This document shows, piece after piece, positions 1-64,000 of a stretch of 64,000 bases of DNA. Position 1 is the first letter of the stretch. Each line of letters opens with the position of its first letter. The position numbers and the translations under genes are program-made. The stretch is from Nostoc sp. DedSLP01 (lineage in GTDB: Bacteria > Cyanobacteriota > Cyanobacteriia > Cyanobacteriales > Nostocaceae), in contig JAVRCJ020000024.1 in assembly GCA_034530875.2 (NCBI GenBank), positions 32,001 to 96,000 on the forward strand, written 5' to 3'. Under the pieces are notes generated by a model that had not been told where the DNA came from, ran no database searches, and saw only the letters and a program-made list of their open reading frames with translations.

Positions 1-33
1 ACATTTTCTACCGACAGTTTCCCGAGCAATCCA

Positions 34-1575
34 TTACCCTACACCCTTTTCATCCTCTGCACCTCCAGCCATTACGTGCAGAATTGTCTTGATGTTCTTT
101 TCCTCGCCACTCAGTTCTGCGACTGACTGCCCATCACGCAGGACGACAACACGCCGTGAACCTTCCACGAGTTCTTCTACTTCCGATGAAATCATTAGAA
201 CTCCCAGTCCTTGGTTTGCGAGTTCGGCAATCAACCGCTGAATCTCGCGCTTTGCACCAACGTCAATACCGCGAGTCGGCTCATCAAGGAGAAGAAGTTT
301 TGTATTCTTGCACAGCCATCGGGCTAGAAGCACCTTCTGCTGATTGCCGCCAGAGAGTTCGTGAATCTTCTGCTCGGTGCTGGCCGCCTTGATACCAAGA
401 CGCTGCATAAAACGATTGACGAGTTCGTTCTGCCGTTTGCGAGAAACGATGCCCCATTGGGTAAGGTTCGGTAGTGCAGCAAGGGTAAGGTTTTCCCGTA
501 CTGAAAGCTCAGGAATGATACCGTCCGCCTTGCGATCCTCGGAAAGGAAAGCTATTCCAGCGTCAATAGCATCGTGAGGATCGACCAGGGATAAAGGACT
601 ACCTTCGAGTTTTACGGTTCCATCCTCAAGTGGTTCCGCCCCAAATAGAGCGCGTGCCGTTTCGCTGCGACCAGAGCCGAGCAGCCCTGCAAGCCCGACG
701 ATTTCGCCATGCCGCATTTCAATGGAGACGCCATTGAGCCGTTTTTTATATTTGAGAGCTTCTGCTTGGAGTAGCACTGGCCGATCTATTGTATTTTGGG
801 ACTGTTGGGCAAATGCCGTGACTCCTTTGCTCACCTCTTCGGGCTGGCGACCCAACATATAGCAAACGAGTTGCAGACGATTGAGGGCTGACAGCGATTC
901 TGTAACAATGTTGCGCCCATCACGCAGTACCGTCACGCGATCGCACACGGCATAAAGTTCTTCAAAACGATGGCTGACGTAGACGATGGATGTCCCTTGC
1001 GACTTTAGCCGACGCATAACATCAAAAAGGACAGCAACCTCAGTTTCCGTCAGCGAACTCGTGGGTTCATCCAAAATCAGCACCCGCGCACCAAAAGATA
1101 TAGCGCGAGCGATCGCTACCATTTGGCGATGGGCAATATTGAGCGAACCAACCACCGATCGCGGATCGATATGCAACCCCAGGCGCTCCAGAATATTGGC
1201 GGCCTCAGCGTTCATTGCCCGTTTATCGATGATGCCGAACCGATGCGGCTCCCTGCCAAGAAATATATTTTCGGCAACCGTGCGGAAATCCACCAGTTGG
1301 ATTTCCTGGTATACGGCTACGATACCTGCCGCCTGTGCTTCCGTCGGGTTCTGAAATGCAACGGTGTTCTGGTCGTACTCGATAACACCTGAATCCCGTC
1401 GATAAGCCCCCGTCATAATCTTGATCAGCGTCGATTTGCCAGCGCCATTTTCTCCGACCAGTGCATGAATTTCACCTGCGTTCAGTTCAAAATCCACCCC
1501 CCAAAGCGCTGGCACCCCGGAAAAACTTTTTTTTATGCCCCTCATACACAGGACATTTCGAGTCGCCTGATTCAT
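34..1575 (-). CDS. Sugar ABC transporter ATP-binding protein (CUT2, RbsA/YtfR-like, two NBDs)
   Basis: Walker A GENGAGKST, LILDEPT, second NBD LSGGNQQKV...LLLLDEPTRGIDVGAK; 513 aa. Confidence 0.93.
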   Translation of the reverse strand: MNQATRNVLCMRGIKKSFSGVPALWGVDFELNAGEIHALVGENGAGKSTLIKIMTGAYRRDSGVIEYDQNTVAFQNPTEAQAAGIVAVYQEIQLVDFRTVAENIFLGREPHRFGIIDKRAMNAEAANILERLGLHIDPRSVVGSLNIAHRQMVAIARAISFGARVLILDEPTSSLTETEVAVLFDVMRRLKSQGTSIVYVSHRFEELYAVCDRVTVLRDGRNIVTESLSALNRLQLVCYMLGRQPEEVSKGVTAFAQQSQNTIDRPVLLQAEALKYKKRLNGVSIEMRHGEIVGLAGLLGSGRSETARALFGAEPLEDGTVKLEGSPLSLVDPHDAIDAGIAFLSEDRKADGIIPELSVRENLTLAALPNLTQWGIVSRKRQNELVNRFMQRLGIKAASTEQKIHELSGGNQQKVLLARWLCKNTKLLLLDEPTRGIDVGAKREIQRLIAELANQGLGVLMISSEVEELVEGSRRVVVLRDGQSVAELSGEEKNIKTILHVMAGGAEDEKGVG

Positions 1576-1580
1576 CGGCT

Positions 1581-1676
1581 TTACCTCGTTTTTATCATTA
1601 TTGCCGATAGTGGAGATCCTTCACTTCGCACTACAGTAATATTTTTGCCATCGTGGAGGCTCAGGATAGTTCCAGA
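1581..1676 (-). pseudogene. Possible remnant of the 3' end of a second sugar ABC ATPase gene
   Basis: My translation is SGTILSLHDGKNITVVRSEGSPLSAIMIKTR*, resembling the CUT2 ATPase C-terminus (SDRILVLxDG...AIM); an in-frame stop lies immediately upstream and there is no start codon. Confidence 0.35.
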
Positions 1677-1841
1677 TTATCTTTTTTTTATTTGACGGTG
1701 ATAACTAGCTTGAAAATAGGGTTGCGGGAACGCGCAATAGGTGAATAGGCAACAACAGACTTTTAAACCTATTGCCTGTTCCCTGCTTTATTCTCATTAG
1801 ACGTAATTTATTAATTTTTAATTTTGAATTTTGAATTGTTA

Positions 1842-2798
1842 TTAGTATGCTTCATCTACAAAATCCTTGGCGTTGCTGGCATCGAACAGTCTGTCTTTGA
1901 GAATGATTCTTGGAGGAATTTTCTTGCCTGCAAAATACTCTTCCATCGTGGCGAAAACAAGGGGGCCAAAACGTGGGTTTGACTCGACACTGACGCCAAG
2001 TTCGCCGCGGATAATTGCTTCAAGTGCAGTTTTTTGACCGTCGATTGAACCGACGATCGCATCTTTGCCGGGTTTTATGCCTGCGGATTTGAGAGCCTGG
2101 ATTGCACCTAATGCCATTTCGTCATTGTGAGCATAGACTGCGGTGATGTCGGAACCTTTGGCTTGGATGATGTTTTCCATGACGCGCTGGGCAGCAGCTC
2201 GGGAAAAATCGGCTGTCTGGGTGGCGACGATTTTCATGTTAGGATAATTGGCGATCGCATTACGAAATCCCTTTGCGCGATCGATTGCCACTGATGAACC
2301 TGCCGTTCCAGTAAGTTCGACGATGGATGCCTTACCATTGGTAGCCTTGGCCAGCCATTCACCGACGCGACGGCCTTGGGCAATAAAATCCGAGCCTAGA
2401 AAGCTAACAAAATCTTCGCCTGGTTTTCCTGCCGCTTCGCGATCGATAAGAAAAACCGGGATTTTTGCGCCTCTTGCTGCTTCCAGGGCGGGCGTGAGAC
2501 CTTCATATTCACGTGGTGCAAGAAATATCGCATCTACTTGTCGTGCAATCAAATCCTCAATGTCAGAAAATTGTTTTGATGTCTGCCCTTGAGCATCGGT
2601 CATTAGAAAATCATAAGTTTTCTTACGCTTGGCGGCCTCTTCTTTAATGCTGTTCGTTTCGGCAATACGCCACGGCCCGATGTTCTCAGTCTGCGAAAAT
2701 CCAACAATTTTTTTCGTTTTCTCGCGCACGCACCCAGACAGCGAGAAAACTGCGATCGTAATTACAATGTAGGTGCTAAATACCAGAAACTTTGGCAT
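1842..2798 (-). CDS. Sugar ABC transporter substrate-binding lipoprotein (YtfQ/RbsB-like)
   Basis: Lipobox LSGC; VGFSQ..WRIAET, AHNDEMALGAIQA motifs; start placed at MPKFL (ORF track starts 2843). Confidence 0.9.
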   Translation of the reverse strand: MPKFLVFSTYIVITIAVFSLSGCVREKTKKIVGFSQTENIGPWRIAETNSIKEEAAKRKKTYDFLMTDAQGQTSKQFSDIEDLIARQVDAIFLAPREYEGLTPALEAARGAKIPVFLIDREAAGKPGEDFVSFLGSDFIAQGRRVGEWLAKATNGKASIVELTGTAGSSVAIDRAKGFRNAIANYPNMKIVATQTADFSRAAAQRVMENIIQAKGSDITAVYAHNDEMALGAIQALKSAGIKPGKDAIVGSIDGQKTALEAIIRGELGVSVESNPRFGPLVFATMEEYFAGKKIPPRIILKDRLFDASNAKDFVDEAY

Positions 2799-2968
2799 AT
2801 AAGCTCGGATACTTGAGCATCCAAAACAGGTTTCATTCTTCATAACCCATGATGTCTGAACGCTACATTGAGCTTATCTCGAAATCCAGACTATTTATCC
2901 CAATTCTTAAAAATTCAGTAACACAATTTAACCTATAAACCTATATAAAATCTAAATTTATTCATTAC

Positions 2969-2993
2969 GTTAGCGCAGCGGGGCGTAGCCCAT
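2969..2993. repeat. 25-bp small dispersed repeat (copy 1)
   Basis: Reverse complement matches 43291-43315 at 24/25 nt; sits within a CATTACG/AATTACG heptamer context. Confidence 0.75.
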
Positions 2994-4381
2994 TACGAAT
3001 TATTTTGGCATTGGTTAAAAGGTTCTCGAATAAAATAGAGCGCATCGCGTTTTTCAATTTCCATCCCGTCTCTATTCCAACTTCCCCAACGAGTGATGAA
3101 TTTTTTCTGGCGATCGCCGCGCTCAATAGCAACAGTAAAGTTATTCCGGAGTTCCCGATAACATCCATCTAAATTACTCAAGGTCAAATCTAGGGATGCA
3201 ATATTCAATTTATTATCTCCTTTATTGACAAGGAAAAATCCTTCATTACCGCGCTCCATAAGTAATACGCTGGGGCTATCAATCAGAGACAAAATATTTT
3301 CTTTGACATTCTTTCCTTGATTTCCTCGTTGATGTATAATCTGGCGAAATTTAACACCATATTGAATAAAATAACCATTGCGATTATCCAAATTTAATAT
3401 TAAAGGGATGCCACTTTCTCTAGCCAATACAAACGCTGTTGCTAAGAAAGAGTCAGAAGGATCGCTATAGGAATTGATGGCATTAAAATTAATCTCACGG
3501 GCAGTATCATGGTTTCTACCAAAGGTAACGCTACGCGAATCATTTATACCTGCGGAAACTGACAGCGAACGTAAATCTCCACCTAAGCTGAAAGCATTTT
3601 TCATGGAATTGTAGAGCGTAAAATCTGTAATATCAGCAATCCAATTATAATTTTCTGCACTGGTGTCGCTATCTACAATTACCTCAAGGTAATTCCATGC
3701 TTTTCCTTGGCTCTGTTGCTCAACATAGCTGATGTACTCTTTAACAATATCTTCTGGTATATGTTTGGCAGCATCAAACCGAAATCCATCAATTCCTAAA
3801 TCTAATAAATTTTTTAAATAAACTTTGTGAATTGTTTTAACGTTACTAGTAAATATTAGGTCAGGTAGCCCGCCCAACCAACAATTAATTTCTGAATTTC
3901 GATTGCCATCATTATAATTAATACTACAAGGATTTTTTCCCAAATGATTTGAGTCTGAATTAAATTCACTTACAATAAGACCTGGAAATTTAGTTAAATC
4001 TTCAAAATCATCACCACCATCTAAATTAGCCATGTGATTGAAAACAACATCAGCAATTACTTTGACATCACAACTATGGGCTTGATTAATAAGTTGTTTT
4101 AAATCTTCTTGCGAACCTCTACCTTCAATAATGCTGTAGTCCACAGGTTGATAGCGTGCCCACCATTCTGGCGCAGGATTAGATTTTTGGGCTGGAGGAA
4201 TTTGAATGTGAGAATATCCTTGCTTGCCGATTTCACATACAAACTTTTGAATATCAGCGTACTGTCCATCAAATGCATGAAAAATTGCAATTGGTTTTTC
4301 TGCTGCTAATGTCTGAATAGGTGAAATACAAATTATGCAGATTATAAGTGCATAGAAGATAATAGTTTTGAGGAAATACAT
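2993..4381 (-). CDS. Secreted alpha-amylase family (GH13) glycoside hydrolase
   Basis: Signal peptide; WWARYQPVDY, DVVFNH, GFRFDAAKH (nucleophile D), YLEV (E), GRNHD (D). Confidence 0.9.
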   Translation of the reverse strand: MYFLKTIIFYALIICIICISPIQTLAAEKPIAIFHAFDGQYADIQKFVCEIGKQGYSHIQIPPAQKSNPAPEWWARYQPVDYSIIEGRGSQEDLKQLINQAHSCDVKVIADVVFNHMANLDGGDDFEDLTKFPGLIVSEFNSDSNHLGKNPCSINYNDGNRNSEINCWLGGLPDLIFTSNVKTIHKVYLKNLLDLGIDGFRFDAAKHIPEDIVKEYISYVEQQSQGKAWNYLEVIVDSDTSAENYNWIADITDFTLYNSMKNAFSLGGDLRSLSVSAGINDSRSVTFGRNHDTAREINFNAINSYSDPSDSFLATAFVLARESGIPLILNLDNRNGYFIQYGVKFRQIIHQRGNQGKNVKENILSLIDSPSVLLMERGNEGFFLVNKGDNKLNIASLDLTLSNLDGCYRELRNNFTVAIERGDRQKKFITRWGSWNRDGMEIEKRDALYFIREPFNQCQNNS

Positions 4382-4461
4382 TGCTATGAAAAGAGGATAG
4401 TGTAGGATATTGTTTTACGTAAGTGTTAGAAGCAGCGATCGCAAGCTAAAAATTTTAAACA

Positions 4462-5085
4462 TCAAACAATCACCGAATTAGCTAGCTGTTTAAGAATTTT
4501 AACCACAGTATAAATGTCTTCTTCGCGATCCAGCGAGAATGTATAAGATAACCCGTATATTGGTGTTTCTTGTTTTATTAGCTTAATAAATTTAAATTCC
4601 TGACCATTTGTAACAAAGCCAAATGTTGGTTTGCCAGAGTCAGGATTACCCAACATATAAGCTAAAGCTTGAGGAATTGCAGGTACTAAAGAATATTGCG
4701 CTCTTTTAGCTTCAATTAGAAGTACCCAAAATAGCGGATGAAACACCAATATATCAATACGTCCTCTAACAATTGTGCCTTCATCCTCTGAAGAAATTTC
4801 TACCTCTTGTTCTGAAGCAATGTAAAAAGGTGGTTGATAAAAGCCCCCTAGTCGCAATAGTGGAGAGAGCACCACCATCTTAACAACAGGTTCTAAAATT
4901 GGATATTTCGACAAATGCAAATATTCTTCCTTCACTTGGTTGAGTAGTTCTTTTTCTGAATCTCTCAACTCTGGTAAATCCTGCTGCCACTCTAAAAAGA
5001 ATTGTTTGTCTTGTGTAAGTTGTAACCCAAATTCATCAATGAGTTGGGCTAGGGTGATATCTTTTCCTTGAACAACCTGAACCAT
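4462..5085 (-). CDS. Stand-alone restriction endonuclease-like protein (HsdR N-terminal/PD-(D/E)xK family)
   Basis: GRIDILV...LIEAKR...QALAYM...GFVTNG motif set; likely start MVQVVQ at 5085. Confidence 0.8.
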   Translation of the reverse strand: MVQVVQGKDITLAQLIDEFGLQLTQDKQFFLEWQQDLPELRDSEKELLNQVKEEYLHLSKYPILEPVVKMVVLSPLLRLGGFYQPPFYIASEQEVEISSEDEGTIVRGRIDILVFHPLFWVLLIEAKRAQYSLVPAIPQALAYMLGNPDSGKPTFGFVTNGQEFKFIKLIKQETPIYGLSYTFSLDREEDIYTVVKILKQLANSVIV

Positions 5086-5214
5086 TTGTCTATACCTTTT
5101 AGTCAAATGGTAATTGAAAATAAAGGTTTTGTGCGCGGGAAGTAGCAAAAACTCGGTGCATTGACGAATCTTTTTGTCCAATTTTCTACATGGCATAGCT
5201 ACTACTACGCATAT

Positions 5215-5502
5215 TTATTTTTTACAGTAGCTTTGCAAATCTTGTGAAGAGTTAACATTTTTTGCGATATATTGTTTTCTACCAATATATTGACCGTGAA
5301 TATTGACCATATAAGGAACAATGTAAGTCAAAATTGCAGAAATCCAGCGCTCAGATGTCATTTGACCAGTCCACAATGCCCAACCATGATTGATTGTGAA
5401 TAAAACAGATCCTATTATTAGAGCTACTTTAAAAGCAGTTGACATCCACTCGCGATTAAATAAGGTGAGTAAATATTCTCTGATAACCTTCTTATGCCTC
5501 AT
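5215..5502 (-). CDS. nrtS: NrtS-family small membrane protein (nitrate/nitrite transporter-like)
   Basis: ALIIGSVLFTINHG...LTYIVPYMVNIHG signature; directly downstream of nrtA-like gene; likely start 5502. Confidence 0.75.
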   Translation of the reverse strand: MRHKKVIREYLLTLFNREWMSTAFKVALIIGSVLFTINHGWALWTGQMTSERWISAILTYIVPYMVNIHGQYIGRKQYIAKNVNSSQDLQSYCKK

Positions 5503-5606
5503 TCTGTTACTGTCTTTAATATTTTGTTTTCGGAAAAGATTAAAGGTTTTTGTTTCCTTTTTCCCTTTAACTAATACCAATTCTGTATGAAGATGCACAT
5601 AATAAG

Positions 5607-5657
5607 ACCCCCCTGTAGTCCCCCCTTAAAAAGGGGGGACGGCGACAGCCGGGGGGT
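5607..5657. repeat. REP-like GC-rich palindromic repeat
   Basis: GTCCCCCCTTAAAAAGGGGGGAC hairpin plus flanking C/G runs; same style as 9144-9199 and 15560-15644. Confidence 0.65.
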
Positions 5658-5715
5658 AAATATATGCAGCTTCACAAAAAATGGTATAACAAGTATTTAC
5701 TCACAAGCTTTTGAT

Positions 5716-7023
5716 TTAAACTCTTCTAATGGTAGGAGCATTTAAATAAGCCTGAGGATTCTCAGGATCGAACTCCAGATCATTAAAAAATTTCTCTACA
5801 CCCCGTGATGTACTTGGTGGAATTGCTTTTTCCTGACCAATTAATTTAGCTGCTTCCCGCCATAAATCTTCCCGATTTACAGCATCAATTAAAGGTTTAG
5901 TTTCAAATTCTGGGGAACGATGTCCCCAGCGCATATCTTCAATTAAAAACCACAAATCGTGGCTTTTATAAGGGTAGGAAGCATTCTCGCGCCAAAACTT
6001 AATTGCATGAGGACTATTTTCCACGACGCGGCCGTTTCCATAATCAAACTTGCCAAGTAAGCGATCGCCAATTACATTGCTTTTGACTCCCATCCATTGG
6101 CGCTGGGAGAGAATCTGGAACATTTCTTCTTTATTTTCAAGGCGATCGCACCACATTTGAGCTTCCAAAACTGCTGCGAGCATTGTTTTTGCCGCCTTGG
6201 GATGCTTATCTACCCATTCCCCACGCACTACCAGAGCTTTTTCCGGGTGATTGTTCCACAATTCTCCAGTAGTTACAGCTGAGTATCCAAACCCCTTTTC
6301 GATCAGTCGGTGATGCCAAGGATCTACACAAGAGAAGGCATCCATACTACCTGCCCGCATGTTAGCCACCGTTTGCGGAGGTGGCATCGTAACCAATGAT
6401 ATGTCTCTACTAGGATCGATACCACCATAAGCTAGCCACCAACGCATGAAAAAGTCCCCTGTCGATCTGGGAAAAGGAACGGCACAACGCACAGTTTCTC
6501 CAGCCCTAGTCTTCTGCTCAAATTTTGATTTGAGAGCAGAGCTATCTAAACCAAGGTTTAACTCTTTATAAGCATTGGCAAGTGAAATCCCTTGTCCATT
6601 CACATTCAGGCGAGCCAAGATATACATCGGAATTTTACGACGATAGCTAATCTCTCCCGTGGCAATCAGGTATGCTTGATTAAAGAGTAAATGAGCGCCA
6701 TCCAAGCCACCATCAGATGAGCTTAACATCAGTTTGTCCCGTTGAACAGCCCAAGAAGGCTGCTTATTTACCTGGATATCAGGCATACCATACTTAGCAA
6801 AAAAGCCCTTGACTTTGGCAATGATTAAAGGAGCGCAACTGCTGACAGGGACAAAGCCCAGTGTGGCTTTTCGCACCTCAGGAGTATCGCTTTCACCAGC
6901 ATACACACCCGAACTCAACTGCTTAACAGTGGAGTTAGAAGTGGCACGATGGCTTATGGTTTGAGTTAGTAGAGCTGCTGCACCTGTAGTTACTAAAAAT
7001 TTCCGTCTAGAAAGCTTTACCAT
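5716..7023 (-). CDS. NrtA/CmpA-family ABC substrate-binding protein with Tat signal
   Basis: SRRKFL twin-arginine motif; PEVRKATLGFVP, WNNHPEK, PYKSHDLWFL, VNREDLWREAA. Confidence 0.9.
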   Translation of the reverse strand: MVKLSRRKFLVTTGAAALLTQTISHRATSNSTVKQLSSGVYAGESDTPEVRKATLGFVPVSSCAPLIIAKVKGFFAKYGMPDIQVNKQPSWAVQRDKLMLSSSDGGLDGAHLLFNQAYLIATGEISYRRKIPMYILARLNVNGQGISLANAYKELNLGLDSSALKSKFEQKTRAGETVRCAVPFPRSTGDFFMRWWLAYGGIDPSRDISLVTMPPPQTVANMRAGSMDAFSCVDPWHHRLIEKGFGYSAVTTGELWNNHPEKALVVRGEWVDKHPKAAKTMLAAVLEAQMWCDRLENKEEMFQILSQRQWMGVKSNVIGDRLLGKFDYGNGRVVENSPHAIKFWRENASYPYKSHDLWFLIEDMRWGHRSPEFETKPLIDAVNREDLWREAAKLIGQEKAIPPSTSRGVEKFFNDLEFDPENPQAYLNAPTIRRV

Positions 7024-7112
7024 ATCGATTAATCTGTTGAAAATTAGTAATATCAGTAGATTGCAAAGTTATCTGTTTAGATTGGCTTTAGGGTGTAGAG
7101 AAAGAATGGCAT

Positions 7113-7262
7113 TAGACTTCTTGCTCTTATTCGGGAAAAGGGGAAGGTGGGGTCCCCTCTGGGGATAAGGGGCGGGGGAAAGGGGGAAAGGTTTGGTATT
7201 TTCCCTTTAACATGCATCCCTTTGACCACAAGAGTGCAAAAAGCACTTTTGCAAAAGGTCTA
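7113..7262. mobile_element. MITE-like element (TAGAC(C/T)TCTTGCA-type terminal inverted repeats) with nested short repeat
   Basis: Ends TAGACTTCTTGC / TGCAAAAGGTCTA; interior highly similar to 43555-43674, plus an extra ~30 bp insert. Confidence 0.7.
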
Positions 7263-7306
7263 TTGATGAGTTAATTACAAACTCAGTTAAGGTTGTGTCA
7301 CAGGGT

Positions 7307-8134
7307 TTAAATTACGTTGCTTACACTGGTTACAACTTGGTTTTCTATATATCTAACTTGCTGCTGTCTGTATAGAAATTGCATCATTTCATGACGAAGT
7401 GCATTATATTTAGTGCTATCCATAATTTCCATCGGAAACCGAGGATATGCAAAGGGCACTTCCAAAACGCGATCAATGGTTGCAGCAGGGCCGTTTTTCA
7501 ACATGACCACGCGATTAGAGAGTAATAGTGCCTCATCCACATCATGAGTAACCATGATGGCAGTGATATCGTTTGTATTACAAATATGCATTAACTCAGT
7601 TTGTAGGGAACTACGAGTTAATGCATCCAAAGCTCCAAATGGTTCATCCAAAAGTAGTAACTTCGGCTTGATAGCTAAGGCCCGTGCTAAAGCGACTCGT
7701 TGTTTCATTCCCCCAGAAAGTTGTTTTGGTTTTTTGCCAATGGCATCTTTTAGCCCTACCATTTCCAGGGAATGAGCAATTAGTTGATAGCGTTCTTTCT
7801 TGGATTTGTGGTGCATTACCTTATTAACAGCTAAGGCGACATTTTCCCAAGCAGTTAACCAAGGTAAGAGGGAATAGTTTTGAAAAACCATCATGCGATC
7901 GTAACCAGGTTTACGTACTAATTGACCGTCAATTTGTACATACCCTTGTGTTGGTTTATCCAACCCAGCCACAATATTTAATAAAGTAGACTTACCACAA
8001 CCGGAATGACCGATGAGGGAAACAAAATCTCCAGGAATGATTTTTAAATTGATATCTTGCAGGACAATATTTTTGCTACCATCCGATAGCTTAAATTCCT
8101 TACCTATCCCTTGAATTTCAACAAAGCTAGACAT
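7307..8134 (-). CDS. Nitrate/bicarbonate-type ABC ATP-binding subunit (NrtD/CmpD-like)
   Basis: GHSGCGKST, MVFQNYSLLPWLT, LSGGMKQRV, LLLLDEPFGALDALTR; no C-terminal NrtC regulatory domain. Confidence 0.9.
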   Translation of the reverse strand: MSSFVEIQGIGKEFKLSDGSKNIVLQDINLKIIPGDFVSLIGHSGCGKSTLLNIVAGLDKPTQGYVQIDGQLVRKPGYDRMMVFQNYSLLPWLTAWENVALAVNKVMHHKSKKERYQLIAHSLEMVGLKDAIGKKPKQLSGGMKQRVALARALAIKPKLLLLDEPFGALDALTRSSLQTELMHICNTNDITAIMVTHDVDEALLLSNRVVMLKNGPAATIDRVLEVPFAYPRFPMEIMDSTKYNALRHEMMQFLYRQQQVRYIENQVVTSVSNVI

Positions 8135-8184
8135 ATTTATGTTCCGTTAATCTTATTTGAATTAGAATTTTTTCTGCAAACAGG

Positions 8185-8991
8185 TTATTCTTGTGGAGTT
8201 ATTTTGAACGAGAAATAAGCCATTATTTTGTCTAGAATTATGCCAACTCCGCCCAAGTAAATAATTGCCAAGATGATTTCACTAATATCTGAGTTGTTGT
8301 ATGCATTGACGATAAAAAAGCCTATGCCGTCGTCAGAGAGCAACATCTCGGCTGCAACAACGGCTAACCAAGATAGACCAAGTGCAATCCTTAATCCTGT
8401 AAAAATGTAGGGAAGTGTAGCAGGGAGTAAAATTTTAAAAAAGTTCTCAAAAGTTGTGAACTCTAAAATTTTGGAGACGTTGGTGTAATCTTTAGGAATC
8501 TGCTGTACGCCTAAAGCAGTATTAAGAATAATCGGCCAAATTGCTGTAATAAAAATTACAAATATAGCTGAGGGGTCGGGTTTGAGAAAAATAGCCTGAG
8601 CAAGAGGCAGCCAAGCCAGAGGTGCAACCGGACGTAACAGTTGGATAATTGGATCGATCGCTAGTCTAGTAAATTTGTTCAAGCTAATAATAAAACCAAT
8701 CAGAATACCTGCGATCGCAGCTAGAAAATACCCAAAGGTCACTCGCTGAAGGCTGGCAATCAGCAACCAAAACAATCCTTTGTTATTAGTTCCCTTGTTA
8801 AAAAAGGGATCGATAATCAACTCCCAAGTATCAGTTATAACCGTAAAAGGAGAAGGCAAGGATGTTTCAGGATTTAAGCTGAGTAAATGCCATACAATTA
8901 ACAGAATTGTAATACCAAAAGCAGAGGCAATAATTTCCTGAGATTGCTTATACAAACTATGAAAACTAGAACTTTTAATATTTATCAACAT
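8185..8991 (-). CDS. Nitrate/bicarbonate-type ABC permease (NrtB/CmpB-like)
   Basis: LIIDPFF, LRPVAPLAWLP, IFVIFITAIWPIILNT, TGLRIALGLSWLAVVAAEM. Confidence 0.92.
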   Translation of the reverse strand: MLINIKSSSFHSLYKQSQEIIASAFGITILLIVWHLLSLNPETSLPSPFTVITDTWELIIDPFFNKGTNNKGLFWLLIASLQRVTFGYFLAAIAGILIGFIISLNKFTRLAIDPIIQLLRPVAPLAWLPLAQAIFLKPDPSAIFVIFITAIWPIILNTALGVQQIPKDYTNVSKILEFTTFENFFKILLPATLPYIFTGLRIALGLSWLAVVAAEMLLSDDGIGFFIVNAYNNSDISEIILAIIYLGGVGIILDKIMAYFSFKITPQE

Positions 8992-9073
8992 TGAGTAAAA
9001 TCCTCAAATATAGTAATCCAATTTCATTCGGAGAATCACTTTAGAGAAAGACAACAGGAAATAAGAAAAGGGG

Positions 9074-9089
9074 TGTATTTAACTTTACA
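9074..9089. promoter_or_regulatory. Putative NtcA binding site
   Basis: TGTATTTAACTTTACA matches TGTA-N8-TACA, ~83 bp upstream of the nrtB-like start; no canonical -10 box 22 nt downstream. Confidence 0.65.
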
Positions 9090-9143
9090 AAAATTAAGTA
9101 ATATCAAGTTCGGATGATTAGTTATAATTGCAGTCCTCGCATT

Positions 9144-9199
9144 ACCCCTCCCCAACCCTCCCCTTGGCAAGGGGAGGGTGCCGTAAGGCGGGTGGGGTG
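9144..9199. repeat. REP-like GC-rich palindromic repeat
   Basis: ACCCTCCCCTTGGCAAGGGGAGGGT hairpin with flanking CCCC/GGGG arms. Confidence 0.65.
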
Positions 9200-9442
9200 T
9201 TTTAGAATTGACAGCAGATTGAAAGTAAGTGAGGTACAGCAGGACTGATTCATCAAAGATAAAGAGTTTCTTTCTAACTCCTACCTCCTCCTGCCTCCTG
9301 CCCTCTGCCTCCTGCCTTCGTTATCCTTTCCAAACCATGTCTTAATTACGAATTACGAATTGGTATAATTGCACCAAGATGCAAACTATTTAGAGATAAT
9401 TCATAGAAAAACTAAACTCTGCAAAGAAAAATGCAATAGGCT

Positions 9443-10717
9443 TCAATCCTCTTCCCTCCTGCCTCCTGCCCCCTGCCCCCTGCCTTCCATAACACCAGAT
9501 TGCCGAACCAGAAATTCCCGAATAGCTGGGTCTTCTGCCAAACCGATCGCCCTTGTATAAGCCTGTTTAGCTTCTGGCTCCTTACCTAAATGCTTGAGCA
9601 GGTGAGCTTTGAGCGCCCAATATGGCTGATAACTTTTGATAGATTCGGCTGGCAGTGCTTCTAAGTGCGCTAAACCTTCTTCTAAACCTTTAGCTTCTGC
9701 GATCGCTGCGGCGTGTCCAACTAAAGCGCCCAGCGTCGGGGAAAACTGAATCAGTCCTTCATACAGCAGTGCTAAAGTCTGCCAATCTGTGCGCCCAGTC
9801 ACTCGACGCTGAGCGTGTGTGGATTGAATAGCAGCTTCCAACTGAAATTTTCCCAGTTTTTTAAATGTTGCTGCTTGGGTAAGTTCGCGTTCCGCCTCGT
9901 TTAACATTGGCTGCGACCAAAGCGTAACGTCTTGCTCCAAAAGCGGAACGTAAGCACCAGTTGTTGTCCGACGAGCATCGCGGCGCGCTTCGCAATGCAA
10001 CATCAGCGCTAACAGCCCCCGTGCCTCAGGTTCTTCTGGCAATAGCTGTACGCACAGACGCGCCAACCAGATTGCTTCTTCCGTTAAACCTTTACGCCGT
10101 GGATCTACCCCGGTCAAGTTCTCCCAGCCATTACTGTAAGCAGCATAAATGGCTTCTAGTACAGCATCCAACCGCGCCCGCAGGTCTTTAGCTTCTGGCA
10201 ACTCAAAAGCGATACCAGCATCTCGAATCTTAGCCTTAGCACGGACAAGCCGTTGACTCATAGTTGCTGGGGCGATGAGAAAAGCTGAGGCAATTTCCGC
10301 AGCATTCAGCCCCAGTACTGTTTGTAGCATCAGAGGAGTGCGGATACCTGCATCGATCGCTGGGTGAGCACAGATAAACAAAAGTTTCAGGCGATCGTCT
10401 GCAAACTCAACCTCAAAAGATGTCTCCTCTTGCACGTTGTTAGCTATCAGCTTCAAGGCATTAGCTGCTGAGGCTTTCACCTTAGCGTGTCGGGCATCAT
10501 CGATCAGGCGACGCCGCGCAGTCACCAACAGCCAAGCTTCTGGATTTTCAGGGACACCTTTTTCCGGCCAAGTCTTCAAAGCAGCAAGGAATGCATCGCC
10601 AAGCACATCTTCCGCAGCAGCGACATCATGCGTGCGAACTGCTAGATAAGCAACTAATCGTCCGTAGGAATTACGTGCTGCGAGTTCCGCGGCTCGGCGT
10701 GCATTCTGAGTAGTCAT
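9443..10717 (-). CDS. ECF sigma factor with C-terminal TPR/DUF6596 extension (ECF42 group)
   Basis: AAAEDVLGDAF..AL..WP..GVPENPEAWL, DDRLKLLFICAHPA, QRLVRAKAKI, VPLLEQD..LW; start overlaps yciI stop (TAATG). Confidence 0.9.
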   Translation of the reverse strand: MTTQNARRAAELAARNSYGRLVAYLAVRTHDVAAAEDVLGDAFLAALKTWPEKGVPENPEAWLLVTARRRLIDDARHAKVKASAANALKLIANNVQEETSFEVEFADDRLKLLFICAHPAIDAGIRTPLMLQTVLGLNAAEIASAFLIAPATMSQRLVRAKAKIRDAGIAFELPEAKDLRARLDAVLEAIYAAYSNGWENLTGVDPRRKGLTEEAIWLARLCVQLLPEEPEARGLLALMLHCEARRDARRTTTGAYVPLLEQDVTLWSQPMLNEAERELTQAATFKKLGKFQLEAAIQSTHAQRRVTGRTDWQTLALLYEGLIQFSPTLGALVGHAAAIAEAKGLEEGLAHLEALPAESIKSYQPYWALKAHLLKHLGKEPEAKQAYTRAIGLAEDPAIREFLVRQSGVMEGRGQGAGGRREED

Positions 10718-11076
10718 TAGCCCTGAGTCATTGGTATGAAAGGTCTAACTTCAACTGCACCGTCAGCTGCTGCTGGGCAACGAGCCGCCCAATCCAAAGC
10801 CGCATCTAAATCTGGTACATCGATGAGGAAGAAACCACCGAGTTGTTCTTTGGTTTCAGCGTAGGGGCCGTCTTGGACTTGGCGTTGCCCGTCGCGCAAT
10901 CTGACTGTTGTTCCAGCATGAGGCTGATAAAGTGCTGCACCACCAGCAATTGCACCAGCTTCCGCCAAAGCTTGTGAGTAAGCGCTGAAAGCACCCCAGT
11001 AAGCATCCTTGTGCTGTTCATCTGTGCGATTGTTGAAGTTGTTTTCGCTTTCGTAAACTAGGATTGCGTACTGCAT
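10717..11076 (-). CDS. YciI/DGPF-family protein (copy 1)
   Basis: VQDGPYAETKEQLGGFFLIDVPDLDAALDWAARCP...VEVRP. Confidence 0.92.
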   Translation of the reverse strand: MQYAILVYESENNFNNRTDEQHKDAYWGAFSAYSQALAEAGAIAGGAALYQPHAGTTVRLRDGQRQVQDGPYAETKEQLGGFFLIDVPDLDAALDWAARCPAAADGAVEVRPFIPMTQG

Positions 11077-11135
11077 GTTAGTTCCTTATGTTGTGAGTTG
11101 ATTTCGAGCTTGGTTTTTGGCGCTCTTATTTATAT

Positions 11136-11162
11136 GACGTGCGACTTATGAGCATTTCGACA
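11136..11162 (-). promoter_or_regulatory. ECF42-type promoter (copy 1)
   Basis: Minus strand TGTCGA-N17-CGTC upstream of the DGPF gene; matches the described ECF42 -35/-10 consensus. Confidence 0.75.
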
Positions 11163-11192
11163 TAAACCGCAAACTCTTTTTCTTGAACATCA

Positions 11193-11295
11193 CCAGGAAT
11201 GCATCGCCGAGTAAATCTTTCGTGGCAGTGACATTATATCTGCAAACCAGCAGGTTGAAAAGTTTTGCGGCTCGGCGTTCATTCTGGGTAGTCAT
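11193..11295 (-). pseudogene. Decayed duplicate of the 5' end of the ECF42 sigma gene
   Basis: GGAATGCATCGCC and GCGGCTCGGCGT.CATTCTG.GTAGTCAT blocks match 10588-10717, with an internal deletion and substitutions. Confidence 0.75.
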
Positions 11296-11654
11296 TAGCC
11301 TTGAGCCATTGGGATGAAAGGTCTAACTTCAACTGCACCGTCAGCTGCTGCTGGGCAACGAGCCGCCCAATCCAAAGCCGCATCTAAATCTGGTACATCG
11401 ATGAGGAAGAAACCGCCGAGTTGTTCTTTGGTCTCAGCGTAGGGGCCGTCTTGAACTTGGCGTTGCCCATCGCGCAATCTGACTGTTGTTCCAGCATGAG
11501 GCTGATAAAGTGCTGCACCACCAGCAATTGCACCAGCTTCCGCCAAAGCTTGTGAGTAGGCGCTGAAAGCACCCCAGTAAGCATCCTTGTGCTGTTCATC
11601 TGTGCGATTGTTGAAGTTGGTTTCGCTTTCGTAAACTAGGATTGCGTACTGCAT
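11295..11654 (-). CDS. YciI/DGPF-family protein (copy 2)
   Basis: 117/119 aa identical to copy 1; offset 578 nt. Confidence 0.92.
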   Translation of the reverse strand: MQYAILVYESETNFNNRTDEQHKDAYWGAFSAYSQALAEAGAIAGGAALYQPHAGTTVRLRDGQRQVQDGPYAETKEQLGGFFLIDVPDLDAALDWAARCPAAADGAVEVRPFIPMAQG

Positions 11655-11714
11655 GTTAGTTCCTTATGTTGTGAGTTGATTTCGAGCTTGGTTTTTTTGC
11701 GCTCTTATTTATAT

Positions 11715-11741
11715 GACGTGCGACTTATGGATATTTCGACA
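11715..11741 (-). promoter_or_regulatory. ECF42-type promoter (copy 2)
   Basis: Minus strand TGTCGA-N17-CGTC; spacer differs from copy 1 while both boxes are conserved. Confidence 0.75.
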
Positions 11742-11772
11742 GAAATCGGAAAATTTTTTTCGCGGACATCAA

Positions 11773-12345
11773 CTATTCAGTAGGCTTCATTATCCAACCT
11801 ATAAGAATAGCGATCGCTGAACCCAAAATCATAGCTGGTTCGGGAACAGCTTTAACTATTGTGCCTGGCCCAGAAATTCTATTCTCGAAGATTCCTTGGC
11901 TTGAATCAGAATATCCTGTTGTAACCAAGAAGTAGTTTTTATCTGTACTCAAAGATACATTTTTGAAACCAGAAAGACCTTTTTTAGGAAAGCCGTCATT
12001 ACCGATAACAGCATTTAGCAATGGTTGGTTTGGGTTAAAGTTATCTGAGTACAAAAATAAGTAGTTGTCCCATTCTTTTGGGGTTGTAGCAATACTTAGA
12101 AAATCATACAAACCTTCAGTTTCAACTTTAAACCCGAATGTATTGTAACTAGTAACTGTACCGATACCTGAAGGTAAAGTAGGAATGTTTGCATTCTGTG
12201 CAACAAAGGGACGAGTCCATGTTGATTCTCCTATGGTAGTGCCTGTATAAGTAAAATCGAAAGCTTGTGCGGGTTTAACGTTAATAACAGCAACAGATAA
12301 TGTCAAACCAGCGGTAGTAATGCCTAACTTTTTCGTGAATTCCAT
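11773..12345 (-). CDS. PEP-CTERM-type secreted protein
   Basis: Signal peptide ending PAQA; C-terminal VPEP plus hydrophobic segment (weak basic tail); likely start MEFTKK. Confidence 0.8.
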   Translation of the reverse strand: MEFTKKLGITTAGLTLSVAVINVKPAQAFDFTYTGTTIGESTWTRPFVAQNANIPTLPSGIGTVTSYNTFGFKVETEGLYDFLSIATTPKEWDNYLFLYSDNFNPNQPLLNAVIGNDGFPKKGLSGFKNVSLSTDKNYFLVTTGYSDSSQGIFENRISGPGTIVKAVPEPAMILGSAIAILIGWIMKPTE

Positions 12346-12379
12346 CGGATAATTCTCCAAACGGATAGTAGGAAACTAT

Positions 12380-13438
12380 CTACACGCGCAAAATGAAAAT
12401 CGAACTAGTCATTAATAGGCAGTACCAGCCAGTAAAGAGTAAATAAGTTTTATGGTCTGCTGCATAAGAACGCAACACTACTAATCGTAAAGCGATAATA
12501 CAGCTAAAGAAGAAAAGTACAATATCCCACAGCATAACTACTAAGCTATTGCCTGCTGGCATCATCAAACACCAATGGATTAAAACTGGGAATATCAAAA
12601 AGCAAAGGCTCACAAAAATTCGACTAAAATTCTCTCCGAATACCAGAGGAAATGTATTGCGACCAATTGCTTTATCGCCTGGAATATCACGAAAATCTTG
12701 AACAGATATCAGTATTATACACGCAGTACATAATATTATTAACCATGACCAAACAACAGGAGAAATTGGCGCTACCATTTGCCAAGCTGCTCCCATCTCA
12801 GACATAATACCAAATCCACTAAGAATATTTTTTGCCATCCAATTTTTTGCACCGCCTAAATTATTATGAATAATAAAATTGAACTGCCATAAAATTGCCC
12901 ATTCAAGTACTCCCAACCACCAAGCTACTGCTGTAAGCAGCATCATAAATACATACCCACGAATTTCAGCATCCTGATAGGAAATGATTCCTTGCGCCAG
13001 CGGCCGGTCTGGCTTGTTGATTTTGTCTTCTTCGATATCACTGAGTTGGTTGGATATACAAAATGAAGTAATACACAACCAAAAATATATTAAACTACTA
13101 GCTAATATTGATATTCCATCAATCAATGAGATGGGAGGATGATTCACTAAAGCAGTTGTAGTGAATAACAACCCAGGCACTATTGACATTGTAATATCGC
13201 GGCGAATAAATAGCCAGTTTATTTTTAGTTCTTCAGCAGTATTTATGAAGACTAATTTTGGCAAAAGAAGAATTAGGTTGCTGATGGCGATCGCACTTTG
13301 AAAAATATTAAATGAAAATCTTCCTGGAGTCTCTTCTTGTAATTTTTCTAAATCTAAGCGAACGATATTAATCTGCTGTTTAGCCTCGTTATGCGGAGAT
13401 ATAGCTTCAACAGCCTTATTCAGAGTTTGATCGGCCAT
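12380..13438 (-). CDS. UbiA-superfamily membrane prenyltransferase / possible UbiA-type terpene cyclase
   Basis: NQLSDIEEDKINKPDRP and QDFRDIPGD..IGRNTFP Asp-rich motifs; multiple TM segments. Confidence 0.85.
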   Translation of the reverse strand: MADQTLNKAVEAISPHNEAKQQINIVRLDLEKLQEETPGRFSFNIFQSAIAISNLILLLPKLVFINTAEELKINWLFIRRDITMSIVPGLLFTTTALVNHPPISLIDGISILASSLIYFWLCITSFCISNQLSDIEEDKINKPDRPLAQGIISYQDAEIRGYVFMMLLTAVAWWLGVLEWAILWQFNFIIHNNLGGAKNWMAKNILSGFGIMSEMGAAWQMVAPISPVVWSWLIILCTACIILISVQDFRDIPGDKAIGRNTFPLVFGENFSRIFVSLCFLIFPVLIHWCLMMPAGNSLVVMLWDIVLFFFSCIIALRLVVLRSYAADHKTYLLFTGWYCLLMTSSIFILRV

Positions 13439-13689
13439 ATTTTCCTCTAGCAAGTGGATAAAATCAATGAACGCAGCAAATAATAAAACTGCTAATTACG
13501 TCAGCCCCAATATTGATGTATGCAAAACTAAGAGATTAATTTTTCTGTTATAAATTGCGATTGTATAAATACTTCCGCAATTATTAACTACCGAAAAACA
13601 GTAAAGGTGAATAATAATTTACTCAAGTTTCAAACTGATTTTGCATCTTCTCATCAGATGAGAGCAGTTGCTAGTTTTGCAACATTCAA

Positions 13690-13761
13690 TAGACCTCTTG
13701 CATAAATATCGTTTTTCCTACAAAAGTTATTTATGAAAGTTATTTTTGTGCAAGAGGTCTA
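13690..13761. mobile_element. Short MITE-like element
   Basis: Perfect 13-bp terminal inverted repeats TAGACCTCTTGCA / TGCAAGAGGTCTA. Confidence 0.7.
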
Positions 13762-13799
13762 CTCTTTGAGGAAATCTCGTTGTGAATTTACTCTTGTTA

Positions 13800-15350
13800 C
13801 TACCACTTAATCCTATGGGACAAGAATTTATCCATGCATCGTTCTGCTAAAGCTGCGATGGTTAGGGAAGGATTAGCACCTGCTGAACCTGGAATCAGAG
13901 AACCATCAACAACAAATAAATTAGGATAACCATAAACCTGGCCGTAGGTATTGCAGACTTTTTCCATAACTGCACCACCAAGGGGGTGCGTTGTGCCATT
14001 AGCATCAGGCGGCCCTGCAACGGTATTATCGTTGGCTTTGTTAATGAGTTGATATGTATGCTGCAATGCTTGAGAATTTTTCTGGTTGTTAGGTGAGTTT
14101 GTAGGCCAGAACAAATCAGCTGACTGGGTAGAAGTATTGTAGGTGAGATAGCCCTCTGGTTTAGCGATCGCCTGACCAAGGGTAGCAATTACACCATCTT
14201 GTAAATTAGGCAGAGGAGTCTGTTCGATAATCACCGGGGCAATAGGATTATCGAAGTGTTCGATGACTGATGTAGCTGGGCCACCTTTTGTAGGATTAGT
14301 TGGATATTTGTTGATAATGGCGCTGAGTGCATCACCGTTAGTTCCCCAAAACTTTCCTACATACTTATTCAAGCAGCGTAATGTGCCATGAGCCTTAGCA
14401 CGCAGCAACAATTCAGTAGTTCCAATCGAACCAGCTGCTAAAAATAAATAGCGACAAATCAAAGATTTTTGTCCAATTACAGTCCCTTGCTCGTTGATGC
14501 GATTAGAAACTATTCGGAAACGTCCATTATTTAATTCCTCTATCCTAGTTACCACGTGCAGAGGTCGAATTTCGACATAACCAGTGGCTTCTGCTTTCTT
14601 GAGGTAATTTTTGTCTAAGCTATTTTTTGCACCGCTGTTCGCTCCATAAATTAATACACCATTAATAGCAGAAGCAACTTTCTTGCCTGCAATTTCCTGA
14701 CGAACGATATCCCAATCAACTGCCATTGTGTGTTTGCGGACTTTGAGACCAGCCTTAGCTCCCTGCTCTAAAAAAATCCGGCTTGCTAAATAGTAGTCAG
14801 TTTGTAAAATATCGTCTGGTATGACAGCCGACTTGATAATCGAACGCACTCGTGGGTAATAGACTTTATCTAATTCTTCGTAGCTGATACTACGTGGAAA
14901 GGCTTTATAAAAGATTTCTCGATCTGGCTGATAGGTAACAGCACTGTAAACCAGGGAACTACCTCCAACGCCAGCTCCACGAAAGGCATTAATACCATTG
15001 CCTATTTTGAGATCGAGGACGCCAGTATAGACATCGATGGGAGTGCGATCGAAAAATAGTGTAGTTGGACTGAGCCAGGTAGTACGACCGTCTGGTTTAT
15101 CAAATGTAGCGAAAGTATCGCCTGCATTAGTTATCGGCCATCTCCGCCCGCGCTCTAGTACGATTGTTTCAATTTTTGCCTGACCTAAACGCAATGATGC
15201 TACTGCTCCACCAAAACCACTCCCGATAACGATCGCCTCTACATATTCTTCACTATTAAAGGCAGAACTACGAACCGCAGATATACCTATGCTTGTAGTA
15301 GCTGCAATACTTGCCTGAAGAAAATGACGACGTTTTATCAGTCGGGACAT
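13800..15350 (-). CDS. GMC oxidoreductase, cholesterol-oxidase-like, Tat-exported
   Basis: KRRHFL Tat motif; GSGFGG FAD-binding; VLERGRRW; GVGGSSLV; HPLGG; NPSLTIAALAER. Confidence 0.88.
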   Translation of the reverse strand: MSRLIKRRHFLQASIAATTSIGISAVRSSAFNSEEYVEAIVIGSGFGGAVASLRLGQAKIETIVLERGRRWPITNAGDTFATFDKPDGRTTWLSPTTLFFDRTPIDVYTGVLDLKIGNGINAFRGAGVGGSSLVYSAVTYQPDREIFYKAFPRSISYEELDKVYYPRVRSIIKSAVIPDDILQTDYYLASRIFLEQGAKAGLKVRKHTMAVDWDIVRQEIAGKKVASAINGVLIYGANSGAKNSLDKNYLKKAEATGYVEIRPLHVVTRIEELNNGRFRIVSNRINEQGTVIGQKSLICRYLFLAAGSIGTTELLLRAKAHGTLRCLNKYVGKFWGTNGDALSAIINKYPTNPTKGGPATSVIEHFDNPIAPVIIEQTPLPNLQDGVIATLGQAIAKPEGYLTYNTSTQSADLFWPTNSPNNQKNSQALQHTYQLINKANDNTVAGPPDANGTTHPLGGAVMEKVCNTYGQVYGYPNLFVVDGSLIPGSAGANPSLTIAALAERCMDKFLSHRIKW

Positions 15351-15559
15351 AATTAATCTCCTACACTACCTGCTTTCGCCCAAATAAATTTACACGCTTC
15401 GCCAAACAAAGCACGGGAAGATGAAGCGAAATATTTCCTCAACACCCTGTCTGTTGGCAATTACTAAGGTTGCGATCGCCCTTTTACACCATTTTTATAT
15501 AGGTAAGGGCGTACACCTTATGCCCCTATAGCCCAATACGCTTGGGTTAGCCTTTTAAA

Positions 15560-15644
15560 ATCCCCCCAACCCCCCGATAAATTGGGGGCTAACAACTCTC
15601 TGTTTCACCCCCTTTTTAAGGGGGTCGCCGCAGGCGGGGGGATC
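15560..15644. repeat. REP-like composite palindromic repeat
   Basis: CCCCCGATAAATTGGGGG and ACCCCCTTTTTAAGGGGGT hairpins, bounded by ATCCCCCC / GGGGGGAT. Confidence 0.65.
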
Positions 15645-15680
15645 TTAACTGAACTGTACGTCCCTCTCAATTCGCAGTAC

Positions 15681-17732
15681 CTACACAAACAGGAAATGAC
15701 TGCTAGCTGCTAACTGTTGAGGGCCAACACCAACAACTACAGCAATTAAGTCATTGTTAGAATAAATTCCAGCTCCTTGCGGTACGCCTGTCAAATCAGC
15801 CGGAACCGGGCCGAGTCCGATAGTAACTTGGATGTCTTCAGGTAGTTGGATAAAGTCCTGATTGAGGTTGAAATCAGTAATTAGAGCATAGTCTTGATTG
15901 CCCAGCTTGTCGTAATAGACTGCACTATCTTTACCCACAGTGAATTCACCAAGGAAAAAGATATCGCTACCGCTACCGCCAGTCAAAGTATCAATCTCTG
16001 GTTTGCCTAATCCAAATTCTGGAGGGAAGGGGTTAGAGCCAAATAATCTATCGTCACCATCACCACCAGAGAGAGAGTCACTACCAAGATTGCCAATCAG
16101 AACATCATTCCCAGACTCACCAAAGAGTTTGTCATCGCCGGTATCGCCGCCGAGTCGGTCGGCTCCATCACCTCCATAGGCGATATCGTTGCCTGAACCA
16201 GCAAAAACTTTATCGTTACCAGCATCACCATAGATCAGATCTTCTTCTGAACCACCAAGGATGTTATCATTCCCATCGCCACCAAAAACAGTATCCTTAC
16301 CATTTTGAGCAGCGATGTCATCGTTACCAGTTCCACCATTAATGGAATCATTACCACCGCCAGCAAAGAAAACATCGTTGCCAGCACCACCCAAAAGGGT
16401 ATCATTTCCCTCTACACCAAAGTCGAGGTCGCCATTCAGGTCAAAGTCGCCAAAAATTAAGTCGTTACCGGCACCGGCGTCAACGTAGTCGTTTCCAGCT
16501 CCGGAGATAAAATCGTCATCGCCACTACCGCCAAAAAGTCGGTCGTCACCATCAACAGCAAATGTCGTATTATTGCCACCCCCGGTAAAAATTGTGTCAT
16601 TGCCTGGGGTACCGATGAAACCTTCGGCAGCATCAGAGCCTGTGAAAATTCCTGTCCCTGGTGTCAAGTTGGGGGTTGGATTACCAAAGACGAACTTACC
16701 GGTAGATCCTAACTGTTGGGGTGTCACGCCAACAACTATAGCAATCAGATCGTTCGTGCCATTTCTGTTAGCGTAGATAGCTGTTCCTTGCGGTAAGCCG
16801 GGAGCTGTTGGGCCTAGTCCGATGATGGTTTGGAGGCTTTCTGGTAGTTGAATGAAGTCTTCTTTGACATTAAAATCGGTAATCAAGGCATAATCTTGAT
16901 TGCCTAGTTTGTCGTAGAATACTTTGGTGTTTTGCCCGACGGTGAATTCTCCAAGAAAGAAGATATCGCTACCAGCACCACCTGTTAAAGTATCGATTTC
17001 GGGCAATTCTAATCCTAATTCTGGGGGATAAGGGTTAGAGCCAATTATCCAATCGTTGCCATTACCACCAGATACTACGTCGTTGCCAACATTGCCAATC
17101 AGCAGGTCATTGCCACCACCACCATGAAGTGTGTCGTTGCCAGTATCGCCGCCGAGTCGGTCGTTACCGTCACCACCATAGAAGAGGTCATCTCCTGGCC
17201 CGGCAAGACCTCTATCGTCTCCAGCACCAGCACGAATAGTATCGTTGCCTAAACCACCAGTCAATAAATCGTTACCGTCATTGCCTTTAATGAGATCGTT
17301 GCCGTCTTGACCAGCTATGTTGTCATCTCCGGTGCCGCCATCTAATATATCGTTGCCACCGCCACCCAAGAAAACATCATTCCCAGCGCCGCCATTTAAG
17401 GTGTCATTTCCTTCTAGGCCAAAGTCGAGGTCTCCATTGGAGTTAAAGTCTCCAAAAATCAGGTCGTTTCCATCACCTGCATTTACAAAGTCATCTCCTG
17501 CACCAGCGACTAAAACATCATTTCCAATCCCGGCTAAAAGATGGTCTTTGCCACCAAGACCGAATAAAACATTATTGCTAGTTAATGCAGAAGTGTTAAT
17601 TTTGTCATTACCTGGAGTGCCAATAAAAGCTTCACCAGTTGGTGCATAAATTGGATTTGGATTAGCTGTGAAAATTGTGCCATCAGCTGTTACTTTACCA
17701 GTGTAGGGATTTGTAGTTTTGGGCTTTGCCAT
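15681..17732 (-). CDS. RTX/hemolysin-type calcium-binding repeat protein with two-fold internal duplication
   Basis: Many GGxGxD nonapeptides; two copies of GSNP.PPE.GL..PEIDTLTGG.GSDIFFLGEFTVG...YDKLGNQDYALITDFN; likely start MAKPKTT at 17732. Confidence 0.88.
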   Translation of the reverse strand: MAKPKTTNPYTGKVTADGTIFTANPNPIYAPTGEAFIGTPGNDKINTSALTSNNVLFGLGGKDHLLAGIGNDVLVAGAGDDFVNAGDGNDLIFGDFNSNGDLDFGLEGNDTLNGGAGNDVFLGGGGNDILDGGTGDDNIAGQDGNDLIKGNDGNDLLTGGLGNDTIRAGAGDDRGLAGPGDDLFYGGDGNDRLGGDTGNDTLHGGGGNDLLIGNVGNDVVSGGNGNDWIIGSNPYPPELGLELPEIDTLTGGAGSDIFFLGEFTVGQNTKVFYDKLGNQDYALITDFNVKEDFIQLPESLQTIIGLGPTAPGLPQGTAIYANRNGTNDLIAIVVGVTPQQLGSTGKFVFGNPTPNLTPGTGIFTGSDAAEGFIGTPGNDTIFTGGGNNTTFAVDGDDRLFGGSGDDDFISGAGNDYVDAGAGNDLIFGDFDLNGDLDFGVEGNDTLLGGAGNDVFFAGGGNDSINGGTGNDDIAAQNGKDTVFGGDGNDNILGGSEEDLIYGDAGNDKVFAGSGNDIAYGGDGADRLGGDTGDDKLFGESGNDVLIGNLGSDSLSGGDGDDRLFGSNPFPPEFGLGKPEIDTLTGGSGSDIFFLGEFTVGKDSAVYYDKLGNQDYALITDFNLNQDFIQLPEDIQVTIGLGPVPADLTGVPQGAGIYSNNDLIAVVVGVGPQQLAASSHFLFV

Positions 17733-18212
17733 ATTTTTTTCCTTCTTTGTTAGGGGAATATCTATCGATGACCAGCATAGTCCCATGCTGTTGGAGCGCG
17801 TTTTTTCTCTCAAAGAGTTTCAGGTTTGAGATTATTCAATTTCGTCCATTCATCGGGAATGTTATATATAGATGTAACCTAAATCTTTGTAGAGCCTTCA
17901 ATGCTCTTTTCAAACCACCCAATAATTAATATCTGCGGTTTTTAAACAATTTTGGGAGTGGTTTACTGGCTTGTTTACAAGCATACAATATTTTTATTTT
18001 TTTGTAAATTAAGAAAGATTTAACATCAGGTATATTTTGCGTTTATTTTTGGTGGCTTTAAGGAAAGTTTAAGGCTAAGTAAATTAACCACAAATTTCAC
18101 TTAAGCTCGTGAATTTTGAGGCAATTTAAAGCATATTTTTGCAGTAAAAAGACAATAATTTTGTATTGTTTTTTGAAGAAAAACTTTGCAATTTTATGTT
18201 TGTGAATTTTGC

Positions 18213-19130
18213 TTATTCCAGCAGATATTCTCGATAGTGTTGCCAGGTTTTATTATTTGATAAGCTTTCTACTGGAATATCTTTAATTTCAATTCCTGCT
18301 CGAGCTGCTATGCTGGACAAGACTTCGCTGGCTAATCCCGTGTAGCCTGGTTCGTTGCCAAGCAATTGACGGAATTTGGCAGCGCAACTAGCTCCTTTGG
18401 CCAACTCAAATACATAATCGTCGGCTACTTCGCCTAATGCTTCTAGAGTTGAGCGTTCTGCACCACCAATGGAAGCACAAGCGTAACCGATACCTCCCCA
18501 AAGGTCTGCTTGTCTTGTTGTGGGAAAAGCACTTATAGTCTTGGCAATGCGGTTAACATCAGCACAATCTACTAACCAAATGCTGCGGCCTAGACCTTGG
18601 TCAAAGACACGACAGGCATAGCCAGAAAGCTGGACGGGAAGAGCTTGACCGTCTATGTAGTCTTGCCAGTAATAAACACCATGATTAAAAGCATAACCAT
18701 CGATTACTGGCCAAGATGTTACGGGGTTCTGTGCATTTAAATGTAGCTCAATAGGCAGTTTGTACCGGACTAGTCCCAAACCCACCCCCAAATAAACCAT
18801 AGTTTGATAAGCTGCTGTGGTTTTTTCGAGAAAAGCCTCTACTCGATTTTGGTTCTGGGGTTTGAGTGCATTTAGTTCGGTGAGAGCTATACCTACACCT
18901 TCTAAGGCAAATCCTAGCAACTCGGAGTCAATTGCATTGAGCTTGGCAACGATCGCCTCTGGTTGTTCGTCTGCGATCGCTGCATGGTATCCTTGCCACA
19001 TACCCTCGGCAATATGTCCAAATCGCTGCGGCACTTTCGGATCTTTTACCATTACCTTACGTGCCGCTAAATTAGCTCTCATCTGCGTCCTAGCTTGTTC
19101 GGCATTGATTTGCCAAGCTTGTTGTATCAT
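18213..19130 (-). CDS. DUF1702 / enediyne UnbL(E3)-like protein (copy 3, most divergent)
   Basis: GFALEGVG, VYLGVG, IDGYAF, VFDQGLGRSIW, ADLWGGIGYACASIGG, LAKGASCAAK. Confidence 0.8.
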   Translation of the reverse strand: MIQQAWQINAEQARTQMRANLAARKVMVKDPKVPQRFGHIAEGMWQGYHAAIADEQPEAIVAKLNAIDSELLGFALEGVGIALTELNALKPQNQNRVEAFLEKTTAAYQTMVYLGVGLGLVRYKLPIELHLNAQNPVTSWPVIDGYAFNHGVYYWQDYIDGQALPVQLSGYACRVFDQGLGRSIWLVDCADVNRIAKTISAFPTTRQADLWGGIGYACASIGGAERSTLEALGEVADDYVFELAKGASCAAKFRQLLGNEPGYTGLASEVLSSIAARAGIEIKDIPVESLSNNKTWQHYREYLLE

Positions 19131-19235
19131 CTTTGTTGTCCTTGTTGAGCAATAGTTTCTGGAGGTAGCATTTCTTTAAACGCAAAGAGCGCAGAGGCAC
19201 GCAGAGAATTCGCTAGGAATTCATGAAATGTTGCA

Positions 19236-20156
19236 CTAAGCTGCTAGGGTTGTTCTAACCGGATGAAAAACACGCGCTCGGTAATGGTGCCAACTTTGAG
19301 ATTCTAGTGCTTGATGATTGACTAAAGTATTAGCTACAGCATCAGTACTCATTCCCCACAAGACTTGACAAGCTAATTCTGTGTAAGGTGAGTAATTACC
19401 AACAGATTGGCGGGATTTGGCAGCGTAAGCTGTTCCTTGGGCTAATTGAAATTGGTAAACATCTGCTGCATTTTTTAGGGCTTCTATGGTTGCACGTTCG
19501 GCACCGCCAGCGTAAGCACAGGCGTAACCGACACCACCCCACAAATCTTGTCGCCTATCTTGGGCAAAGGTATCTATGGTGCGTGCAATGTGATTGACAT
19601 CGCCACCACCGATAAACCAAATACTGCGACCTAAACCTTGGTCAAAAACACTGCAAGCATAACCAGGAATTTGTTCCGGGATGGCTTGATTATCGAGGGA
19701 GTCTTGCCAGCGAAACATGCCTTGATAGTAGCCATAACCATCAATTGCTAAACAACTTCTCTCAAAGTTGAGCTTGTTTAAATGCGGTTTAATAGGCAGT
19801 CCAGCACGAGCCAACATCAAACCCAAACCCACATAAACCCAGTTATGATAAGCTGCACCATCACCTGCAACAAGAGTTGCCATCCGATTTTCGCTGCTGG
19901 GTGCGAGTAAGTCGCGTTGCGCTAGAGCCATACCGACGCCTTCGTAAGCAAAACCTTGCAATTCTGCATCGATTTCATTGATTTTAGGAGCGATCGCTTT
20001 TAAATCTTCACTAGCGATCGCTACATGATATCCTTGTAAAACCGTACTCCCAATCTTGCTTAATCGCTGTTGCACTCCGGCATCGCTTTTTTGAATTCCG
20101 CGTTTAGCCCAAGTATCAGCCATTAAGGTGTTAGCTTCATTTGTTTTAATTTCCAC
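19236..20156 (-). CDS. DUF1702 / enediyne UnbL(E3)-like protein (copy 2)
   Basis: GFAYEGVGM, VYVGLG, IDGYGYYQG, FDQGLGRSIWF, DLWGGVGYACAYAGG, LAQGTAYAAKSR. Confidence 0.85.
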   Translation of the reverse strand: MEIKTNEANTLMADTWAKRGIQKSDAGVQQRLSKIGSTVLQGYHVAIASEDLKAIAPKINEIDAELQGFAYEGVGMALAQRDLLAPSSENRMATLVAGDGAAYHNWVYVGLGLMLARAGLPIKPHLNKLNFERSCLAIDGYGYYQGMFRWQDSLDNQAIPEQIPGYACSVFDQGLGRSIWFIGGGDVNHIARTIDTFAQDRRQDLWGGVGYACAYAGGAERATIEALKNAADVYQFQLAQGTAYAAKSRQSVGNYSPYTELACQVLWGMSTDAVANTLVNHQALESQSWHHYRARVFHPVRTTLAA

Positions 20157-20187
20157 GATTCAAATTATCCTTGTAACGCAATAAGTA

Positions 20188-21129
20188 CTAAGCTGCTACA
20201 GTTGTTCTAACTGGATGAGGTATCCGCGACCTGTAATGCTGCCATAGAGGAGATTCTGGAGTTTCGCCATTAGTGGCTAAACTGTCAGCTACAGTATCAG
20301 CACTCACTCCCCACAACACGCGACAAGCCAATTCTGTGTAAACTGACTGATTACCAAGACATTGACGCGACTTGGCAGCATAAGCAGTACCTTGCGCTAA
20401 ATGCAAGCGATAAGCACCTGCTGCATTTCCTAAGGCTTCTATGGTTGCGCGTTCGGCACCACCAGCATAAGCACAGGCATAACCTACACCACCCCATAAG
20501 TCTTGTCGCCTATCGAGTGAAAAAGCATCAATGGTACGTGCAATGCGATTAACATCACCACCATCGACAAACCAAATACTGCGACCTAGACCTTGGTCGA
20601 AAACACTGCGGGTATAACCGGAAATTCCTGGCGAGATGACTTGCTTATCGAGGGAGTCTCGCCAATAAAACATCCCTTGATAGTAGCCGTAGCCATCGAC
20701 TAATAACCAACCCTTAGCGGTATCGAGTCTTTGCAAATGAGGTTCGATAGGTCGCCCAACTCTAGCTAACATCAAACCTAAACCCACATAAACCATGTTT
20801 GCATAAGGCGCACCATCACCTGTAACAAAGGTGGCTATACGATTTTGGCTAATTGGTGTGAGAAAATCGCGCTGTGCTAGTCCCATACCGACGCCTTCGT
20901 AAGCAAAGCCCCGCAACTCTTCATCGATTTCATTTAATTTGGGAGCGATCGCTTCTAATTCATCAGTAACAGCCGTGTGGTATCCTTTCATTAACGAACG
21001 GCCGACCTGTTCCAATCGCTTTTGTACACCAGCATCGCTTTCGCGCACGTCGCGTTCTGCCCAAGTAGCGATTAAATCTGTTGGTAATGTGGCTTTATTT
21101 AAACTTGATTGCCAAGCGTCTTGTATCAT
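20188..21129 (-). CDS. DUF1702 / enediyne UnbL(E3)-like protein (copy 1)
   Basis: Same motif set as copy 2; clearly paralogous at protein and nucleotide level. Confidence 0.85.
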   Translation of the reverse strand: MIQDAWQSSLNKATLPTDLIATWAERDVRESDAGVQKRLEQVGRSLMKGYHTAVTDELEAIAPKLNEIDEELRGFAYEGVGMGLAQRDFLTPISQNRIATFVTGDGAPYANMVYVGLGLMLARVGRPIEPHLQRLDTAKGWLLVDGYGYYQGMFYWRDSLDKQVISPGISGYTRSVFDQGLGRSIWFVDGGDVNRIARTIDAFSLDRRQDLWGGVGYACAYAGGAERATIEALGNAAGAYRLHLAQGTAYAAKSRQCLGNQSVYTELACRVLWGVSADTVADSLATNGETPESPLWQHYRSRIPHPVRTTVAA

Positions 21130-21144
21130 AATATTTTTCCTAAT

Positions 21145-22572
21145 TTAAAAAGCTGAATGCATGGAATTTTCCGGAATCCAAGTTCCGTGGAAACCGAAAG
21201 GAACTCGCTGCGGTAGAAGAATGCGGGCTACAGGTTCCTCTGTAATGTCTTGAGCATTAAGAACTACTAATTCTGAAGTTCTTGTAGCTTCGTCGTAGAC
21301 GAAAGTTAATAACCAACCATCATCCTCTTGAGTAGCGTGGGGACGCGGGACAAATACTGCCTCTCCTCCATAACGACCAGACCCCCACTCGTGGGTTTGG
21401 GAATAACCATTGGCAAAGTCATACTTAATTACTGCATCTAAAAAGAAAATAGGCAGCTGTTCCGGCACCATTCTGGCTGTGTAACCGTATTGATTTCGTC
21501 TGCCGACAAATTGCTGATTTAAAGTAGGAAATTCTGAAGCCAAATCATCAATTCTGCCTTCTCGCACTGCACCTGTGCGCAGATTGAAGCGCCAGCCATA
21601 TAACTGCGGCTTATTAACTTGATTATAGCGTAAATTTGTCTTTGTCGGTATGTTTAGTAGTTGAGCATCATCTGTGCGACAGCCAATGACGACAACTTCC
21701 TCTCCTGTTTCATAAGCATTGAGAGTATGCAAAACATAACAGGTAGAAACTTCAAACCAGCGGATATTGCTGTTATTGCCATGACGGGGAATGATACCAA
21801 AGCGGCTGGGCAGATTTGGTTCAAACATGTAACCTGGTTCTCTGCGTCGTAGCCTTTCTAAACTCAATGTCAGGGGCAAATCCATGAATATTGTATAGTT
21901 TGCAGTGATGGCAAAGTCATGCATCATGACCCCTCTAGGCAAATCTATGGGAATTGTTCTCAGTAACTCTCCTTTAGCTGAAACTACACCATATCTTAAA
22001 TAAGGTGGCTGTAGTAGAGAATAGCCAAAAAACATCATTTCCCCAGTTACAAAATCAACTTTCGGGTGAGCAGTGAAGGGAGAATTCAGTTGTCTTTTAT
22101 AAGCGAATGGCCCGATTGTTGTTAAGTCAGGTACGCTAATTTTGTATGGTTCAGCTCCCTCCCAAAGGGCCAAGAGTTGACCTGCGTGCCACACCAGGTT
22201 AGTGTTAGCAGTGTTCTTGAACGGACTGAAAAGATTATTGGGGGGGTTTTGCAGCTGTGGCGACTCCATCAAACTTGTCCAGATGGCTTTACCTACTTTC
22301 TGTTCTAGTTTAAATCCCCGTGTCTGGACATAGCGGTTGCGGTAAGTGGCTTTGCCATTACTAATCTGCACCCCATGCAACATACCATCTCCATCAATCC
22401 ATTTGTAATCGCCTTTGGGGAGAAATTGAGGATTAGGGCCATTGCGAATAAACATTCCTGATAAATCAGTTGGTAATTCTCCAATTACCAAGAGGTTACC
22501 GGCTGTGATTTCTGTTTGTACGGGAGAAAAATTACCTGTGAGATAAGGGCTGATTTTTTGAGCGACAATCAT
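21145..22572 (-). CDS. Carotenoid cleavage oxygenase (RPE65/CCO) family protein
   Basis: RNGPNP, DGDGMLH, four Fe-ligand His (TAHPK, MMHDF, VLHTLN, GFHG), EDDGWL; likely start MIVAQK at 22572. Confidence 0.92.
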   Translation of the reverse strand: MIVAQKISPYLTGNFSPVQTEITAGNLLVIGELPTDLSGMFIRNGPNPQFLPKGDYKWIDGDGMLHGVQISNGKATYRNRYVQTRGFKLEQKVGKAIWTSLMESPQLQNPPNNLFSPFKNTANTNLVWHAGQLLALWEGAEPYKISVPDLTTIGPFAYKRQLNSPFTAHPKVDFVTGEMMFFGYSLLQPPYLRYGVVSAKGELLRTIPIDLPRGVMMHDFAITANYTIFMDLPLTLSLERLRRREPGYMFEPNLPSRFGIIPRHGNNSNIRWFEVSTCYVLHTLNAYETGEEVVVIGCRTDDAQLLNIPTKTNLRYNQVNKPQLYGWRFNLRTGAVREGRIDDLASEFPTLNQQFVGRRNQYGYTARMVPEQLPIFFLDAVIKYDFANGYSQTHEWGSGRYGGEAVFVPRPHATQEDDGWLLTFVYDEATRTSELVVLNAQDITEEPVARILLPQRVPFGFHGTWIPENSMHSAF

Positions 22573-22610
22573 AGTTAAAACTATTTGATTATGGTGAATA
22601 AGATTATTAG

Positions 22611-23966
22611 TTAATGCTTCTTCTTTTCTGGGTAGGGAGGATATCTCCATTTCAAATCCATCAGAAAAGATTTATTTAATATACCTCTTTGATAAGAGAA
22701 GTTATCAAAGCCAGCTTTACCATGATAACGACCCATACCACTAGCACCAACTCCACCAAAAGGTAAAGCCGGAACGGTTAAATGCATCACGGTATCGTTA
22801 ATGCAAACTCCACCAGAGACTGTTTGCTGCAAAATTCGCTCTTGATTTTTTTGATTGCTGGAAAAGAAGTATAAAGCAAGGGGTTTTGGTTGTCGATTAA
22901 CTAAGGCGATCGCCTCTGATAAATTTGTATACTCTAAAACAGGAAGAATTGGGCCAAAAATCTCTTCTTGCATTATCTTGTCTTGCCAAGAGACTTTATC
23001 AATGACAGTAGGAGCAATATAAAGATCCTCTATATTTGTTTCGCCTCCCACTAAAATTTCCCCACTTCCTAATAATTGGGAAAGGCGACAGAAATGCTTT
23101 TGATTTATGACTCTAGCATAGCTCTTACTTACTGAAGGGTCATCACCGTAAAAATTTCGGATTTGTTTTTTGATATTGGTCAATAAATCTGTTTTAATTT
23201 TACGATTTACTAACAGATAATCGGGTGCAGTACAAGTTTGCCCAGCATTAAAGAATTTGCCCCAAACAATTCTTTTAGCTGTATGTTCGATGTGAATATG
23301 CTCGTCAACAATACAAGGACTTTTGCCACCAAGTTCAAGGGTAACTGGTGTTAAATTTTTAGCGGCTGCTGCCATCACAATTTTACCAACTTCAGTACCG
23401 CCAGTAAAAAAGATATGGTCGAAATTTTTTGATAATAGTTCTTGACTGGTTTCAATACCGCCTTCAATGACTTCAATAAAAGATGGGTCGAAATTTTCAC
23501 GAACTATTTTAGCTATAAGTTGAGAAGTAGCAGGAGCTATTTCTGATGGTTTTAAAATTGTACAATTTCCAGCAGCGATCGCACCTACTAAGGGTGCAAA
23601 CATCAAGTTAAATGGATAATTCCAAGGCCCAATAATTAAAATTATACCAAGAGGTTCAGAACGGATTTGAGCAGAAGAAAGAAACTGATAAAAGGGAGTA
23701 GGAGCTTTCTGCGGTTTTACCCACGATCTAATATTTTTGAGAGCAAATTTAATTTCTTCTAAAACTCCAATAATTTCAAAATACGCTTCAAATCCTGACT
23801 TATGCAAATCAGCTTTTAAAGCTTGAACAATATTATCTTTATTGTTCTCAATTACTTGTTGAAGAATTTTCAGTTGTTGAATCCGAAAATCAATATTCTT
23901 AGTTTTGCCAGTATTAAAAAACTGGCGCTGATGTTCGAGTTCATTATAATCTATTTGAGTGAGCAT
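22611..23966 (-). CDS. Aldehyde dehydrogenase (ALDH3/CALDH-like)
   Basis: PWNYP, LELGGKSP (Glu), NAGQTCTAPDY (Cys), EEIFGP, PFGGVGASGMGRYHG. Confidence 0.95.
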   Translation of the reverse strand: MLTQIDYNELEHQRQFFNTGKTKNIDFRIQQLKILQQVIENNKDNIVQALKADLHKSGFEAYFEIIGVLEEIKFALKNIRSWVKPQKAPTPFYQFLSSAQIRSEPLGIILIIGPWNYPFNLMFAPLVGAIAAGNCTILKPSEIAPATSQLIAKIVRENFDPSFIEVIEGGIETSQELLSKNFDHIFFTGGTEVGKIVMAAAAKNLTPVTLELGGKSPCIVDEHIHIEHTAKRIVWGKFFNAGQTCTAPDYLLVNRKIKTDLLTNIKKQIRNFYGDDPSVSKSYARVINQKHFCRLSQLLGSGEILVGGETNIEDLYIAPTVIDKVSWQDKIMQEEIFGPILPVLEYTNLSEAIALVNRQPKPLALYFFSSNQKNQERILQQTVSGGVCINDTVMHLTVPALPFGGVGASGMGRYHGKAGFDNFSYQRGILNKSFLMDLKWRYPPYPEKKKH

Positions 23967-24005
23967 AGCTTTTTAGGTATTCAGCTAGTAGTTATTAGGT
24001 CATTG

Positions 24006-24060
24006 AAAAAAGAAATGGCAGCGGCTAATTGTGTAACTTTTAAAACTAAACTGCCATTTC
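24006..24060 (-). terminator. Possible intra-operon stem-loop / weak terminator
   Basis: 10-bp inverted repeat GAAATGGCAG / CTGCCATTTC (29-nt loop), followed on the minus strand by a T6 run. Confidence 0.35.
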
Positions 24061-24081
24061 AGTTGTTTTCCTCAGCTAAAA

Positions 24082-25953
24082 TTAAGACCTGATTTCAGCT
24101 TGTAGTGATACTAATTCTGGAACTTTTGCTGTATCTTCGTTCTTTAGGCTTTGTAATTCATTAGTTCCATTTTCTACGCTTTTTCCATTACCCAAGCTAA
24201 TCCAAGGCTGCAATTTTGGTTGATGTTGGTAACTCTTGAAAGCTTCTCTAGCTTTTGCAGTGATACTGTTGTCTGGTACACCTCTAGTTTTCAATTTGAA
24301 AATAAAGTTATCCCAACCAGCTACAGCAGATGCTTTCAGTAAAGCGAAAACGTGCTTGAGGTTTTGTGGCGCTAACAAGCCTTTTATTCCAAATGCCTTC
24401 CACAAAAACTTCAGATACCAAATAGCGACAAAGAAGTGAGTGTATTGCATAGAAACAAAAACATTAGCTCGTTGGGGTTCATACTTAGTGAGGTGGATAT
24501 ATTCATCAAAATCTCGGCTCATTATGTAATTAAAAGGCAATTCATCTGCTCGATGGGTATACATAAACCCAATATTGGCGTTCTTTTCTGCCAACTCTGT
24601 TAACTGTTTGTAGGCAGCATTTAGTATCTCTGTAATGTATACACGACCTGGTTGTTTAATTTTTGCCAGGAAATTCAAATCTAAATGCCATTTCCCTACA
24701 TACAAAGGAATCATCATACCAAACCACCACATGTTTTCTAGGAACATGCGATAACTCATGATGCTAGCGTTACCAAGATGTTTAGGATGATTGCTAACAA
24801 GAAGATTGTTGCGATCGATCATTCCTAAATTAAAGCCGTTATAAACTGCACGTTTCTTCTCTGCATCTGGTTCGCCTGCTAACTTAGCGCGAATTACTTC
24901 TGTAATGGTGTCTATTTCAAAAGACATCATCGTCATTCCCATCGAATAGAAAGGATCGAAGATAGCTGCTGCATCACCAATTACATACCAGTTATCTCTT
25001 GAGAGAATAGTCTTACTCTTGTGCGCTAGCCTTGGCCAGTAATGAAAATCGATTTCCTCTCCACTCTTGAGCAGTCGATAAATAATGTTATGATTCGCTT
25101 CCAGAAAAGCATAAAACTTTTCTTTAGTATTGACACTGTGAGCATCAATATATTCGTGATGGTGGACTAATCCGATTGACAATTCCATGTTTTGGGTGTC
25201 TGTGGGAATCATCCAAATCCAATGTCCGTGTCCCATCCAATGATTAGTAGCGTAGTAGTGGCTACAGGTGGAAACTAAAGGATCGTAACCGCTATGAAAG
25301 ATAGTGCGATCGACATTTTTAACGCGCATCCATGCCGAACCATTATTAACGCCACACACATTTTCAGGGCCAAATAATAGATTATCTGTCTTACGACCGA
25401 TGATAAATTTGCGTCCTGCCGCATCAATAACATGTTTGGCTGTAAGTTCGATATACTCACCATCTAGTTTGACTTTCACCACATTCAAACCATCTCCAGG
25501 CGTTAAGTCAACATCAACAACACGGCCTTGATAAAAGACAGCACCCATCTGTTGATTCATCCTCAGCACATCTCGCTCAAATTTAGGACGGTGAATCAGA
25601 ACAGAAGCCAAGGGCGGTTGGCGAATAGCCCAAAGATGATGGTAGTCATTAATGTTTTCTGTACTTTCTGGATGCTTAGGCCAATGAAAGTTTAAACCGA
25701 ATTTTGGCGGATGATGCTCAACCATGTAGTCATAAAGACCCAACTCTTTACAAATCATTAACGTAGAGATTTCAACCGCTGATTCACCTACTTTCAAATC
25801 TTTTTCTGTCCGTTCTTCAGGACGAGGATCGACCAAAGCAATTTTGATATTGGGAACATTAAGTAACAGGTGACGAGCTTGGCATACCCCTGCTAATCCA
25901 GCACCCATAATTACTACATCATAATTATAGGTTTGGCATTGAGTGCTATTCAT
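24082..25953 (-). CDS. Flavin-dependent halogenase (cyanobacterial AerJ/McnD/ApdC-like), copy 2
   Basis: GAGLAG FAD motif, KVGES, WIWMIP (WxWxIP), GDAAAIFDPFYS.G. Confidence 0.85.
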   Translation of the reverse strand: MNSTQCQTYNYDVVIMGAGLAGVCQARHLLLNVPNIKIALVDPRPEERTEKDLKVGESAVEISTLMICKELGLYDYMVEHHPPKFGLNFHWPKHPESTENINDYHHLWAIRQPPLASVLIHRPKFERDVLRMNQQMGAVFYQGRVVDVDLTPGDGLNVVKVKLDGEYIELTAKHVIDAAGRKFIIGRKTDNLLFGPENVCGVNNGSAWMRVKNVDRTIFHSGYDPLVSTCSHYYATNHWMGHGHWIWMIPTDTQNMELSIGLVHHHEYIDAHSVNTKEKFYAFLEANHNIIYRLLKSGEEIDFHYWPRLAHKSKTILSRDNWYVIGDAAAIFDPFYSMGMTMMSFEIDTITEVIRAKLAGEPDAEKKRAVYNGFNLGMIDRNNLLVSNHPKHLGNASIMSYRMFLENMWWFGMMIPLYVGKWHLDLNFLAKIKQPGRVYITEILNAAYKQLTELAEKNANIGFMYTHRADELPFNYIMSRDFDEYIHLTKYEPQRANVFVSMQYTHFFVAIWYLKFLWKAFGIKGLLAPQNLKHVFALLKASAVAGWDNFIFKLKTRGVPDNSITAKAREAFKSYQHQPKLQPWISLGNGKSVENGTNELQSLKNEDTAKVPELVSLQAEIRS

Positions 25954-26008
25954 GGAATTTTCCTTTTTACTAAGTACAAAAATTGATTAATGTGATTTTT
26001 TTTTGTGT

Positions 26009-26135
26009 CACGCAAAGACGCAAAGGCGCAAAGAAGAGAATGAAAAGAAGGACTTACTAAAGTAGTGAGTACTTCGCTTATCTTGTTGGGCAAACCTCTG
26101 CGTAACTTTGCATTTGACTCTGCGCCCCTGGAGCG
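26009..26135. repeat. CGCA(A/G)AG-type short repeats in inverted arrangement
   Basis: CACGCAAAGACGCAAAGGCGCAAAG with a downstream complementary CCTCTGCG...CTCTGCGCC; related blocks near 19180, 28067 and 35690. Confidence 0.55.
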
Positions 26136-26177
26136 TTTAAAAACAAAAGCTTGTGTACCTCACTTAACTGGAAATTG

Positions 26178-27998
26178 CTATAGTTTGGCGGCAACTAACT
26201 CTTGCTCTGGCAACTTTTGAAATTCAACACTTTTACTCGCAAACCAAGGCTTCAACTCAGGCTGATATCTATAACTCTTAAACTCTTCTTTAGCCCTAGC
26301 AATTTCACTATTAGCCGGGAGATTTTTGGTCTTGCACCGATAAATAAAATCATCCCAGCTAGCTTGAGCAGATGCACCGAGTAAAGCAAAAACATGTTTC
26401 AGATTCTTTGGCGACAACAGACCTTTTAATCCAAAACCTTTCCACAAGAATTTAAGATACCAAAGAGCAACAAAGAAGTAAATGTTTTTCATATATGCAA
26501 AAACATTGCATTTTTGAGGTTCGTATTTCGTGTTTTGCAGATAGCTATCAAATTCTTGGGTCATGTAATAGCCAAAGGGTAACTGTTGCCCTCTATGAAC
26601 GTACATCATGCCAATATTGGCGTCTTTTTCTATCAGTTCATTGAATTGTTCGTAAACATGAGACATCAATGTTCTAATAACTTGACGGCTTTGTTGGCTA
26701 AATTTACGCAGAAACTTCAAATCTAAATGCCATTTGCCAACATACATAGGCACAATCATGCCGAACCACCACATATTTTCAAGGTAGACGCGCCAGCTCA
26801 TGATGCTAGCGTGACCGAGTTGTTTGGCGTGGCCGTGGAGAAGATGATTGCAAGATTCTATATAGCCAAGATTGTAAGCATTATACACAGCCCGCTTCTT
26901 CTCTGCATCCGGCTCGTTTGCTAATTTTGCTCGGATAATTTCTGTGACACTTTCCATTTGGAATGTCATCATTACCATTCCTAAGGAATAGAAAGGATCG
27001 AAGATGGCAGCCGCATCACCAATTACATACCAATTATCTGGAGAAAACAGAGTTTTACTCTTATGTGCTGCCCTTGGTAAGTAATGAAAGTCAACGTCTT
27101 CTCCACTTTTAACTAGTTGGTAAAGAATGTTGTGATTGGCTTCTAGAAAAGCATAAAACTTTTCTTTGGTGTTAACACTTTGGGCTGGAATAACTTCATG
27201 ATGATGGGATACTCCTACTGATAATTCCATAGTTTGAGTATCTGTAGGAATGACCCAAATCCAATGGCCGTGACCCATCATGTGATTGGTGGCATAGTAA
27301 TGGCTGCATGTCGCACCTGTAGGATCGTAACCGCTATGGAAAATAGTGCGATCGACATTTTTAACTCGTACCCATGCAGAACCATTATTAAGACCAGCAA
27401 GTTTCTCAGGGCCAAAGAGTACATTATCTGTTTTATGGCCAATGATAAATTTGCGTCCTGCTGCATCAATAAGATGTTTGGCTTTCAGTTCTACGTAGTC
27501 ATTACCTACTTTGACTTTAACATTATTTGGAGTATCACCAGAGGCTAGATCGACATCAACTACACGACCATTGTAAAAGTCAACTCCCATCTGTTTATTC
27601 ATTTTCAAGACATCACGCTCGAACTTAGCGCGGTTCATCAGAACGGAAGCTAGCGGGGGTTGTTTGATAGACCAAACATGGTAATAATCATCAATGCTTT
27701 GGGTATTTTTTGGGTCTTTCGGCCAATGATAGTTTAGTCCATATTTGGGCGGATGATTCTCAATTAAGTAATCATAAAGACCCAATTCTTTGCCGAAAAA
27801 GAGAGTGGAAATTTCGACAGTTGATTCACCTATTTTTAAATCTTTTTCGGTTCGTTCTTCAGGACGGGGGTCAATTAAGGCAATTTTGATGTTGGGGATA
27901 TTTAGTAGTAAGTGACGAGCTTGAGATACTCCAGCTATCCCAGCACCCATAATGACGACATCGTAAGTTTGAGAGCGAGTTGTTTTGTTGACTGACAT
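26178..27998 (-). CDS. Flavin-dependent halogenase (cyanobacterial AerJ/McnD/ApdC-like), copy 1
   Basis: GAGIAG, KIGES, WIWVIP, GDAAAIFDPFYSLG; paralog of 24082-25953. Confidence 0.85.
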   Translation of the reverse strand: MSVNKTTRSQTYDVVIMGAGIAGVSQARHLLLNIPNIKIALIDPRPEERTEKDLKIGESTVEISTLFFGKELGLYDYLIENHPPKYGLNYHWPKDPKNTQSIDDYYHVWSIKQPPLASVLMNRAKFERDVLKMNKQMGVDFYNGRVVDVDLASGDTPNNVKVKVGNDYVELKAKHLIDAAGRKFIIGHKTDNVLFGPEKLAGLNNGSAWVRVKNVDRTIFHSGYDPTGATCSHYYATNHMMGHGHWIWVIPTDTQTMELSVGVSHHHEVIPAQSVNTKEKFYAFLEANHNILYQLVKSGEDVDFHYLPRAAHKSKTLFSPDNWYVIGDAAAIFDPFYSLGMVMMTFQMESVTEIIRAKLANEPDAEKKRAVYNAYNLGYIESCNHLLHGHAKQLGHASIMSWRVYLENMWWFGMIVPMYVGKWHLDLKFLRKFSQQSRQVIRTLMSHVYEQFNELIEKDANIGMMYVHRGQQLPFGYYMTQEFDSYLQNTKYEPQKCNVFAYMKNIYFFVALWYLKFLWKGFGLKGLLSPKNLKHVFALLGASAQASWDDFIYRCKTKNLPANSEIARAKEEFKSYRYQPELKPWFASKSVEFQKLPEQELVAAKL

Positions 27999-28118
27999 TT
28001 TCTGTTTTGTTCGTTAAAAGTTTTGAGAGGTGGGCAGATTTTTGATGAAACCTCATTTTGTGGTATCACGCAGAGGCGCTCCAGACGCAGAGGAGAGAAC
28101 GCAAAGTAAGGACTTGAG

Positions 28119-31100
28119 TTAAATTGAGCCAGCAATCCAATTTAAGGAACGGAATGGAATTACAACTAAGGCAATCATTCTTTCAGGGCTGCGTGTTAGT
28201 TTGATGGGGAAGGTGAGAACTTTAAGTTGGCTGTTGGCAGTGGCATCGCTGAATAAGATGCTATCCCCTTCTATGCGTTCGATCGCCAAATTAATATCTT
28301 TGACTTTAGTCGCCTTACGCAAGGCTTCTATAGCTGTCCAAATCCGCGTACCTGCGCTATCTACTGACTCTTTAGTTTCTAGCTGTTGGATTAATGGATA
28401 TCGAGAAGAATTCAGTAAGGCAATCCAATCTTCGGTACTGCGATGAGTTATCGGTTCGATATCGCAACCTTGCACTCCTCGACCGGCAACGCAGAAACAA
28501 ACACGTTCGTCATGGGCAAGGGATACTTCGATTTTTTCTTCCGCCAGTCCCACAACTACTGGTTTGCCAGATTCCGTCCACTGAATGCGGACTTTGGATA
28601 TGAGATTAGCATTATTGTTCAAAAGTTGAGCGATCGCTCTGTGGAATAAAGGTAATTCCAATTGATGGCGTTCTGTGGGTAAGAGTGTATGGATACCGGG
28701 AAGATAACCCAATGATATCTCTGGTGCGACAACTTTGAATAAAGGCGATCGATTGCTCAATTCTCTAGCAAGAATCAGTTCATCTCTTTGACTGGGATCT
28801 GCCAAATCTTCAGCAGTGGGATTCTCCTGGCGGTGTTCTAGTATCCGCAATTGATAGCTATTGAGTCTTTCGATAACACGACCATCGGGAGCTACTAAGA
28901 AAACATTACTGCGATACTGTTGACCTTCTCGCCCTTGTGGTGTAGTCACACCAATATACGAACCAGCTTCATCTTTATCTGATTGATAGATTTCAATACT
29001 ATCGATGCGGATGGGCAAACAAAGATCCTGGGGAATTACTAGTTGTCCGGCTTGTAACAAAGAGTCTCTGCAATAAGGATCTCCCAGTAAGAAAGGCCCT
29101 TGCGCTCTATCTAAAGATTGTTTTTGCTCCTCGGCAGAATACAAGTTTCTTTGGGTTTTGAATACGCACTTCTGGGAATTCAGGCTATAAACCTGTTGTA
29201 AACGCTGGAACTTGGTCCCTTGGAATAGTAACCAACTATAGAGATCTGCTTGAGGCTCAATATCTAGAGGCACTTCTGGAACTTCAACCTGTTCTAGAGG
29301 TGGCTGTTTGTCAACATCTAGTAAAAATGTCGCTGAAAAATGGCTGATGGCAAATCCTGTCTGTTCTGTTTTGATGGTGACATAAACTTGCTGCGGATCG
29401 CTTTTTAACTTCCTCTCCAGTACCTCTGCATGAATTTCTATGTCTACTCCTTTGTCAGGAGCTACAACAATAGGACGTTCCAGACGGATATCTTCTATTT
29501 GTACAGCTGGTAAGGAATCTTGACTGGTGACATAAGCAACTGCTTGTGCCATAGCTTCCAAACCAAATACAGTCGGGAACAGATACGAACCTTTATACAG
29601 GTGATCATGTAAGTATGAATCCCGTTCCAGACTCAGATGCGCCCTGAGAACAACCTCTACACCTGGTTGATAAATCAAGATTTTCTCTAAAAACTTCGAT
29701 TTAGCAGGAGGTGAGAACAATCCAGGATACCAAGTATCAAAGCCACTCGATTCAAAAGCTGCTAAGGTTTGCATCGGTGCGGCTATCACAACTCGCAAAT
29801 CTGCGGCTTCATTTTTGATGAGATGCAAGAATCGACTAACGCCTGCATCTTTGGGAATGGCACTAATACCCATCTTGTTCAGGCTGCGCACGCTACCCAT
29901 CCGCGCCCCCATACCTACTTCTTCCCAGACGCTGTACGCCATTGATACCACGGCAGTTTCAGGGTGCTGGACTTGAAAACGGCGTAAAATCAGATCCAAA
30001 GTTTCATTAGAGAAGCCATACCAAGCATTGCGTTGCATCCCTGTAAAGCCGATGACTGAAGAGAAACCAGCGAAAAGCTTCAGTGATGTACCTTCTAGTG
30101 CTTTACAGAGATTAATCAAACCGAGAAGCTTAGGACTGATTTCATCAAATGCTGCTTCTGTAGAGACTTGCTCAATCAGTCTCGGCTTATTGAGAGCAGC
30201 CCCGTGAATAACTCCTGATATCTCACCTAGTTCTTGTCTGACTTTTTGTAAAAGATTAACTACTGCTTGATAGTCAGCAACATCGCACGCATAGTAGCGG
30301 CAGGTTAATCCTTCAGATTGAAAGCGTAAGAGAGTGCGGGTAATATCAGAATTACTGTTGTCATCCTGATGAAGCGAACGTCCCACAAGTACCACGCGGA
30401 CACCTGTATCTTTAGCCAGAGCCAAGGCACACTCGGCAGTAATACCTTTTGCTCCACCTGTAACGAGGATGACATCCTCAGATGACCAGGTAATATTCCG
30501 GTCTAAATAATCTACAGGTTGCTGTACCTGAGGCCGAGGAACGTAACGTCTGAGATCGGTATCGTAACTTACAGTTGTATAGACGTGGGGAGTAGAAAGT
30601 TCTCTAAAGACGCATTCTGCTAGATTATTGGGATCTACCGTAGGAGAGAAATCAATTACTCGAACTTTGAGATCGGTTCGTTCTAGATGCAAGCTGGCAG
30701 CAAAGCCAACTGTACAGCATTGGTCGATATCTGGTAGTGGCAGTTTTGCTCCGAAATATCCCCCACTAAATTGAACGTAAGCTACTGTTGTATGGTCGCG
30801 GGATGCTAGAGGTGGAGTGGCGATACTGCGTAACCGTTCAATCATCCCAATCAGACGAGCTTCTGATGACAGTTGAGCATTCGGTGTAGAAGGTAATACC
30901 GCGATGAAGTGGGTTAAATTGAGGCTGTTAGCTAGTGTTTGAGGGCTGGCTTCTGCAAAGGTTAGACTTTGAACTTGAGCGCCTTGAGTCCGAAGTTGGT
31001 CTGATAAGGCTGCTATTTTGTCTGCATTACTTAATTCATAAAGAATTAGGACATTTGCAGCTTGCCAGTTTTCTTCCATCTGTCTGCCTAAAGCGACTGA

Positions 31101-34100
31101 GGGAATTTCCTCTGGAACATTTTGGACGATATAATCGCGTACCAGTTGCTTACGGGTTAACTCTGGCCCGATCGCTGTTATTTTGCCATTGTTTTGTCTA
31201 AAATCTTGCTTGAGAGAAACTGTTGAGCTAGATTCTGAGATTTTGATTCCATTACCGTTACCATTATTGTTTGGTATGTAATTGTGAATTGTCTCAGCAA
31301 TCTCTTGAATCGTGGCGTTGGCTAGAGAAGGCGGGTCAATTTTCCCGGCGGCGCCAAATAGCTTGGCGGCTTCTGCGACGACTTCACCGGCTTTGATGGA
31401 ATCAAGGTTGAGGTCGTCGAGCAATCGCAATTCGGCTGTGATACTTTCTCTGACATATCCTGTTTGTTGGATAATCAGGTCAGTCAGTGAAGAGGCGATC
31501 GCATCAGTTGTTTTCGTTAAGCTTGTGGGTATTATAGAAGCTGCTTCATGACCGTTGGATATGAAACTGCGAATCGTTTCAGCTATCTCTTGAATTGTGG
31601 CATTGGCTAAAGCAGGTGGGTCAATTTTCCCAGCCACACCATATTGTTTGGCGGCTTCTGCGACAATTTCACCGGCTTTGATGGAATCAAGGTTGAGGTC
31701 GTCAAGCAATCGCAATTCTGCTGTAATACTTTCTCTGACATATCCTGTTTGGCGAACAATCAAGTCTGCTAACAAGAACTCAACACTCTGATTAGTGTTT
31801 GTTTCTGCTGGCTTCAGTAACGTAGAAACGGTACTGTGGGAACCATTACCATTAACTGCATGAGTTATTCTCGCACCATTTTGAGGTGTTGCAGCTAAAG
31901 GCAGAGTTTGCATATCGGCTCGGATGACTTCAGCGATAAACTTACCGCGTCGAGCCAGGTAATCTTGCAGTACCTCTGGTGAAGTATGGTTATGTTCGGC
32001 AAACAGCGAATAATTCAACAAGCTTTCAGAACCAATTCCCAAGGATGGAGATGAGTGAGTTGCAGATACAGCAAATGGCCTTTCTACAGGATTGTCGATG
32101 AAAATGCGCTCTGAGGCTGGTACAAAAGGACGTACAAGCCGACCTTCGTAAAGTGCTTCCCAGTTGATGTTATGACCGCGAACAAAGACGTTAGCTAACA
32201 TCGTATTCAATGACTGGTCAAATCCAGGTTTGGCTTCCACTGGCAGACATTCCAGCCCTTGCAACCCGGTGATGTCGTTTACCAATCCTGAGAGTACTTT
32301 GCCAGGGCCGACTTCTATGAGGACATCGCATATTTGCTCTAAGGTTTTCACCAGGGATACGAAGTCTACTTGTGCTAATACCTGATGGGCGAAGTGTTCG
32401 CGCAATTGCAATCCTATTGGTGGCTGTTTGCCATCTACAGATGAAACTAGGTCTAAGGTAGTGTTCGAGAGTCTATCTGGAATTAGTTCGTATTTGTGTA
32501 GATATTGGGCGGCTTCCGAGACAAGTTGAGAATGAAAGGCATGAGAAACTGGCAGCTTGTGTGTCCTGATTTCTTCCGCGGCGGCGAGTTCAATGACTTG
32601 TTCGATGCTCGATCGCTCGCCAGATATAATTATCTGGTTGGGACTATTGATATTGGCGATCGCTACATAGCCATTGACTTGCTTTAACAATTCCTCGGCT
32701 TTTACACGGGAGCAAGCAATACTTACCATGCTTCCGCCCTGCTTACACGCAGACATAGCGCGTCCCCGAACAGCAGCTAAACGAATCAAAGCTTGCTCGT
32801 CAAATGCACCTGCTGCGTGAAAAGCAGTTAGTTCTCCCAGACTATGACCGCCGACAGCAACGGGGTTTAATCCTAGATGTTGCAGGTAGCGCATCCAAAG
32901 CAAAGAAGTTAAGCAAATAGCTGGTTGAGCGATTTCAGTTTGGGCAATTTTCCCTGACCATTCTTCAAGCTGCTCTCCATTGATAGCCCGGTCTACAGGC
33001 TGATAAATCGACTCATTAATACCTGGAACACCAATTTCTTGCAGCCATTTGTCGGCTCGATTTACTAATTCCTTCGCCCAGCTAAAGCGTTGTACGAGGG
33101 TACGGGCCATGTTCAGCTTTTGAGAACCTTGACCGGGGAAGAGAAAACCGATACGGCTTGGTTGGACTTTATGGCCGACCCAAATTCCTTGTTGTGAGTT
33201 GAGGATGACCTCTCCCTCGGCTAGTGGTTTAGCATTCAACAATTCTTGCAAGAAAGTCAGACGTTCAACTAACTCATCAGGCGATCGCGCGATAATTGCT
33301 GCTCTAACTGGAAGTTCCTGATTGACTTTTTGAGCAAGATGTGATGCTAAATCGATGAGTTCGCTTAAACTCAAACCTTGGACTTTCGGAAGTAATGCAT
33401 CTATGCGTTGCAACAAACCTGCAATTGATGCCGCACTCAAGACAAAAATCTCTGTTTCTTGAGCAGAAACTAACAAAGCTTCCTCGTCAATTGACGGTTC
33501 TAGTTGAGTAGCAGGAGCATCGCCAGATTCTAAAGTAACGTGGCAATTGATACCGCCAAATCCCATCGCGGAGACTCCAGCCCTGAGCGTATCTGTTGGC
33601 TGGCGAATTTCTCCTTGCATCACCGGGTAAAGAGAACGAGCAGCTTTGTCAAAGACTTCGCTTGGCTCGTTGCAACCGGCTAATGGCGGTATGACTCGGC
33701 GGTTAACAGCCATCACAGCTTTGATGAACCCGCCAATACCTGCTGCGGCTTTGGTATGTCCGACTAAAGATTTGAAGGAGGTAACACCACAAGAACGGAA
33801 ATTGGTTTCGCTATCCGCACCCATCGCTAAGGCAATACCTTCTAATTCGGCGCGATCGCCTACTGGTGTGCCGGTACCATGACCTTCGATAAAATCAACC
33901 TGACTTAAGCTGTAACCTGCTCGGTTATAGGCGCGGCGTAGTGCCTTGGCTTGTCCTTCTCGAGAAGGAGCTGTTAGCCCGCCTTTACCATCAGATGAGA
34001 TTCCCCAGCCATTCAACACTGCATAGATATAATCGTTATCGGCCCGGGCATCTTCTAAGCGCTTCAAAACGACAAAACCAGCACCCTCTCCGGGGATAAA

Positions 34101-34925
34101 ACCACTGGCTTTTTTATCGTAAACGGTCATATCTTTGCTAGTTAAGGCACCTGTTTTAGCAAATCCTACTAATTCAAAGGTGTCTAAGCTAATATCTACG
34201 CCGCCAGCTAGTGCTAAATCGAGGTCGCCATTGCTTAATGCATTAGCAGCAGTGGCAACGGCAATCAATGAGGAAGAACAAGCGCCGTCTACCGTATAAC
34301 CACCACCATGAAAGTTAAAGAAGTTACAAATTCTGCCAGCAATAGTGTTAGAAAGATTTCCAGAAAGTGTGTCTTCGGTGAAGGGCGAGAATACTGATTT
34401 GTAGTATTCTTGCATTGCCGTTGTCAGTTCATCTACGACTTGTAATGGCAAACCCTTGGCTTTTGCGGCTGTCTGTATGACTCGTTCGATAAACGGCCAG
34501 CGTAGCCGCATGTTATTAGAGCGTGTTTGTTCGCCTGTTAAGGAGTTACCGAGGATGACTCCTGTACGTTCGTTGGGAACATTGGCCTTTGTATAACCTG
34601 AATCTTGTAAGGCGGCGATCGCTACTTCTAATGCCAGCCAGTGAGCGATATCTGCGGTCTCGACTACAGTTTTGGGAATGCGCTTACTTGCCCAATCAAA
34701 ATCAAAACCCTCAATCACGGCCATACGTTTGCCGTAGGTTTTGTCTGGCACCGCCGGGTCTGGATCGTAATAATCTGCAAGTGGTAAACGCTGCACTGGC
34801 GATTCTCTAAATTGTCGCCGCCGGGAAAGTATGTTTTCCCAAAGTTGTCGTAAATCCCTCGCACCAGGATACCAACAACCCATACCAATAACCGCAATTC
34901 TAGGTTGAGATATTTCTATTTGCAT
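28119..34925 (-). CDS. pksE: Enediyne-type iterative type I polyketide synthase (PKSE-like): KS-AT-ACP-ACP-KR-DH-PPTase
   Basis: KS DGACSSS/EGHGTGT/GHTKAAAG with PKSE-like HWLAL...GNSLTGE..RSNNMRLRWP; AT GHSLG + HAFH (malonyl); two ACPs LDDLNLDSIKAGE; KR GGAKGIT..YGFSN; DH HLYKGSYLFP; C-terminal PPTase SLAHD/GCDIE/WTAIEALRK; no ER or TE. Confidence 0.9.
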   Translation of the reverse strand: MQIEISQPRIAVIGMGCWYPGARDLRQLWENILSRRRQFRESPVQRLPLADYYDPDPAVPDKTYGKRMAVIEGFDFDWASKRIPKTVVETADIAHWLALEVAIAALQDSGYTKANVPNERTGVILGNSLTGEQTRSNNMRLRWPFIERVIQTAAKAKGLPLQVVDELTTAMQEYYKSVFSPFTEDTLSGNLSNTIAGRICNFFNFHGGGYTVDGACSSSLIAVATAANALSNGDLDLALAGGVDISLDTFELVGFAKTGALTSKDMTVYDKKASGFIPGEGAGFVVLKRLEDARADNDYIYAVLNGWGISSDGKGGLTAPSREGQAKALRRAYNRAGYSLSQVDFIEGHGTGTPVGDRAELEGIALAMGADSETNFRSCGVTSFKSLVGHTKAAAGIGGFIKAVMAVNRRVIPPLAGCNEPSEVFDKAARSLYPVMQGEIRQPTDTLRAGVSAMGFGGINCHVTLESGDAPATQLEPSIDEEALLVSAQETEIFVLSAASIAGLLQRIDALLPKVQGLSLSELIDLASHLAQKVNQELPVRAAIIARSPDELVERLTFLQELLNAKPLAEGEVILNSQQGIWVGHKVQPSRIGFLFPGQGSQKLNMARTLVQRFSWAKELVNRADKWLQEIGVPGINESIYQPVDRAINGEQLEEWSGKIAQTEIAQPAICLTSLLWMRYLQHLGLNPVAVGGHSLGELTAFHAAGAFDEQALIRLAAVRGRAMSACKQGGSMVSIACSRVKAEELLKQVNGYVAIANINSPNQIIISGERSSIEQVIELAAAEEIRTHKLPVSHAFHSQLVSEAAQYLHKYELIPDRLSNTTLDLVSSVDGKQPPIGLQLREHFAHQVLAQVDFVSLVKTLEQICDVLIEVGPGKVLSGLVNDITGLQGLECLPVEAKPGFDQSLNTMLANVFVRGHNINWEALYEGRLVRPFVPASERIFIDNPVERPFAVSATHSSPSLGIGSESLLNYSLFAEHNHTSPEVLQDYLARRGKFIAEVIRADMQTLPLAATPQNGARITHAVNGNGSHSTVSTLLKPAETNTNQSVEFLLADLIVRQTGYVRESITAELRLLDDLNLDSIKAGEIVAEAAKQYGVAGKIDPPALANATIQEIAETIRSFISNGHEAASIIPTSLTKTTDAIASSLTDLIIQQTGYVRESITAELRLLDDLNLDSIKAGEVVAEAAKLFGAAGKIDPPSLANATIQEIAETIHNYIPNNNGNGNGIKISESSSTVSLKQDFRQNNGKITAIGPELTRKQLVRDYIVQNVPEEIPSVALGRQMEENWQAANVLILYELSNADKIAALSDQLRTQGAQVQSLTFAEASPQTLANSLNLTHFIAVLPSTPNAQLSSEARLIGMIERLRSIATPPLASRDHTTVAYVQFSGGYFGAKLPLPDIDQCCTVGFAASLHLERTDLKVRVIDFSPTVDPNNLAECVFRELSTPHVYTTVSYDTDLRRYVPRPQVQQPVDYLDRNITWSSEDVILVTGGAKGITAECALALAKDTGVRVVLVGRSLHQDDNSNSDITRTLLRFQSEGLTCRYYACDVADYQAVVNLLQKVRQELGEISGVIHGAALNKPRLIEQVSTEAAFDEISPKLLGLINLCKALEGTSLKLFAGFSSVIGFTGMQRNAWYGFSNETLDLILRRFQVQHPETAVVSMAYSVWEEVGMGARMGSVRSLNKMGISAIPKDAGVSRFLHLIKNEAADLRVVIAAPMQTLAAFESSGFDTWYPGLFSPPAKSKFLEKILIYQPGVEVVLRAHLSLERDSYLHDHLYKGSYLFPTVFGLEAMAQAVAYVTSQDSLPAVQIEDIRLERPIVVAPDKGVDIEIHAEVLERKLKSDPQQVYVTIKTEQTGFAISHFSATFLLDVDKQPPLEQVEVPEVPLDIEPQADLYSWLLFQGTKFQRLQQVYSLNSQKCVFKTQRNLYSAEEQKQSLDRAQGPFLLGDPYCRDSLLQAGQLVIPQDLCLPIRIDSIEIYQSDKDEAGSYIGVTTPQGREGQQYRSNVFLVAPDGRVIERLNSYQLRILEHRQENPTAEDLADPSQRDELILARELSNRSPLFKVVAPEISLGYLPGIHTLLPTERHQLELPLFHRAIAQLLNNNANLISKVRIQWTESGKPVVVGLAEEKIEVSLAHDERVCFCVAGRGVQGCDIEPITHRSTEDWIALLNSSRYPLIQQLETKESVDSAGTRIWTAIEALRKATKVKDINLAIERIEGDSILFSDATANSQLKVLTFPIKLTRSPERMIALVVIPFRSLNWIAGSI

Positions 34926-35101
34926 ATCTGTAATTAATCTACTTCCAACACAAAATGAAAACTTTGATTCTAATGCTCAAGTTTGATTTTCAAGTTATAT
35001 GACTCTTCTTGTAGGATGAGCGAGACACCTATCCTCCAAACTCAGCAGTCTAGAGAGTTTACCCTACAAGAATTAGAGTAGTAATTTATTGCTTGAGTTG
35101 C

Positions 35102-35602
35102 CTAACTAGCTATCTTGACCATTTCTTCAAACTTGCGATCGAGCATTTGCATAATTGTGGAAATCTTTTCATCGGGGAATTGACCTAGCAGTGACGATGG
35201 TTTGTCATAAGCAACATGTGTCTTACCATCGTAGTCATCGTAGACAAATAGCCTTAATGGAACATAAAGACCAACCGCAGGGTTTTGTTCAAACATTTGA
35301 TTGGCTATTAATGGGTTACCGATTATGTAAAGCTTGGCCTTTTTATTTTTACCAGCAAGAGACATGAGTTTGCCATGTTCAATTTGCGAAAAGATGGTAA
35401 AACCGCTTTGACCAATCATCGATTCAATACCACTTTTTATTTGTTCAAACGATTGCTTGGCTGCAATCATTTGTTGAAAAAGTGCGCTGTCAATTTTACC
35501 ATTGATGGTTTCGATATTATTGGTAACTTCTTCAAATGACTTTTCCGAAGTAACAATTATACGAGTTGCTGTAAAATTGACGGTTTCTATCACAGTTTGC
35601 AT
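35102..35602 (-). CDS. DUF302 domain protein
   Basis: KSFEEV, F.IF..I.HG, IGNPLIA..M..NP.VGLYVPLRLFVY pattern. Confidence 0.8.
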   Translation of the reverse strand: MQTVIETVNFTATRIIVTSEKSFEEVTNNIETINGKIDSALFQQMIAAKQSFEQIKSGIESMIGQSGFTIFSQIEHGKLMSLAGKNKKAKLYIIGNPLIANQMFEQNPAVGLYVPLRLFVYDDYDGKTHVAYDKPSSLLGQFPDEKISTIMQMLDRKFEEMVKIAS

Positions 35603-35739
35603 GACTATTTAACTCTTTTAATCTAGAGGTGTACAATCAATTCCTACAGTTACTAAGTCAGATTATTAGGGCGTTGCAGATTGAAAACTCACGCAGAGGC
35701 GCAGAGTCGCAGAGAGTAAGAGTTGAGAAGAGTTGATTT

Positions 35740-37662
35740 TTATGTGAGAACAAAGCGTTCTTGGAGAATGCAAGTACTGAGCATTTTCATCAATGTCGGA
35801 TCTATAGAACCGAGTTGATTTTCATTCATGTGTGGTATTTGGTCGAGGAATTGAACTACTGCTGGTTGGTTATAAAAAGGAACAGAAGCAAATGCTGAAC
35901 TGCGTAAGGTGTCTTGGACAAGTTGGTGTAGAGGTTCGTTTTGCTTCAATGTGGAAGGCGGGGCAAAAAATGGATGTTTTTTGCGGTTATATACCATATC
36001 TGGTAGATAAGGTTTGGCAGCTTCTCGCAATATGTATTTGACATTCATGCCACGAATCTTCAATGAAACAGGAATATTGCGCACTGTTTCTACAAGTTCA
36101 TGGTCTAAAAATGGTAGTCTTCCTTCTGTAGAATGCGCCATTTCTGCACCATCTCCCAATATCCTAAATAGGTAGGGTAGAACAGTTTTAGACCATAAAT
36201 AAAGAGACTGATGAACGGGTTCTCGTTTTGCTAGTTGTCCTTGGACGTCGATTTCATTGAAGAATATACGATATGCATCTCGCTGGCCAAAGTGAGCTAA
36301 AAATTCTGGTGAGTATAGAGAAAGAGATTTGGCATATCCTTTAGCATTAGCTTCTATCCAAGTGGGTACAAACCCTAAAAGGCGTTCGATATTAGCCAAA
36401 GGTTTGGATATTTCTTCAGGTAAGAAACCGGCTGCGGCGGAGACTTGGTTGTTACGTTTTAATTCTTCCAAGATATGCTTGATAGTCTGTTCGTCTTGAC
36501 CTTTGGTGTTGTAACGCAACATGTCCATCAGAAAATGAACGTAGCCGCCAAAGATTTCATCAGCACCTTCACCTGTAAGTACAACTTTGTAACCTGCTTT
36601 TTGTACTGCTCGACTCAAAAGGTACTTAGCAGCAGCGCCAGCATTGATACACACCATTTCACAGTGCCAAATGGCGTCTGCAAAATGCTCGGCTAAGTCA
36701 GATTGAGTGATGGGGACAATTTCATGGTTTGCTCCAGCTTTGGCTACTGCTTCCCGAGCGAAAACTTCTTCGTTGTAGTCTTCGTGGTCGAAGGCGAGGG
36801 TAAATGCTGTAATTGGCTCGCTTGTATGGGTGGCCGCAATTCCCAACACCGCAGATGAATCAATTCCGCCACTAACGTGACAAGCTACCGGTACGTCTGC
36901 TCTTAACCGCAGTCGTATAGACTCGTTTAAACTATGGCGAACTTGTTGAATATAATCTTCTTCGCTTTGTTGGGGTTGTACATCGTTATTGGGGTAATCA
37001 AAATCCCAATAACGATGCAGTTGGATATTAGTACGAGATGCGAGTAGAAAATGTCCGGGTGGTACTTGATATATGTTTTTGAAGAAAGTCCGATCTGGGC
37101 TGAAGAGTCCGAGATCGGCTCTAAACCAAAATTCGCTATCCCAGTTAGCCGGAACGCCCGCAGCAAATAAAGCTTTGACTTCTGAAGCCAAGTACAGTGT
37201 ATCGCCATGCATAGTGTAGTACAGAGGCTTGATGCCAAAGCGATCGCGCGCTGCAAACAATGTTTGATTGCGCTCATCCCAGATAACAAAAGCAAATTCA
37301 CCCCGCAAATGATGGAGACATTGAGTGCCAAACTCGTTATATAGATGAATCGCAATTTCGCTGTCAGAGTGGGTTTGCAGCTTATATCCTTTTTGCTTTA
37401 AGTCCTGCTGTATCCTCTCAAAGTCATAAAACTCTCCATTGGCAACAATATGGAGTGTGCCATCTCGATCGCTTATTGGTTGGTCTCCACTAGTGAGGTC
37501 AATAATACTAAGCCTTCTATGTCCTAACCCGACTCTGCCATCTTCGGAAATCCAAACCTTCTGTGCGTCAGGGCCTCTATGATGTAGGCTATCTATTCCT
37601 CGCTTCAAAGAGGTTTCGGAAATTGGTTCCTGTCTTGAGAACAATGCTACAATCCCACACAT
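35740..37662 (-). CDS. asnB: Asparagine synthase (glutamine-hydrolysing)-like amidotransferase, cluster-associated
   Basis: N-terminal MCGI (Ntn Cys), HRGPD, GHRRLSIID, ARDRFGIKPLYY, SGGIDSS, TGEGADE, RLPFLD. Confidence 0.92.
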   Translation of the reverse strand: MCGIVALFSRQEPISETSLKRGIDSLHHRGPDAQKVWISEDGRVGLGHRRLSIIDLTSGDQPISDRDGTLHIVANGEFYDFERIQQDLKQKGYKLQTHSDSEIAIHLYNEFGTQCLHHLRGEFAFVIWDERNQTLFAARDRFGIKPLYYTMHGDTLYLASEVKALFAAGVPANWDSEFWFRADLGLFSPDRTFFKNIYQVPPGHFLLASRTNIQLHRYWDFDYPNNDVQPQQSEEDYIQQVRHSLNESIRLRLRADVPVACHVSGGIDSSAVLGIAATHTSEPITAFTLAFDHEDYNEEVFAREAVAKAGANHEIVPITQSDLAEHFADAIWHCEMVCINAGAAAKYLLSRAVQKAGYKVVLTGEGADEIFGGYVHFLMDMLRYNTKGQDEQTIKHILEELKRNNQVSAAAGFLPEEISKPLANIERLLGFVPTWIEANAKGYAKSLSLYSPEFLAHFGQRDAYRIFFNEIDVQGQLAKREPVHQSLYLWSKTVLPYLFRILGDGAEMAHSTEGRLPFLDHELVETVRNIPVSLKIRGMNVKYILREAAKPYLPDMVYNRKKHPFFAPPSTLKQNEPLHQLVQDTLRSSAFASVPFYNQPAVVQFLDQIPHMNENQLGSIDPTLMKMLSTCILQERFVLT

Positions 37663-38600
37663 TTGCTGATTCTCCTTTGAAAAATTTTGAGATAGTTTGA
37701 ATGTTTTGGCGTCAAAACATTATTTAGTGGATGAAATCATAATATTGAGAAAAACATTAGGTGTTAAAACGGTTGTGTTGTAAGGCTTTGGGAAAAGCTA
37801 AAGTTTTTGTGAAAATTACAGGCGATCGGAAAATCTAGAGTTATCGTATTAACTGTCGGAATCAAAGATTAACATCTACCCTTAAATCAAAGTCTTTCCA
37901 TTGCTTTGTAGTAGTTAAAAAATTTTTGCAATTTACTAATTGAACCTGCTTGCAAGCGAGCTCAAAATTCCTTGACTGTTCTAGATAGTAACTGAATTTG
38001 GCGAATGGAAAGTAAATTCTTCGGGTGAAGAAAAAGCCAAAATCACTGTACCATTTTTTCCAATCAATTCAACAGAGATTTGCTTATTTTTTGAAATATT
38101 CCAAATCACTCGCCTAATTTGATATTAGCCCAAAGGATGATTTTCCTGGTTCTATATGGTTGTCAATTCTTCTAATTAGGTTACATACCTTAGCTTGTGA
38201 GTAGTTGATGAGAAACCTACGCATAAGTAAGTAACCCATTTTCTTAGTCAGAAAAGCACAGAGATAATATTTGTAGACTCTACAAAAGTTGTTCAATTAA
38301 CTTTGATAGGGTTAGCCCTATCAAGCTAGTTTTCATTAATCTCGAGCTTAATAATTGTCTAAGCCAATTTCGGATTGCTGTAAATATCAAAGCTTCTAAA
38401 GTCCTTTATTATAACTAGATTTTTCTACAAGATAAATACTCATTAATCTGAGATTAATGACAATGTTTGATAGAAAAAGCAAGGATTAAAAGGCTGGTTT
38501 TGAAAACCGTTGGAAAAGTACAAAGCTTCTTTAAAGCTCGATAGCTATAACTCAACAGCATTACTTCTGTTTATTATTCACAACCAGCAATTAGGATAAT

Positions 38601-38624
38601 AGTACCCTTAAGGGTACTTTTTTT
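38601..38624 (+). terminator. Possible Rho-independent terminator or palindromic binding site
   Basis: Perfect 18-bp palindrome AGTACCCTTAAGGGTACT followed by a T run. Confidence 0.4.
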
Positions 38625-38893
38625 GCTGTATGCAATGCTGGCCTTTAATGGAAAGTGTTGAAACTCTATCACTGATTAATTTGTAGCCAATAGCTTATTT
38701 AGGATTTATAGGAAACCTATGAGAACGACTAACACTAAATCAGCTTTAGAAAGCTAGTCTGGGATCAAACCCTGTCTATCAAGTTTAACCTCGTTTAATC
38801 TTTGCGATCGCAGAATACGACAATTTTGGTCTTTGTAAATTTAGGAAAGGTTAACATTAAAGTAAATTTTGGTTTTTTCTAAACTCAAGGCTA

Positions 38894-38911
38894 AATGTAA
38901 ACAAATGTAAC
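38894..38911 (-). promoter_or_regulatory. Putative HLR1 (RpaB) direct-repeat site
   Basis: Minus strand GTTACATT-TG-TTTACATT matches (G/T)TTACA(T/A)(T/A)-N2-(G/T)TTACA(T/A)(T/A) exactly. Confidence 0.55.
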
Positions 38912-39227
38912 TAGATATGAATTTTTAGTAACAAAAGGATCGAGATCGACTCAATGGCAAATAACAAAATACTGTTTTGTTATACATAGCGATCGAGCTA
39001 CCCGCAATCAATAAGTATGTTAATAATTTAACACTCTTAAAAAATTAGACATTTAAATAATAATTAAAATAAAGGCTTTTAACTGCCTAATTCTAAAATT
39101 ATACGTAGTGTATTAGTCAAAAAATAAACTAAATATTTAGTTGTTGCATTCGAGCATACAGCGATCCTAAATGGCTAGATAACAGCTTTTAAAGGTCAGG
39201 GCAAGCTCAATGGTCAATAAATTTAGC

Positions 39228-39257
39228 TTGACAATTAGCGGTTAGTTGTATATACAC
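39228..39257 (+). promoter_or_regulatory. Sigma70-type promoter overlapped by a putative MarR operator
   Basis: TTGACA (39228-39233), 17 nt, TATACA; palindrome TTGTATATACAC at 39246-39257 covers the -10 region. Confidence 0.7.
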
Positions 39258-39284
39258 TTAATTTATGGTTATTAAAACCTGTTT

Positions 39285-39749
39285 ATGGAAAAGCAAGTTA
39301 ATCGGTTAGATTTAGCTCAACTGATTGCGATTGAAAATACCTGCGCCTGCTTCAATCTGCGTAAAGCATCGAGAGCAGTCACGCAACTTTTTGATGAGAA
39401 GCTAGAGCCAACTGGTTTGCTGGTTACCCAGTTGACGCTTTTAGTTGCTATCTCAATTCTCGGCTCAGTCACAATGAGCGATTTAGCCGAAGGTTTAGTC
39501 ATGGATAGAACTACCCTGACGCGAAATCTCAAGCCTCTCGAAAGGGAAGAAATGATTCAAATTAATCCTGGCGACGATCGCCGGGTGCGAATGATAACCT
39601 TGACGGATAAGGGACGCTCTATTTTGGCGCAAGCATTACCACTATGGCAACAAGCCCAAGCTCATATAGTCGAGAGCTTAGGCGAGGAAACTTTTAATTT
39701 GATGCTGTCGAGCTTAACTGCTACGGTTTCCATAGCTCGGAAAGGCTAA
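39285..39749 (+). CDS. MarR-family transcriptional regulator
   Basis: CACFNLRKASRAVTQ.FD, MDRTTLTRNLKPL, DDRRVR.I.LT..G. Confidence 0.93.
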   Translation: MEKQVNRLDLAQLIAIENTCACFNLRKASRAVTQLFDEKLEPTGLLVTQLTLLVAISILGSVTMSDLAEGLVMDRTTLTRNLKPLEREEMIQINPGDDRRVRMITLTDKGRSILAQALPLWQQAQAHIVESLGEETFNLMLSSLTATVSIARKG

Positions 39750-39766
39750 TTTTTTTTGGATAAAAC

Positions 39767-39778
39767 GTGTATATCCAC
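39767..39778. promoter_or_regulatory. Second putative MarR operator
   Basis: GTGTATATCCAC, 11/12 match to the palindrome GTGTATATACAC, between marR and devB-like gene. Confidence 0.6.
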
Positions 39779-39801
39779 CTAATAAAAGGTCGAGTATTTT
39801 T

Positions 39802-40920
39802 ATGTTTGAGCAAGAAGTATCTTTAACTCCTGAGAAAAACCATAGACCCTCGCTCAAACCTATAGTGCAGTGGGCTGGCATTTTAGGAGCGATAGCAGCA
39901 TTAGGGATAGGTGGATTTGTAGTTTGGAAAGTCAGTTCCCAAAGTGCGGTTGAAAATCAGACTGCGATACCTGCTTCTTTACCTAAAGCAGAAAAAGTTG
40001 TAGAGACAATAACTGCTTTAGGACGTTTGGAACCACACGGTGAAGTCATTCAAGTCTCAGCACCCACTTTTTTAGAAGGCGCACGGGTTGAGAAACTTTT
40101 GGTGGAAGATACAGATTGGGTAAAATCCGGTCAGGTGATAGCAATCCTCGATCGCCGCGAACGCTTGGAAGCTGCTTTTAAACAAGCTCAAAGACAAGTT
40201 GAAGTAGCCCAAGCACACCTAGCACAGGTAAAAGCTGGAGCCAAACAGGGAGATTTAGCAGCCCAAAAAGCAACCATCGCTCGGTTAGAAGCAGAATTAC
40301 GCATTGCCGAAACAGAACATCAACGGTACAAATTTCTCCAACAAGAGGGAGCTATCTCTGCTTCACTGCTAGATTCAAAACGCCAAATCGTCGAAACAAT
40401 TCAAGGACAGCTCAATCAAGCTAAATCTACCTTAACTAGCATTGCAGAAGTTCGTCCGACTGATATTCAAGAAGCTCAAGCAGAAATTGCCAGTGCTGTA
40501 GCATCGGCGCAAAAAGCCAAAGCCGACTTAGAAACCGCCTTTGTCACCGCACCGCAGAACGGTCAAGTTTTAAAAATTCATACTCGTGCGGGAGAGATGG
40601 TTGGAGCCAAAGCGATCGCAGATATAGGGCAAACTAGCCAAATGGACGCCATCGCCGAAGTTTACGAAAACGATCTTGCGAAAGTGAAAATAGGTCAAAA
40701 AGCTACGATTACCAGTATTAACAAAGCCTTCCCTGGAAAACTCCAAGGAACTGTATACCGAATTATTCCTCAAATTGGCAAGCGGGATGTCCTCAATGAC
40801 GACCCAGCAGCAGCAGTGGATGCCAGAGTTGCCGAAGTCAAAATCCGTTTGTTACCGAAAGATAGCAAGCGAATTATGGGTTTGATCAATCTGAAAGTAG
40901 AAGTAGCGATCGCTCCTTAA
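39802..40920 (+). CDS. ABC exporter membrane fusion protein (DevB family)
   Basis: N-terminal TM; ALGRLEP.GEVI.VSAP; coiled coil; AEVYE.D...VKIGQ. Confidence 0.9.
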   Translation: MFEQEVSLTPEKNHRPSLKPIVQWAGILGAIAALGIGGFVVWKVSSQSAVENQTAIPASLPKAEKVVETITALGRLEPHGEVIQVSAPTFLEGARVEKLLVEDTDWVKSGQVIAILDRRERLEAAFKQAQRQVEVAQAHLAQVKAGAKQGDLAAQKATIARLEAELRIAETEHQRYKFLQQEGAISASLLDSKRQIVETIQGQLNQAKSTLTSIAEVRPTDIQEAQAEIASAVASAQKAKADLETAFVTAPQNGQVLKIHTRAGEMVGAKAIADIGQTSQMDAIAEVYENDLAKVKIGQKATITSINKAFPGKLQGTVYRIIPQIGKRDVLNDDPAAAVDARVAEVKIRLLPKDSKRIMGLINLKVEVAIAP

Positions 40921-41020
40921 TTCTGGCAGTGAAAGTAATATGTTTTCTCAATTTCAGGAGTGTAAAAACTCTAAATTGTATTTTCTCAAGAATGAAACTT
41001 AAATTAACTTATGTAATGCA

Positions 41021-42208
41021 ATGATAGGTTTTAATTTATTCTTCCTTGATAGGAATCAAATTCCCCTAGCATGGTTGCAACTAATGCGGGAGAAAACGCG
41101 GTTACTCGTTGCCATTTCAGGTATTAGCTTTGCAGTAGTGCTAATGTTTATGCAGATGGGATTTCTGACTGCTTTATTTGATAGTGCAGTTGGTATGCAT
41201 AGCAGTTTACAAGGCGATATTGTGCTGGTTAGTCCTCGGTCGGTGGCCTTAATTGCTATGAAGCCATTTTCCCAACGGCGGCTATACCAAACATTAGGCT
41301 TTGAAGGCGTAGAATCAGTTAGTCCTATTTATGTAGATTCTGGCATCTGGAAAAACCCACAAAATCCTAGTATCACTCGCAATATTCGAGTCTATGGAAT
41401 TAATCCTGACGAGCAAGTTTTTAACATGCCGGGGATAGCTGAAAATCTAGATAAGATTAAAAAGCCTGATGTAGTTTTATTCGATTGGGGTTCGCGTACT
41501 GAATTTGGACCGATTAGCACTTTATTCAAGCAGGAAAAAAGTGTAATTACAGAGGTAGAAGAACGCCGAGTTAATGTTGGGGGTTTGTTTGAATTGGGAG
41601 TTACCTTTGGCTCTGATGGCACTTTAGTCACCAGCGATATAAATTTTTTGAGAATTTTTGAAGGGCGTAGAAGTGCAGGATTAATTGATATCGGTTTGAT
41701 TAAATTAAAACCGGGTGTAGATGCAGTAAAAGTCCTAAAAAACTTGAGGGAAAATCTACCCAAAGATGTGAAAATTTTATCAAAAAAAGAATACAAAGAT
41801 TTTGAAGTCAACTATTGGAGTGGCAGCACGCCCATTGGTTTTACCTTTATACTTGGTACAATTATGGGCTTTATTGTCGGTACGATTATCGTTTATCAAG
41901 TACTTTATACTGACGTTAACGATCATCTACCAGAGTATGCCACACTCAAAGCGATCGGATACAAAGATTCCTTCTTTTCAGGTGTTGTATTTCAAGCAGC
42001 GATAATTTTAGCCGTGTTAGGCTTTTTGCCTGGAATATTAATTGCTTGGGGTTTATACGAACTCACGCGCAACGCTACACTATTGCCGATGTTTATGCAG
42101 CTAGATAAAAATTTACTAGTTTTAGTTTTGACATTTGTGATGTGCTTTGTCTCTGGTAGTATCGCTATACGTAAGCTGCGAGAAGCAGACCCAGCCGACA
42201 TATTTTAA
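41021..42208 (+). CDS. ABC exporter permease (DevC family)
   Basis: IPLAWLQL..EK.RLLVA..GI.FAV.LMFMQ.GF; YQVLYTDV.DHLPEYATLKAIGY; ends ADPADIF. Confidence 0.93.
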   Translation: MIGFNLFFLDRNQIPLAWLQLMREKTRLLVAISGISFAVVLMFMQMGFLTALFDSAVGMHSSLQGDIVLVSPRSVALIAMKPFSQRRLYQTLGFEGVESVSPIYVDSGIWKNPQNPSITRNIRVYGINPDEQVFNMPGIAENLDKIKKPDVVLFDWGSRTEFGPISTLFKQEKSVITEVEERRVNVGGLFELGVTFGSDGTLVTSDINFLRIFEGRRSAGLIDIGLIKLKPGVDAVKVLKNLRENLPKDVKILSKKEYKDFEVNYWSGSTPIGFTFILGTIMGFIVGTIIVYQVLYTDVNDHLPEYATLKAIGYKDSFFSGVVFQAAIILAVLGFLPGILIAWGLYELTRNATLLPMFMQLDKNLLVLVLTFVMCFVSGSIAIRKLREADPADIF

Positions 42209-42237
42209 ATAGAAGGCTCCAAAAAACAAGACTTATT

Positions 42238-42418
42238 TATAGGACTGAGATTTGATTGCGTGAAAAAAATCAGTACATCCAGACAAGGCTTCTGTCCTAC
42301 TCCCTGCCTATCGCGCTTGCGCTGCGCTTCTCTACGAGACGCTTTGCGTAGCTTGCTTCCCCGCAAGGGTACGCGCACCACACAAATAAATTCTCCAAAT
42401 AAAACCGGATTTCTATAG
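42238..42418. repeat. Composite repeat region: degenerate MITE-like ends enclosing nested small dispersed repeats
   Basis: Imperfect ATAG...TTTGATT inverted ends; internal CTCTACGAGACGC and GCGTAGCTTGCTTCCCCGCAAGGGTACGC blocks typical of Nostocales small repeats. Confidence 0.5.
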
Positions 42419-42483
42419 TTTCTGGATATCATTTGAGATTTAATCTTGTCTAACTACTCAATATCCTTTTTTATAGTTTTATT

Positions 42484-43215
42484 ATGCAATCGGAACCTAT
42501 TGTTAATATTGAAAACCTCAGCCATTACTACGGTCAAGGAGCTTTACGCAAACAAATTCTGTTTGATATTAATCTCCAAATTCAACCAGGCGAAATTGTA
42601 ATTATGACCGGGCCTTCTGGGTCTGGTAAAACTTCTTTACTAACTTTAATTGGTGCTTTACGTTCAGCCCAAAGCGGGAGTTTAAAAGTTTTTGGTCAAG
42701 AGTTATGTAGAGCTAGTCAAGACCAATTAGTGCAAGTCCGACGCAATATCGGCTATATTTTTCAGGCACATAACTTGTTGAGTTTTTTAACAGCTCAACA
42801 GAATGTGCAAATGTCGCTACAACTCCAACCTGGTATGACCAAACAAAAGGCTCAACGCCGAGCAAAATCTATACTTGAAGTTGTTGGACTAGGGCAAAGA
42901 ATTAATAGTTATCCAGAAAACCTTTCTGGCGGACAAAAACAGCGAGTTGCAATTGCTCGTGCTTTGGTAAATTCTCCTAGATTAGTTCTAGCTGACGAAC
43001 CTACTGCTGCTTTAGATAGTAAGACTGGTCGCGATGTAGTAGATTTGATGCAAAAACTAGCTAAAGAACAAGGGTGTTCTATTTTATTAGTGACTCACGA
43101 TAATCGGATTTTGGATATTGCGAATCGGATTGTATATATGGAAGATGGCCGATTACAGAAAAGTAAAACGCAAACTTTTGTTAAAGAAGATGCCATACAA
43201 AACGCACTCAGGTAA
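42484..43215 (+). CDS. ABC exporter ATP-binding protein (DevA family)
   Basis: LRKQILFDINL, GPSGSGKT, GYIFQAHNL, LSGGQKQRVAIARAL, LADEPTAALD. Confidence 0.93.
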   Translation: MQSEPIVNIENLSHYYGQGALRKQILFDINLQIQPGEIVIMTGPSGSGKTSLLTLIGALRSAQSGSLKVFGQELCRASQDQLVQVRRNIGYIFQAHNLLSFLTAQQNVQMSLQLQPGMTKQKAQRRAKSILEVVGLGQRINSYPENLSGGQKQRVAIARALVNSPRLVLADEPTAALDSKTGRDVVDLMQKLAKEQGCSILLVTHDNRILDIANRIVYMEDGRLQKSKTQTFVKEDAIQNALR

Positions 43216-43290
43216 TTTATGGCGGCGTTGTTTTCTCCGTTGATGCTTGCACTGAGACTGTATTCATTGAAGAAGAATTCAGAAGTCAGA

Positions 43291-43315
43291 ATGGGCTACG
43301 CCCCGCTACGCTAAC
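43291..43315. repeat. 25-bp small dispersed repeat (copy 2)
   Basis: ATGGGCTACGCCCCGCTACGCTAAC within a CAGAA(T/G)T heptamer context; matches 2969-2993 in reverse. Confidence 0.75.
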
Positions 43316-43554
43316 AGGAGCCAGAACAAGAAAGTGGAGGATTCAGAGGAGCCACTAATTGTTTTGCACCAAATTTTTAATTTTGTGGGGGTGCAAAAAC
43401 GCCGTTTATTTATTCACCAGCCGTACAAAATTCCCAAACTGAATTCAGAATTCAGAATTCTGTTTTGATAAAACCTTCTATTTTTTATTTAAAATTATTT
43501 TGTCTAAATTCCATCAGGCAGCAAAACTGTTGTAAATAAATCACAAGCCATCAT

Positions 43555-43674
43555 TAGACTTCTTGCAGAAGTCGGGAAAAGGGAAAGGGGGAAAGGTTTG
43601 GTATTTTCCTTTCCCCAATAAAGATGCATACCTTTTTCCACAAGAGTGCAAAAAACAGTTTTGCAAGAACTCTA
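43555..43674. mobile_element. MITE-like element, same family as 7113-7262
   Basis: TAGACTTCTTGCA...TGCAAGAACTCTA ends; shared interior GGGGGAAAGGTTTGGTATTTTCC...CCACAAGAGTGCAAAAA. Confidence 0.7.
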
Positions 43675-43907
43675 TTGTCAATTTGTATTTCCGTCTTTAC
43701 CCGGATCTCGGCTTTACCTCTATTGGATTCAATAGAAACAGATCGTAAATGGGTTTAACTCTATTATATTTCCGATTTGACAGCGAACTTTGTTTGAGAA
43801 ATATCTAATATGGATAATTCTTACTCAAAAAGCTCAGATGTGGAGCTAATCTAAACCTGCGATCGCAAGAGAAACTCAATAATCCCAACTGGAATTCAGG
43901 ATTGACC

Positions 43908-46900
43908 ATGAGCCAACGATTCCCATCTGAAAATTTCCAGACAAATGTTGGAACTAATACTGGTTTAATTGGAAGCGATCGCGCACAAATCCCTCTGTGT
44001 GAGAGCGACGCATATTGGCAGCAAGCAATTGAGTATGCTTCTTTGGGGATAGCCATATTCGATCGAGAAATGCGTTATCTAAATGTGAATCGCAAATGGC
44101 TCGACGATTATCAGCTGACTGATAACATTATTGGATGCTCACACTATGAGATATTTCCTGATATTACACCAGAGTGGAAGCAAATTCATCAAAAGTGTTT
44201 GGCAGGGGAGACCATACAACGTGCTGAAGATCCTTGTCTACTAGCAGGCGGAACTATAGAGTGGATCGGTTGGTCAATCCGTCCTTGGTATATGGCAGAC
44301 GGTGAAATCGGCGGCATTATGATGTTCAGTGAGAACATCACCCAGCGCAAGCAAACGGAAATAACGCTGCAAGAACGCGAGGAACAATTCCGCTTAACTT
44401 TTGAACAAGCGGCCATAGGGATTTGCCACGTAAGTTTAGATGGACATTGGGTGCTGGTTAATCAACGCTTCTGTGAAATTGTGGGTTACGAGCGTGAGGA
44501 ATTATTAGCTCTGACATTTCAAGATATTACTCATCCGGAGGACTTAGAAACAGATTTCAGTTATGTCCAGCAGTTGCTTCAAGGTATAATTACTCGCTAC
44601 TCAATTGAGAAGCGATACATCCATAAAAACGGTTCTATTATTTGGATCGCTCTCGACGTTTCCTTGCTGCGTCTAGCTTCTGGAGAACCTGTATACTTTA
44701 TTTCCACTATTCAGGATATTGGCGATCGCAAACAAGCCGAAATCGCACTCCAGCAAAGCGAAGAACGTTATCGTTCGCTAATTGCTGCAACTTCTCAAAT
44801 AGTCTGGACAGCAGATACTCAAGGGCGATCGCCAGATATGCCAACCATGAGGGCTTACACCGGACTAACCGAATCAGAGGTAATTAATTTGGGTTGGTTA
44901 AATGCAATTCATCCAGACGATCGCCAAAAAACAACTCAAGTCTGGATGCAAGCAGTGGAAACCAGAAGCTTATATGAAGTAGAGTATCGGATTCGAGGAG
45001 CTGATGGTAATTATCGCTATTTCCAAGGTCGAGGTGTTCCCGTTCTCAATGGAGATGGTAGCATCCGCGAGTGGGTAGGGACTTGTACCGACATCCACGA
45101 GAGCAAAGAAGCTGAAGAAGCTTTACAAGAAAGCAATACATTGTTGCGATCGATTTTAGAAAGTACTCCAGACTTCATTGTTGTCAAGGATCTTGATGGG
45201 CGTCATGTTGCTCTTAACTCGAATTTAGCCAAATTCTTTGGTAAGCCAATTGAGGAAATTATCGGCAAAGATGATTTTGAACTACTATCGCCTGAGGTTG
45301 CAAGTGCAATGATGGCTAAAGACCGCCAGATTATGACCGCAGGCATTGCTGAGACTTATGAAGAAGATGTCCATAATGGTGAAATTAGAGGAACCTACCT
45401 GACTACAAAAGCTCCTTGGCGGGATACTCACGGGAATATTCTCGGTATTATTGCCATCACTAGAAATATTAGCGATCGCAAACAAGCAGAACTAGCGCTG
45501 CAACGAAGTGAAGAAAGATTCCGTTCGTTAATTGAAGCTACATCTCAAATTGTTTGGAGTACTGATGCTGAAGGTGCATTCGTCACCGACCAACCACAAT
45601 GGCGAGCTTTCACAGGACAAACCGCGGAAGAACTGTCGGGTTTGGGATGGCTAAATATGATACATCCAGAAGATAAAGCTCACACTAATGAGGTTTGGTC
45701 AGCAGCACTTAGCAAGCGCACTGTTTATCAAGCCGAGCTACGGATTCAGCGTCATGACGGTGAGTACCGCTACTTCAGCGCCCGTGGCGTACCGATGTTG
45801 GATGTAGATGGCAGCGTGCGAGAGTGGGTAGGTGCTAACACTGATATTACCGATCGCAAACAAGCAGAAATTGCTCTTGCCAAAGCCAAAGAAGCAGCAG
45901 AAGCAGCGAGTTATGCCAAAAGCGAATTTCTGGCTAACATGAGCCATGAGTTACGGACACCGCTTAATGGCATCCTTGGCTATGCCCAAATTCTTCAGCG
46001 TTCCAAAAATTTAGATGAAGAAGCGCGATCGCGCATTGATGTCATCTACCAGTGCGGTTCGCATTTGCTGACCTTAATTAATGACATCTTAGATTTGTCC
46101 AAGATTGAGGCGCAGAAAACAGAACTCATGCCTACGGATTTCCACTTCCCGGCCTTCTTGCAAGGTGTCGCCGAGATGTGCCGCATCCGTGCCGAACTGA
46201 AAAATATTAATTTTCAATATCAATTAGCCTCAGAACTACCTATTGGCATTCGTGCCGATGAAAAACGCCTGCGGCAAGTATTAATCAACCTTCTGAGCAA
46301 CGCCATCAAATTTACCGATACAGGTAGCGTCACCTTTACAATTAGCTATGGCTCGGAAGAAAAAATTCGCTTTGAAATACGCGATACAGGCATCGGTATT
46401 GCTCAAGACAAACTCGAAGCGATTTTTCAACCCTTTGAACAAGCAGGAGATAGCCGCCGCCAAACCGAGGGTACTGGGTTGGGATTGGCAATCAGTCAAA
46501 AAATTGTAGAACTGATGGGTAGCACGATTCACGTTCAAAGTGAGATAGGAGTCGGCAGTATTTTCTGGTTTGATGTCAACTTACCTGTTGCTGACGAATG
46601 GGTGAAAACATCGCAAGCTGACGATAAAGGACAAATTATTGGCATCAAAGACTGTCGTCCTAAGGTGCTTGTGGTTGATGACAAATGGGCAAATCGCTCA
46701 GTCGTTGCCAACTTGCTTACTCCCATTGGTTTCGAGATCGCTGAAGCACTCAATGGAGAAGAAGGTTGGCAAAAAGTTCAAGAATTTCAGCCAAATCTCG
46801 TCATTACCGATTTATTGATGCCAGAACTCGATGGCTTTGGTCTCATCAAGCGTATTCGCGAATCGGATACATTCAAAGATATTGCCATAATTGTTTCCTC

Positions 46901-47270
46901 AGCTAGCGTATTTGAAAGCGATCGCGATCGGAGCTTAGAAGTGGGGGGAGATGAGTTTCTTCCCAAACCTTTACAAGCAATGGATCTGTTTCAAAAATTA
47001 CGCAAACTTCTCAATCTAGAGTGGCTTTACGAACAGCAAGATTTAAGTCAATCAGAGCACCACTATACTCAGCTAGTCGCTCCACCTACAGCAGAATTAG
47101 AAACTCTGTACGAGTTGGTAATGAAAGGTAACTTCAAGGGAATTATTAAACAAGCAGCATTGCTTGCACAAATGGATGAAAAATACATCCCCTTTGCTAA
47201 TAAGCTGCACGAACTGGCAAAAGGATTTCAAGACCAAGATATTCTTGCACTCATTCAATCTTACAAATAA
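43908..47270 (+). CDS. Multi-PAS hybrid sensor histidine kinase with receiver domain
   Basis: About five PAS/PAC repeats (DIT.RKQ.E, IHPDD); H-box FLANMSHELRTPLN; G-boxes DTGIGI/GTGLGL; REC VLVVDD..DLLMP..KP. Confidence 0.93.
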   Translation: MSQRFPSENFQTNVGTNTGLIGSDRAQIPLCESDAYWQQAIEYASLGIAIFDREMRYLNVNRKWLDDYQLTDNIIGCSHYEIFPDITPEWKQIHQKCLAGETIQRAEDPCLLAGGTIEWIGWSIRPWYMADGEIGGIMMFSENITQRKQTEITLQEREEQFRLTFEQAAIGICHVSLDGHWVLVNQRFCEIVGYEREELLALTFQDITHPEDLETDFSYVQQLLQGIITRYSIEKRYIHKNGSIIWIALDVSLLRLASGEPVYFISTIQDIGDRKQAEIALQQSEERYRSLIAATSQIVWTADTQGRSPDMPTMRAYTGLTESEVINLGWLNAIHPDDRQKTTQVWMQAVETRSLYEVEYRIRGADGNYRYFQGRGVPVLNGDGSIREWVGTCTDIHESKEAEEALQESNTLLRSILESTPDFIVVKDLDGRHVALNSNLAKFFGKPIEEIIGKDDFELLSPEVASAMMAKDRQIMTAGIAETYEEDVHNGEIRGTYLTTKAPWRDTHGNILGIIAITRNISDRKQAELALQRSEERFRSLIEATSQIVWSTDAEGAFVTDQPQWRAFTGQTAEELSGLGWLNMIHPEDKAHTNEVWSAALSKRTVYQAELRIQRHDGEYRYFSARGVPMLDVDGSVREWVGANTDITDRKQAEIALAKAKEAAEAASYAKSEFLANMSHELRTPLNGILGYAQILQRSKNLDEEARSRIDVIYQCGSHLLTLINDILDLSKIEAQKTELMPTDFHFPAFLQGVAEMCRIRAELKNINFQYQLASELPIGIRADEKRLRQVLINLLSNAIKFTDTGSVTFTISYGSEEKIRFEIRDTGIGIAQDKLEAIFQPFEQAGDSRRQTEGTGLGLAISQKIVELMGSTIHVQSEIGVGSIFWFDVNLPVADEWVKTSQADDKGQIIGIKDCRPKVLVVDDKWANRSVVANLLTPIGFEIAEALNGEEGWQKVQEFQPNLVITDLLMPELDGFGLIKRIRESDTFKDIAIIVSSASVFESDRDRSLEVGGDEFLPKPLQAMDLFQKLRKLLNLEWLYEQQDLSQSEHHYTQLVAPPTAELETLYELVMKGNFKGIIKQAALLAQMDEKYIPFANKLHELAKGFQDQDILALIQSYK

Positions 47271-47275
47271 AGGCT

Positions 47276-48604
47276 ATGAATCTCCAAATCGAACAAATTC
47301 CGACGGTTCTTATTGTTGATGATAATCCAGCCAATTTAGGTGTTTTATCTGATGCCCTCGATCAGGCTGGCTTAGAAGTTTGGGTAGCAAAATCTGGCAA
47401 GGTAGCTCTCGAACGCGTGATGTATGCTCTACCAAATTTAATCTTGTTGGATGTAATGATGCCAGAGATGGATGGTTTTGAAACTTGTCGCCAATTGAAG
47501 GCAAATCCTGTAACTAAAGATATTCCAGTCATTTTTATGACTGCACTCTCTGATACTGCCAACAAAGTCGAAGGTTTTGAAGTTGGCGCTGTAGACTACA
47601 TTACAAAACCTTTCCAGCAAGAAGAAGTTTTATCACGGGTGAAATTGCATTTGAAGCTGTACGATTTAACAAATAAGCTAGAGCAGAAAAATACTCTTTT
47701 GGAGCAGAAAGTTTCAGAAATTAGCCTTGCATATAATGATTTACAAGAAATGCAAATCAAGCTGATTCAAAGCGAGAAACTATCTAGTTTAGGACAAATG
47801 GTAGCTGGAATTGCTCATGAAATTAACAACCCCGTAAATTTTATTTATGGCAATCTCAGCCATGCTAATGAATATACCCGAGAAGTGTTGAATCTGCTGC
47901 GTCTTTATCAAGAAGAATATCCCAATCCCACACCCCGTATTCAAAGCGAACTGGAGGCGACTGATATAGATTTTATCCAGGATGACTTATTCAAATTACT
48001 CAACTCAATGAATATCGGTGCAAAACGTATTCGTGAAATCGTACAATCTATGCGGATTTTCTCTCGTGTAGACGAACTCAACATGAAAGCGGTGAATATT
48101 CACGAAGGTATTGAGAGCACACTGACTATTTTAAACTACCGATTAAAATCAAGACCAGACCATCCTGGAATCGAAATCGTTAAAAATTACGGTCAATTAC
48201 CACTAGTTGAATGTCATGCCGGACAACTCAACCAAGTATTTATGAATGTGCTTGCTAATGCCATTGATGCATTAGACGAACACAATCAAAATCGCTCATT
48301 TGAAGAGATTCAAAAACAACCAAGTCGGATTGAGATTACCACCAAGGTAATTGGAGATAATTGGGTTTCTATTCATATAGTTGATAACGGCCCTGGTATT
48401 TGTGAAGATGTCAAAGCAAAGCTGTTCGATCCATTTTTCACAACGAAAGCTGCCGGCAAAGGAACCGGATTAGGCTTGTCTATCAGCTACCAGATTATTG
48501 CTCAAAAGCATGGTGGCAGTCTTTACTGTGAATGTATACCTGGAAAACAGACAGAATTTGTAATTCAAATTCCAATTCAACAGCGAGTTGCCCAAGTTGC
48601 TTAA
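47276..48604 (+). CDS. Receiver-histidine kinase hybrid
   Basis: N-terminal REC (LIVDD, LLDVMMP, TKPF); H-box [36 protein letters not shown]. Confidence 0.93.
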
Positions 48605-48800
48605 GGCATTATTGGTCAATAATACTCTGTGTCCGGCAATAATCCACTTAAACAATAAATAAACTGATTTAATAATTAATATTTTTAAATGTAGGGTGTG
48701 TTGTCGCCAAGCGCCGCACCCTCAAAAATTCATGAAAGATACCTTATCCTCAGCAATAATATACCTCCGGAAATTTATATTTCAATGTATTCATCATTAA

Positions 48801-50129
48801 TCACAAACTAAATTCGGCTGCATTATCTTCATCGAAATCTGCATCTTTCCCAACAGCAGTTGGTTTAAATTTAGAATCGTGAACTAATTCACTAAATGAA
48901 ATTCCTGGGTTTTGCACCAGAATATTCAGCACGCTCATAAAATCCCGCACAATTTCCCCTGGCGTCAGCAATGCTTCTGCACCCAAGCGATTGACAATTT
49001 CTTGCACGAAATCTTTTAACTCACGATTTGTTAAAGTCTGTTGATAACCAAAATTGAGAGCATGAATTTCAGCTAAACGTTGCAAAAGCGTCAAAATTTC
49101 TACTTCACTTAACGGATTTAATCGAATTACTGGCCCTAAAACTTCTTGAACGTTAGCTTGTGCGGCAAAACGGCTTTCTTTCGTGCGTCTTCGCCAAGCT
49201 TGGTCTGCAAAAAGTCCCCTATTTGGATCTTCTAAAAATTTGGTTGTTCCACCAATAAAAATACCAAGATGTTCTGCTTTACATTGCATGGTATCGTTAA
49301 ACATTGCTAGAAGTCGATTATAATTCTTTTCTCGCGTGACCGTAGTAGAAATTTGATATAAATGTACAGCTTCATCAACTAAAATTAACAGCCCTTTATA
49401 ACCGATTTCAGCGACAAATTTAGCAAATAATTTGATGTAGTCATACCAACTATCATCATCAATAATGACTCGGACTCCTAAGGCTGCTTTCGCCTCAATT
49501 CTAGTAGTAAATTCTCCGCGCAACCAGCGCATTGCTGCATTTTTTAAATTGTCATCATCCAATCTGTAGCCGCGCCAATAAGCAATAATCACACTACCAA
49601 AATCGAAACCGTGAACTAAATCTTCAATGTATTGAACTACTTCCCTAATTTTTAATTCAACTCGGTCGTCAAAACCGTCGTCATTAGGACGCATTTCAGT
49701 TTCTTTGACTACTTCTTGTTGAATTTTATTAATCCATCCTTCCAAAATCGAAACTAAAGCACCACCATCAGGACGAGTTTTTGTAGCTAAATGGCTCATT
49801 AATTCTCGATAGGTTGCTAAACCTTCGTTGTTACTTCCTGCTAACCGACGTTCAGGCGATAAATCAGCATCAGCGACGACAAAACCTTGCTCCATCGCTC
49901 GGTTACGAATTAGTTGCAGTAAAAAGCTTTTTCCCGAACCGTAATTGCCAATTATAAACCTAAATGCTGCTACGCCTTCTGCAATATCATCCAAATTTTG
50001 TAATAGGCTTTTGAGTTCTTTTTCTCGACCTACTGCTATATGTTCAACTCCCATTCTTGGTACTACCCCCGCACCAAGGGAATTAATCAAAGCAGTGGAA
50101 ATTTTTTTCGAGATTTTGAGCTTTGCCAT
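48801..50129 (-). CDS. DUF2791 / BrxD-like P-loop ATPase
   Basis: SL.AGVVPR.G, Walker A GNYGSGKS, ADLSPERRL, RWLRGE, Walker B LLILVDE. Confidence 0.85.
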   Translation of the reverse strand: MAKLKISKKISTALINSLGAGVVPRMGVEHIAVGREKELKSLLQNLDDIAEGVAAFRFIIGNYGSGKSFLLQLIRNRAMEQGFVVADADLSPERRLAGSNNEGLATYRELMSHLATKTRPDGGALVSILEGWINKIQQEVVKETEMRPNDDGFDDRVELKIREVVQYIEDLVHGFDFGSVIIAYWRGYRLDDDNLKNAAMRWLRGEFTTRIEAKAALGVRVIIDDDSWYDYIKLFAKFVAEIGYKGLLILVDEAVHLYQISTTVTREKNYNRLLAMFNDTMQCKAEHLGIFIGGTTKFLEDPNRGLFADQAWRRRTKESRFAAQANVQEVLGPVIRLNPLSEVEILTLLQRLAEIHALNFGYQQTLTNRELKDFVQEIVNRLGAEALLTPGEIVRDFMSVLNILVQNPGISFSELVHDSKFKPTAVGKDADFDEDNAAEFSL

Positions 50130-50244
50130 GTATTACACTTCACTTTATTCTAAACCCAGAAGCAGGCAGCGGCTAGTTAATGTATTTTCTTGCCTTATTC
50201 ATAATATAACAACGTCAGCATTTAGAAGTCAGGATTAAGAAGTC

Positions 50245-51579
50245 CTACATTTGAGTGTGTCTAGCCATCAGGTCGTCATACATTGCAATTATTTTTTTTA
50301 GATATGGCTGATGTTCTTGATAAATTTGTGGAATTTCGGAATTTGCATCTACGATCAATTCACCAATAATATCATTGGCTCGTTCGTTTATAGAGTCTAT
50401 GAGCAAATTTGGCATGGTGATATGTGCTTCAGCAATTTTTTTAATAGTAGCTTTTGTATCATCTTGTTCGACTATAGATTTTAATACTTGTAATTCATAT
50501 CCTGGAAGTTGTTCTAAAAAATTAGTCCATTCTTCTGGTATATTTTCTAATGTCTCATTTTCTGGAGAATCTGTTATTGTTGAAGGTTCGATTATTTCAT
50601 TAAAAGGAAATAATTCAACATCATCTTCTGTTACATTGTTAGGCAGAGGTTCTTGATTGAAGGTATCTATTTGTTGGAGTAATTCCCACACTTGATTTTG
50701 CAATAAATCTCGTTCTTCTTGCAATAATGAAATTTGTCCTTGCAATTGTTGCAACTCTTGTTTTTGCGTTACTATTTGAGCTTGTGAGGACTTTAGGAAA
50801 GCTTGTATATTTTCTCTCTCGGTTGTTGTCGCTACAAGTAGTTCGTTTTCTTTGTTGACTTTAATTTCTAGCTCTTGAATTGCGATTCTTAGCTCGTATA
50901 GTTTTTCTTCTAATTGGGGTTTGAGTCTGCCTAAAAGAGTTAAATTGCTTTCAAGTTCTTGTTTTTGTTGTTGGAGTTCGGAAATTTGAACTTGTAGCTG
51001 AGCGATTTCCGCGCGGGATATATGACAATTCGACTCTAAACGGCGCTTTTCTGTTGTCAGGTTAGCAAAAGTGTTGTTTAACTCTGCTTGGTTCTTTTCT
51101 AGGTTACTCAGTTCAACTTGTAGATTATTGATTTCGCTTTCTAATTGCTTTTTTTGCCCGGCAAATGTTCTGACTTCTCGATTGAGACTGTCTCTTTGGG
51201 TACGATTTTCAGTTACTTGATTTTGCAGTTGTTTTGACTCTGCGTATAATAAATTATGATGTTCTTCAATTTGGTTGATTTCTCTGACAATCCGAGCTTT
51301 CAATCCCTCCATTTCTTTAATGCGTTTTTTCAGAGAACCTAAAACTAACATTTCATAGTTTCTGCGCCGTTTATCTACGAATAAAGCTGTTCCATAGATA
51401 ATAAATGCAGTAATTATACCCGTGAGAAAGGCTTTGTTAAAATCCCAGTTGGGAACAAGGCTAAGTCCAAAACTCACACTAAAGGCAACTATGCCTAAAA
51501 TTAATCGATTACTGATCGTTACTGATTGCATATTGCTGGTTGTTAGCGTAGTTAATTTATTGGAATAAGCCGTTTTCAT
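50245..51579 (-). CDS. Membrane-anchored coiled-coil protein with probable TerB_C domain
   Basis: Two N-terminal TM segments, long Q/E/L coiled coil, C-terminal MPNLLIDSINERANDIIGELIV typical of TerB_C. Confidence 0.7.
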   Translation of the reverse strand: MKTAYSNKLTTLTTSNMQSVTISNRLILGIVAFSVSFGLSLVPNWDFNKAFLTGIITAFIIYGTALFVDKRRRNYEMLVLGSLKKRIKEMEGLKARIVREINQIEEHHNLLYAESKQLQNQVTENRTQRDSLNREVRTFAGQKKQLESEINNLQVELSNLEKNQAELNNTFANLTTEKRRLESNCHISRAEIAQLQVQISELQQQKQELESNLTLLGRLKPQLEEKLYELRIAIQELEIKVNKENELLVATTTERENIQAFLKSSQAQIVTQKQELQQLQGQISLLQEERDLLQNQVWELLQQIDTFNQEPLPNNVTEDDVELFPFNEIIEPSTITDSPENETLENIPEEWTNFLEQLPGYELQVLKSIVEQDDTKATIKKIAEAHITMPNLLIDSINERANDIIGELIVDANSEIPQIYQEHQPYLKKIIAMYDDLMARHTQM

Positions 51580-51732
51580 AGTATTTGGTAATTTTTAATT
51601 AGAATATACATAGAAAAATCCTTAATAAAAATAGGTTGAAATTTGTAGTATAATAATATTTCTAAAATCTATAATTAGAATTATTTGTCAATAACATTGT
51701 TACGCAATAAATAAAAAAGTGTCATCAACAAA

Positions 51733-53085
51733 TTAAGTTTCATCTTCAGTGTTCGATTTATCTTGATTTGCTGCTGGTTGAAAAAGTTTTAAATCTGCTT
51801 TTAAAAAGTCGATAAACTGTCGTGCTGTGCGTCCAGAACGACCATTGTGGCGAGTCGCCCACTGTAATGCTTGATATTTCAATTCTTCTGGGGTAATATT
51901 AATTTCAGCTTGTGCTGCTAGGTGGCGAACAATATTTAAATAGGTGTCTTGGTTCGCTGGTTCAAAGGTCAAGGTTAAACCAAAGCGATCGCTAAACGAA
52001 AGCTTTTCCTGCATCGTATCCCAAGCATGGATTTCATCGTTATCCTTGGGCGCTGGCCTATCCACAAAAAACTCCCGAATCAAATGACGGCGATTAGAAG
52101 TAGCATATACCACTACATTTTGCGGTCGTGCAGTTAAATTACCCTCTAACACTACCTTCAGTGCTTTAAAAGCATCATCATCTTCTTCAAATGAAAGGTC
52201 ATCGACAAAAATAATAAACTTTTGTGGCACTCCCCGTAAATGTTCCACAATTTCTGGTAAATCTTTTAAATCAGATTTTGCGACTTCCACCAAACAAAGA
52301 GAGCGTTCCTTATATTCATTTAATAAAGCTTTCACTAAAGAAGATTTTCCCGAACCACGACTGCCATAAAGTAATACATGTAGTGCCATTTCTCCTGATA
52401 ATAAAAACTCTGTATTCTTGAGTAAAGTATCTCGCTGAGACTCGTAACCCACAAGCGTACTAAGCTTAATCGGATCTGGATATCGAATACCGATAAACTG
52501 TCCACCTTGCCAGCGAAAAGCGCGATATTGTGCAAATAAACCAGAACCATATCGTTGATAATAAGCTGCTAAGTCTTCTACAGCATCACCCCAATTGTCT
52601 AACTCGTGTAGGTATGTAGCAAATGCTGGCTGTACTGCTAGCTTTTTAGGTTCCTCATACCAGACTACTGGTGAAATCGGTATATGAGCAACAGTTTGCA
52701 CCCACTCACTCAAAGAAGCGCTGCTACATTCATAAAGGCTTTGCAAAACTTGTAAATCGTGCTGCACTGCTGCTATTAAAGCTGGGGGTAAGTCGTCAAA
52801 TTTTCGTTGTTGAGCGAGTCTGGTAAAAGGATTATCAGAAAAGAGAATTTCAGTAATTATATAATCTTCCCAGTTTTGATTTCTCGCAGCCAAAGCATGA
52901 AAATAACTGCCGTAGGCTAAAAGACAACCGCGTGCATCGGCGTCAGTGTAACGTATAGCTTGCAACAGTTCAAGAAATGCCATCCCGACTTCGCCTTCCA
53001 GAACAGACTGGTAGAGTAAAAGTGAGGCTGCTTGGCGCTGGAGATATTGAACTTTTGTATGGGAGGAAGTACTGGCCATTGGCAT
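51733..53085 (-). CDS. DUF815 AAA+ ATPase
   Basis: HVLLYGSRGSGKSS, FIIFVDDLSFE, YATSNRRHL, EKLSFSDRFGL, GRSGRTARQF. Confidence 0.9.
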   Translation of the reverse strand: MPMASTSSHTKVQYLQRQAASLLLYQSVLEGEVGMAFLELLQAIRYTDADARGCLLAYGSYFHALAARNQNWEDYIITEILFSDNPFTRLAQQRKFDDLPPALIAAVQHDLQVLQSLYECSSASLSEWVQTVAHIPISPVVWYEEPKKLAVQPAFATYLHELDNWGDAVEDLAAYYQRYGSGLFAQYRAFRWQGGQFIGIRYPDPIKLSTLVGYESQRDTLLKNTEFLLSGEMALHVLLYGSRGSGKSSLVKALLNEYKERSLCLVEVAKSDLKDLPEIVEHLRGVPQKFIIFVDDLSFEEDDDAFKALKVVLEGNLTARPQNVVVYATSNRRHLIREFFVDRPAPKDNDEIHAWDTMQEKLSFSDRFGLTLTFEPANQDTYLNIVRHLAAQAEINITPEELKYQALQWATRHNGRSGRTARQFIDFLKADLKLFQPAANQDKSNTEDET

Positions 53086-53183
53086 TGCTTGATTATCGAT
53101 CGACTGGGTGATGTAGCTAGATAGCTATGGTAAATTGTCTGCTGACCCTGGCAGCAAAATCAAAATCTACATAGGTTTTAACA

Positions 53184-53504
53184 ATGAATTTAAGTATAAT
53201 CGCTGCTTTTGCTTACGGGATATTGGCGATCGCTGGTGGCATTATTGGCTATATTCAAGCTAGAAGTCAGATTTCGCTCCTCAGTGGTACTATTAGCGGT
53301 TTATTACTAATTATTGCCGCTTACCTCCAACTCCAAGGACAAGCTCAAGGTTTAATTTTAGCCGTTTTGGTTACCGCTGTTTTAGTAGTATTCTTTGCCT
53401 TTAGACTCGCTAAAACGCGCAAGTTTATGCCTGCGGGATTGATGACTGTTTTAGGTATGCTGGCGCTGGCGGTGATGGTGAATGAAGTTGCGGCCATCAA
53501 GTAG
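53184..53504 (+). CDS. TMEM14-family small membrane protein
   Basis: YG.L...GGIIGY...S..SL.SG...G; KFMPAGL. Confidence 0.85.
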   Translation: MNLSIIAAFAYGILAIAGGIIGYIQARSQISLLSGTISGLLLIIAAYLQLQGQAQGLILAVLVTAVLVVFFAFRLAKTRKFMPAGLMTVLGMLALAVMVNEVAAIK

Positions 53505-54001
53505 CACCAGCCTGAAAGTTCCTAACCACCCTCCTGTTTTTTGACATAGCATTACTCTTCCTGTTGTGAGTACTTGTATTAGTACATTTATATTACAGGA
53601 GAGTTGCTATCCTTGCCTAATATTTTGTACTGTAAGAGCAGGCGCGCACAGATGTCATTGGTGTCAACTTAACGTCAAACCAATGTCCCGCAAGGAAATG
53701 AAGTTCCTTGCTCATAGTAAAAGTCATTTAAAGATTACTAAATATACACAAAATTCTTGAGTCTACTTCACTAGACTGTCTTCTATTAGCCTGGGAATTG
53801 ATTCCCAGATGCGTGACTTAATACTACGAACACTAATTAATATTGATACTGTGAACTCTTCATGAAATCAAAATCAAATAGCCGTCATTTCATCAATGAA
53901 ATATCAATCATAAAAACAGGTAAGTTTGCGGCTTTCAACTGCGATTGAGATTCTTTAGCATGAAAGTCGAAACGAACCCAAGATTTTCCCAGGAATGACC
54001 G

Positions 54002-54799
54002 ATGAATAAGCATCTTTCTACTAACGCTTTGGCTATTTTCGTTAGTTTGCTTGGCGTATGTTCTTTTATCGCACCTGCTTCAGCTTTGACAGGTATAATC
54101 AAAACAATCACACAGACTCCAGTTACTAAAACAGTAGAAAGTGTCACCCAAACCACTAGCACTACTCAAGTTGGAAACAACGTTACGGCTGCTGTCCAAC
54201 AAACAACTAATACTACTGTTGGGCAAGTGGTAGGAGTTGCAAGCAATTCGCAAACCACTAGCACTACTCAAGTTGGAAACAACATTACAGCTACTGTCCA
54301 AGAGACAACTAATACTACTGTAGGTAAAGTGGCAGGAGTTGGAACCGATTCTACAACAACTGCACAACTAGACCCAAGTCAAATTAAGCTACCGTCCCTG
54401 GATAATCTAGCACAGACTGTTCAAACCACTGGTGGAGCTACGGTTGGAATTCAAAGCAATCAACAAAGCACTCAAGCTGATGCAGAAGCCAACCTGGGAG
54501 TAAAAATCGGTGATTTTGCCACAGCAGGTATTTGTTTAGACGCCAGTGCAACTTTAGGAATTTTGAATCAAGATAGTTCAGCTAATTGTCCCAAAGATGT
54601 TAAAACCCCACCGACTGTAGTTGAAACTCCACCTGCTGTAATTGAAACCCCACCGACTGTAGTTGAAACTCCCTACTATGTTCCTATTAAAGTTCCATCC
54701 GTTAGCGTTGATGTTAATTCTGTTCCAGAACCTGCAACTCTTGGAGGACTTGCTTTGTTAGGAGTTTACTTTACTTCCCGCCGTCGTCAAATCTCTTAA
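54002..54799 (+). CDS. PEP-CTERM surface protein, Thr/Val-rich with internal repeats
   Basis: Signal peptide (PASA); 102-nt direct repeat (54149/54251); three VETPP repeats; VPEP-TM-RRR tail. Confidence 0.88.
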   Translation: MNKHLSTNALAIFVSLLGVCSFIAPASALTGIIKTITQTPVTKTVESVTQTTSTTQVGNNVTAAVQQTTNTTVGQVVGVASNSQTTSTTQVGNNITATVQETTNTTVGKVAGVGTDSTTTAQLDPSQIKLPSLDNLAQTVQTTGGATVGIQSNQQSTQADAEANLGVKIGDFATAGICLDASATLGILNQDSSANCPKDVKTPPTVVETPPAVIETPPTVVETPYYVPIKVPSVSVDVNSVPEPATLGGLALLGVYFTSRRRQIS

Positions 54800-55128
54800 T
54801 TTAGAACATACATTCCGCAGTCCTAAGTAGGAGGCAGGAGGCAGTTATTGCTGGAGGCAGAAGGTAAAACCCTCAATAGTAAAAGGTTTCGCTCCTTTGG
54901 ATTTTACATTTAATTATGTCCGCCTACTTAACAATATATTCAGAGGCTAAAATAAAGCGCATCTTGTCAACTAGTTAAAATACTCAAAAGAGTTTTAATC
55001 AAAATGATAATTCTGCGTTAGAAAGGGGGCAAGGAGTGTTGCACCCTTTTTTATTTTCAGTCTCAAAGCTTGGGGTCAAGGCTATTTTACTTATGAATTC
55101 TGAATTCTGAATTCTGAATTCTGCTCTA

Positions 55129-55533
55129 TTATTTATTCCCTTGAGCAACCCGCGCTTCAATATCTTCTAATGTTTGTAATAATAAACGCCTTGCTTGCAA
55201 TTGCCAACCCCATTTTTGAATTCTGTAAGCTGATACAGTCCCACCTACGGCGGCTAACAAACCTATAGGTTGATTTAGAGAAATTCCCAGTAACAAACCT
55301 AACCCAGCGATTCCCCAAAATGGTAAGGCTACTGTTTGTCTTTGTTCTTCGACAATTTGGGTAATCATATTAGATTTATTTGTAGCTAATAATGCCTCTT
55401 TTACTTGTCGCTGTTCGGCTGCGGATACTGATAAACCTATTTTACGGCGTAGCTTTTCAATTTTCCGAGCATCAGTACTGTACTCAGTTAGCTCATCTTC
55501 TGCCATGAGCAGCAGTCTTTCTAATTGCCCCAT
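55129..55533 (-). CDS. Hypothetical membrane protein
   Basis: 134-aa ORF with ATG start, hydrophobic hairpin (LPFWGIAGLGLLLG...) and helical flanks. Confidence 0.7.
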   Translation of the reverse strand: MGQLERLLLMAEDELTEYSTDARKIEKLRRKIGLSVSAAEQRQVKEALLATNKSNMITQIVEEQRQTVALPFWGIAGLGLLLGISLNQPIGLLAAVGGTVSAYRIQKWGWQLQARRLLLQTLEDIEARVAQGNK

Positions 55534-55876
55534 TGTCGATTGTATCTAATATTACGATACAGCCATTATCTCGAATAATTGTTATTTTCGATCTATAGCT
55601 GGGCATTTCCTTGCACTATCCAAAATTATGCCAGGAGATTGGCTGCAAAATTTACAATTAAATATGGGAAACATATACTAGTCTTAAAACCGCCATAGAT
55701 TAGAAATATACCGCTAATAGCCAAAGTCTTCTCAAGAGGAGTAAACACTGTTGGCGTTATGTTTCTTAATAAACTTCAGCGGGATCAAGCTAAAAGCCTG
55801 TAATATTTATTTTCGGCTGAAAATTAGGTAGTAATAATTAGGAACTTTTAATACATAAAATCAAGAGGTAATACAC

Positions 55877-58354
55877 ATGGCTATAGTATCTACAAGCACT
55901 TTATCTCAATCTTCCAAAGAGCGATCGCTTATCCTCTGGTTTGATGAAGTTGGTATTAGTGATATTCCCTTAGTTGGTGGGAAAAATGCATCACTAGGTG
56001 AAATGATTCAACAACTAACACCCAAAGGTATTAACGTTCCGACAGGATTTGCTACCACTGCTTATGCTTATCGTTATTTCATCGAATCAGCCGGGTTAGA
56101 AGCAAAGCTACGGGAATTATTTGCTGACTTGGATGTTGAGGATGTGAAAAATTTACGCGAACGAGGCAAAAAAGCGCGATCGCTATTAATCCACACGCCA
56201 TTTCCTGTAGAATTGCGAAGAGCGATCGCCGCAGCTTATGAAAGTCTTTGCGATCGCTACAATGCAGATACAGATGTCGCCGTCCGTTCTAGTGCCACCG
56301 CTGAAGACCTCCCCGATGCCAGTTTTGCCGGGCAACAGGAAACTTACCTTAACGTCGTCGGTGTCGAAGGAGTTTTAGCAGCTTGTCATAAATGCTTTGC
56401 TTCCATATTTACTGACCGCGCCATTTCCTATCGCCATACAAAAGGATTCGATGACTTTAGCATCGCCCTCGCCGTTGGCGTACAAAAAATGGTGCGTTCT
56501 GATTTAGCAACCTCTGGTGTGATGTTCTCCATTGACACAGAAACCGGCTTTAAAGATGCAGCGCTAATTACAGCCGCCTACGGTTTAGGTGAAAACGTCG
56601 TCCAAGGGTCAGTAAATCCAGATGAATATTATGTTTTTAAACCGACTTTAAAAGCAGGTTTTCGCCCAATCATCGATAAAAAATTGGGCAGCAAAGAATT
56701 AAAAATGGTTTATGACGATGGCTCAAAATTTACTAAAAATGTCTCTGTTCCTTTCCGAGAAAGAGGTAAATTTGCCCTCAGCGATGCAGAGATTTTAGAA
56801 TTAGCAAATTGGGCATGTTTAATTGAAGACCATTATTCCAAAACCCACGGTATTTACACGCCAATGGATATCGAATGGGCAAAAGATGGAATAACTAACG
56901 AACTTTTTATCGTCCAAGCGCGTCCTGAAACAGTGCAATCGCAAAAGAAAGGAAATGTGCTGCGGACTTATCGGTTATTAGGGAATAGGGAATCGGGAAT
57001 AGGGAATGGGGAAAAATCTTTCCACTCTCCACAGCCTCTTGTTACCGGGCGCGCAGTTGGAGAAGCAATTAGTCAAGGAAAAGTACGTTTAATTTTAGAT
57101 GTACAAAAACTCGAACAGTTTCAACCAGGGGAAGTTTTAGTAACAGAAAGAACTGACCCAGATTGGGAACCAATTATGAAACGTGCCAGTGCAATTGTGA
57201 CTAATTCTGGTGGTCGAACCTGTCATGCAGCGATTATTGCGCGAGAATTGGGTGTACCTGCGATCGTTGGCTGTGGCAATGCTACAGATGTCTTAAAAAA
57301 TGGGCAAGAAATCACAATTTCTTGTGCGGAAGGTGAAGAAGGAAAAGTTTACCCAGGTTTATTACCTTTTGAAGTTAAAGAAGTCGCCCTAGAAAACTTA
57401 CCCCGCACTCGCACGCAAATTTTAATGAATGTGGGTAATCCCCAAGAAGCGTTAAGTTTATCGGCAATTCCCAACGATGGAGTCGGTTTAGCGCGGACAG
57501 AATTTATTATTGCTAACCAAATTCAAGTTCATCCAATGGCATTGATTCAATATGATGCATTAGAAGATGAATTTGTCAAAGATAAAATTGCGAAACTGAC
57601 TGCACTTTATGAGGATAAACCTCAATATTTTGTAGATAAATTAGCTCAAGGTGTCGGTAGAATTGCCGCAGCATTTTATCCCAAACCAGTAATTGTGCGA
57701 ATGTCAGATTTTAAGAGTAACGAATACGCAAATCTATTGGGCGGTCAACAATTTGAACCAGATGAAGAAAACCCCATGCTCGGTTGGCGGGGGGCAGCGC
57801 GTTACTATGATGAAGGTTACAGAAAAGCTTTTGCCTTAGAATGTCAAGCCCTGAAGCGGGTGCGGGATGACATGGGTTTGACTAATGTTATTCCAATGAT
57901 TCCTTTTTGTCGCACTCCCGACGAAGGACGGTTAGTGTTAGCAGAAATGGCAAAAAATGGTTTAAAGCAAGGCGTTAATGACTTGCAAGTTTATGTGATG
58001 TGCGAATTGCCCAGCAATGTGATTATGGCTGAAGAGTTTGCTGAGGTATTTGATGGTTTTTCTATTGGTTCCAACGACCTAACTCAGCTGACATTGGGGT
58101 TAGATAGAGATTCGGCTTTGGTAGCGCGGTTGTTTGACGAACGGAGTGAGGGTGTGAAGCGAATGGTCAAAATGGCTATAGAAACTGCGAAAAAATGCGA
58201 TCGCAAAATCGGCATTTGCGGACAAGCACCAAGCGATTACCCAGAATTTGCCCAGTTTTTAGTCGAACAGGGAATTGATTCTATTAGTTTAAATCCAGAT
58301 TCGGTGTTAAAGACAATGTTAGAAGTGGCAAAAGTTGAAGATACTAATTTGTAA
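55877..58354 (+). CDS. ppsA: Phosphoenolpyruvate synthase
   Basis: VGGKNASLGEM, AVRSSATAEDLPDASFAGQQET, GGRTCHAAIIARE (phospho-His), EENPMLGWRG, SIGSNDLTQL, GICGQAPSD. Confidence 0.97.
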   Translation: MAIVSTSTLSQSSKERSLILWFDEVGISDIPLVGGKNASLGEMIQQLTPKGINVPTGFATTAYAYRYFIESAGLEAKLRELFADLDVEDVKNLRERGKKARSLLIHTPFPVELRRAIAAAYESLCDRYNADTDVAVRSSATAEDLPDASFAGQQETYLNVVGVEGVLAACHKCFASIFTDRAISYRHTKGFDDFSIALAVGVQKMVRSDLATSGVMFSIDTETGFKDAALITAAYGLGENVVQGSVNPDEYYVFKPTLKAGFRPIIDKKLGSKELKMVYDDGSKFTKNVSVPFRERGKFALSDAEILELANWACLIEDHYSKTHGIYTPMDIEWAKDGITNELFIVQARPETVQSQKKGNVLRTYRLLGNRESGIGNGEKSFHSPQPLVTGRAVGEAISQGKVRLILDVQKLEQFQPGEVLVTERTDPDWEPIMKRASAIVTNSGGRTCHAAIIARELGVPAIVGCGNATDVLKNGQEITISCAEGEEGKVYPGLLPFEVKEVALENLPRTRTQILMNVGNPQEALSLSAIPNDGVGLARTEFIIANQIQVHPMALIQYDALEDEFVKDKIAKLTALYEDKPQYFVDKLAQGVGRIAAAFYPKPVIVRMSDFKSNEYANLLGGQQFEPDEENPMLGWRGAARYYDEGYRKAFALECQALKRVRDDMGLTNVIPMIPFCRTPDEGRLVLAEMAKNGLKQGVNDLQVYVMCELPSNVIMAEEFAEVFDGFSIGSNDLTQLTLGLDRDSALVARLFDERSEGVKRMVKMAIETAKKCDRKIGICGQAPSDYPEFAQFLVEQGIDSISLNPDSVLKTMLEVAKVEDTNL

Positions 58355-58373
58355 TTCCTAATTGGAGTAATGT

Positions 58374-58808
58374 ATGCCAGTTAGTAAACGCTATCATGAG
58401 AACGTCAAAAATGCCCTCATCAAAGATGGCTGGACGATTACCGACGATCCTTTTCATCTGAAGTGGGGAAAAAAGGATATGTATGTTGACCTGGGTGTAG
58501 AAAAAGTAATTGCTGCTGAAAAGGAAGGACACCGGATAGCTGCTGAGATTAAGACATTTCGCACTGTATCCGACATGACCGATCTTGAGCAGGCACTAGG
58601 GCAATATCTTGCATACCGTTCTGTGATGATTAGAACCAATCCCGATCGCGTCCTCTATCTTGCCGTTCGTGACGAAGTGTACGCTGATATCTTTGAGGAA
58701 CCAATTGCTAAACTTTTGGTAGAAGATTACAAAGTTAATGTCGTTGTATTTCAGCTAGAACAAGAGGTTATTTTCAGATGGATACCTTGGAGCAATACAG
58801 GCACTTAA
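58374..58808 (+). CDS. xisH: XisH-family protein
   Basis: H..VKNALIKDGWTITDDP, DLG.EK.IAAEK, EIK.F, ALGQYL.Y, LYLAV. Confidence 0.9.
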   Translation: MPVSKRYHENVKNALIKDGWTITDDPFHLKWGKKDMYVDLGVEKVIAAEKEGHRIAAEIKTFRTVSDMTDLEQALGQYLAYRSVMIRTNPDRVLYLAVRDEVYADIFEEPIAKLLVEDYKVNVVVFQLEQEVIFRWIPWSNTGT

Positions 58809-59137
58809 TTCGGAATATTCTCATTGAACATACAAAAATTCCGTTCAGTACTGGCAATATTCGATTTGAAACAGTTTTCGACAGGGAACAAGACCGCTAT
58901 CTGTTAATGATTTTGGGAAGAGAACCAGCATACGATTTGTCTCCTGATATCACTCGCCGCGTGCATGGTTGTCTGATTCACGTTGATATTATTGATGATA
59001 AAATTTGGATTCAACGTGATGGTACTGAAGAGGGTATTGCAACAGAATTTCTCAGTGCAGGTATACCAAAGGATCGGATTGTATTAGGATTTCGGTCTGA
59101 GGAACTCAGGAAAGATTCCGAATTTGCTGTTGCATAA
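58778..59137 (+). CDS. xisI: XisI-family protein
   Basis: MD.L..YR, FD...DRY, RVHGCLIHVDI.D.KIWIQRDGTEEGIA, GIPKDRIVLGF. Confidence 0.92.
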   Translation: MDTLEQYRHLIRNILIEHTKIPFSTGNIRFETVFDREQDRYLLMILGREPAYDLSPDITRRVHGCLIHVDIIDDKIWIQRDGTEEGIATEFLSAGIPKDRIVLGFRSEELRKDSEFAVA

Positions 59138-59216
59138 CCAATTCAATGACCAGCAATTATGTATTATGCTTGTGTAATTGGCTTATTGCTTTTGACTGCT
59201 CAACCATAACTATCTT

Positions 59217-59371
59217 AGAGGGTGTTTGTAAACTTCACCGTTGTATCAATATTTCCCCAAATAAGCCTTATAAAGGGAGAAATAAACTTCTTAAATTTTC
59301 CTTTTTCAGGATAAAAAGAAGAGGCATCTACAGTTTTGGTTACCTTAGTCACCACTTTTAAAACATCCTCT
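59217..59371. mobile_element. Degenerate MITE-like element
   Basis: Imperfect terminal inverted repeats AGAGGGTGTTTGTAAACT / ACTTTTAAAACATCCTCT (14/18); non-coding interior. Confidence 0.5.
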
Positions 59372-59413
59372 TAATATCTTGCAAAATAGTCAATTTGTTT
59401 AGTCAAAGCGAAA

Positions 59414-59962
59414 ATGACAAACCTGTTGGAAACCGATCGCTTAATAATTCGCAGTTGGATACCCGAACGCGATGCCGAACAAGCGTTTGCTATTTATAGT
59501 GACTCGGAGGTTACATATTTTCTGGGTAACGGTTCTCGCGTGACAAGCATTGAGTCACAGCGTCAGCGCTTAATGGATAATGTGGAGCGATGGCAACGAC
59601 GCAATAATGGTAGCGGCTCCTGGGCAATTATCGAAAAGGAAACTACAACAATTGTGGGAACTATTCTTCTCAAACAATTGCCAGACAAAGACGGCCTAGC
59701 TACTCAAGATTATGAAGTAGGCTGGCACTTACGACGAGCATCTTGGGGTAAAGGATATGCAACCGAAGCCGGACGAGCTATGCTCAACTACGGATTTAAT
59801 GTCTTGAATTTGCCAATAATTTATGCAGTAGTGAAGCCAGAAAATCATGCTTCAATCCGGGTGACGCAAAGACTGGGTATGAAACCAATAGGACGGACAA
59901 AAAAGTATTACGGTATTGAATTGCTCTTATTTGAACAAAATGCACCGGGAGGTAGGGAATAG
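59414..59962 (+). CDS. GNAT-family N-acetyltransferase (RimJ/RimL-like)
   Basis: LETDRLIIR, EVGW.L....WGKGYATEA, N.ASIRV..RLGM. Confidence 0.92.
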   Translation: MTNLLETDRLIIRSWIPERDAEQAFAIYSDSEVTYFLGNGSRVTSIESQRQRLMDNVERWQRRNNGSGSWAIIEKETTTIVGTILLKQLPDKDGLATQDYEVGWHLRRASWGKGYATEAGRAMLNYGFNVLNLPIIYAVVKPENHASIRVTQRLGMKPIGRTKKYYGIELLLFEQNAPGGRE

Positions 59963-59981
59963 GGAGATGGGGAGATGGGAA

Positions 59982-60038
59982 AATGACTAATGACTAATGA
60001 CCAATGACTAATGATTAATAACTAATGACTAATGACTA
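59982..60038 (+). repeat. STRR heptamer array (AATGACT)n
   Basis: About eight tandem AATGAC(T/C)-like units; the last supplies the ATG of the next gene. Confidence 0.85.
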
Positions 60039-61603
60039 AAAAATGGTTCCGAATTGGAATTGCGGGTGTATTTCTGATGTCACTTGCCTTACGGTTTTGG
60101 GGACTAGAACGATTCAACACCCTGGTATTTGATGAAGTTTATTTTGCCAAATTTGGTAATAATTATCTGACGCATACGCCATTTTTTAATGCTCATCCGC
60201 CGCTAAGTCAATATATGATTGGTATCGGCATTTGGATTGGCAGTCACATTCCTTTTTGGCACGATACGGTAAATGGGCTAACAGGTTCAATGCGATCGCC
60301 TTGGACTTATCGGTGGTTCAATGCCCTGACTGGCTCATTTATTCCTGTAGTTGTAAGCGCGATCGCTTATCAAATCAGCTATCGTCGTAGCTTCGCTTTG
60401 CTTGCAGGTTTTTTCACTGCTTGTGATGGTCTATTTCTCGTTGAATCTCGCTATGCCTTAAGTAATATTTATATCATCATTTTTGGTTTATTAGGGCACT
60501 GGTTTTTATTATTAGCATTGGATAATCAAAACCAACGACGCTCATTTTGGTTAGTTCTAGCTGGCATTAATTTTGGTGCTTCAGTCGGTACTAAATGGAA
60601 TGGTTTATGGTTTCTTTTCGGTGCTTATCTCATTTGGATAACGGCCTGGATAATTCAAGGAATATATTCTTTTTCTAATTCCAAATTTATTTCTATATCC
60701 TCTTCTTTGAGGGAAACAGACGAGCAGGAGAGCAGACGTCTACGGCAGGAAGTAGGAGTTATGAGTTACTCTCTCCCATCCCCCCATTTCCCCATCTCCC
60801 CACCTCCCTATCTCCCCATCTCACAATCTCAGACACCATTACAAAAACTGACTCAATTAAATGTTTTCCAGATGTTATTTTATCTAGGAATAATTCCGGC
60901 TTTTATTTATAGCATCATCTGGATTCCTCACCTTCAGCTAGATAAAACTTATGGATTTATTGCAGTACATCAGCAAATTTTGAAATTTCATTTACACATG
61001 GGTGGTAATAGTTCGAACGTACATCCTTATTGTGCTGCCTGGGACAAATGGCCTTTGATGACTCGACCAATGGCATATTATTATCAAACGGCTGCAAATA
61101 TTAACGAACCGCTACCTGTTATGGGGCCGCCTTTACCTGCTGGCCCTGGACAAATTATTTATGATGTCCATGCAATGGGCAATCCATTTCTGTGGTGGTT
61201 TGGTGTTGCTGCGATTTTATTTTTAGTAGGAATGCTGGTGTTGCAGGTTGGAATTACTTGGTTAAAAGAAAAGCACTTTTCTCCCCCTACAACTCTTAGC
61301 GTTGATACTTGGATTGCCTTGTATTTAGTTATAAATTATGCCGCTAATTTATTACCTTGGGTAAAAGTTACAAGGTGTGTTTTTATCTACCATTATATGT
61401 GTGCAGTGGTATTTGTATTTATAGCGATCGCTTGGTTTACAGATCAGTGTCTTCGCAGTTATTATCAACAACTGCGCGCGGTAGGCGTCACCATCACTTT
61501 TATCATCTTAGCTGCCTTTATTTTCTGGATGCCGATTTATTTGGGTTTACCCCTCTCCGCTGAAGGTTATCATATACGGATGTGGTTCAAGTCTTGGATT
61601 TAA
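60032..61603 (+). CDS. Protein O-mannosyltransferase-like (PMT/GT39) membrane glycosyltransferase
   Basis: LRFWGL....LVFDEVYF, HPPL, ESRY.L, KWNG, HPYC..W..WP...RP, MGNP.LWW, F.YHY. Confidence 0.88.
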   Translation: MTKKWFRIGIAGVFLMSLALRFWGLERFNTLVFDEVYFAKFGNNYLTHTPFFNAHPPLSQYMIGIGIWIGSHIPFWHDTVNGLTGSMRSPWTYRWFNALTGSFIPVVVSAIAYQISYRRSFALLAGFFTACDGLFLVESRYALSNIYIIIFGLLGHWFLLLALDNQNQRRSFWLVLAGINFGASVGTKWNGLWFLFGAYLIWITAWIIQGIYSFSNSKFISISSSLRETDEQESRRLRQEVGVMSYSLPSPHFPISPPPYLPISQSQTPLQKLTQLNVFQMLFYLGIIPAFIYSIIWIPHLQLDKTYGFIAVHQQILKFHLHMGGNSSNVHPYCAAWDKWPLMTRPMAYYYQTAANINEPLPVMGPPLPAGPGQIIYDVHAMGNPFLWWFGVAAILFLVGMLVLQVGITWLKEKHFSPPTTLSVDTWIALYLVINYAANLLPWVKVTRCVFIYHYMCAVVFVFIAIAWFTDQCLRSYYQQLRAVGVTITFIILAAFIFWMPIYLGLPLSAEGYHIRMWFKSWI

Positions 61604-61724
61604 CTCATAATATGGGGCATAGGGCATTAGTCATTATGCTACTTTTTTAATGCAGTAGATAATTGGCGCAAGCGATCGCTCCATTGCACCCGAAACAATC
61701 CTAAGCTGATAAATAATTGCCACA

Positions 61725-64000
61725 TCACTGGCTATTAATCATGGCAGCAATGGTAGATAAAGGCACTTCTGCAAAATAATTTTGCTGAAATTGTTCTTCG
61801 CTGACAGCAGCTAAAAATTCTCTCACAGCCGCATCACCCTTAGTTTCAAAGACATTATTAGGATTCCAGGTGATTTGCAAATTGCGGTCTTCTCTTGTAA
61901 CTGTGAATCCGTAATATTTTAAAGCTTTGATTCCTAGAAATAAGGTGCGATCGCTTATCCCCAGTTTATCTAAAAGTTTAACGCGAGTGACTGGTTGATT
62001 TGTACGACTGAGATATTTGGCAACACCAACTAAGGTCTGCCAAATTTGTTTTGGTGGTTGGTGGTTGGGTTTAGACCAAGCGATCGCTAGTTGTTTTTGG
62101 TTATCAACGGTACTATTTAAACATCGCCGCAACCATGCACGTAAATCATCCCAGTTTGTCGGACAATCTTCAAGCAGCAGTGGAGGAGTGGGGAGTGGGG
62201 AGTAGGGAGTAGGGAGGTTGCGCCAGTCGAGGATGAGTGGTAAATGCCCACTTGTGCGTACTGAGTGTTCGCTGGGACGCACCGCAATTAATCTAATTTC
62301 ATAGCGTTTTTTGAAGGTATTGTAGTCAAGTTCTGCGATACAATCACACCTTCCGACAGGCAATTCATCTTTGTAGTGTCCCCACCAGATACCGGGAAAT
62401 GGACTTCTAGTTGAATCATCCCGAATGTCAAACTCAGTTTTAATGTACTGTACCTTTTTTCCTTGCCAATCCTGCTGATTGCGATGCCAACTATTTTCAA
62501 ACCAGCAGTTTTGAATTAGCAATTTTGGCACGGGATTACCCATTCCACAAGGTTCTAATAATTTCAGTTCTAAAAATAACTCTTTCCCCAAGTCTGCAAC
62601 TTTTACCACTATGTCTGCTTGTACCGTTGGCGTGAGAGTCGTACCGCCCAAAGATTGCCGTAACTGCTGATTAATTGCTGCTGTAAATAAAGGAATATTC
62701 TCAATCGGCAAACTCAAACCCGCAGCAAAAGGATGTCCGCCAAAGCGGTGCAAAAGATGTGCTTGGTCTTTTACCAGCTGATACAAATCGACCGAATTCA
62801 CAGAACGGGCGGAACCACGGGCTAGTGATTGGGGATTAGGGAGTAGGGAGTAGGGAGTAGGGGTAGAATCTTCCCCACTCCCCTCTGTACTTAACAAAAT
62901 CGTCGGGCGTCCTGTTTCTTGTGCTACTTGTCCGGCGACTAAGCCCAACACACCAGCAGGCCATTGGGGATCTTCAAGGACAATGACGCTGGTGGTTGAT
63001 AAATCTAATTGAGTCAGTTTTTGTGCGACTTGGGCTTGTACATCTTTTTGCAAGGATTTGCGGCGGCTGTTTGCGAGTTCTGTAACTTCGGCTAATTCGT
63101 TACAACGTTTGGCATTGCGGCTAGTTAATAATTCGACGCAGAAACTAGCGTCGCCTTGGATGCGGCTAACAGCGTTGATTCTAGGCCCCAAACCGAAGGA
63201 AATATCTGTGGGGCGATCGCCACTTTTCTGGCACAATTCTAATAATCGCCCTACTCCCGGTCGCCGTCGTGCTGTAGGTGGCTGTTGAAAATCTGCTTGC
63301 AGTCGTTGAATTCCCAACTGTGCCAAATAGCGACAATCTCCACTCAGCTGCACTAAGTCGGCAATTAATCCTACTGCCACTAAATCTAATAAATCCTGTA
63401 ATGGATGTTGGGGAATATCAGGCAAACTTTGATAAAGTGCTTCTACCAACTTATAAGCTACCGCCACCCCAGAAAGATGAAATAGCTGATGTTCTTTTGG
63501 CAGATATCGGGGATTAATAATTGCTGTTACTGGTGGGCGTTCTTCAGGTAATGTATGGTGGTCGGTAACTATGACATCGATACCTAATTCTTTGGCATAA
63601 ATAATTTCATTAATATTTGTGCTACCCGTATCGCAAGTGACTATTAATTTACAACCTTGTTTTGCTAAATTCTCAATTCCTTGATTATTCAGTCCGTGAG
63701 ATTCTTTTAAACGATTGGGAATGTAATAACTTAACTCGATATTTTGGATAAAAAACTCTCCCAATCCATCCCAAAGTACGGCAGTGGAGGTAATCCCATC
63801 AGCATCAAAATCTCCCCAAATAGCAACTTTTTCTCCAGCTTTACGCGCTTTTTGTAAGCGGGCGATCGCCAGATGCATTTCTTGTCCAAACTCAAAGGGA
63901 CTTGCTGCTTGATAGTCTTTATAGTTAATAAAAGCTGATAATTGTGATTTTTCTTTAATTCCCCGTTGCCACAACAATTGCGCTGTATACAGTCCATTTG
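61725..64000 (-). CDS. recJ: Single-stranded-DNA-specific exonuclease RecJ (5' end outside the window)
   Basis: WGDFDADG, TCDTG, TDHH, GLIADLV, GPRINA, RGSARS, GGHPFAAGL; frame stays open to the window edge. Confidence 0.93.
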   Translation of the reverse strand, partial: NGLYTAQLLWQRGIKEKSQLSAFINYKDYQAASPFEFGQEMHLAIARLQKARKAGEKVAIWGDFDADGITSTAVLWDGLGEFFIQNIELSYYIPNRLKESHGLNNQGIENLAKQGCKLIVTCDTGSTNINEIIYAKELGIDVIVTDHHTLPEERPPVTAIINPRYLPKEHQLFHLSGVAVAYKLVEALYQSLPDIPQHPLQDLLDLVAVGLIADLVQLSGDCRYLAQLGIQRLQADFQQPPTARRRPGVGRLLELCQKSGDRPTDISFGLGPRINAVSRIQGDASFCVELLTSRNAKRCNELAEVTELANSRRKSLQKDVQAQVAQKLTQLDLSTTSVIVLEDPQWPAGVLGLVAGQVAQETGRPTILLSTEGSGEDSTPTPYSLLPNPQSLARGSARSVNSVDLYQLVKDQAHLLHRFGGHPFAAGLSLPIENIPLFTAAINQQLRQSLGGTTLTPTVQADIVVKVADLGKELFLELKLLEPCGMGNPVPKLLIQNCWFENSWHRNQQDWQGKKVQYIKTEFDIRDDSTRSPFPGIWWGHYKDELPVGRCDCIAELDYNTFKKRYEIRLIAVRPSEHSVRTSGHLPLILDWRNLPTPYSPLPTPPLLLEDCPTNWDDLRAWLRRCLNSTVDNQKQLAIAWSKPNHQPPKQIWQTLVGVAKYLSRTNQPVTRVKLLDKLGISDRTLFLGIKALKYYGFTVTREDRNLQITWNPNNVFETKGDAAVREFLAAVSEEQFQQNYFAEVPLSTIAAMINSQ

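Follow-up and report, generated by a model that had tools for sequence, protein, structure and literature searches.

Gene content of the locus

The locus comprises ten open reading frames (ORFs), all on the minus strand of the window (the whole 64-kb stretch of DNA analysed, to which all positions refer). From the upstream end, they encode an AsnB-family glutamine-dependent amidotransferase (35740..37662; Pfam Asn_synthase and GATase, NCBIfam), a DUF302 protein (35102..35602; Pfam) and a PKSE-type iterative polyketide synthase (PKS) with the domain order KS-AT-ACP-ACP-KR-DH-PPTase (28119..34925; Pfam KS-AT-ACP-KR-DH plus motifs). These are followed by two predicted ChlA-like flavin-dependent halogenases, halogenase 1 (26178..27998; identity to ChlA, motifs and fold) and halogenase 2 (24082..25953; identity to ChlA), an aldehyde dehydrogenase (ALDH; 22611..23966; Pfam Aldedh) and a carotenoid-cleavage-oxygenase (CCO) family enzyme (21145..22572, with an ORF to 22650; Pfam RPE65). 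The last three genes encode DUF1702 proteins, namely an enediyne E3-like protein of lineage 1 (20188..21129; Pfam DUF1702 and similarity to C-1027), a recent duplicate of it (19236..20156; Pfam and tree) and a member of lineage 2 (18213..19130; Pfam and tree). ORF limits and order match the original prediction of ten co-oriented genes from asnB to three DUF1702 copies, Pfam bears it out, and catalytic motifs, described there as intact where recognisable, were found in the PKS, the halogenases and the CCO.

Intergenic spacing is 15-224 bp across the ten genes except between ALDH and CCO, where the apparent overlap arises because an upstream ATG extends the CCO ORF; the true CCO start is likely to be 22572 rather than 22650. 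All ten are real, intact genes that show purifying selection, with Ka/Ks values of 0.08-0.34 in comparison with relatives (0.08 for AsnB and 0.29-0.34 for the lineage 2 DUF1702). The block running from PKS and halogenases through ALDH and CCO to DUF1702 recurs, interrupted in places by inserted genes, in 15 other clusters and the arrangement is therefore not due to chance. Promoter and terminator scans did no better than chance and an Rfam search returned no match.

A PKSE-type synthase in a halogenase-linked family

The PKS carries motifs for KS, AT (GHSLG, HAFH), two ACPs, KR, DH and PPTase, and no 4HBT (thioesterase) domain was found in it. The KS is 50.5 % identical to C-1027 PKSE and falls within the PKSE clade (support 100/100), in a clade sister to canonical PKSE; a halogenase-linked subclade (100/98) contains the 16-member clade of this locus (95/97). 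The KS phylogeny suggested with the original prediction thus groups the KS with PKSE and not with PUFA or Hgl synthases. An AU test rejects grouping with the HglE-type KS of the same genome (p 7e-5, 15 rows, only one of them Hgl-type and assigned from gene context), and the NCBIfam PfaA model scores below its cut-off. A PUFA/Hgl identity is rejected on the tree and the AU test.

The domain order with a C-terminal PPTase and the DUF1702/E3 homologues (25-34 % identity) are shared with the C-1027-type minimal cassette (PKSE, TE/E10, E3, E4, E5). Unlike that cassette, this locus has two ACPs, no E10, E4 or E5 and a KS in the sister clade, and it adds halogenases, CCO, ALDH, DUF302 and AsnB. Three free and three fused TE queries gave no tblastn match to E10 in the genome, which is 99.8 % complete, and the best hit of a TE profile search of the genome had an E of 0.008, canonical E10 proteins scoring 175-182 bits. 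Three queries for E4 (CRTAC1/UnbV) gave no match in the genome, although the other three canonical loci do yield their E4 to a cyanobacterial query. A Pfam search of the genome for E4 was also blank, but its positive control gave no signal either. For E5 (UnbU) the genome has only remote matches (27-32 % across 145-180 aa), which lie on two further contigs in unrelated context. Supply of E4, E5 or E10 in trans was rejected, none having been found elsewhere in the genome. Because the three partners were not found, the locus is not an enediyne cassette, in keeping with the earlier view that it probably does not make a 9- or 10-membered enediyne. Canonical five-gene cassettes were found in the cyanobacteria G068 and G116 and group with actinobacterial enzymes. 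Generic hot-dog proteins do occur, so that a non-cognate hydrolase may take part.

The halogenase subfamily occurs in 41 of 301 genomes of the host's cyanobacterial family, with homologues named from Microcystis (at 61-62 %), Moorena, Fischerella and Aetokthonos. The locus belongs to a family that we define as a PKSE-like PKS adjoining one to three ChlA-like halogenases. Our survey of this family covers 44 clusters, 16 in the KS clade of this locus and 28 outside it; omitted were four canonical loci and G300, G647, G839 and G761b, whose halogenase has modular PKS/NRPS or other genes next to it. An orphan cluster of PksE and three halogenases was described from Microcystis PCC 7806 in 2008, and the part of that report on which we draw assigns no product to it (PMC2442094). 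As described there, it resembles this locus in that several FAD halogenases accompany a PKSE-like iterative PKS, a likeness judged from the description and from other Microcystis homologues rather than from PCC 7806 proteins. Within this family, the KS clade of this locus is set apart by having no TE and by having CCO, ALDH, the E3 pair and DUF302. No assigned product for the family was found in the literature outside subscription-only papers, which agrees with the original description of such cyanobacterial loci as orphans. Calling the pathway undescribed holds as to product in the literature searched, but the locus is one branch of a common family noted since 2008 and no isolated case.

A fused E10-type TE is present in 18 of the 44 clusters, all outside this clade and none with ALDH. 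Each of the 16 clusters in the clade carries halogenases, CCO, ALDH and two or more DUF1702 genes, and none has a TE. The absence of E10 here supports the original prediction, which missed the fused E10-type TE of sister clusters. In their trees, the copies of CCO, of DUF1702 and of the first two halogenases fall into groups confined to this clade, and the subgroups are similar. DUF302 is a near-core gene (15/16 clade clusters, 0/28 others), and its protein weakly matches one named 'putative fluoride ion transporter CrcB'.

Halogenases and the nature of the product

Halogenase 1 is 39 % identical to ChlA of Dictyostelium discoideum, the DIF-1 chlorinase (Q54FI4), over 589 columns; halogenase 2 is 38 % identical to ChlA and 70 % to halogenase 1. 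ChlA is the closest characterised relative found for both, a relationship missed in the original prediction of two halogenases, which otherwise agrees with the motifs and the predicted fold. The motifs GxGxxG, K85, WxWxIP and FDPFYSxG were found. Neither Trp of WxWxIP varies in any of 102 sequences, and K85, which aligns with a PltA Lys and is presumably catalytic, is retained in 99/102. The halogenase model (pLDDT 93) has PltA, PltM and CtcP as its best fold matches. A motif set of GxGxxG, WxWxIP and Fx.Px.Sx.G is listed for flavin halogenases (PMC8407142). The FAD enzymes thus have genuine motifs and the fold of halogenases and are predicted halogenases.

The Pfam Trp_halogenase match is partial (E about 1e-8, 34-36 bits), and NCBIfam also lists GG-reductase and maturase families for the FAD enzymes, below their cut-offs. 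Such low scores would suit hydroxylases or reductases acting towards an oxygenated, non-halogenated polyene acid. We consider this very improbable given the full-length identity to ChlA, the conservation of the Trp pair and K85, and the halogenases found as best folds.

Our preferred reading, for and against which we see the chances as about even, is that cleavage of a chlorinated polyene gives an aldehyde, which is oxidised to the acid and then, in this strain, amidated; the product is probably a halogenated polyene-derived acid or amide. A self-priming PKSE-type synthase would build a conjugated polyenoyl chain iteratively from malonyl-CoA. The domains themselves are observed, and a polyene product is suggested because the synthase is PKSE-type. 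The two halogenases would act on electron-rich carbons, the most likely sites of chlorination being the alpha-carbon of a beta-ketoacyl intermediate or an enol that arises at release. Of the halogenated polyene or polyyne originally proposed, the polyene fits a PKSE-type synthase with predicted halogenases but the polyyne finds little support. Pfam found no flavin reductase gene among the ten genes, which counts against our reading. The locus points to an uncharacterised organohalogen class from soil and freshwater cyanobacteria.

ChlA is a genetically shown polyketide chlorinase that chlorinates the free phloroglucinol THPH. Likeness to it extends to near-full-length identity of 38-39 % and shared motifs, whereas its partner is a FAS/chalcone-synthase hybrid and the partner here is a predicted reducing polyene synthase. 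The precedent weakens the polyene reading since the ChlA substrate is a free aromatic polyketide and no polyene. It favours instead a chlorinated aromatic or 4-hydroxy-2-pyrone, DIF-1-like, with off-loading by cyclisation, chlorination of the free ring and trimming of a polyene side chain by CCO and ALDH. Cyclisation would solve the release problem, PKSE gives pyrone shunt products, and PltM, a phloroglucinol halogenase, is among the top fold matches, as is CtcP. In addition, a 345-aa gene stands upstream in three TE-less sister clusters, and the one tested encodes an O-methyltransferase. We nevertheless regard such a product as unlikely, because the KR and DH motifs favour a reduced chain, Pfam found neither a cyclase nor a methyltransferase in the ten-gene set, and in the TE-fused majority of clusters outside the clade halogenases of this subfamily accompany a release domain of E10 type. 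A 132-aa protein of the sister clusters had no Pfam, NCBIfam or Atlas match.

JamD-type alkyne halogenases are a different enzyme class. Kinship with AerJ, McnD and ApdC was rejected: the published comparison describes the PKS-linked FAD halogenases of Microcystis as much more distant from these and groups them with a Dictyostelium halogenase (PMC2515870). For aurantoside (ats), an iterative polyene PKS with two halogenases has been proposed (PMC9802089), a logic like the one proposed here, with the differences of another PKS type, NRPS/TE release and glycosylation. The closest homologues listed for the aurantoside halogenases are not cyanobacterial, which weakens the precedent.

Proposed polyene cleavage, chain release and the E3-like genes

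The CCO keeps four His (His195/244/308/488), which we take to be iron ligands, and its closest solved structure is a carotenoid 9,10-dioxygenase; the three named NCBIfam models all score below cut-off, and cleavage of carotenoids or apocarotenoids is a candidate activity. CCO copies from the 16 clusters group together in a single clade whose sister is a stand-alone paralogue (62 %) in the genome, and the ALDH, present in 16/16 clade clusters and 0/28 others, has a 61 % paralogue elsewhere in the genome. Judged by sequence, CCO and ALDH are dedicated cluster copies. The co-conservation by which the original inclusion of both in the pathway was to be checked is borne out by their fixed position in every cluster of the KS clade. 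Like apocarotenoid cleavage by a CCD1-like CCO and an ALDH, the locus has a four-His CCO and stand-alone paralogues at 61-62 %; unlike it, dedicated paralogues lie inside a PKS cluster and presumably act on a halogenated polyketide that has no branches. From the chemistry of the two families and their strict linkage, we expect that the CCO would cleave one C=C with O2 to an aldehyde, which the adjacent ALDH would oxidise to the acid.

These paralogues, probably from apocarotenoid metabolism, also bear on another explanation, that CCO and ALDH form a turnover or self-protection module destroying a reactive polyene. Most other family clusters do without both genes, as such a module would allow. 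Its place between halogenases and E3 genes in 16/16 clusters, its coincidence with TE loss and the addition of an acid-activating amidotransferase in one sublineage make this explanation improbable.

In the preferred reading, the chain could come off without a thioesterase through hydrolysis assisted by the halogen, through a housekeeping hydrolase, or by action of the E3 pair or of the CCO itself. More specifically, a recruited CCO may have replaced E10 as chain release by cutting the ACP-bound chlorinated polyene, which we think doubtful. Oxidation would then set chain length, ALDH (here also AsnB) would finish the aldehyde, and the E3 pair would work without E4/E5; this idea is weakest in that a stub left on the ACP would still need removal. 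If true, this would be a PKS termination without precedent in the literature searched. A CCO-for-TE swap across the whole family was rejected: 8/10 other TE-less clusters have no CCO, 2/18 TE-fused clusters have a distant one, and outside the 16-member clade the swap applies to G298 alone. Because the 16 clusters are one clade, the correlation of TE loss with CCO represents one evolutionary event.

The three DUF1702 copies are the only ones in the genome. The protein at 20188..21129 is 33 % identical to the C-1027 E3-position protein, is named 'enediyne biosynthesis protein E3' in sources and has an all-helical model (pLDDT 90). It is 68-69 % identical to the 19236..20156 protein, and in the tree the third copy stems from a recent duplication of one of two older genes; the original count of three was correct but overlooked this duplication. 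Sequence search found no solved relative, Foldseek gave no match at E <=0.001 and the best Z of a wide search was 3.9, a lack of structural match that shows neither a function nor a new fold. Retained, duplicated and under selection, the E3 homologues might with the halogenases replace the E3/E4/E5 halogenation-desaturation and yield a halo-polyyne or enediyne-like product. Enediynes reportedly pass through a diiodotetrayne intermediate, and the lineage of a nearby anion importer tracks the halogenase family. We give this a low probability, since searches of the genome found no E4, E5 or E10, E4 and E5 occur in 0/44 family clusters, and no DUF1702 was seen in 20/28 non-clade clusters in the stretch examined. 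Moreover, the on-pathway enediyne precursor is a free heptaene released by the TE (PMC9992847). Under the preferred reading, the E3 pair may carry out a further polyene step. With PKSE and E3 and no E10/E4/E5, the clade amounts to an experiment of nature in which parts of the enediyne machinery have been deleted and swapped, and it opens three questions: what E3 does alone, how PKSE chains are released without E10, and what bacterial ChlA-like enzymes act on.

AsnB was rejected as a core gene. It lies beside 2/16 clade clusters (absent from 14/16), also occurs in G928, and has no orthologue above 38 % in 10/10 other clade genomes tested. Since it is outside the conserved core, amidation would be a local elaboration; the gene is intact as originally described, but the proposed amidation is not general. 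In this sublineage only, AsnB would turn the acid into an amide or provide an amide-bearing starter. A metagenome scan with AsnB gave, among at least 80 loci, one weak PKS neighbour and no halogenase, CCO or DUF1702 neighbour.

A MarR regulator and a DevBCA-type exporter lie divergently at 39285..43215 (plus strand; neighbourhood). The exporter is the probable export arm and would export the product; devC is near 22/44 family clusters, G928 has the same MarR-DevBCA layout, and the genome has several other DevB paralogues. Downstream (13800..17813, minus strand; neighbourhood), an RTX-repeat protein and a GMC oxidoreductase are possible accessory genes, the latter near 7/44 clusters and 27 % identical to the C-1027 GMC gene labelled E9. 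An anion ABC importer that resembles NrtB/D/A but has a changed binding pocket (5716..8991, minus strand; sequence) is possibly linked to the cluster: 14/16 genomes with an importer copy (at least 80 %) carry the halogenase family, compared with 41/301 overall.

Integrity of the ten-gene locus and the enediyne cassette

An ORF check of the window bore out the ten predicted open reading frames at 18213..37662 in coordinates, order and minus-strand orientation, and a Pfam search matched the family name proposed for each. The PKS contains KS (DGACSSS and two His motifs), AT (GHSLG, HAFH), KR, DH and PPTase motifs and two ACPs. In an alignment with a solved carotenoid 9,10-dioxygenase the CCO, with a likely start at 22572, retains the four corresponding His. 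Ka/Ks is 0.08-0.34 across all ten genes (compared with genome G164 or the relatives' loci L001 or L007), and for most genes the closest named relatives are Nostoc records at 84-94 % identity. The locus is a real, intact, orphan pathway. It combines identifiable enzyme families with intact motifs, its genes are co-inherited, and E10, E4 and E5 were not found. Decayed copies are seen in close relatives as a lone 194-aa halogenase fragment (L010:4542-5126) and a split ALDH (L007:2514-3869).

We used C-1027, with our own Sgc gene labels set according to position, and one S. clavuligerus cluster as references. Complete canonical E3-E4-E5-PKSE-E10 cassettes were found in two cyanobacterial genomes (L028-L029 in G068 and L032-L033 in G116), and their PKSE groups with actinobacterial PKSE; in the G068 cassette a TauE-like gene precedes E10. 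In a 59-row KS tree the PKSE-type enzymes form a single clade (support 100/100) with two branches, one of 4 canonical enzymes (100/96), the other of 40 cyanobacterial enzymes linked to halogenases (100/98). The original prediction had named grouping of the KS with PUFA/Hgl synthases as a result that would speak against it; a forced grouping of the halogenase-linked enzymes with the HglE-type KS of the genome was rejected (p-AU 7e-5, 15 rows).

The available text of PMC10760148 and PMC9992847 defines the enediyne cassette as PKSE, TE, E3, E4 and E5, and that of PMC9992847 describes the TE product as an on-pathway enediyne precursor. In the source genome (99.8 % complete) tblastn gave no hit for E4 or E10; the E5-like hits were remote and lay elsewhere in the genome. 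The best hit of the TE profile in this genome has an E value of 0.008, and canonical E10 scores 175-182 bits with the same profile. With a PKSE-type KS and E3 present and E10, E4 and E5 not found, the view that this is not an enediyne cassette stands, and the locus works like a PKSE polyene pathway yet falls outside the enediyne cassette family. DUF1702, which is E3 according to the source naming, is confined within the genome to this locus; its predicted structure is confident and all-helical, and a structure search returned no match among solved folds. A halo-polyyne made via E3 is an improbable product. The locus lends itself to direct testing of what E3 does and of how a chain is released when E10 is missing.

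A TE-less clade within the cyanobacterial family

Within the organism's own family, 41 of 301 genomes were found to carry the halogenase subfamily; for the order the figure is 20 of 401. Inspecting the surroundings for part of the carriers gave 44 stretches with a PKSE-type PKS, leaving out four with the halogenase beside modular PKS/NRPS or other genes (L057, L064, L102 and L110 show such an arrangement). In 18 of the 44 the PKS ends in a hot-dog thioesterase that is fused to it and bears the E10 motif; the TE-profile scores of these are circular because those 18 built the profile. The thioesterase sits after the PPTase domain (L053:6341-11284, L061:4176-11951 and 16 other clusters) and is apparently a double hot-dog, with two E10 matches within one ORF. 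Independently of the profile, Pfam 4HBT_2 matched 11 of 20 C-terminal pieces tested, the window's piece giving no match. TE-fused PKSE-type synthases are often divided into two or three genes, and RTX-repeat genes also adjoin the PKS in four TE-fused clusters. TE is absent from 26 of the 44 clusters, and E4 and E5 from all 44.

Sixteen of the 26 TE-less clusters form one KS clade containing the window (support 95/97), a group first delimited by gene content and afterwards recovered by the KS tree. All 16 contain halogenases, CCO, ALDH and at least two DUF1702, and 15 contain DUF302; none of the 28 non-clade clusters has ALDH or DUF302. The CCOs of the 16 clusters group as a single clade (91), whose sister is the 62 % paralogue standing alone elsewhere in the genome. 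The DUF1702 tree contains lineage 2 (15 rows, 100) and three lineage-1 groups without a resolved joint branch, the window's third copy being a recent duplicate. The clade is a single event.

The lack of CCO in 8 of 10 non-clade TE-less clusters and a distant CCO in 2 of 18 TE-fused clusters speak against a simple replacement of TE by CCO across the family. G298, which has a related CCO (50 %), stands for a second lineage without TE. In G430, also without TE, an aminotransferase class I/II gene lies within the split PKS (L068:11865-19998), a possible third release mode. A search of five clade genomes with E10 located one elsewhere in the genome in two of them; in the other three the matches reach at most 30 %.

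The TE-less clusters of G728 (L091:4243-5280), G800 and G693 contain a gene for a divergent O-methyltransferase, identified as such in the one tested, much as ChlA is paired with DmtA in DIF-1 synthesis. TauE/SafE-family transporter genes adjoin three halogenase-PKSE clusters (L067:14281-15390, L068:6863-7960 and L069). Many sister clusters encode after the halogenases a 120-135 aa protein (L053:17529-17927 and homologues) that matched nothing in Pfam, NCBIfam or Atlas.

In PCC 7806 three halogenases accompany a PksE-like PKS, noted as a possible source of unknown compounds (PMC2442094), a cyanobacterial enediyne KS clade was shown in PMC4247773 and an enediyne-type cluster in Microcystis was noted in bioRxiv 2022.10.12.511943. 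The available portions of PMC12838216, PMC11264947 and bioRxiv 2026.09.06.749771 assign no product. In keeping with the original prediction, the literature searched assigned no product and gave no description of the TE-less clade with CCO and ALDH; its scope stopped short of MIBiG, subscription journals and the supplements to the preprints and to PMC4247773, which may contain one. The cluster is a new variant inside a cyanobacterial family noted since 2008.

Halogenases and the proposed route

A Dictyostelium cluster containing ChlA (Q54FI4) is among the best full-length non-cyanobacterial matches of an exhaustive search (20 of 150 listed matches named), and the window halogenases are 39 % and 38 % identical to ChlA over about 590 columns. 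The available text of PMC2515870 groups the three PCC 7806 PKS-linked halogenases with a Dictyostelium halogenase and at a great distance from AerJ/McnD/ApdC. Across 102 sequences neither Trp of WxWxIP varies, and K85 is found in 99 (motifs as set out in PMC8407142); the top matches of the predicted structure are PltA, PltM and CtcP. Identity to ChlA, conserved motifs and the model together make halogenase identity well supported, as distinct from substrate or halide, and on the same evidence non-halogenating flavoenzymes are highly improbable, the least credible of the alternatives. The ChlA-like family extends past cyanobacteria and Dictyostelium; matches at 33-43 % (P0124, P0125, P0130, P0132, P0139, P0147) include eukaryotic sources, one an amoeba transcriptome.

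ChlA chlorinates a free polyketide, THPH (PMC9489281), and CmlS acts on a malonyl enolate (PMC8407142), as the available text of each describes. A chlorinated aromatic or pyrone is an unlikely product here. We give an even chance to a route in which a PKS-made polyenoyl chain would be chlorinated at activated carbons, depart the PKS without E10 and yield, on cleavage by the CCO, an aldehyde, which would be oxidised to an acid and, in this strain, amidated. Within this route, that the CCO would itself be the release step, acting on the tethered chain, is unlikely, and CCO/ALDH as a disposal module is very unlikely. Polyene polyols from a PKSE cluster are reported in PMC9682884, and the aurantoside pathway, as far as described in the available text of PMC9802089, offers a parallel to the window cluster.

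Cluster limits and neighbouring genes

AsnB, proposed as a cluster member, proved accessory, being found next to 2 of 16 clade clusters and missing from G164, whose other genes are 75-90 % identical. It also flanks the G928 cluster, and 10 of 10 clade genomes searched have no orthologue above 38 %. The copy adjoining the TE-fused G842 cluster is a 259-aa fragment. In remoter relatives, three homologues at 72-74 % may be linked to close DUF1702 homologues, and two of them also to halogenase homologues, as the lengths of the longest contigs coincide.

The ten genes hold within 18213..37662, and the cluster probably reaches further. Syntenic in G928 are a divergent MarR-DevBCA unit (39285-43215) and the downstream RTX-repeat, GMC, UbiA, YCII and ECF genes. 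Accessory-gene counts are minima because many stretches end at 20 kb or a contig edge: devC lies near at least 22 and GMC near at least 7 of the 44 family clusters. The RTX calcium-binding repeat protein (15681-17813) has an internal 1002-nt duplication. The UbiA-family prenyltransferase-like gene (12380-13453), of no named subfamily, could be a tailoring gene. A YCII tandem duplication (10683-11771; 96 % over 300 nt) includes a fragment resembling the ECF sigma gene start.

An NrtB/D/A-like importer without NrtC (5716-8991) has a changed binding pocket, in which several conserved positions with a role in nitrate binding differ from those of solved NrtA; halide import is speculation. Its group occurs in 59 of 301 genomes and stands alone in the six lower-identity loci examined. 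Copies at >=80 % occur in 16 genomes, 14 of them with the halogenase family, these kin not being independent; in one of the other two the importer directly follows a modular PKS/NRPS cluster. At 48801-53085 a BrxC/D-family ATPase, a TerB-C domain protein and a DUF815 ATPase lie in tandem, possibly a defence locus.

Follow-up and report, generated by a model that had tools for sequence, protein, structure and literature searches.

Among the described systems that build polyenes in this way, the thioesterase is the step that turns a tethered chain into a free polyene, both in enediyne pathways and in RerA/RerB of Rhodococcus erythropolis PR4. Pentadecaheptaene production would require such a thioesterase (PMC9992847). 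RerAB makes C15-C22 polyenes, and a role in an enediyne cassette is not reported for this pair (PMC11563203). A further relative is the orphan PksE-like cluster of Microcystis aeruginosa PCC 7806 (PMC2442094), which includes three halogenases (PMC2515870). The parts of these two papers that describe the cluster give no product and make no comment on release. In the literature outside most subscription chemistry journals, we found no product or release route for clusters of this type beyond the 2008 mentions.

We analyzed a stretch of 64,000 nucleotides from Nostoc sp. DedSLP01 (GCA_034530875.2 JAVRCJ020000024.1:32001-96000), hereafter called the window. It encodes a type I polyketide synthase (PKS) that is iterative, has 2268 amino acids, and lacks a thioesterase (28119..34925, minus strand), as judged from Pfam, motifs, identity to SgcE, and dN/dS. 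The domain order is KS-AT-ACP-ACP-KR-DH-PPTase, and every catalytic motif is intact. Pfam recognizes KS, AT, ACP, KR, and DH. The two ACPs (ACP1, 31560..31805; ACP2, 31275..31520; both minus strand) are 76% identical and each carries an LNLDSI motif, the second ACP motif occupying residues 1136-1217. The PPTase domain (approximately 28146..28688, minus strand) matches Pfam weakly (ACPS, E 0.0096, when the isolated C terminus of the synthase is searched) and contains D-x-E at residue 2154 and W-x3-E-x3-K at residue 2196. The stop codon falls 73 residues past the latter motif, in agreement with the first-pass annotation, which had the protein ending right after the PPTase. This is the last domain of the synthase, whereas 18 relatives run on into a tandem hot-dog thioesterase of ∼350 amino acids. 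Values of dN/dS of 0.12-0.15 overall, and of 0.07-0.17 domain by domain, indicate purifying selection. The protein is very probably a functional, thioesterase-less, non-enediyne polyene synthase. By analogy with known PKSE and RerAB chemistry, its product would be a polyenoyl-S-ACP.

Searches in cis and in trans bear out the earlier claim that the window holds no thioesterase, E4, or E5. None of its 43 ORFs matches the 4HBT, thioesterase, ASPIC/UnbV, or RnfD/UnbU families, and no E10, E4, or E5 orthologue is present in the window or elsewhere in the genome (113 contigs, 99.8% complete). An E10 profile that recovers nine cassette E10s at 1e-25 to 1e-30 scores at best E 0.017 in this genome, with a gene adjoining menE. 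Likewise, 36 of 39 related genomes with thioesterase-less synthases, several of them closed or nearly so, yield neither an E10 orthologue in trans nor an E10/E4/E5 set. No E4 (ASPIC/UnbV) was found in the genome by a search that matched the positive controls G078, G126, and G491; a Pfam ASPIC search by itself gave no match in the control genomes either. E5 (UnbU) is also absent from the genome, beyond two distant RnfD-like proteins on other contigs (27-32% over 145-180 amino acids, compared with 62-70% among cassette E5s). Each RnfD-like gene adjoins a homologous 458-amino-acid gene. The acyl-ACP thioesterase family PF01643 has 0 matches. Together, these results support the conclusion that a cognate E10 cannot be what releases the chain.

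Several other candidates for a thioesterase were considered and rejected. The DUF302 protein (35102..35602, minus strand), which the first-pass annotation had suggested checking for thioesterase function, has family and structure matches solely of the DUF302/TT1751 type. The DUF1702 protein is modeled as all-helical, with neither a sheet nor a hydrolase fold. An alpha/beta hydrolase encoded near some loci occurs with thioesterase-fused and thioesterase-less synthases alike and is absent from the window. A frameshifted thioesterase remnant was not detected by a six-frame profile search of the genome, and the unstranded spacer between synthase and halogenase, where no such remnant is found, is just 120 bp (27999..28118). 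That length is exactly as first annotated. The description of the spacer as repeat-containing holds only weakly, for two copies of CTCTGCG; no direct-repeat family was found there at a minimum length of 10. In four close relatives this spacer is 61 bp.

The synthase belongs to a halogenase-linked cyanobacterial clade present in 46 of the 389 genomes of its family. This clade is distinct from the enediyne cassette PKSEs (SH-aLRT 100) in a tree in which the latter were represented by three cyanobacterial sequences. KS identity is bimodal, at 67-100% inside the clade and 48-54% to cassette PKSEs. Neither E4 nor E5 occurs at any of 60 clade loci, so their absence is the rule for a separate clade and not, as first supposed, an anomaly of this locus. 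The idea that release must be unusual or supplied in trans therefore stands as far as the lack of a cognate E10 is concerned, but its enediyne-cassette framing does not. The thioesterase of this clade is also not a separate E10 gene but a fused C-terminal domain, a RerB-like tandem hot-dog present in 18 of 59 scorable synthases and absent from 41, whose structure matches are CalE7, SgcE10-type proteins, and DynE7. Even among enediyne clusters a thioesterase gene does not always sit beside pksE, as had been stated: In C-1027, sgcE is followed by sgcE6, and a 19-kb stretch of that cluster showed no E10.

The thioesterase-less synthases are not monophyletic (AU p 4e-5), and from the trees we infer an ancestral fused thioesterase and at least two losses of the domain. 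No substitution in the PKS follows this loss, there being six candidate columns compared with 12 under a control regrouping; convergent substitutions as a mark of self-release were rejected because their count is no higher than in the control. The locus might instead be viewed as a decaying enediyne cassette, in which E3 genes are left while E4, E5, and E10 are gone. However, this explanation is contradicted by the intact catalytic motifs, the low dN/dS of each domain, a gene order that recurs across many genomes, and the separate clade, and its probability is negligible.

If no E10 acts on the chain, other products of the cluster could do so. Two flavin-dependent halogenase-like proteins are encoded next to the synthase (Hal1, 26178..27998; the second, identified by family match and motif alignment, 24082..25953; both minus strand). 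Hal1 is a predicted halogenase in which GxGxxG, WxWxIP, and a conserved Lys are all intact; from alignment to PltA, the closest PDB structure, we take this Lys to be catalytic. No flavin reductase is found among the window ORFs. The GxGxxG and WxWxIP motifs are those named in PMC2515870, and Hal1 shares 61-62% identity with halogenases from Microcystis. An initial classification as McnD/AerJ-like was dropped, since in the published placement those Microcystis halogenases that are linked to a PKS group with a Dictyostelium halogenase, at a great distance from AerJ/McnD (PMC2515870). The window also contains three E3 (DUF1702) genes that the first-pass annotation does not mention (20188..21129, 19236..20156, and 18213..19130, minus strand), the latter two assigned by family match. 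The E3 proteins of the cluster fall in their own subclade, and the model of the first (pLDDT 86.8) has no fold match in the PDB (Foldseek, E 0.001).

A halogenase-like flavoprotein or a duplicated E3 might act on the tethered chain, for example by halogenation near the thioester followed by cleavage. Halogenases are present at 37 of 41 thioesterase-less loci, in all three lineages, and PltA uses a carrier-bound substrate according to the title of a study cited in PMC6864650. Of the 41 thioesterase-less loci, 28 carry at least two E3 genes, compared with none of the 18 thioesterase-fused loci, the duplication having arisen separately in two lineages. In the lineage without an oxygenase, one halogenase paralogue has altered motifs, partly Lys to Arg. 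Nonetheless, halogenases also accompany 15 of the 18 fused thioesterases, no halogenase subclade specific to thioesterase-less loci was seen, and the all-helical E3 model lacks a hydrolase fold. Moreover, halogenase and E3 genes are both lacking in Scytonema sp. HK-05 (L012) and G526, whose clusters are cut down to the PKS, an oxygenase, AsnB, and an aldehyde dehydrogenase. Release by these proteins is thus quite unlikely.

Amidative release, proposed in the first-pass annotation, fares worse. An AsnB-type amidotransferase identified by family match is encoded in the window (35740..37662, minus strand), and its retention in the reduced Scytonema cluster could mean that AsnB itself frees the chain as an amide. 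However, AsnB occurs at only eight of the 26 loci in the sub-lineage of the window, at eight of 41 thioesterase-less loci overall, and at three of 18 loci bearing a thioesterase. Enzymes of this family adenylate a free carboxylate, and we regard this route as highly improbable.

The remaining neighbors include a carotenoid cleavage oxygenase (21145..22650, minus strand) and an aldehyde dehydrogenase (22611..23966, minus strand), which are 62% and 61% identical, respectively, to paralogues elsewhere in the genome, that of the oxygenase being a stand-alone enzyme. The closest PDB match of the oxygenase is a CCD1-type carotenoid 9,10-dioxygenase (E 6e-106), and its iron-binding His195, His244, His308, and His488 are all present. 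Stand-alone enzymes of the CCD1 type cleave free carotenoids. Variable downstream genes (9443..17813, minus strand), retained in the closest relatives, encode RTX-repeat, GMC oxidoreductase, UbiA-family, and PEP-CTERM-like proteins, two YCII proteins, and an ECF sigma factor. On the other side, a MarR regulator and a DevBCA-type exporter lie in divergent orientation (39285..43215, plus strand), and many clade loci are flanked by DevBC-like genes. Promoter and terminator scans gave results at chance level.

In the sub-lineage of the window, the oxygenase is encoded at 24 of 26 loci, and the remaining two stop at contig edges. It is the one neighbor never lost among the 24 untruncated loci, whereas for halogenases, E3, DUF302, and AsnB alike there are complete loci that lack them. 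This constancy favors oxidative off-loading. Among loci on a single assembled stretch, the oxygenase accompanies 26 of 41 thioesterase-less synthases and none of 18 fused ones, counts in which related loci are not independent. At L012 and G526 the enzyme belongs to a different subfamily (30% identity), suggesting that the oxygenase slot was refilled. A locus with a divergent thioesterase-less synthase (G308) likewise has an oxygenase. We found no precedent in the literature for PKS chain release of this kind.

Other loci weaken this association. The oxygenase is absent from 13 of 41 thioesterase-less loci, in two other lineages and on stretches reaching at least 5 kb past the PKS, so it is not a general replacement for the thioesterase. 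A fused thioesterase and an oxygenase occur together in Gloeothece verrucosa PCC 7822 and apparently also in a planctomycete, whose locus is divided between two contigs (L017 and G010:C208). Their coexistence indicates that the oxygenase can simply tailor a polyene that has already been released. A housekeeping thioesterase acting in trans, or slow spontaneous hydrolysis, could then free the full-length polyene acid, with the oxygenase, aldehyde dehydrogenase, halogenases, and AsnB tailoring it afterwards. This single assumption fits every thioesterase-less lineage, with or without oxygenase. The genome encodes three generic hot-dog and two stand-alone type II thioesterases, and a free beta-hydroxy acid has been reported from a PKSE (PMC9682884). 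In contrast, none of these five enzymes is cluster-linked or E10-like, and 18 relatives retain a dedicated fused domain. When the thioesterase of RerAB was inactivated, orange ACP-bound polyenes piled up in E. coli (PMC11563203), indicating that generic host hydrolases there cleared the carrier inefficiently. One of the type II thioesterase genes adjoins another large synthase gene. Given the 13 loci without oxygenase and the two that have both enzymes, generic hydrolysis is nearly as likely as oxidative release, although by itself it is somewhat unlikely. An oxidative route and an unlinked thioesterase had both been proposed in the first-pass annotation. The same limited probability applies to its corollary, that loss of the E10-type domain was tolerated or even favored, slowing release or avoiding decarboxylation.

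The chain might also never be hydrolyzed. An unlinked acyltransferase or reductase could move it off the ACP onto an acceptor such as a lipid, an amine, or a protein, or it could remain protein-bound. The ACP-bound polyenes of RerAB are stable through purification (PMC11563203), and the smallest thioesterase-less locus, G515, shows just a pair of halogenases beside the PKS, a type to which G523 also belongs. The loci have no recurrent acyltransferase or reductase gene, however, and the oxygenase, aldehyde dehydrogenase, AsnB, and exporter suggest a small free product. A hand-over of this type is improbable.

Our preferred explanation, which we put forward tentatively, is that a thioesterase-less, tandem-ACP synthase keeps its polyene on the carrier and that the chain is most likely freed by an oxygenase cut. 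The narrower claim, in which release is the work of the oxygenase itself, is possible, but we hold it more guardedly. The synthase would build a linear polyene held on the carrier, and the oxygenase would sever a double bond of this tethered chain, freeing the far end as an aldehyde. Halogenases and E3 proteins would tailor the chain, the aldehyde dehydrogenase could convert the aldehyde to an acid, AsnB could turn the acid into an amide, and DevBCA would export the product. Several points count against such a cut: the oxygenase is closely related to a stand-alone CCD1-type paralogue, precedent is lacking in the literature, no substitution in the PKS follows thioesterase loss, and a stub would stay on the ACP. 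This short oxo-acyl stub might be hydrolyzed by a housekeeping enzyme or extended anew. One unlikely version of oxygenase release has the stub returned to the KS, each later cycle yielding a polyene dialdehyde that would then be oxidized, halogenated, and amidated. It would amount to a self-resetting, thioesterase-free off-loading in place of the ancestral fused thioesterase.

If the oxygenase does release the chain, it would represent a new PKS termination chemistry, and carotenoid oxygenases would gain a new function. Matched clade members with and without a thioesterase form natural pairs in which polyketide release is directly testable. These pairs also offer a compact setting for E3 (DUF1702) function in the absence of E4 and E5. 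They point to an undescribed metabolite family, probably of halogenated polyenes, with a Microcystis member that has stayed an orphan from 2008 onward, as far as the cluster descriptions cited above extend.

Compared with the enediyne PKSE cassettes (SgcE/SgcE10/E3/E4/E5; CalE8/CalE7; DynE8/DynE7), the synthase of the window shares the domain order and the C-terminal PPTase but has two ACPs, not one. It is 42% (N-terminal half) and 30% (C-terminal half) identical to SgcE. E3 is common to both, here in three copies with 28-33% identity to SgcE3, whereas E4, E5, and E10 are missing and the PKS lies in a separate clade. RerA/RerB (PMC11563203) offers the same KS-AT-ACP-ACP-KR-DH plus PPTase arrangement, the comparison covering architecture and size. 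RerB agrees in PPTase-Y-TE layout and in size (61.5 kDa; PMC11563203) with the third pieces of 516-536 amino acids at G532, G533, and G362, in which the "Y" region corresponds to a first hot-dog that is degenerate. Unlike RerAB, the window's synthase has no Y or TE after the PPTase and is accompanied by halogenases, an oxygenase, E3 genes, and AsnB. The cluster of Microcystis PCC 7806, as far as its published description goes, likewise combines a PksE-like iterative PKS with several halogenases and probably belongs to the same clade; relative to it, the window adds the oxygenase, aldehyde dehydrogenase, three E3 genes, and AsnB, and lacks a thioesterase. Finally, the oxygenase has its best PDB match among CCD1-type carotenoid 9,10-dioxygenases and shares their four His ligands but is a duplicate inside a PKS cluster, where it would act on a polyketide polyene that is unbranched and may be carrier-bound.

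The iterative PKS gene of the window (28119-34925, minus strand) is a 2268-aa ORF with KS, AT, ACP, KR, and DH domains by Pfam, two ACP motifs, and PPTase motifs at residues 2154 and 2196. Its catalytic motifs (KS Cys/His/His, AT GHSxG, KR Tyr, DH His/Asp) are all intact. The first-pass annotation described a protein that ends right after the PPTase domain, a 120-bp repeat-containing spacer before the next gene, and no TE, E4, or E5 partner in the window. Each point is upheld: The stop lies 73 residues downstream of the PPTase motif, the 120-bp spacer holds two copies of CTCTGCG, and none of 43 scanned window ORFs matches the thioesterase, ASPIC/UnbV, or RnfD families (54 ORFs of ≥90 aa were listed; the 11 omitted overlap longer ones). 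The cluster order is AsnB, DUF302, PKS, halogenase, halogenase, aldehyde dehydrogenase, carotenoid cleavage oxygenase, and three DUF1702 (E3) genes, followed by RTX-repeat, GMC, UbiA-family, and other genes. The KS is 94% identical to that of a Nostoc mirabile locus, in keeping with a Nostoc-like host. The TE-less synthase is maintained under purifying selection, with dN/dS of 0.12–0.15 overall and 0.07–0.17 per domain (relatives at dS ∼0.45).

Several neighboring features were also recorded. The UbiA-family protein (12380-13453) is a candidate prenyltransferase or terpene-cyclase, and the genome encodes two closer paralogues at other sites. After the cluster comes an NrtA/B/C-like nitrate/bicarbonate-type ABC transporter trio (5716-8991). 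Its permease is found again at 18 mapped loci, which span two TE-less lineages plus a single TE-fused locus, and the transporter may be part of the cluster system, for example in anion supply. Two nearly identical tandem YCII genes (10717-11654; one copy in close relatives) precede an ECF sigma factor. The stretch 37663-39284, where five close relatives have a 274–342-aa response-regulator-like gene upstream of asnB, has no ORF of ≥90 aa. Farther away are a row of BrxD-like ATPase, TerB-C coiled-coil protein, and DUF815 ATPase genes (48801-53085) and an xisH and xisI pair (58374-59137).

The lack of partners extends to the whole DedSLP01 genome (99.8% complete, 113 contigs), where searches with E4, E5, and E10 of canonical cyanobacterial cassettes, and with SgcE4/SgcE5 of C-1027, recover no orthologue. 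At best, E5-like proteins align at 27%–32% over 145–180 aa. An E10 profile that recovers nine cassette E10s at 1e-25 to 1e-30 gives a best match of only E 0.017, although an unassembled gene may have escaped this search. Three hot-dog thioesterases are present, one adjoining menE and two in unrelated contexts, as are two stand-alone type II thioesterases. The absence of a trans E10 holds across related TE-less genomes. Among 39 genomes with a TE-less locus, several in 1 to 10 contigs and one (G692) with a truncated locus of unscored TE state, the profile has no match at E 0.001 in 32, weak matches only (E 3e-5 or worse) in four, and a strong match in three, each from a second PKS locus. E4 occurs in one of the 39, the genome with a canonical cassette.

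A KS search of 389 family genomes matched 55, with 51 matches 67%–100% identical and 10 at 48%–53%; this split therefore places the window's type in 46 of the 389. The phylum sample divides in the same way. We mapped 60 loci of the high-identity (window-type) group, two of which (G004 and G005) were each pieced from two contigs, and 12 of the low-identity group. The latter are canonical cassettes (E3 at 10, E4 at nine, E5 at 11, and E10 at nine of 12 loci, contig ends cutting some) and have no halogenase or oxygenase. Window-type loci usually carry one to three halogenases. Assignment of the window gene to an enediyne cassette was rejected, with E4 or E5 at 0 of 60 window-type loci and the two groups separated at SH-aLRT 100. 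By sequence criteria, the window synthase is real, functional, and outside these cassettes. As a separate observation, at least nine cyanobacterial genomes carry canonical E3-E4-E5-PKSE-E10 cassettes (L039, L044-L045, L133-L149), many of them with a 182–225-aa protein of no Pfam family; insertion-sequence genes split the PKSE of the G491 cassette.

Among 59 scorable window-type synthases, 41 end at the same point as the window PKS and 18 extend beyond the PPTase by a tandem hot-dog region of ∼350 aa. The E10 motif lies in the second hot-dog copy, for which the PDB matches are CalE7, an ACP-polyene thioesterase, and DynE7. As judged from sequence, the thioesterase missing from the window PKS is this fused domain of its relatives. 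In both the KS-AT and the KR-DH tree, the basal forms carry the fused TE, and one TE-less group is nested among sisters that also carry it. On a tree of 24 members, chosen with both trees already known, and three outgroups, the TE state changes twice; monophyly of the TE-less forms is rejected (AU p 4e-5; quick LG+G4 tree, long branches G308 and G009 flagged). Since the outgroup carries a free E10, the simplest reading is that the TE was lost at least twice. No PKS residues track this loss above control.

TE-less loci form three lineages (26, eight, and six loci) plus G308. In the window's sub-lineage (n=26), oxygenase occurs at 24 loci, aldehyde dehydrogenase at 23, halogenase and E3 at 22 each, DUF302 at 21, and AsnB at eight. 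The two oxygenase-free loci stop at contig edges, and oxygenase is the sole enzyme always kept, even in a four-gene Scytonema cluster. The second lineage has two halogenases and lacks oxygenase, aldehyde dehydrogenase, E3, DUF302, and AsnB; a divergent O-methyltransferase-like gene lies upstream at seven of its eight loci (L025, L086, L095, L097, L099, L101, L103). Its PKS, halogenases, and O-methyltransferase presumably resemble the Dictyostelium DIF-1 enzyme set. The third has halogenases, two E3 genes, and oxygenase at one locus, and G308 has halogenase and oxygenase. At least two oxygenase subfamilies are represented, CCD1-type (window's group, G308) and another (L012 of Scytonema sp. HK-05, G526, G748). 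Two or more E3 copies are found at 28 of 41 TE-less versus 0 of 18 TE-fused loci, a difference that rests on two events. The predicted E3 fold is all-helical (pLDDT 86.8), with no structural match in the PDB.

Halogenase motifs are kept, and no halogenase subclade specific to TE-less loci was found. At L104, L106, and L111 (G684b, G682, G641), the post-PKS halogenase no longer has its motifs (FAD, Lys, GDAA), and in the PPTase a His replaces the Asp of the D-x-E motif; two of these genomes have a stand-alone PPTase-like gene nearby. A 116–132-aa protein without Pfam/NCBIfam match follows halogenases at 18 TE-fused and TE-less loci (e.g., L107:18017-18373, L022:3530-3928, L153:34152-34544) and is absent from the window's sub-lineage.

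Earlier reports describe in Microcystis PCC 7806 an orphan iterative PksE-like PKS with three halogenases (PMC2442094), relisted in later surveys (PMC3741299, PMC4139720); these halogenases are placed beside one from Dictyostelium and distant from AerJ/McnD (PMC2515870). We infer that this orphan probably belongs to the window's clade because Microcystis halogenases are 61%–62% identical to the window's first halogenase (Hal1). In the literature, largely open-access main texts, no product is described for this cluster type, and neither fused-versus-lost thioesterase nor oxygenase-mediated PKS release is reported.

How the chain would be released can be considered from better-known synthases. 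PKSE forms a tethered 3-hydroxy-hexaenoyl octaketide; hydrolysis by the TE, accompanied by decarboxylation and dehydration, then yields the heptaene (PMC9992847). The RerA/RerB system combines two ACPs with a PPTase-Y-TE protein and produces polyenes as long as C22; when its TE is inactive, the orange product remains ACP-bound in E. coli (PMC11563203). By analogy, the window PKS should accumulate polyenoyl-ACP. Our tentatively preferred prediction is that the PKS builds a polyenoyl chain held on the ACP, the oxygenase off-loads it oxidatively, and the product would then be oxidised, amidated, and halogenated in unspecified order. The constant retention of oxygenase in the window's sub-lineage favors this route; generic hydrolysis ranks close behind, and each of the two is considered less likely than not. 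However, oxygenase is missing at 13 TE-less loci, Gloeothece PCC 7822 has oxygenase and fused thioesterase together, and a planctomycete locus pieced from two contigs probably does too, all of which argues against oxygenase release as a general rule. Release routes may well differ between TE-less lineages, and TE-fused and TE-less relatives provide matched controls for this question. Compared with PKSE and RerA polyene synthases, the window PKS would work in a similar manner, but the thioesterase separates it from membership of either group.
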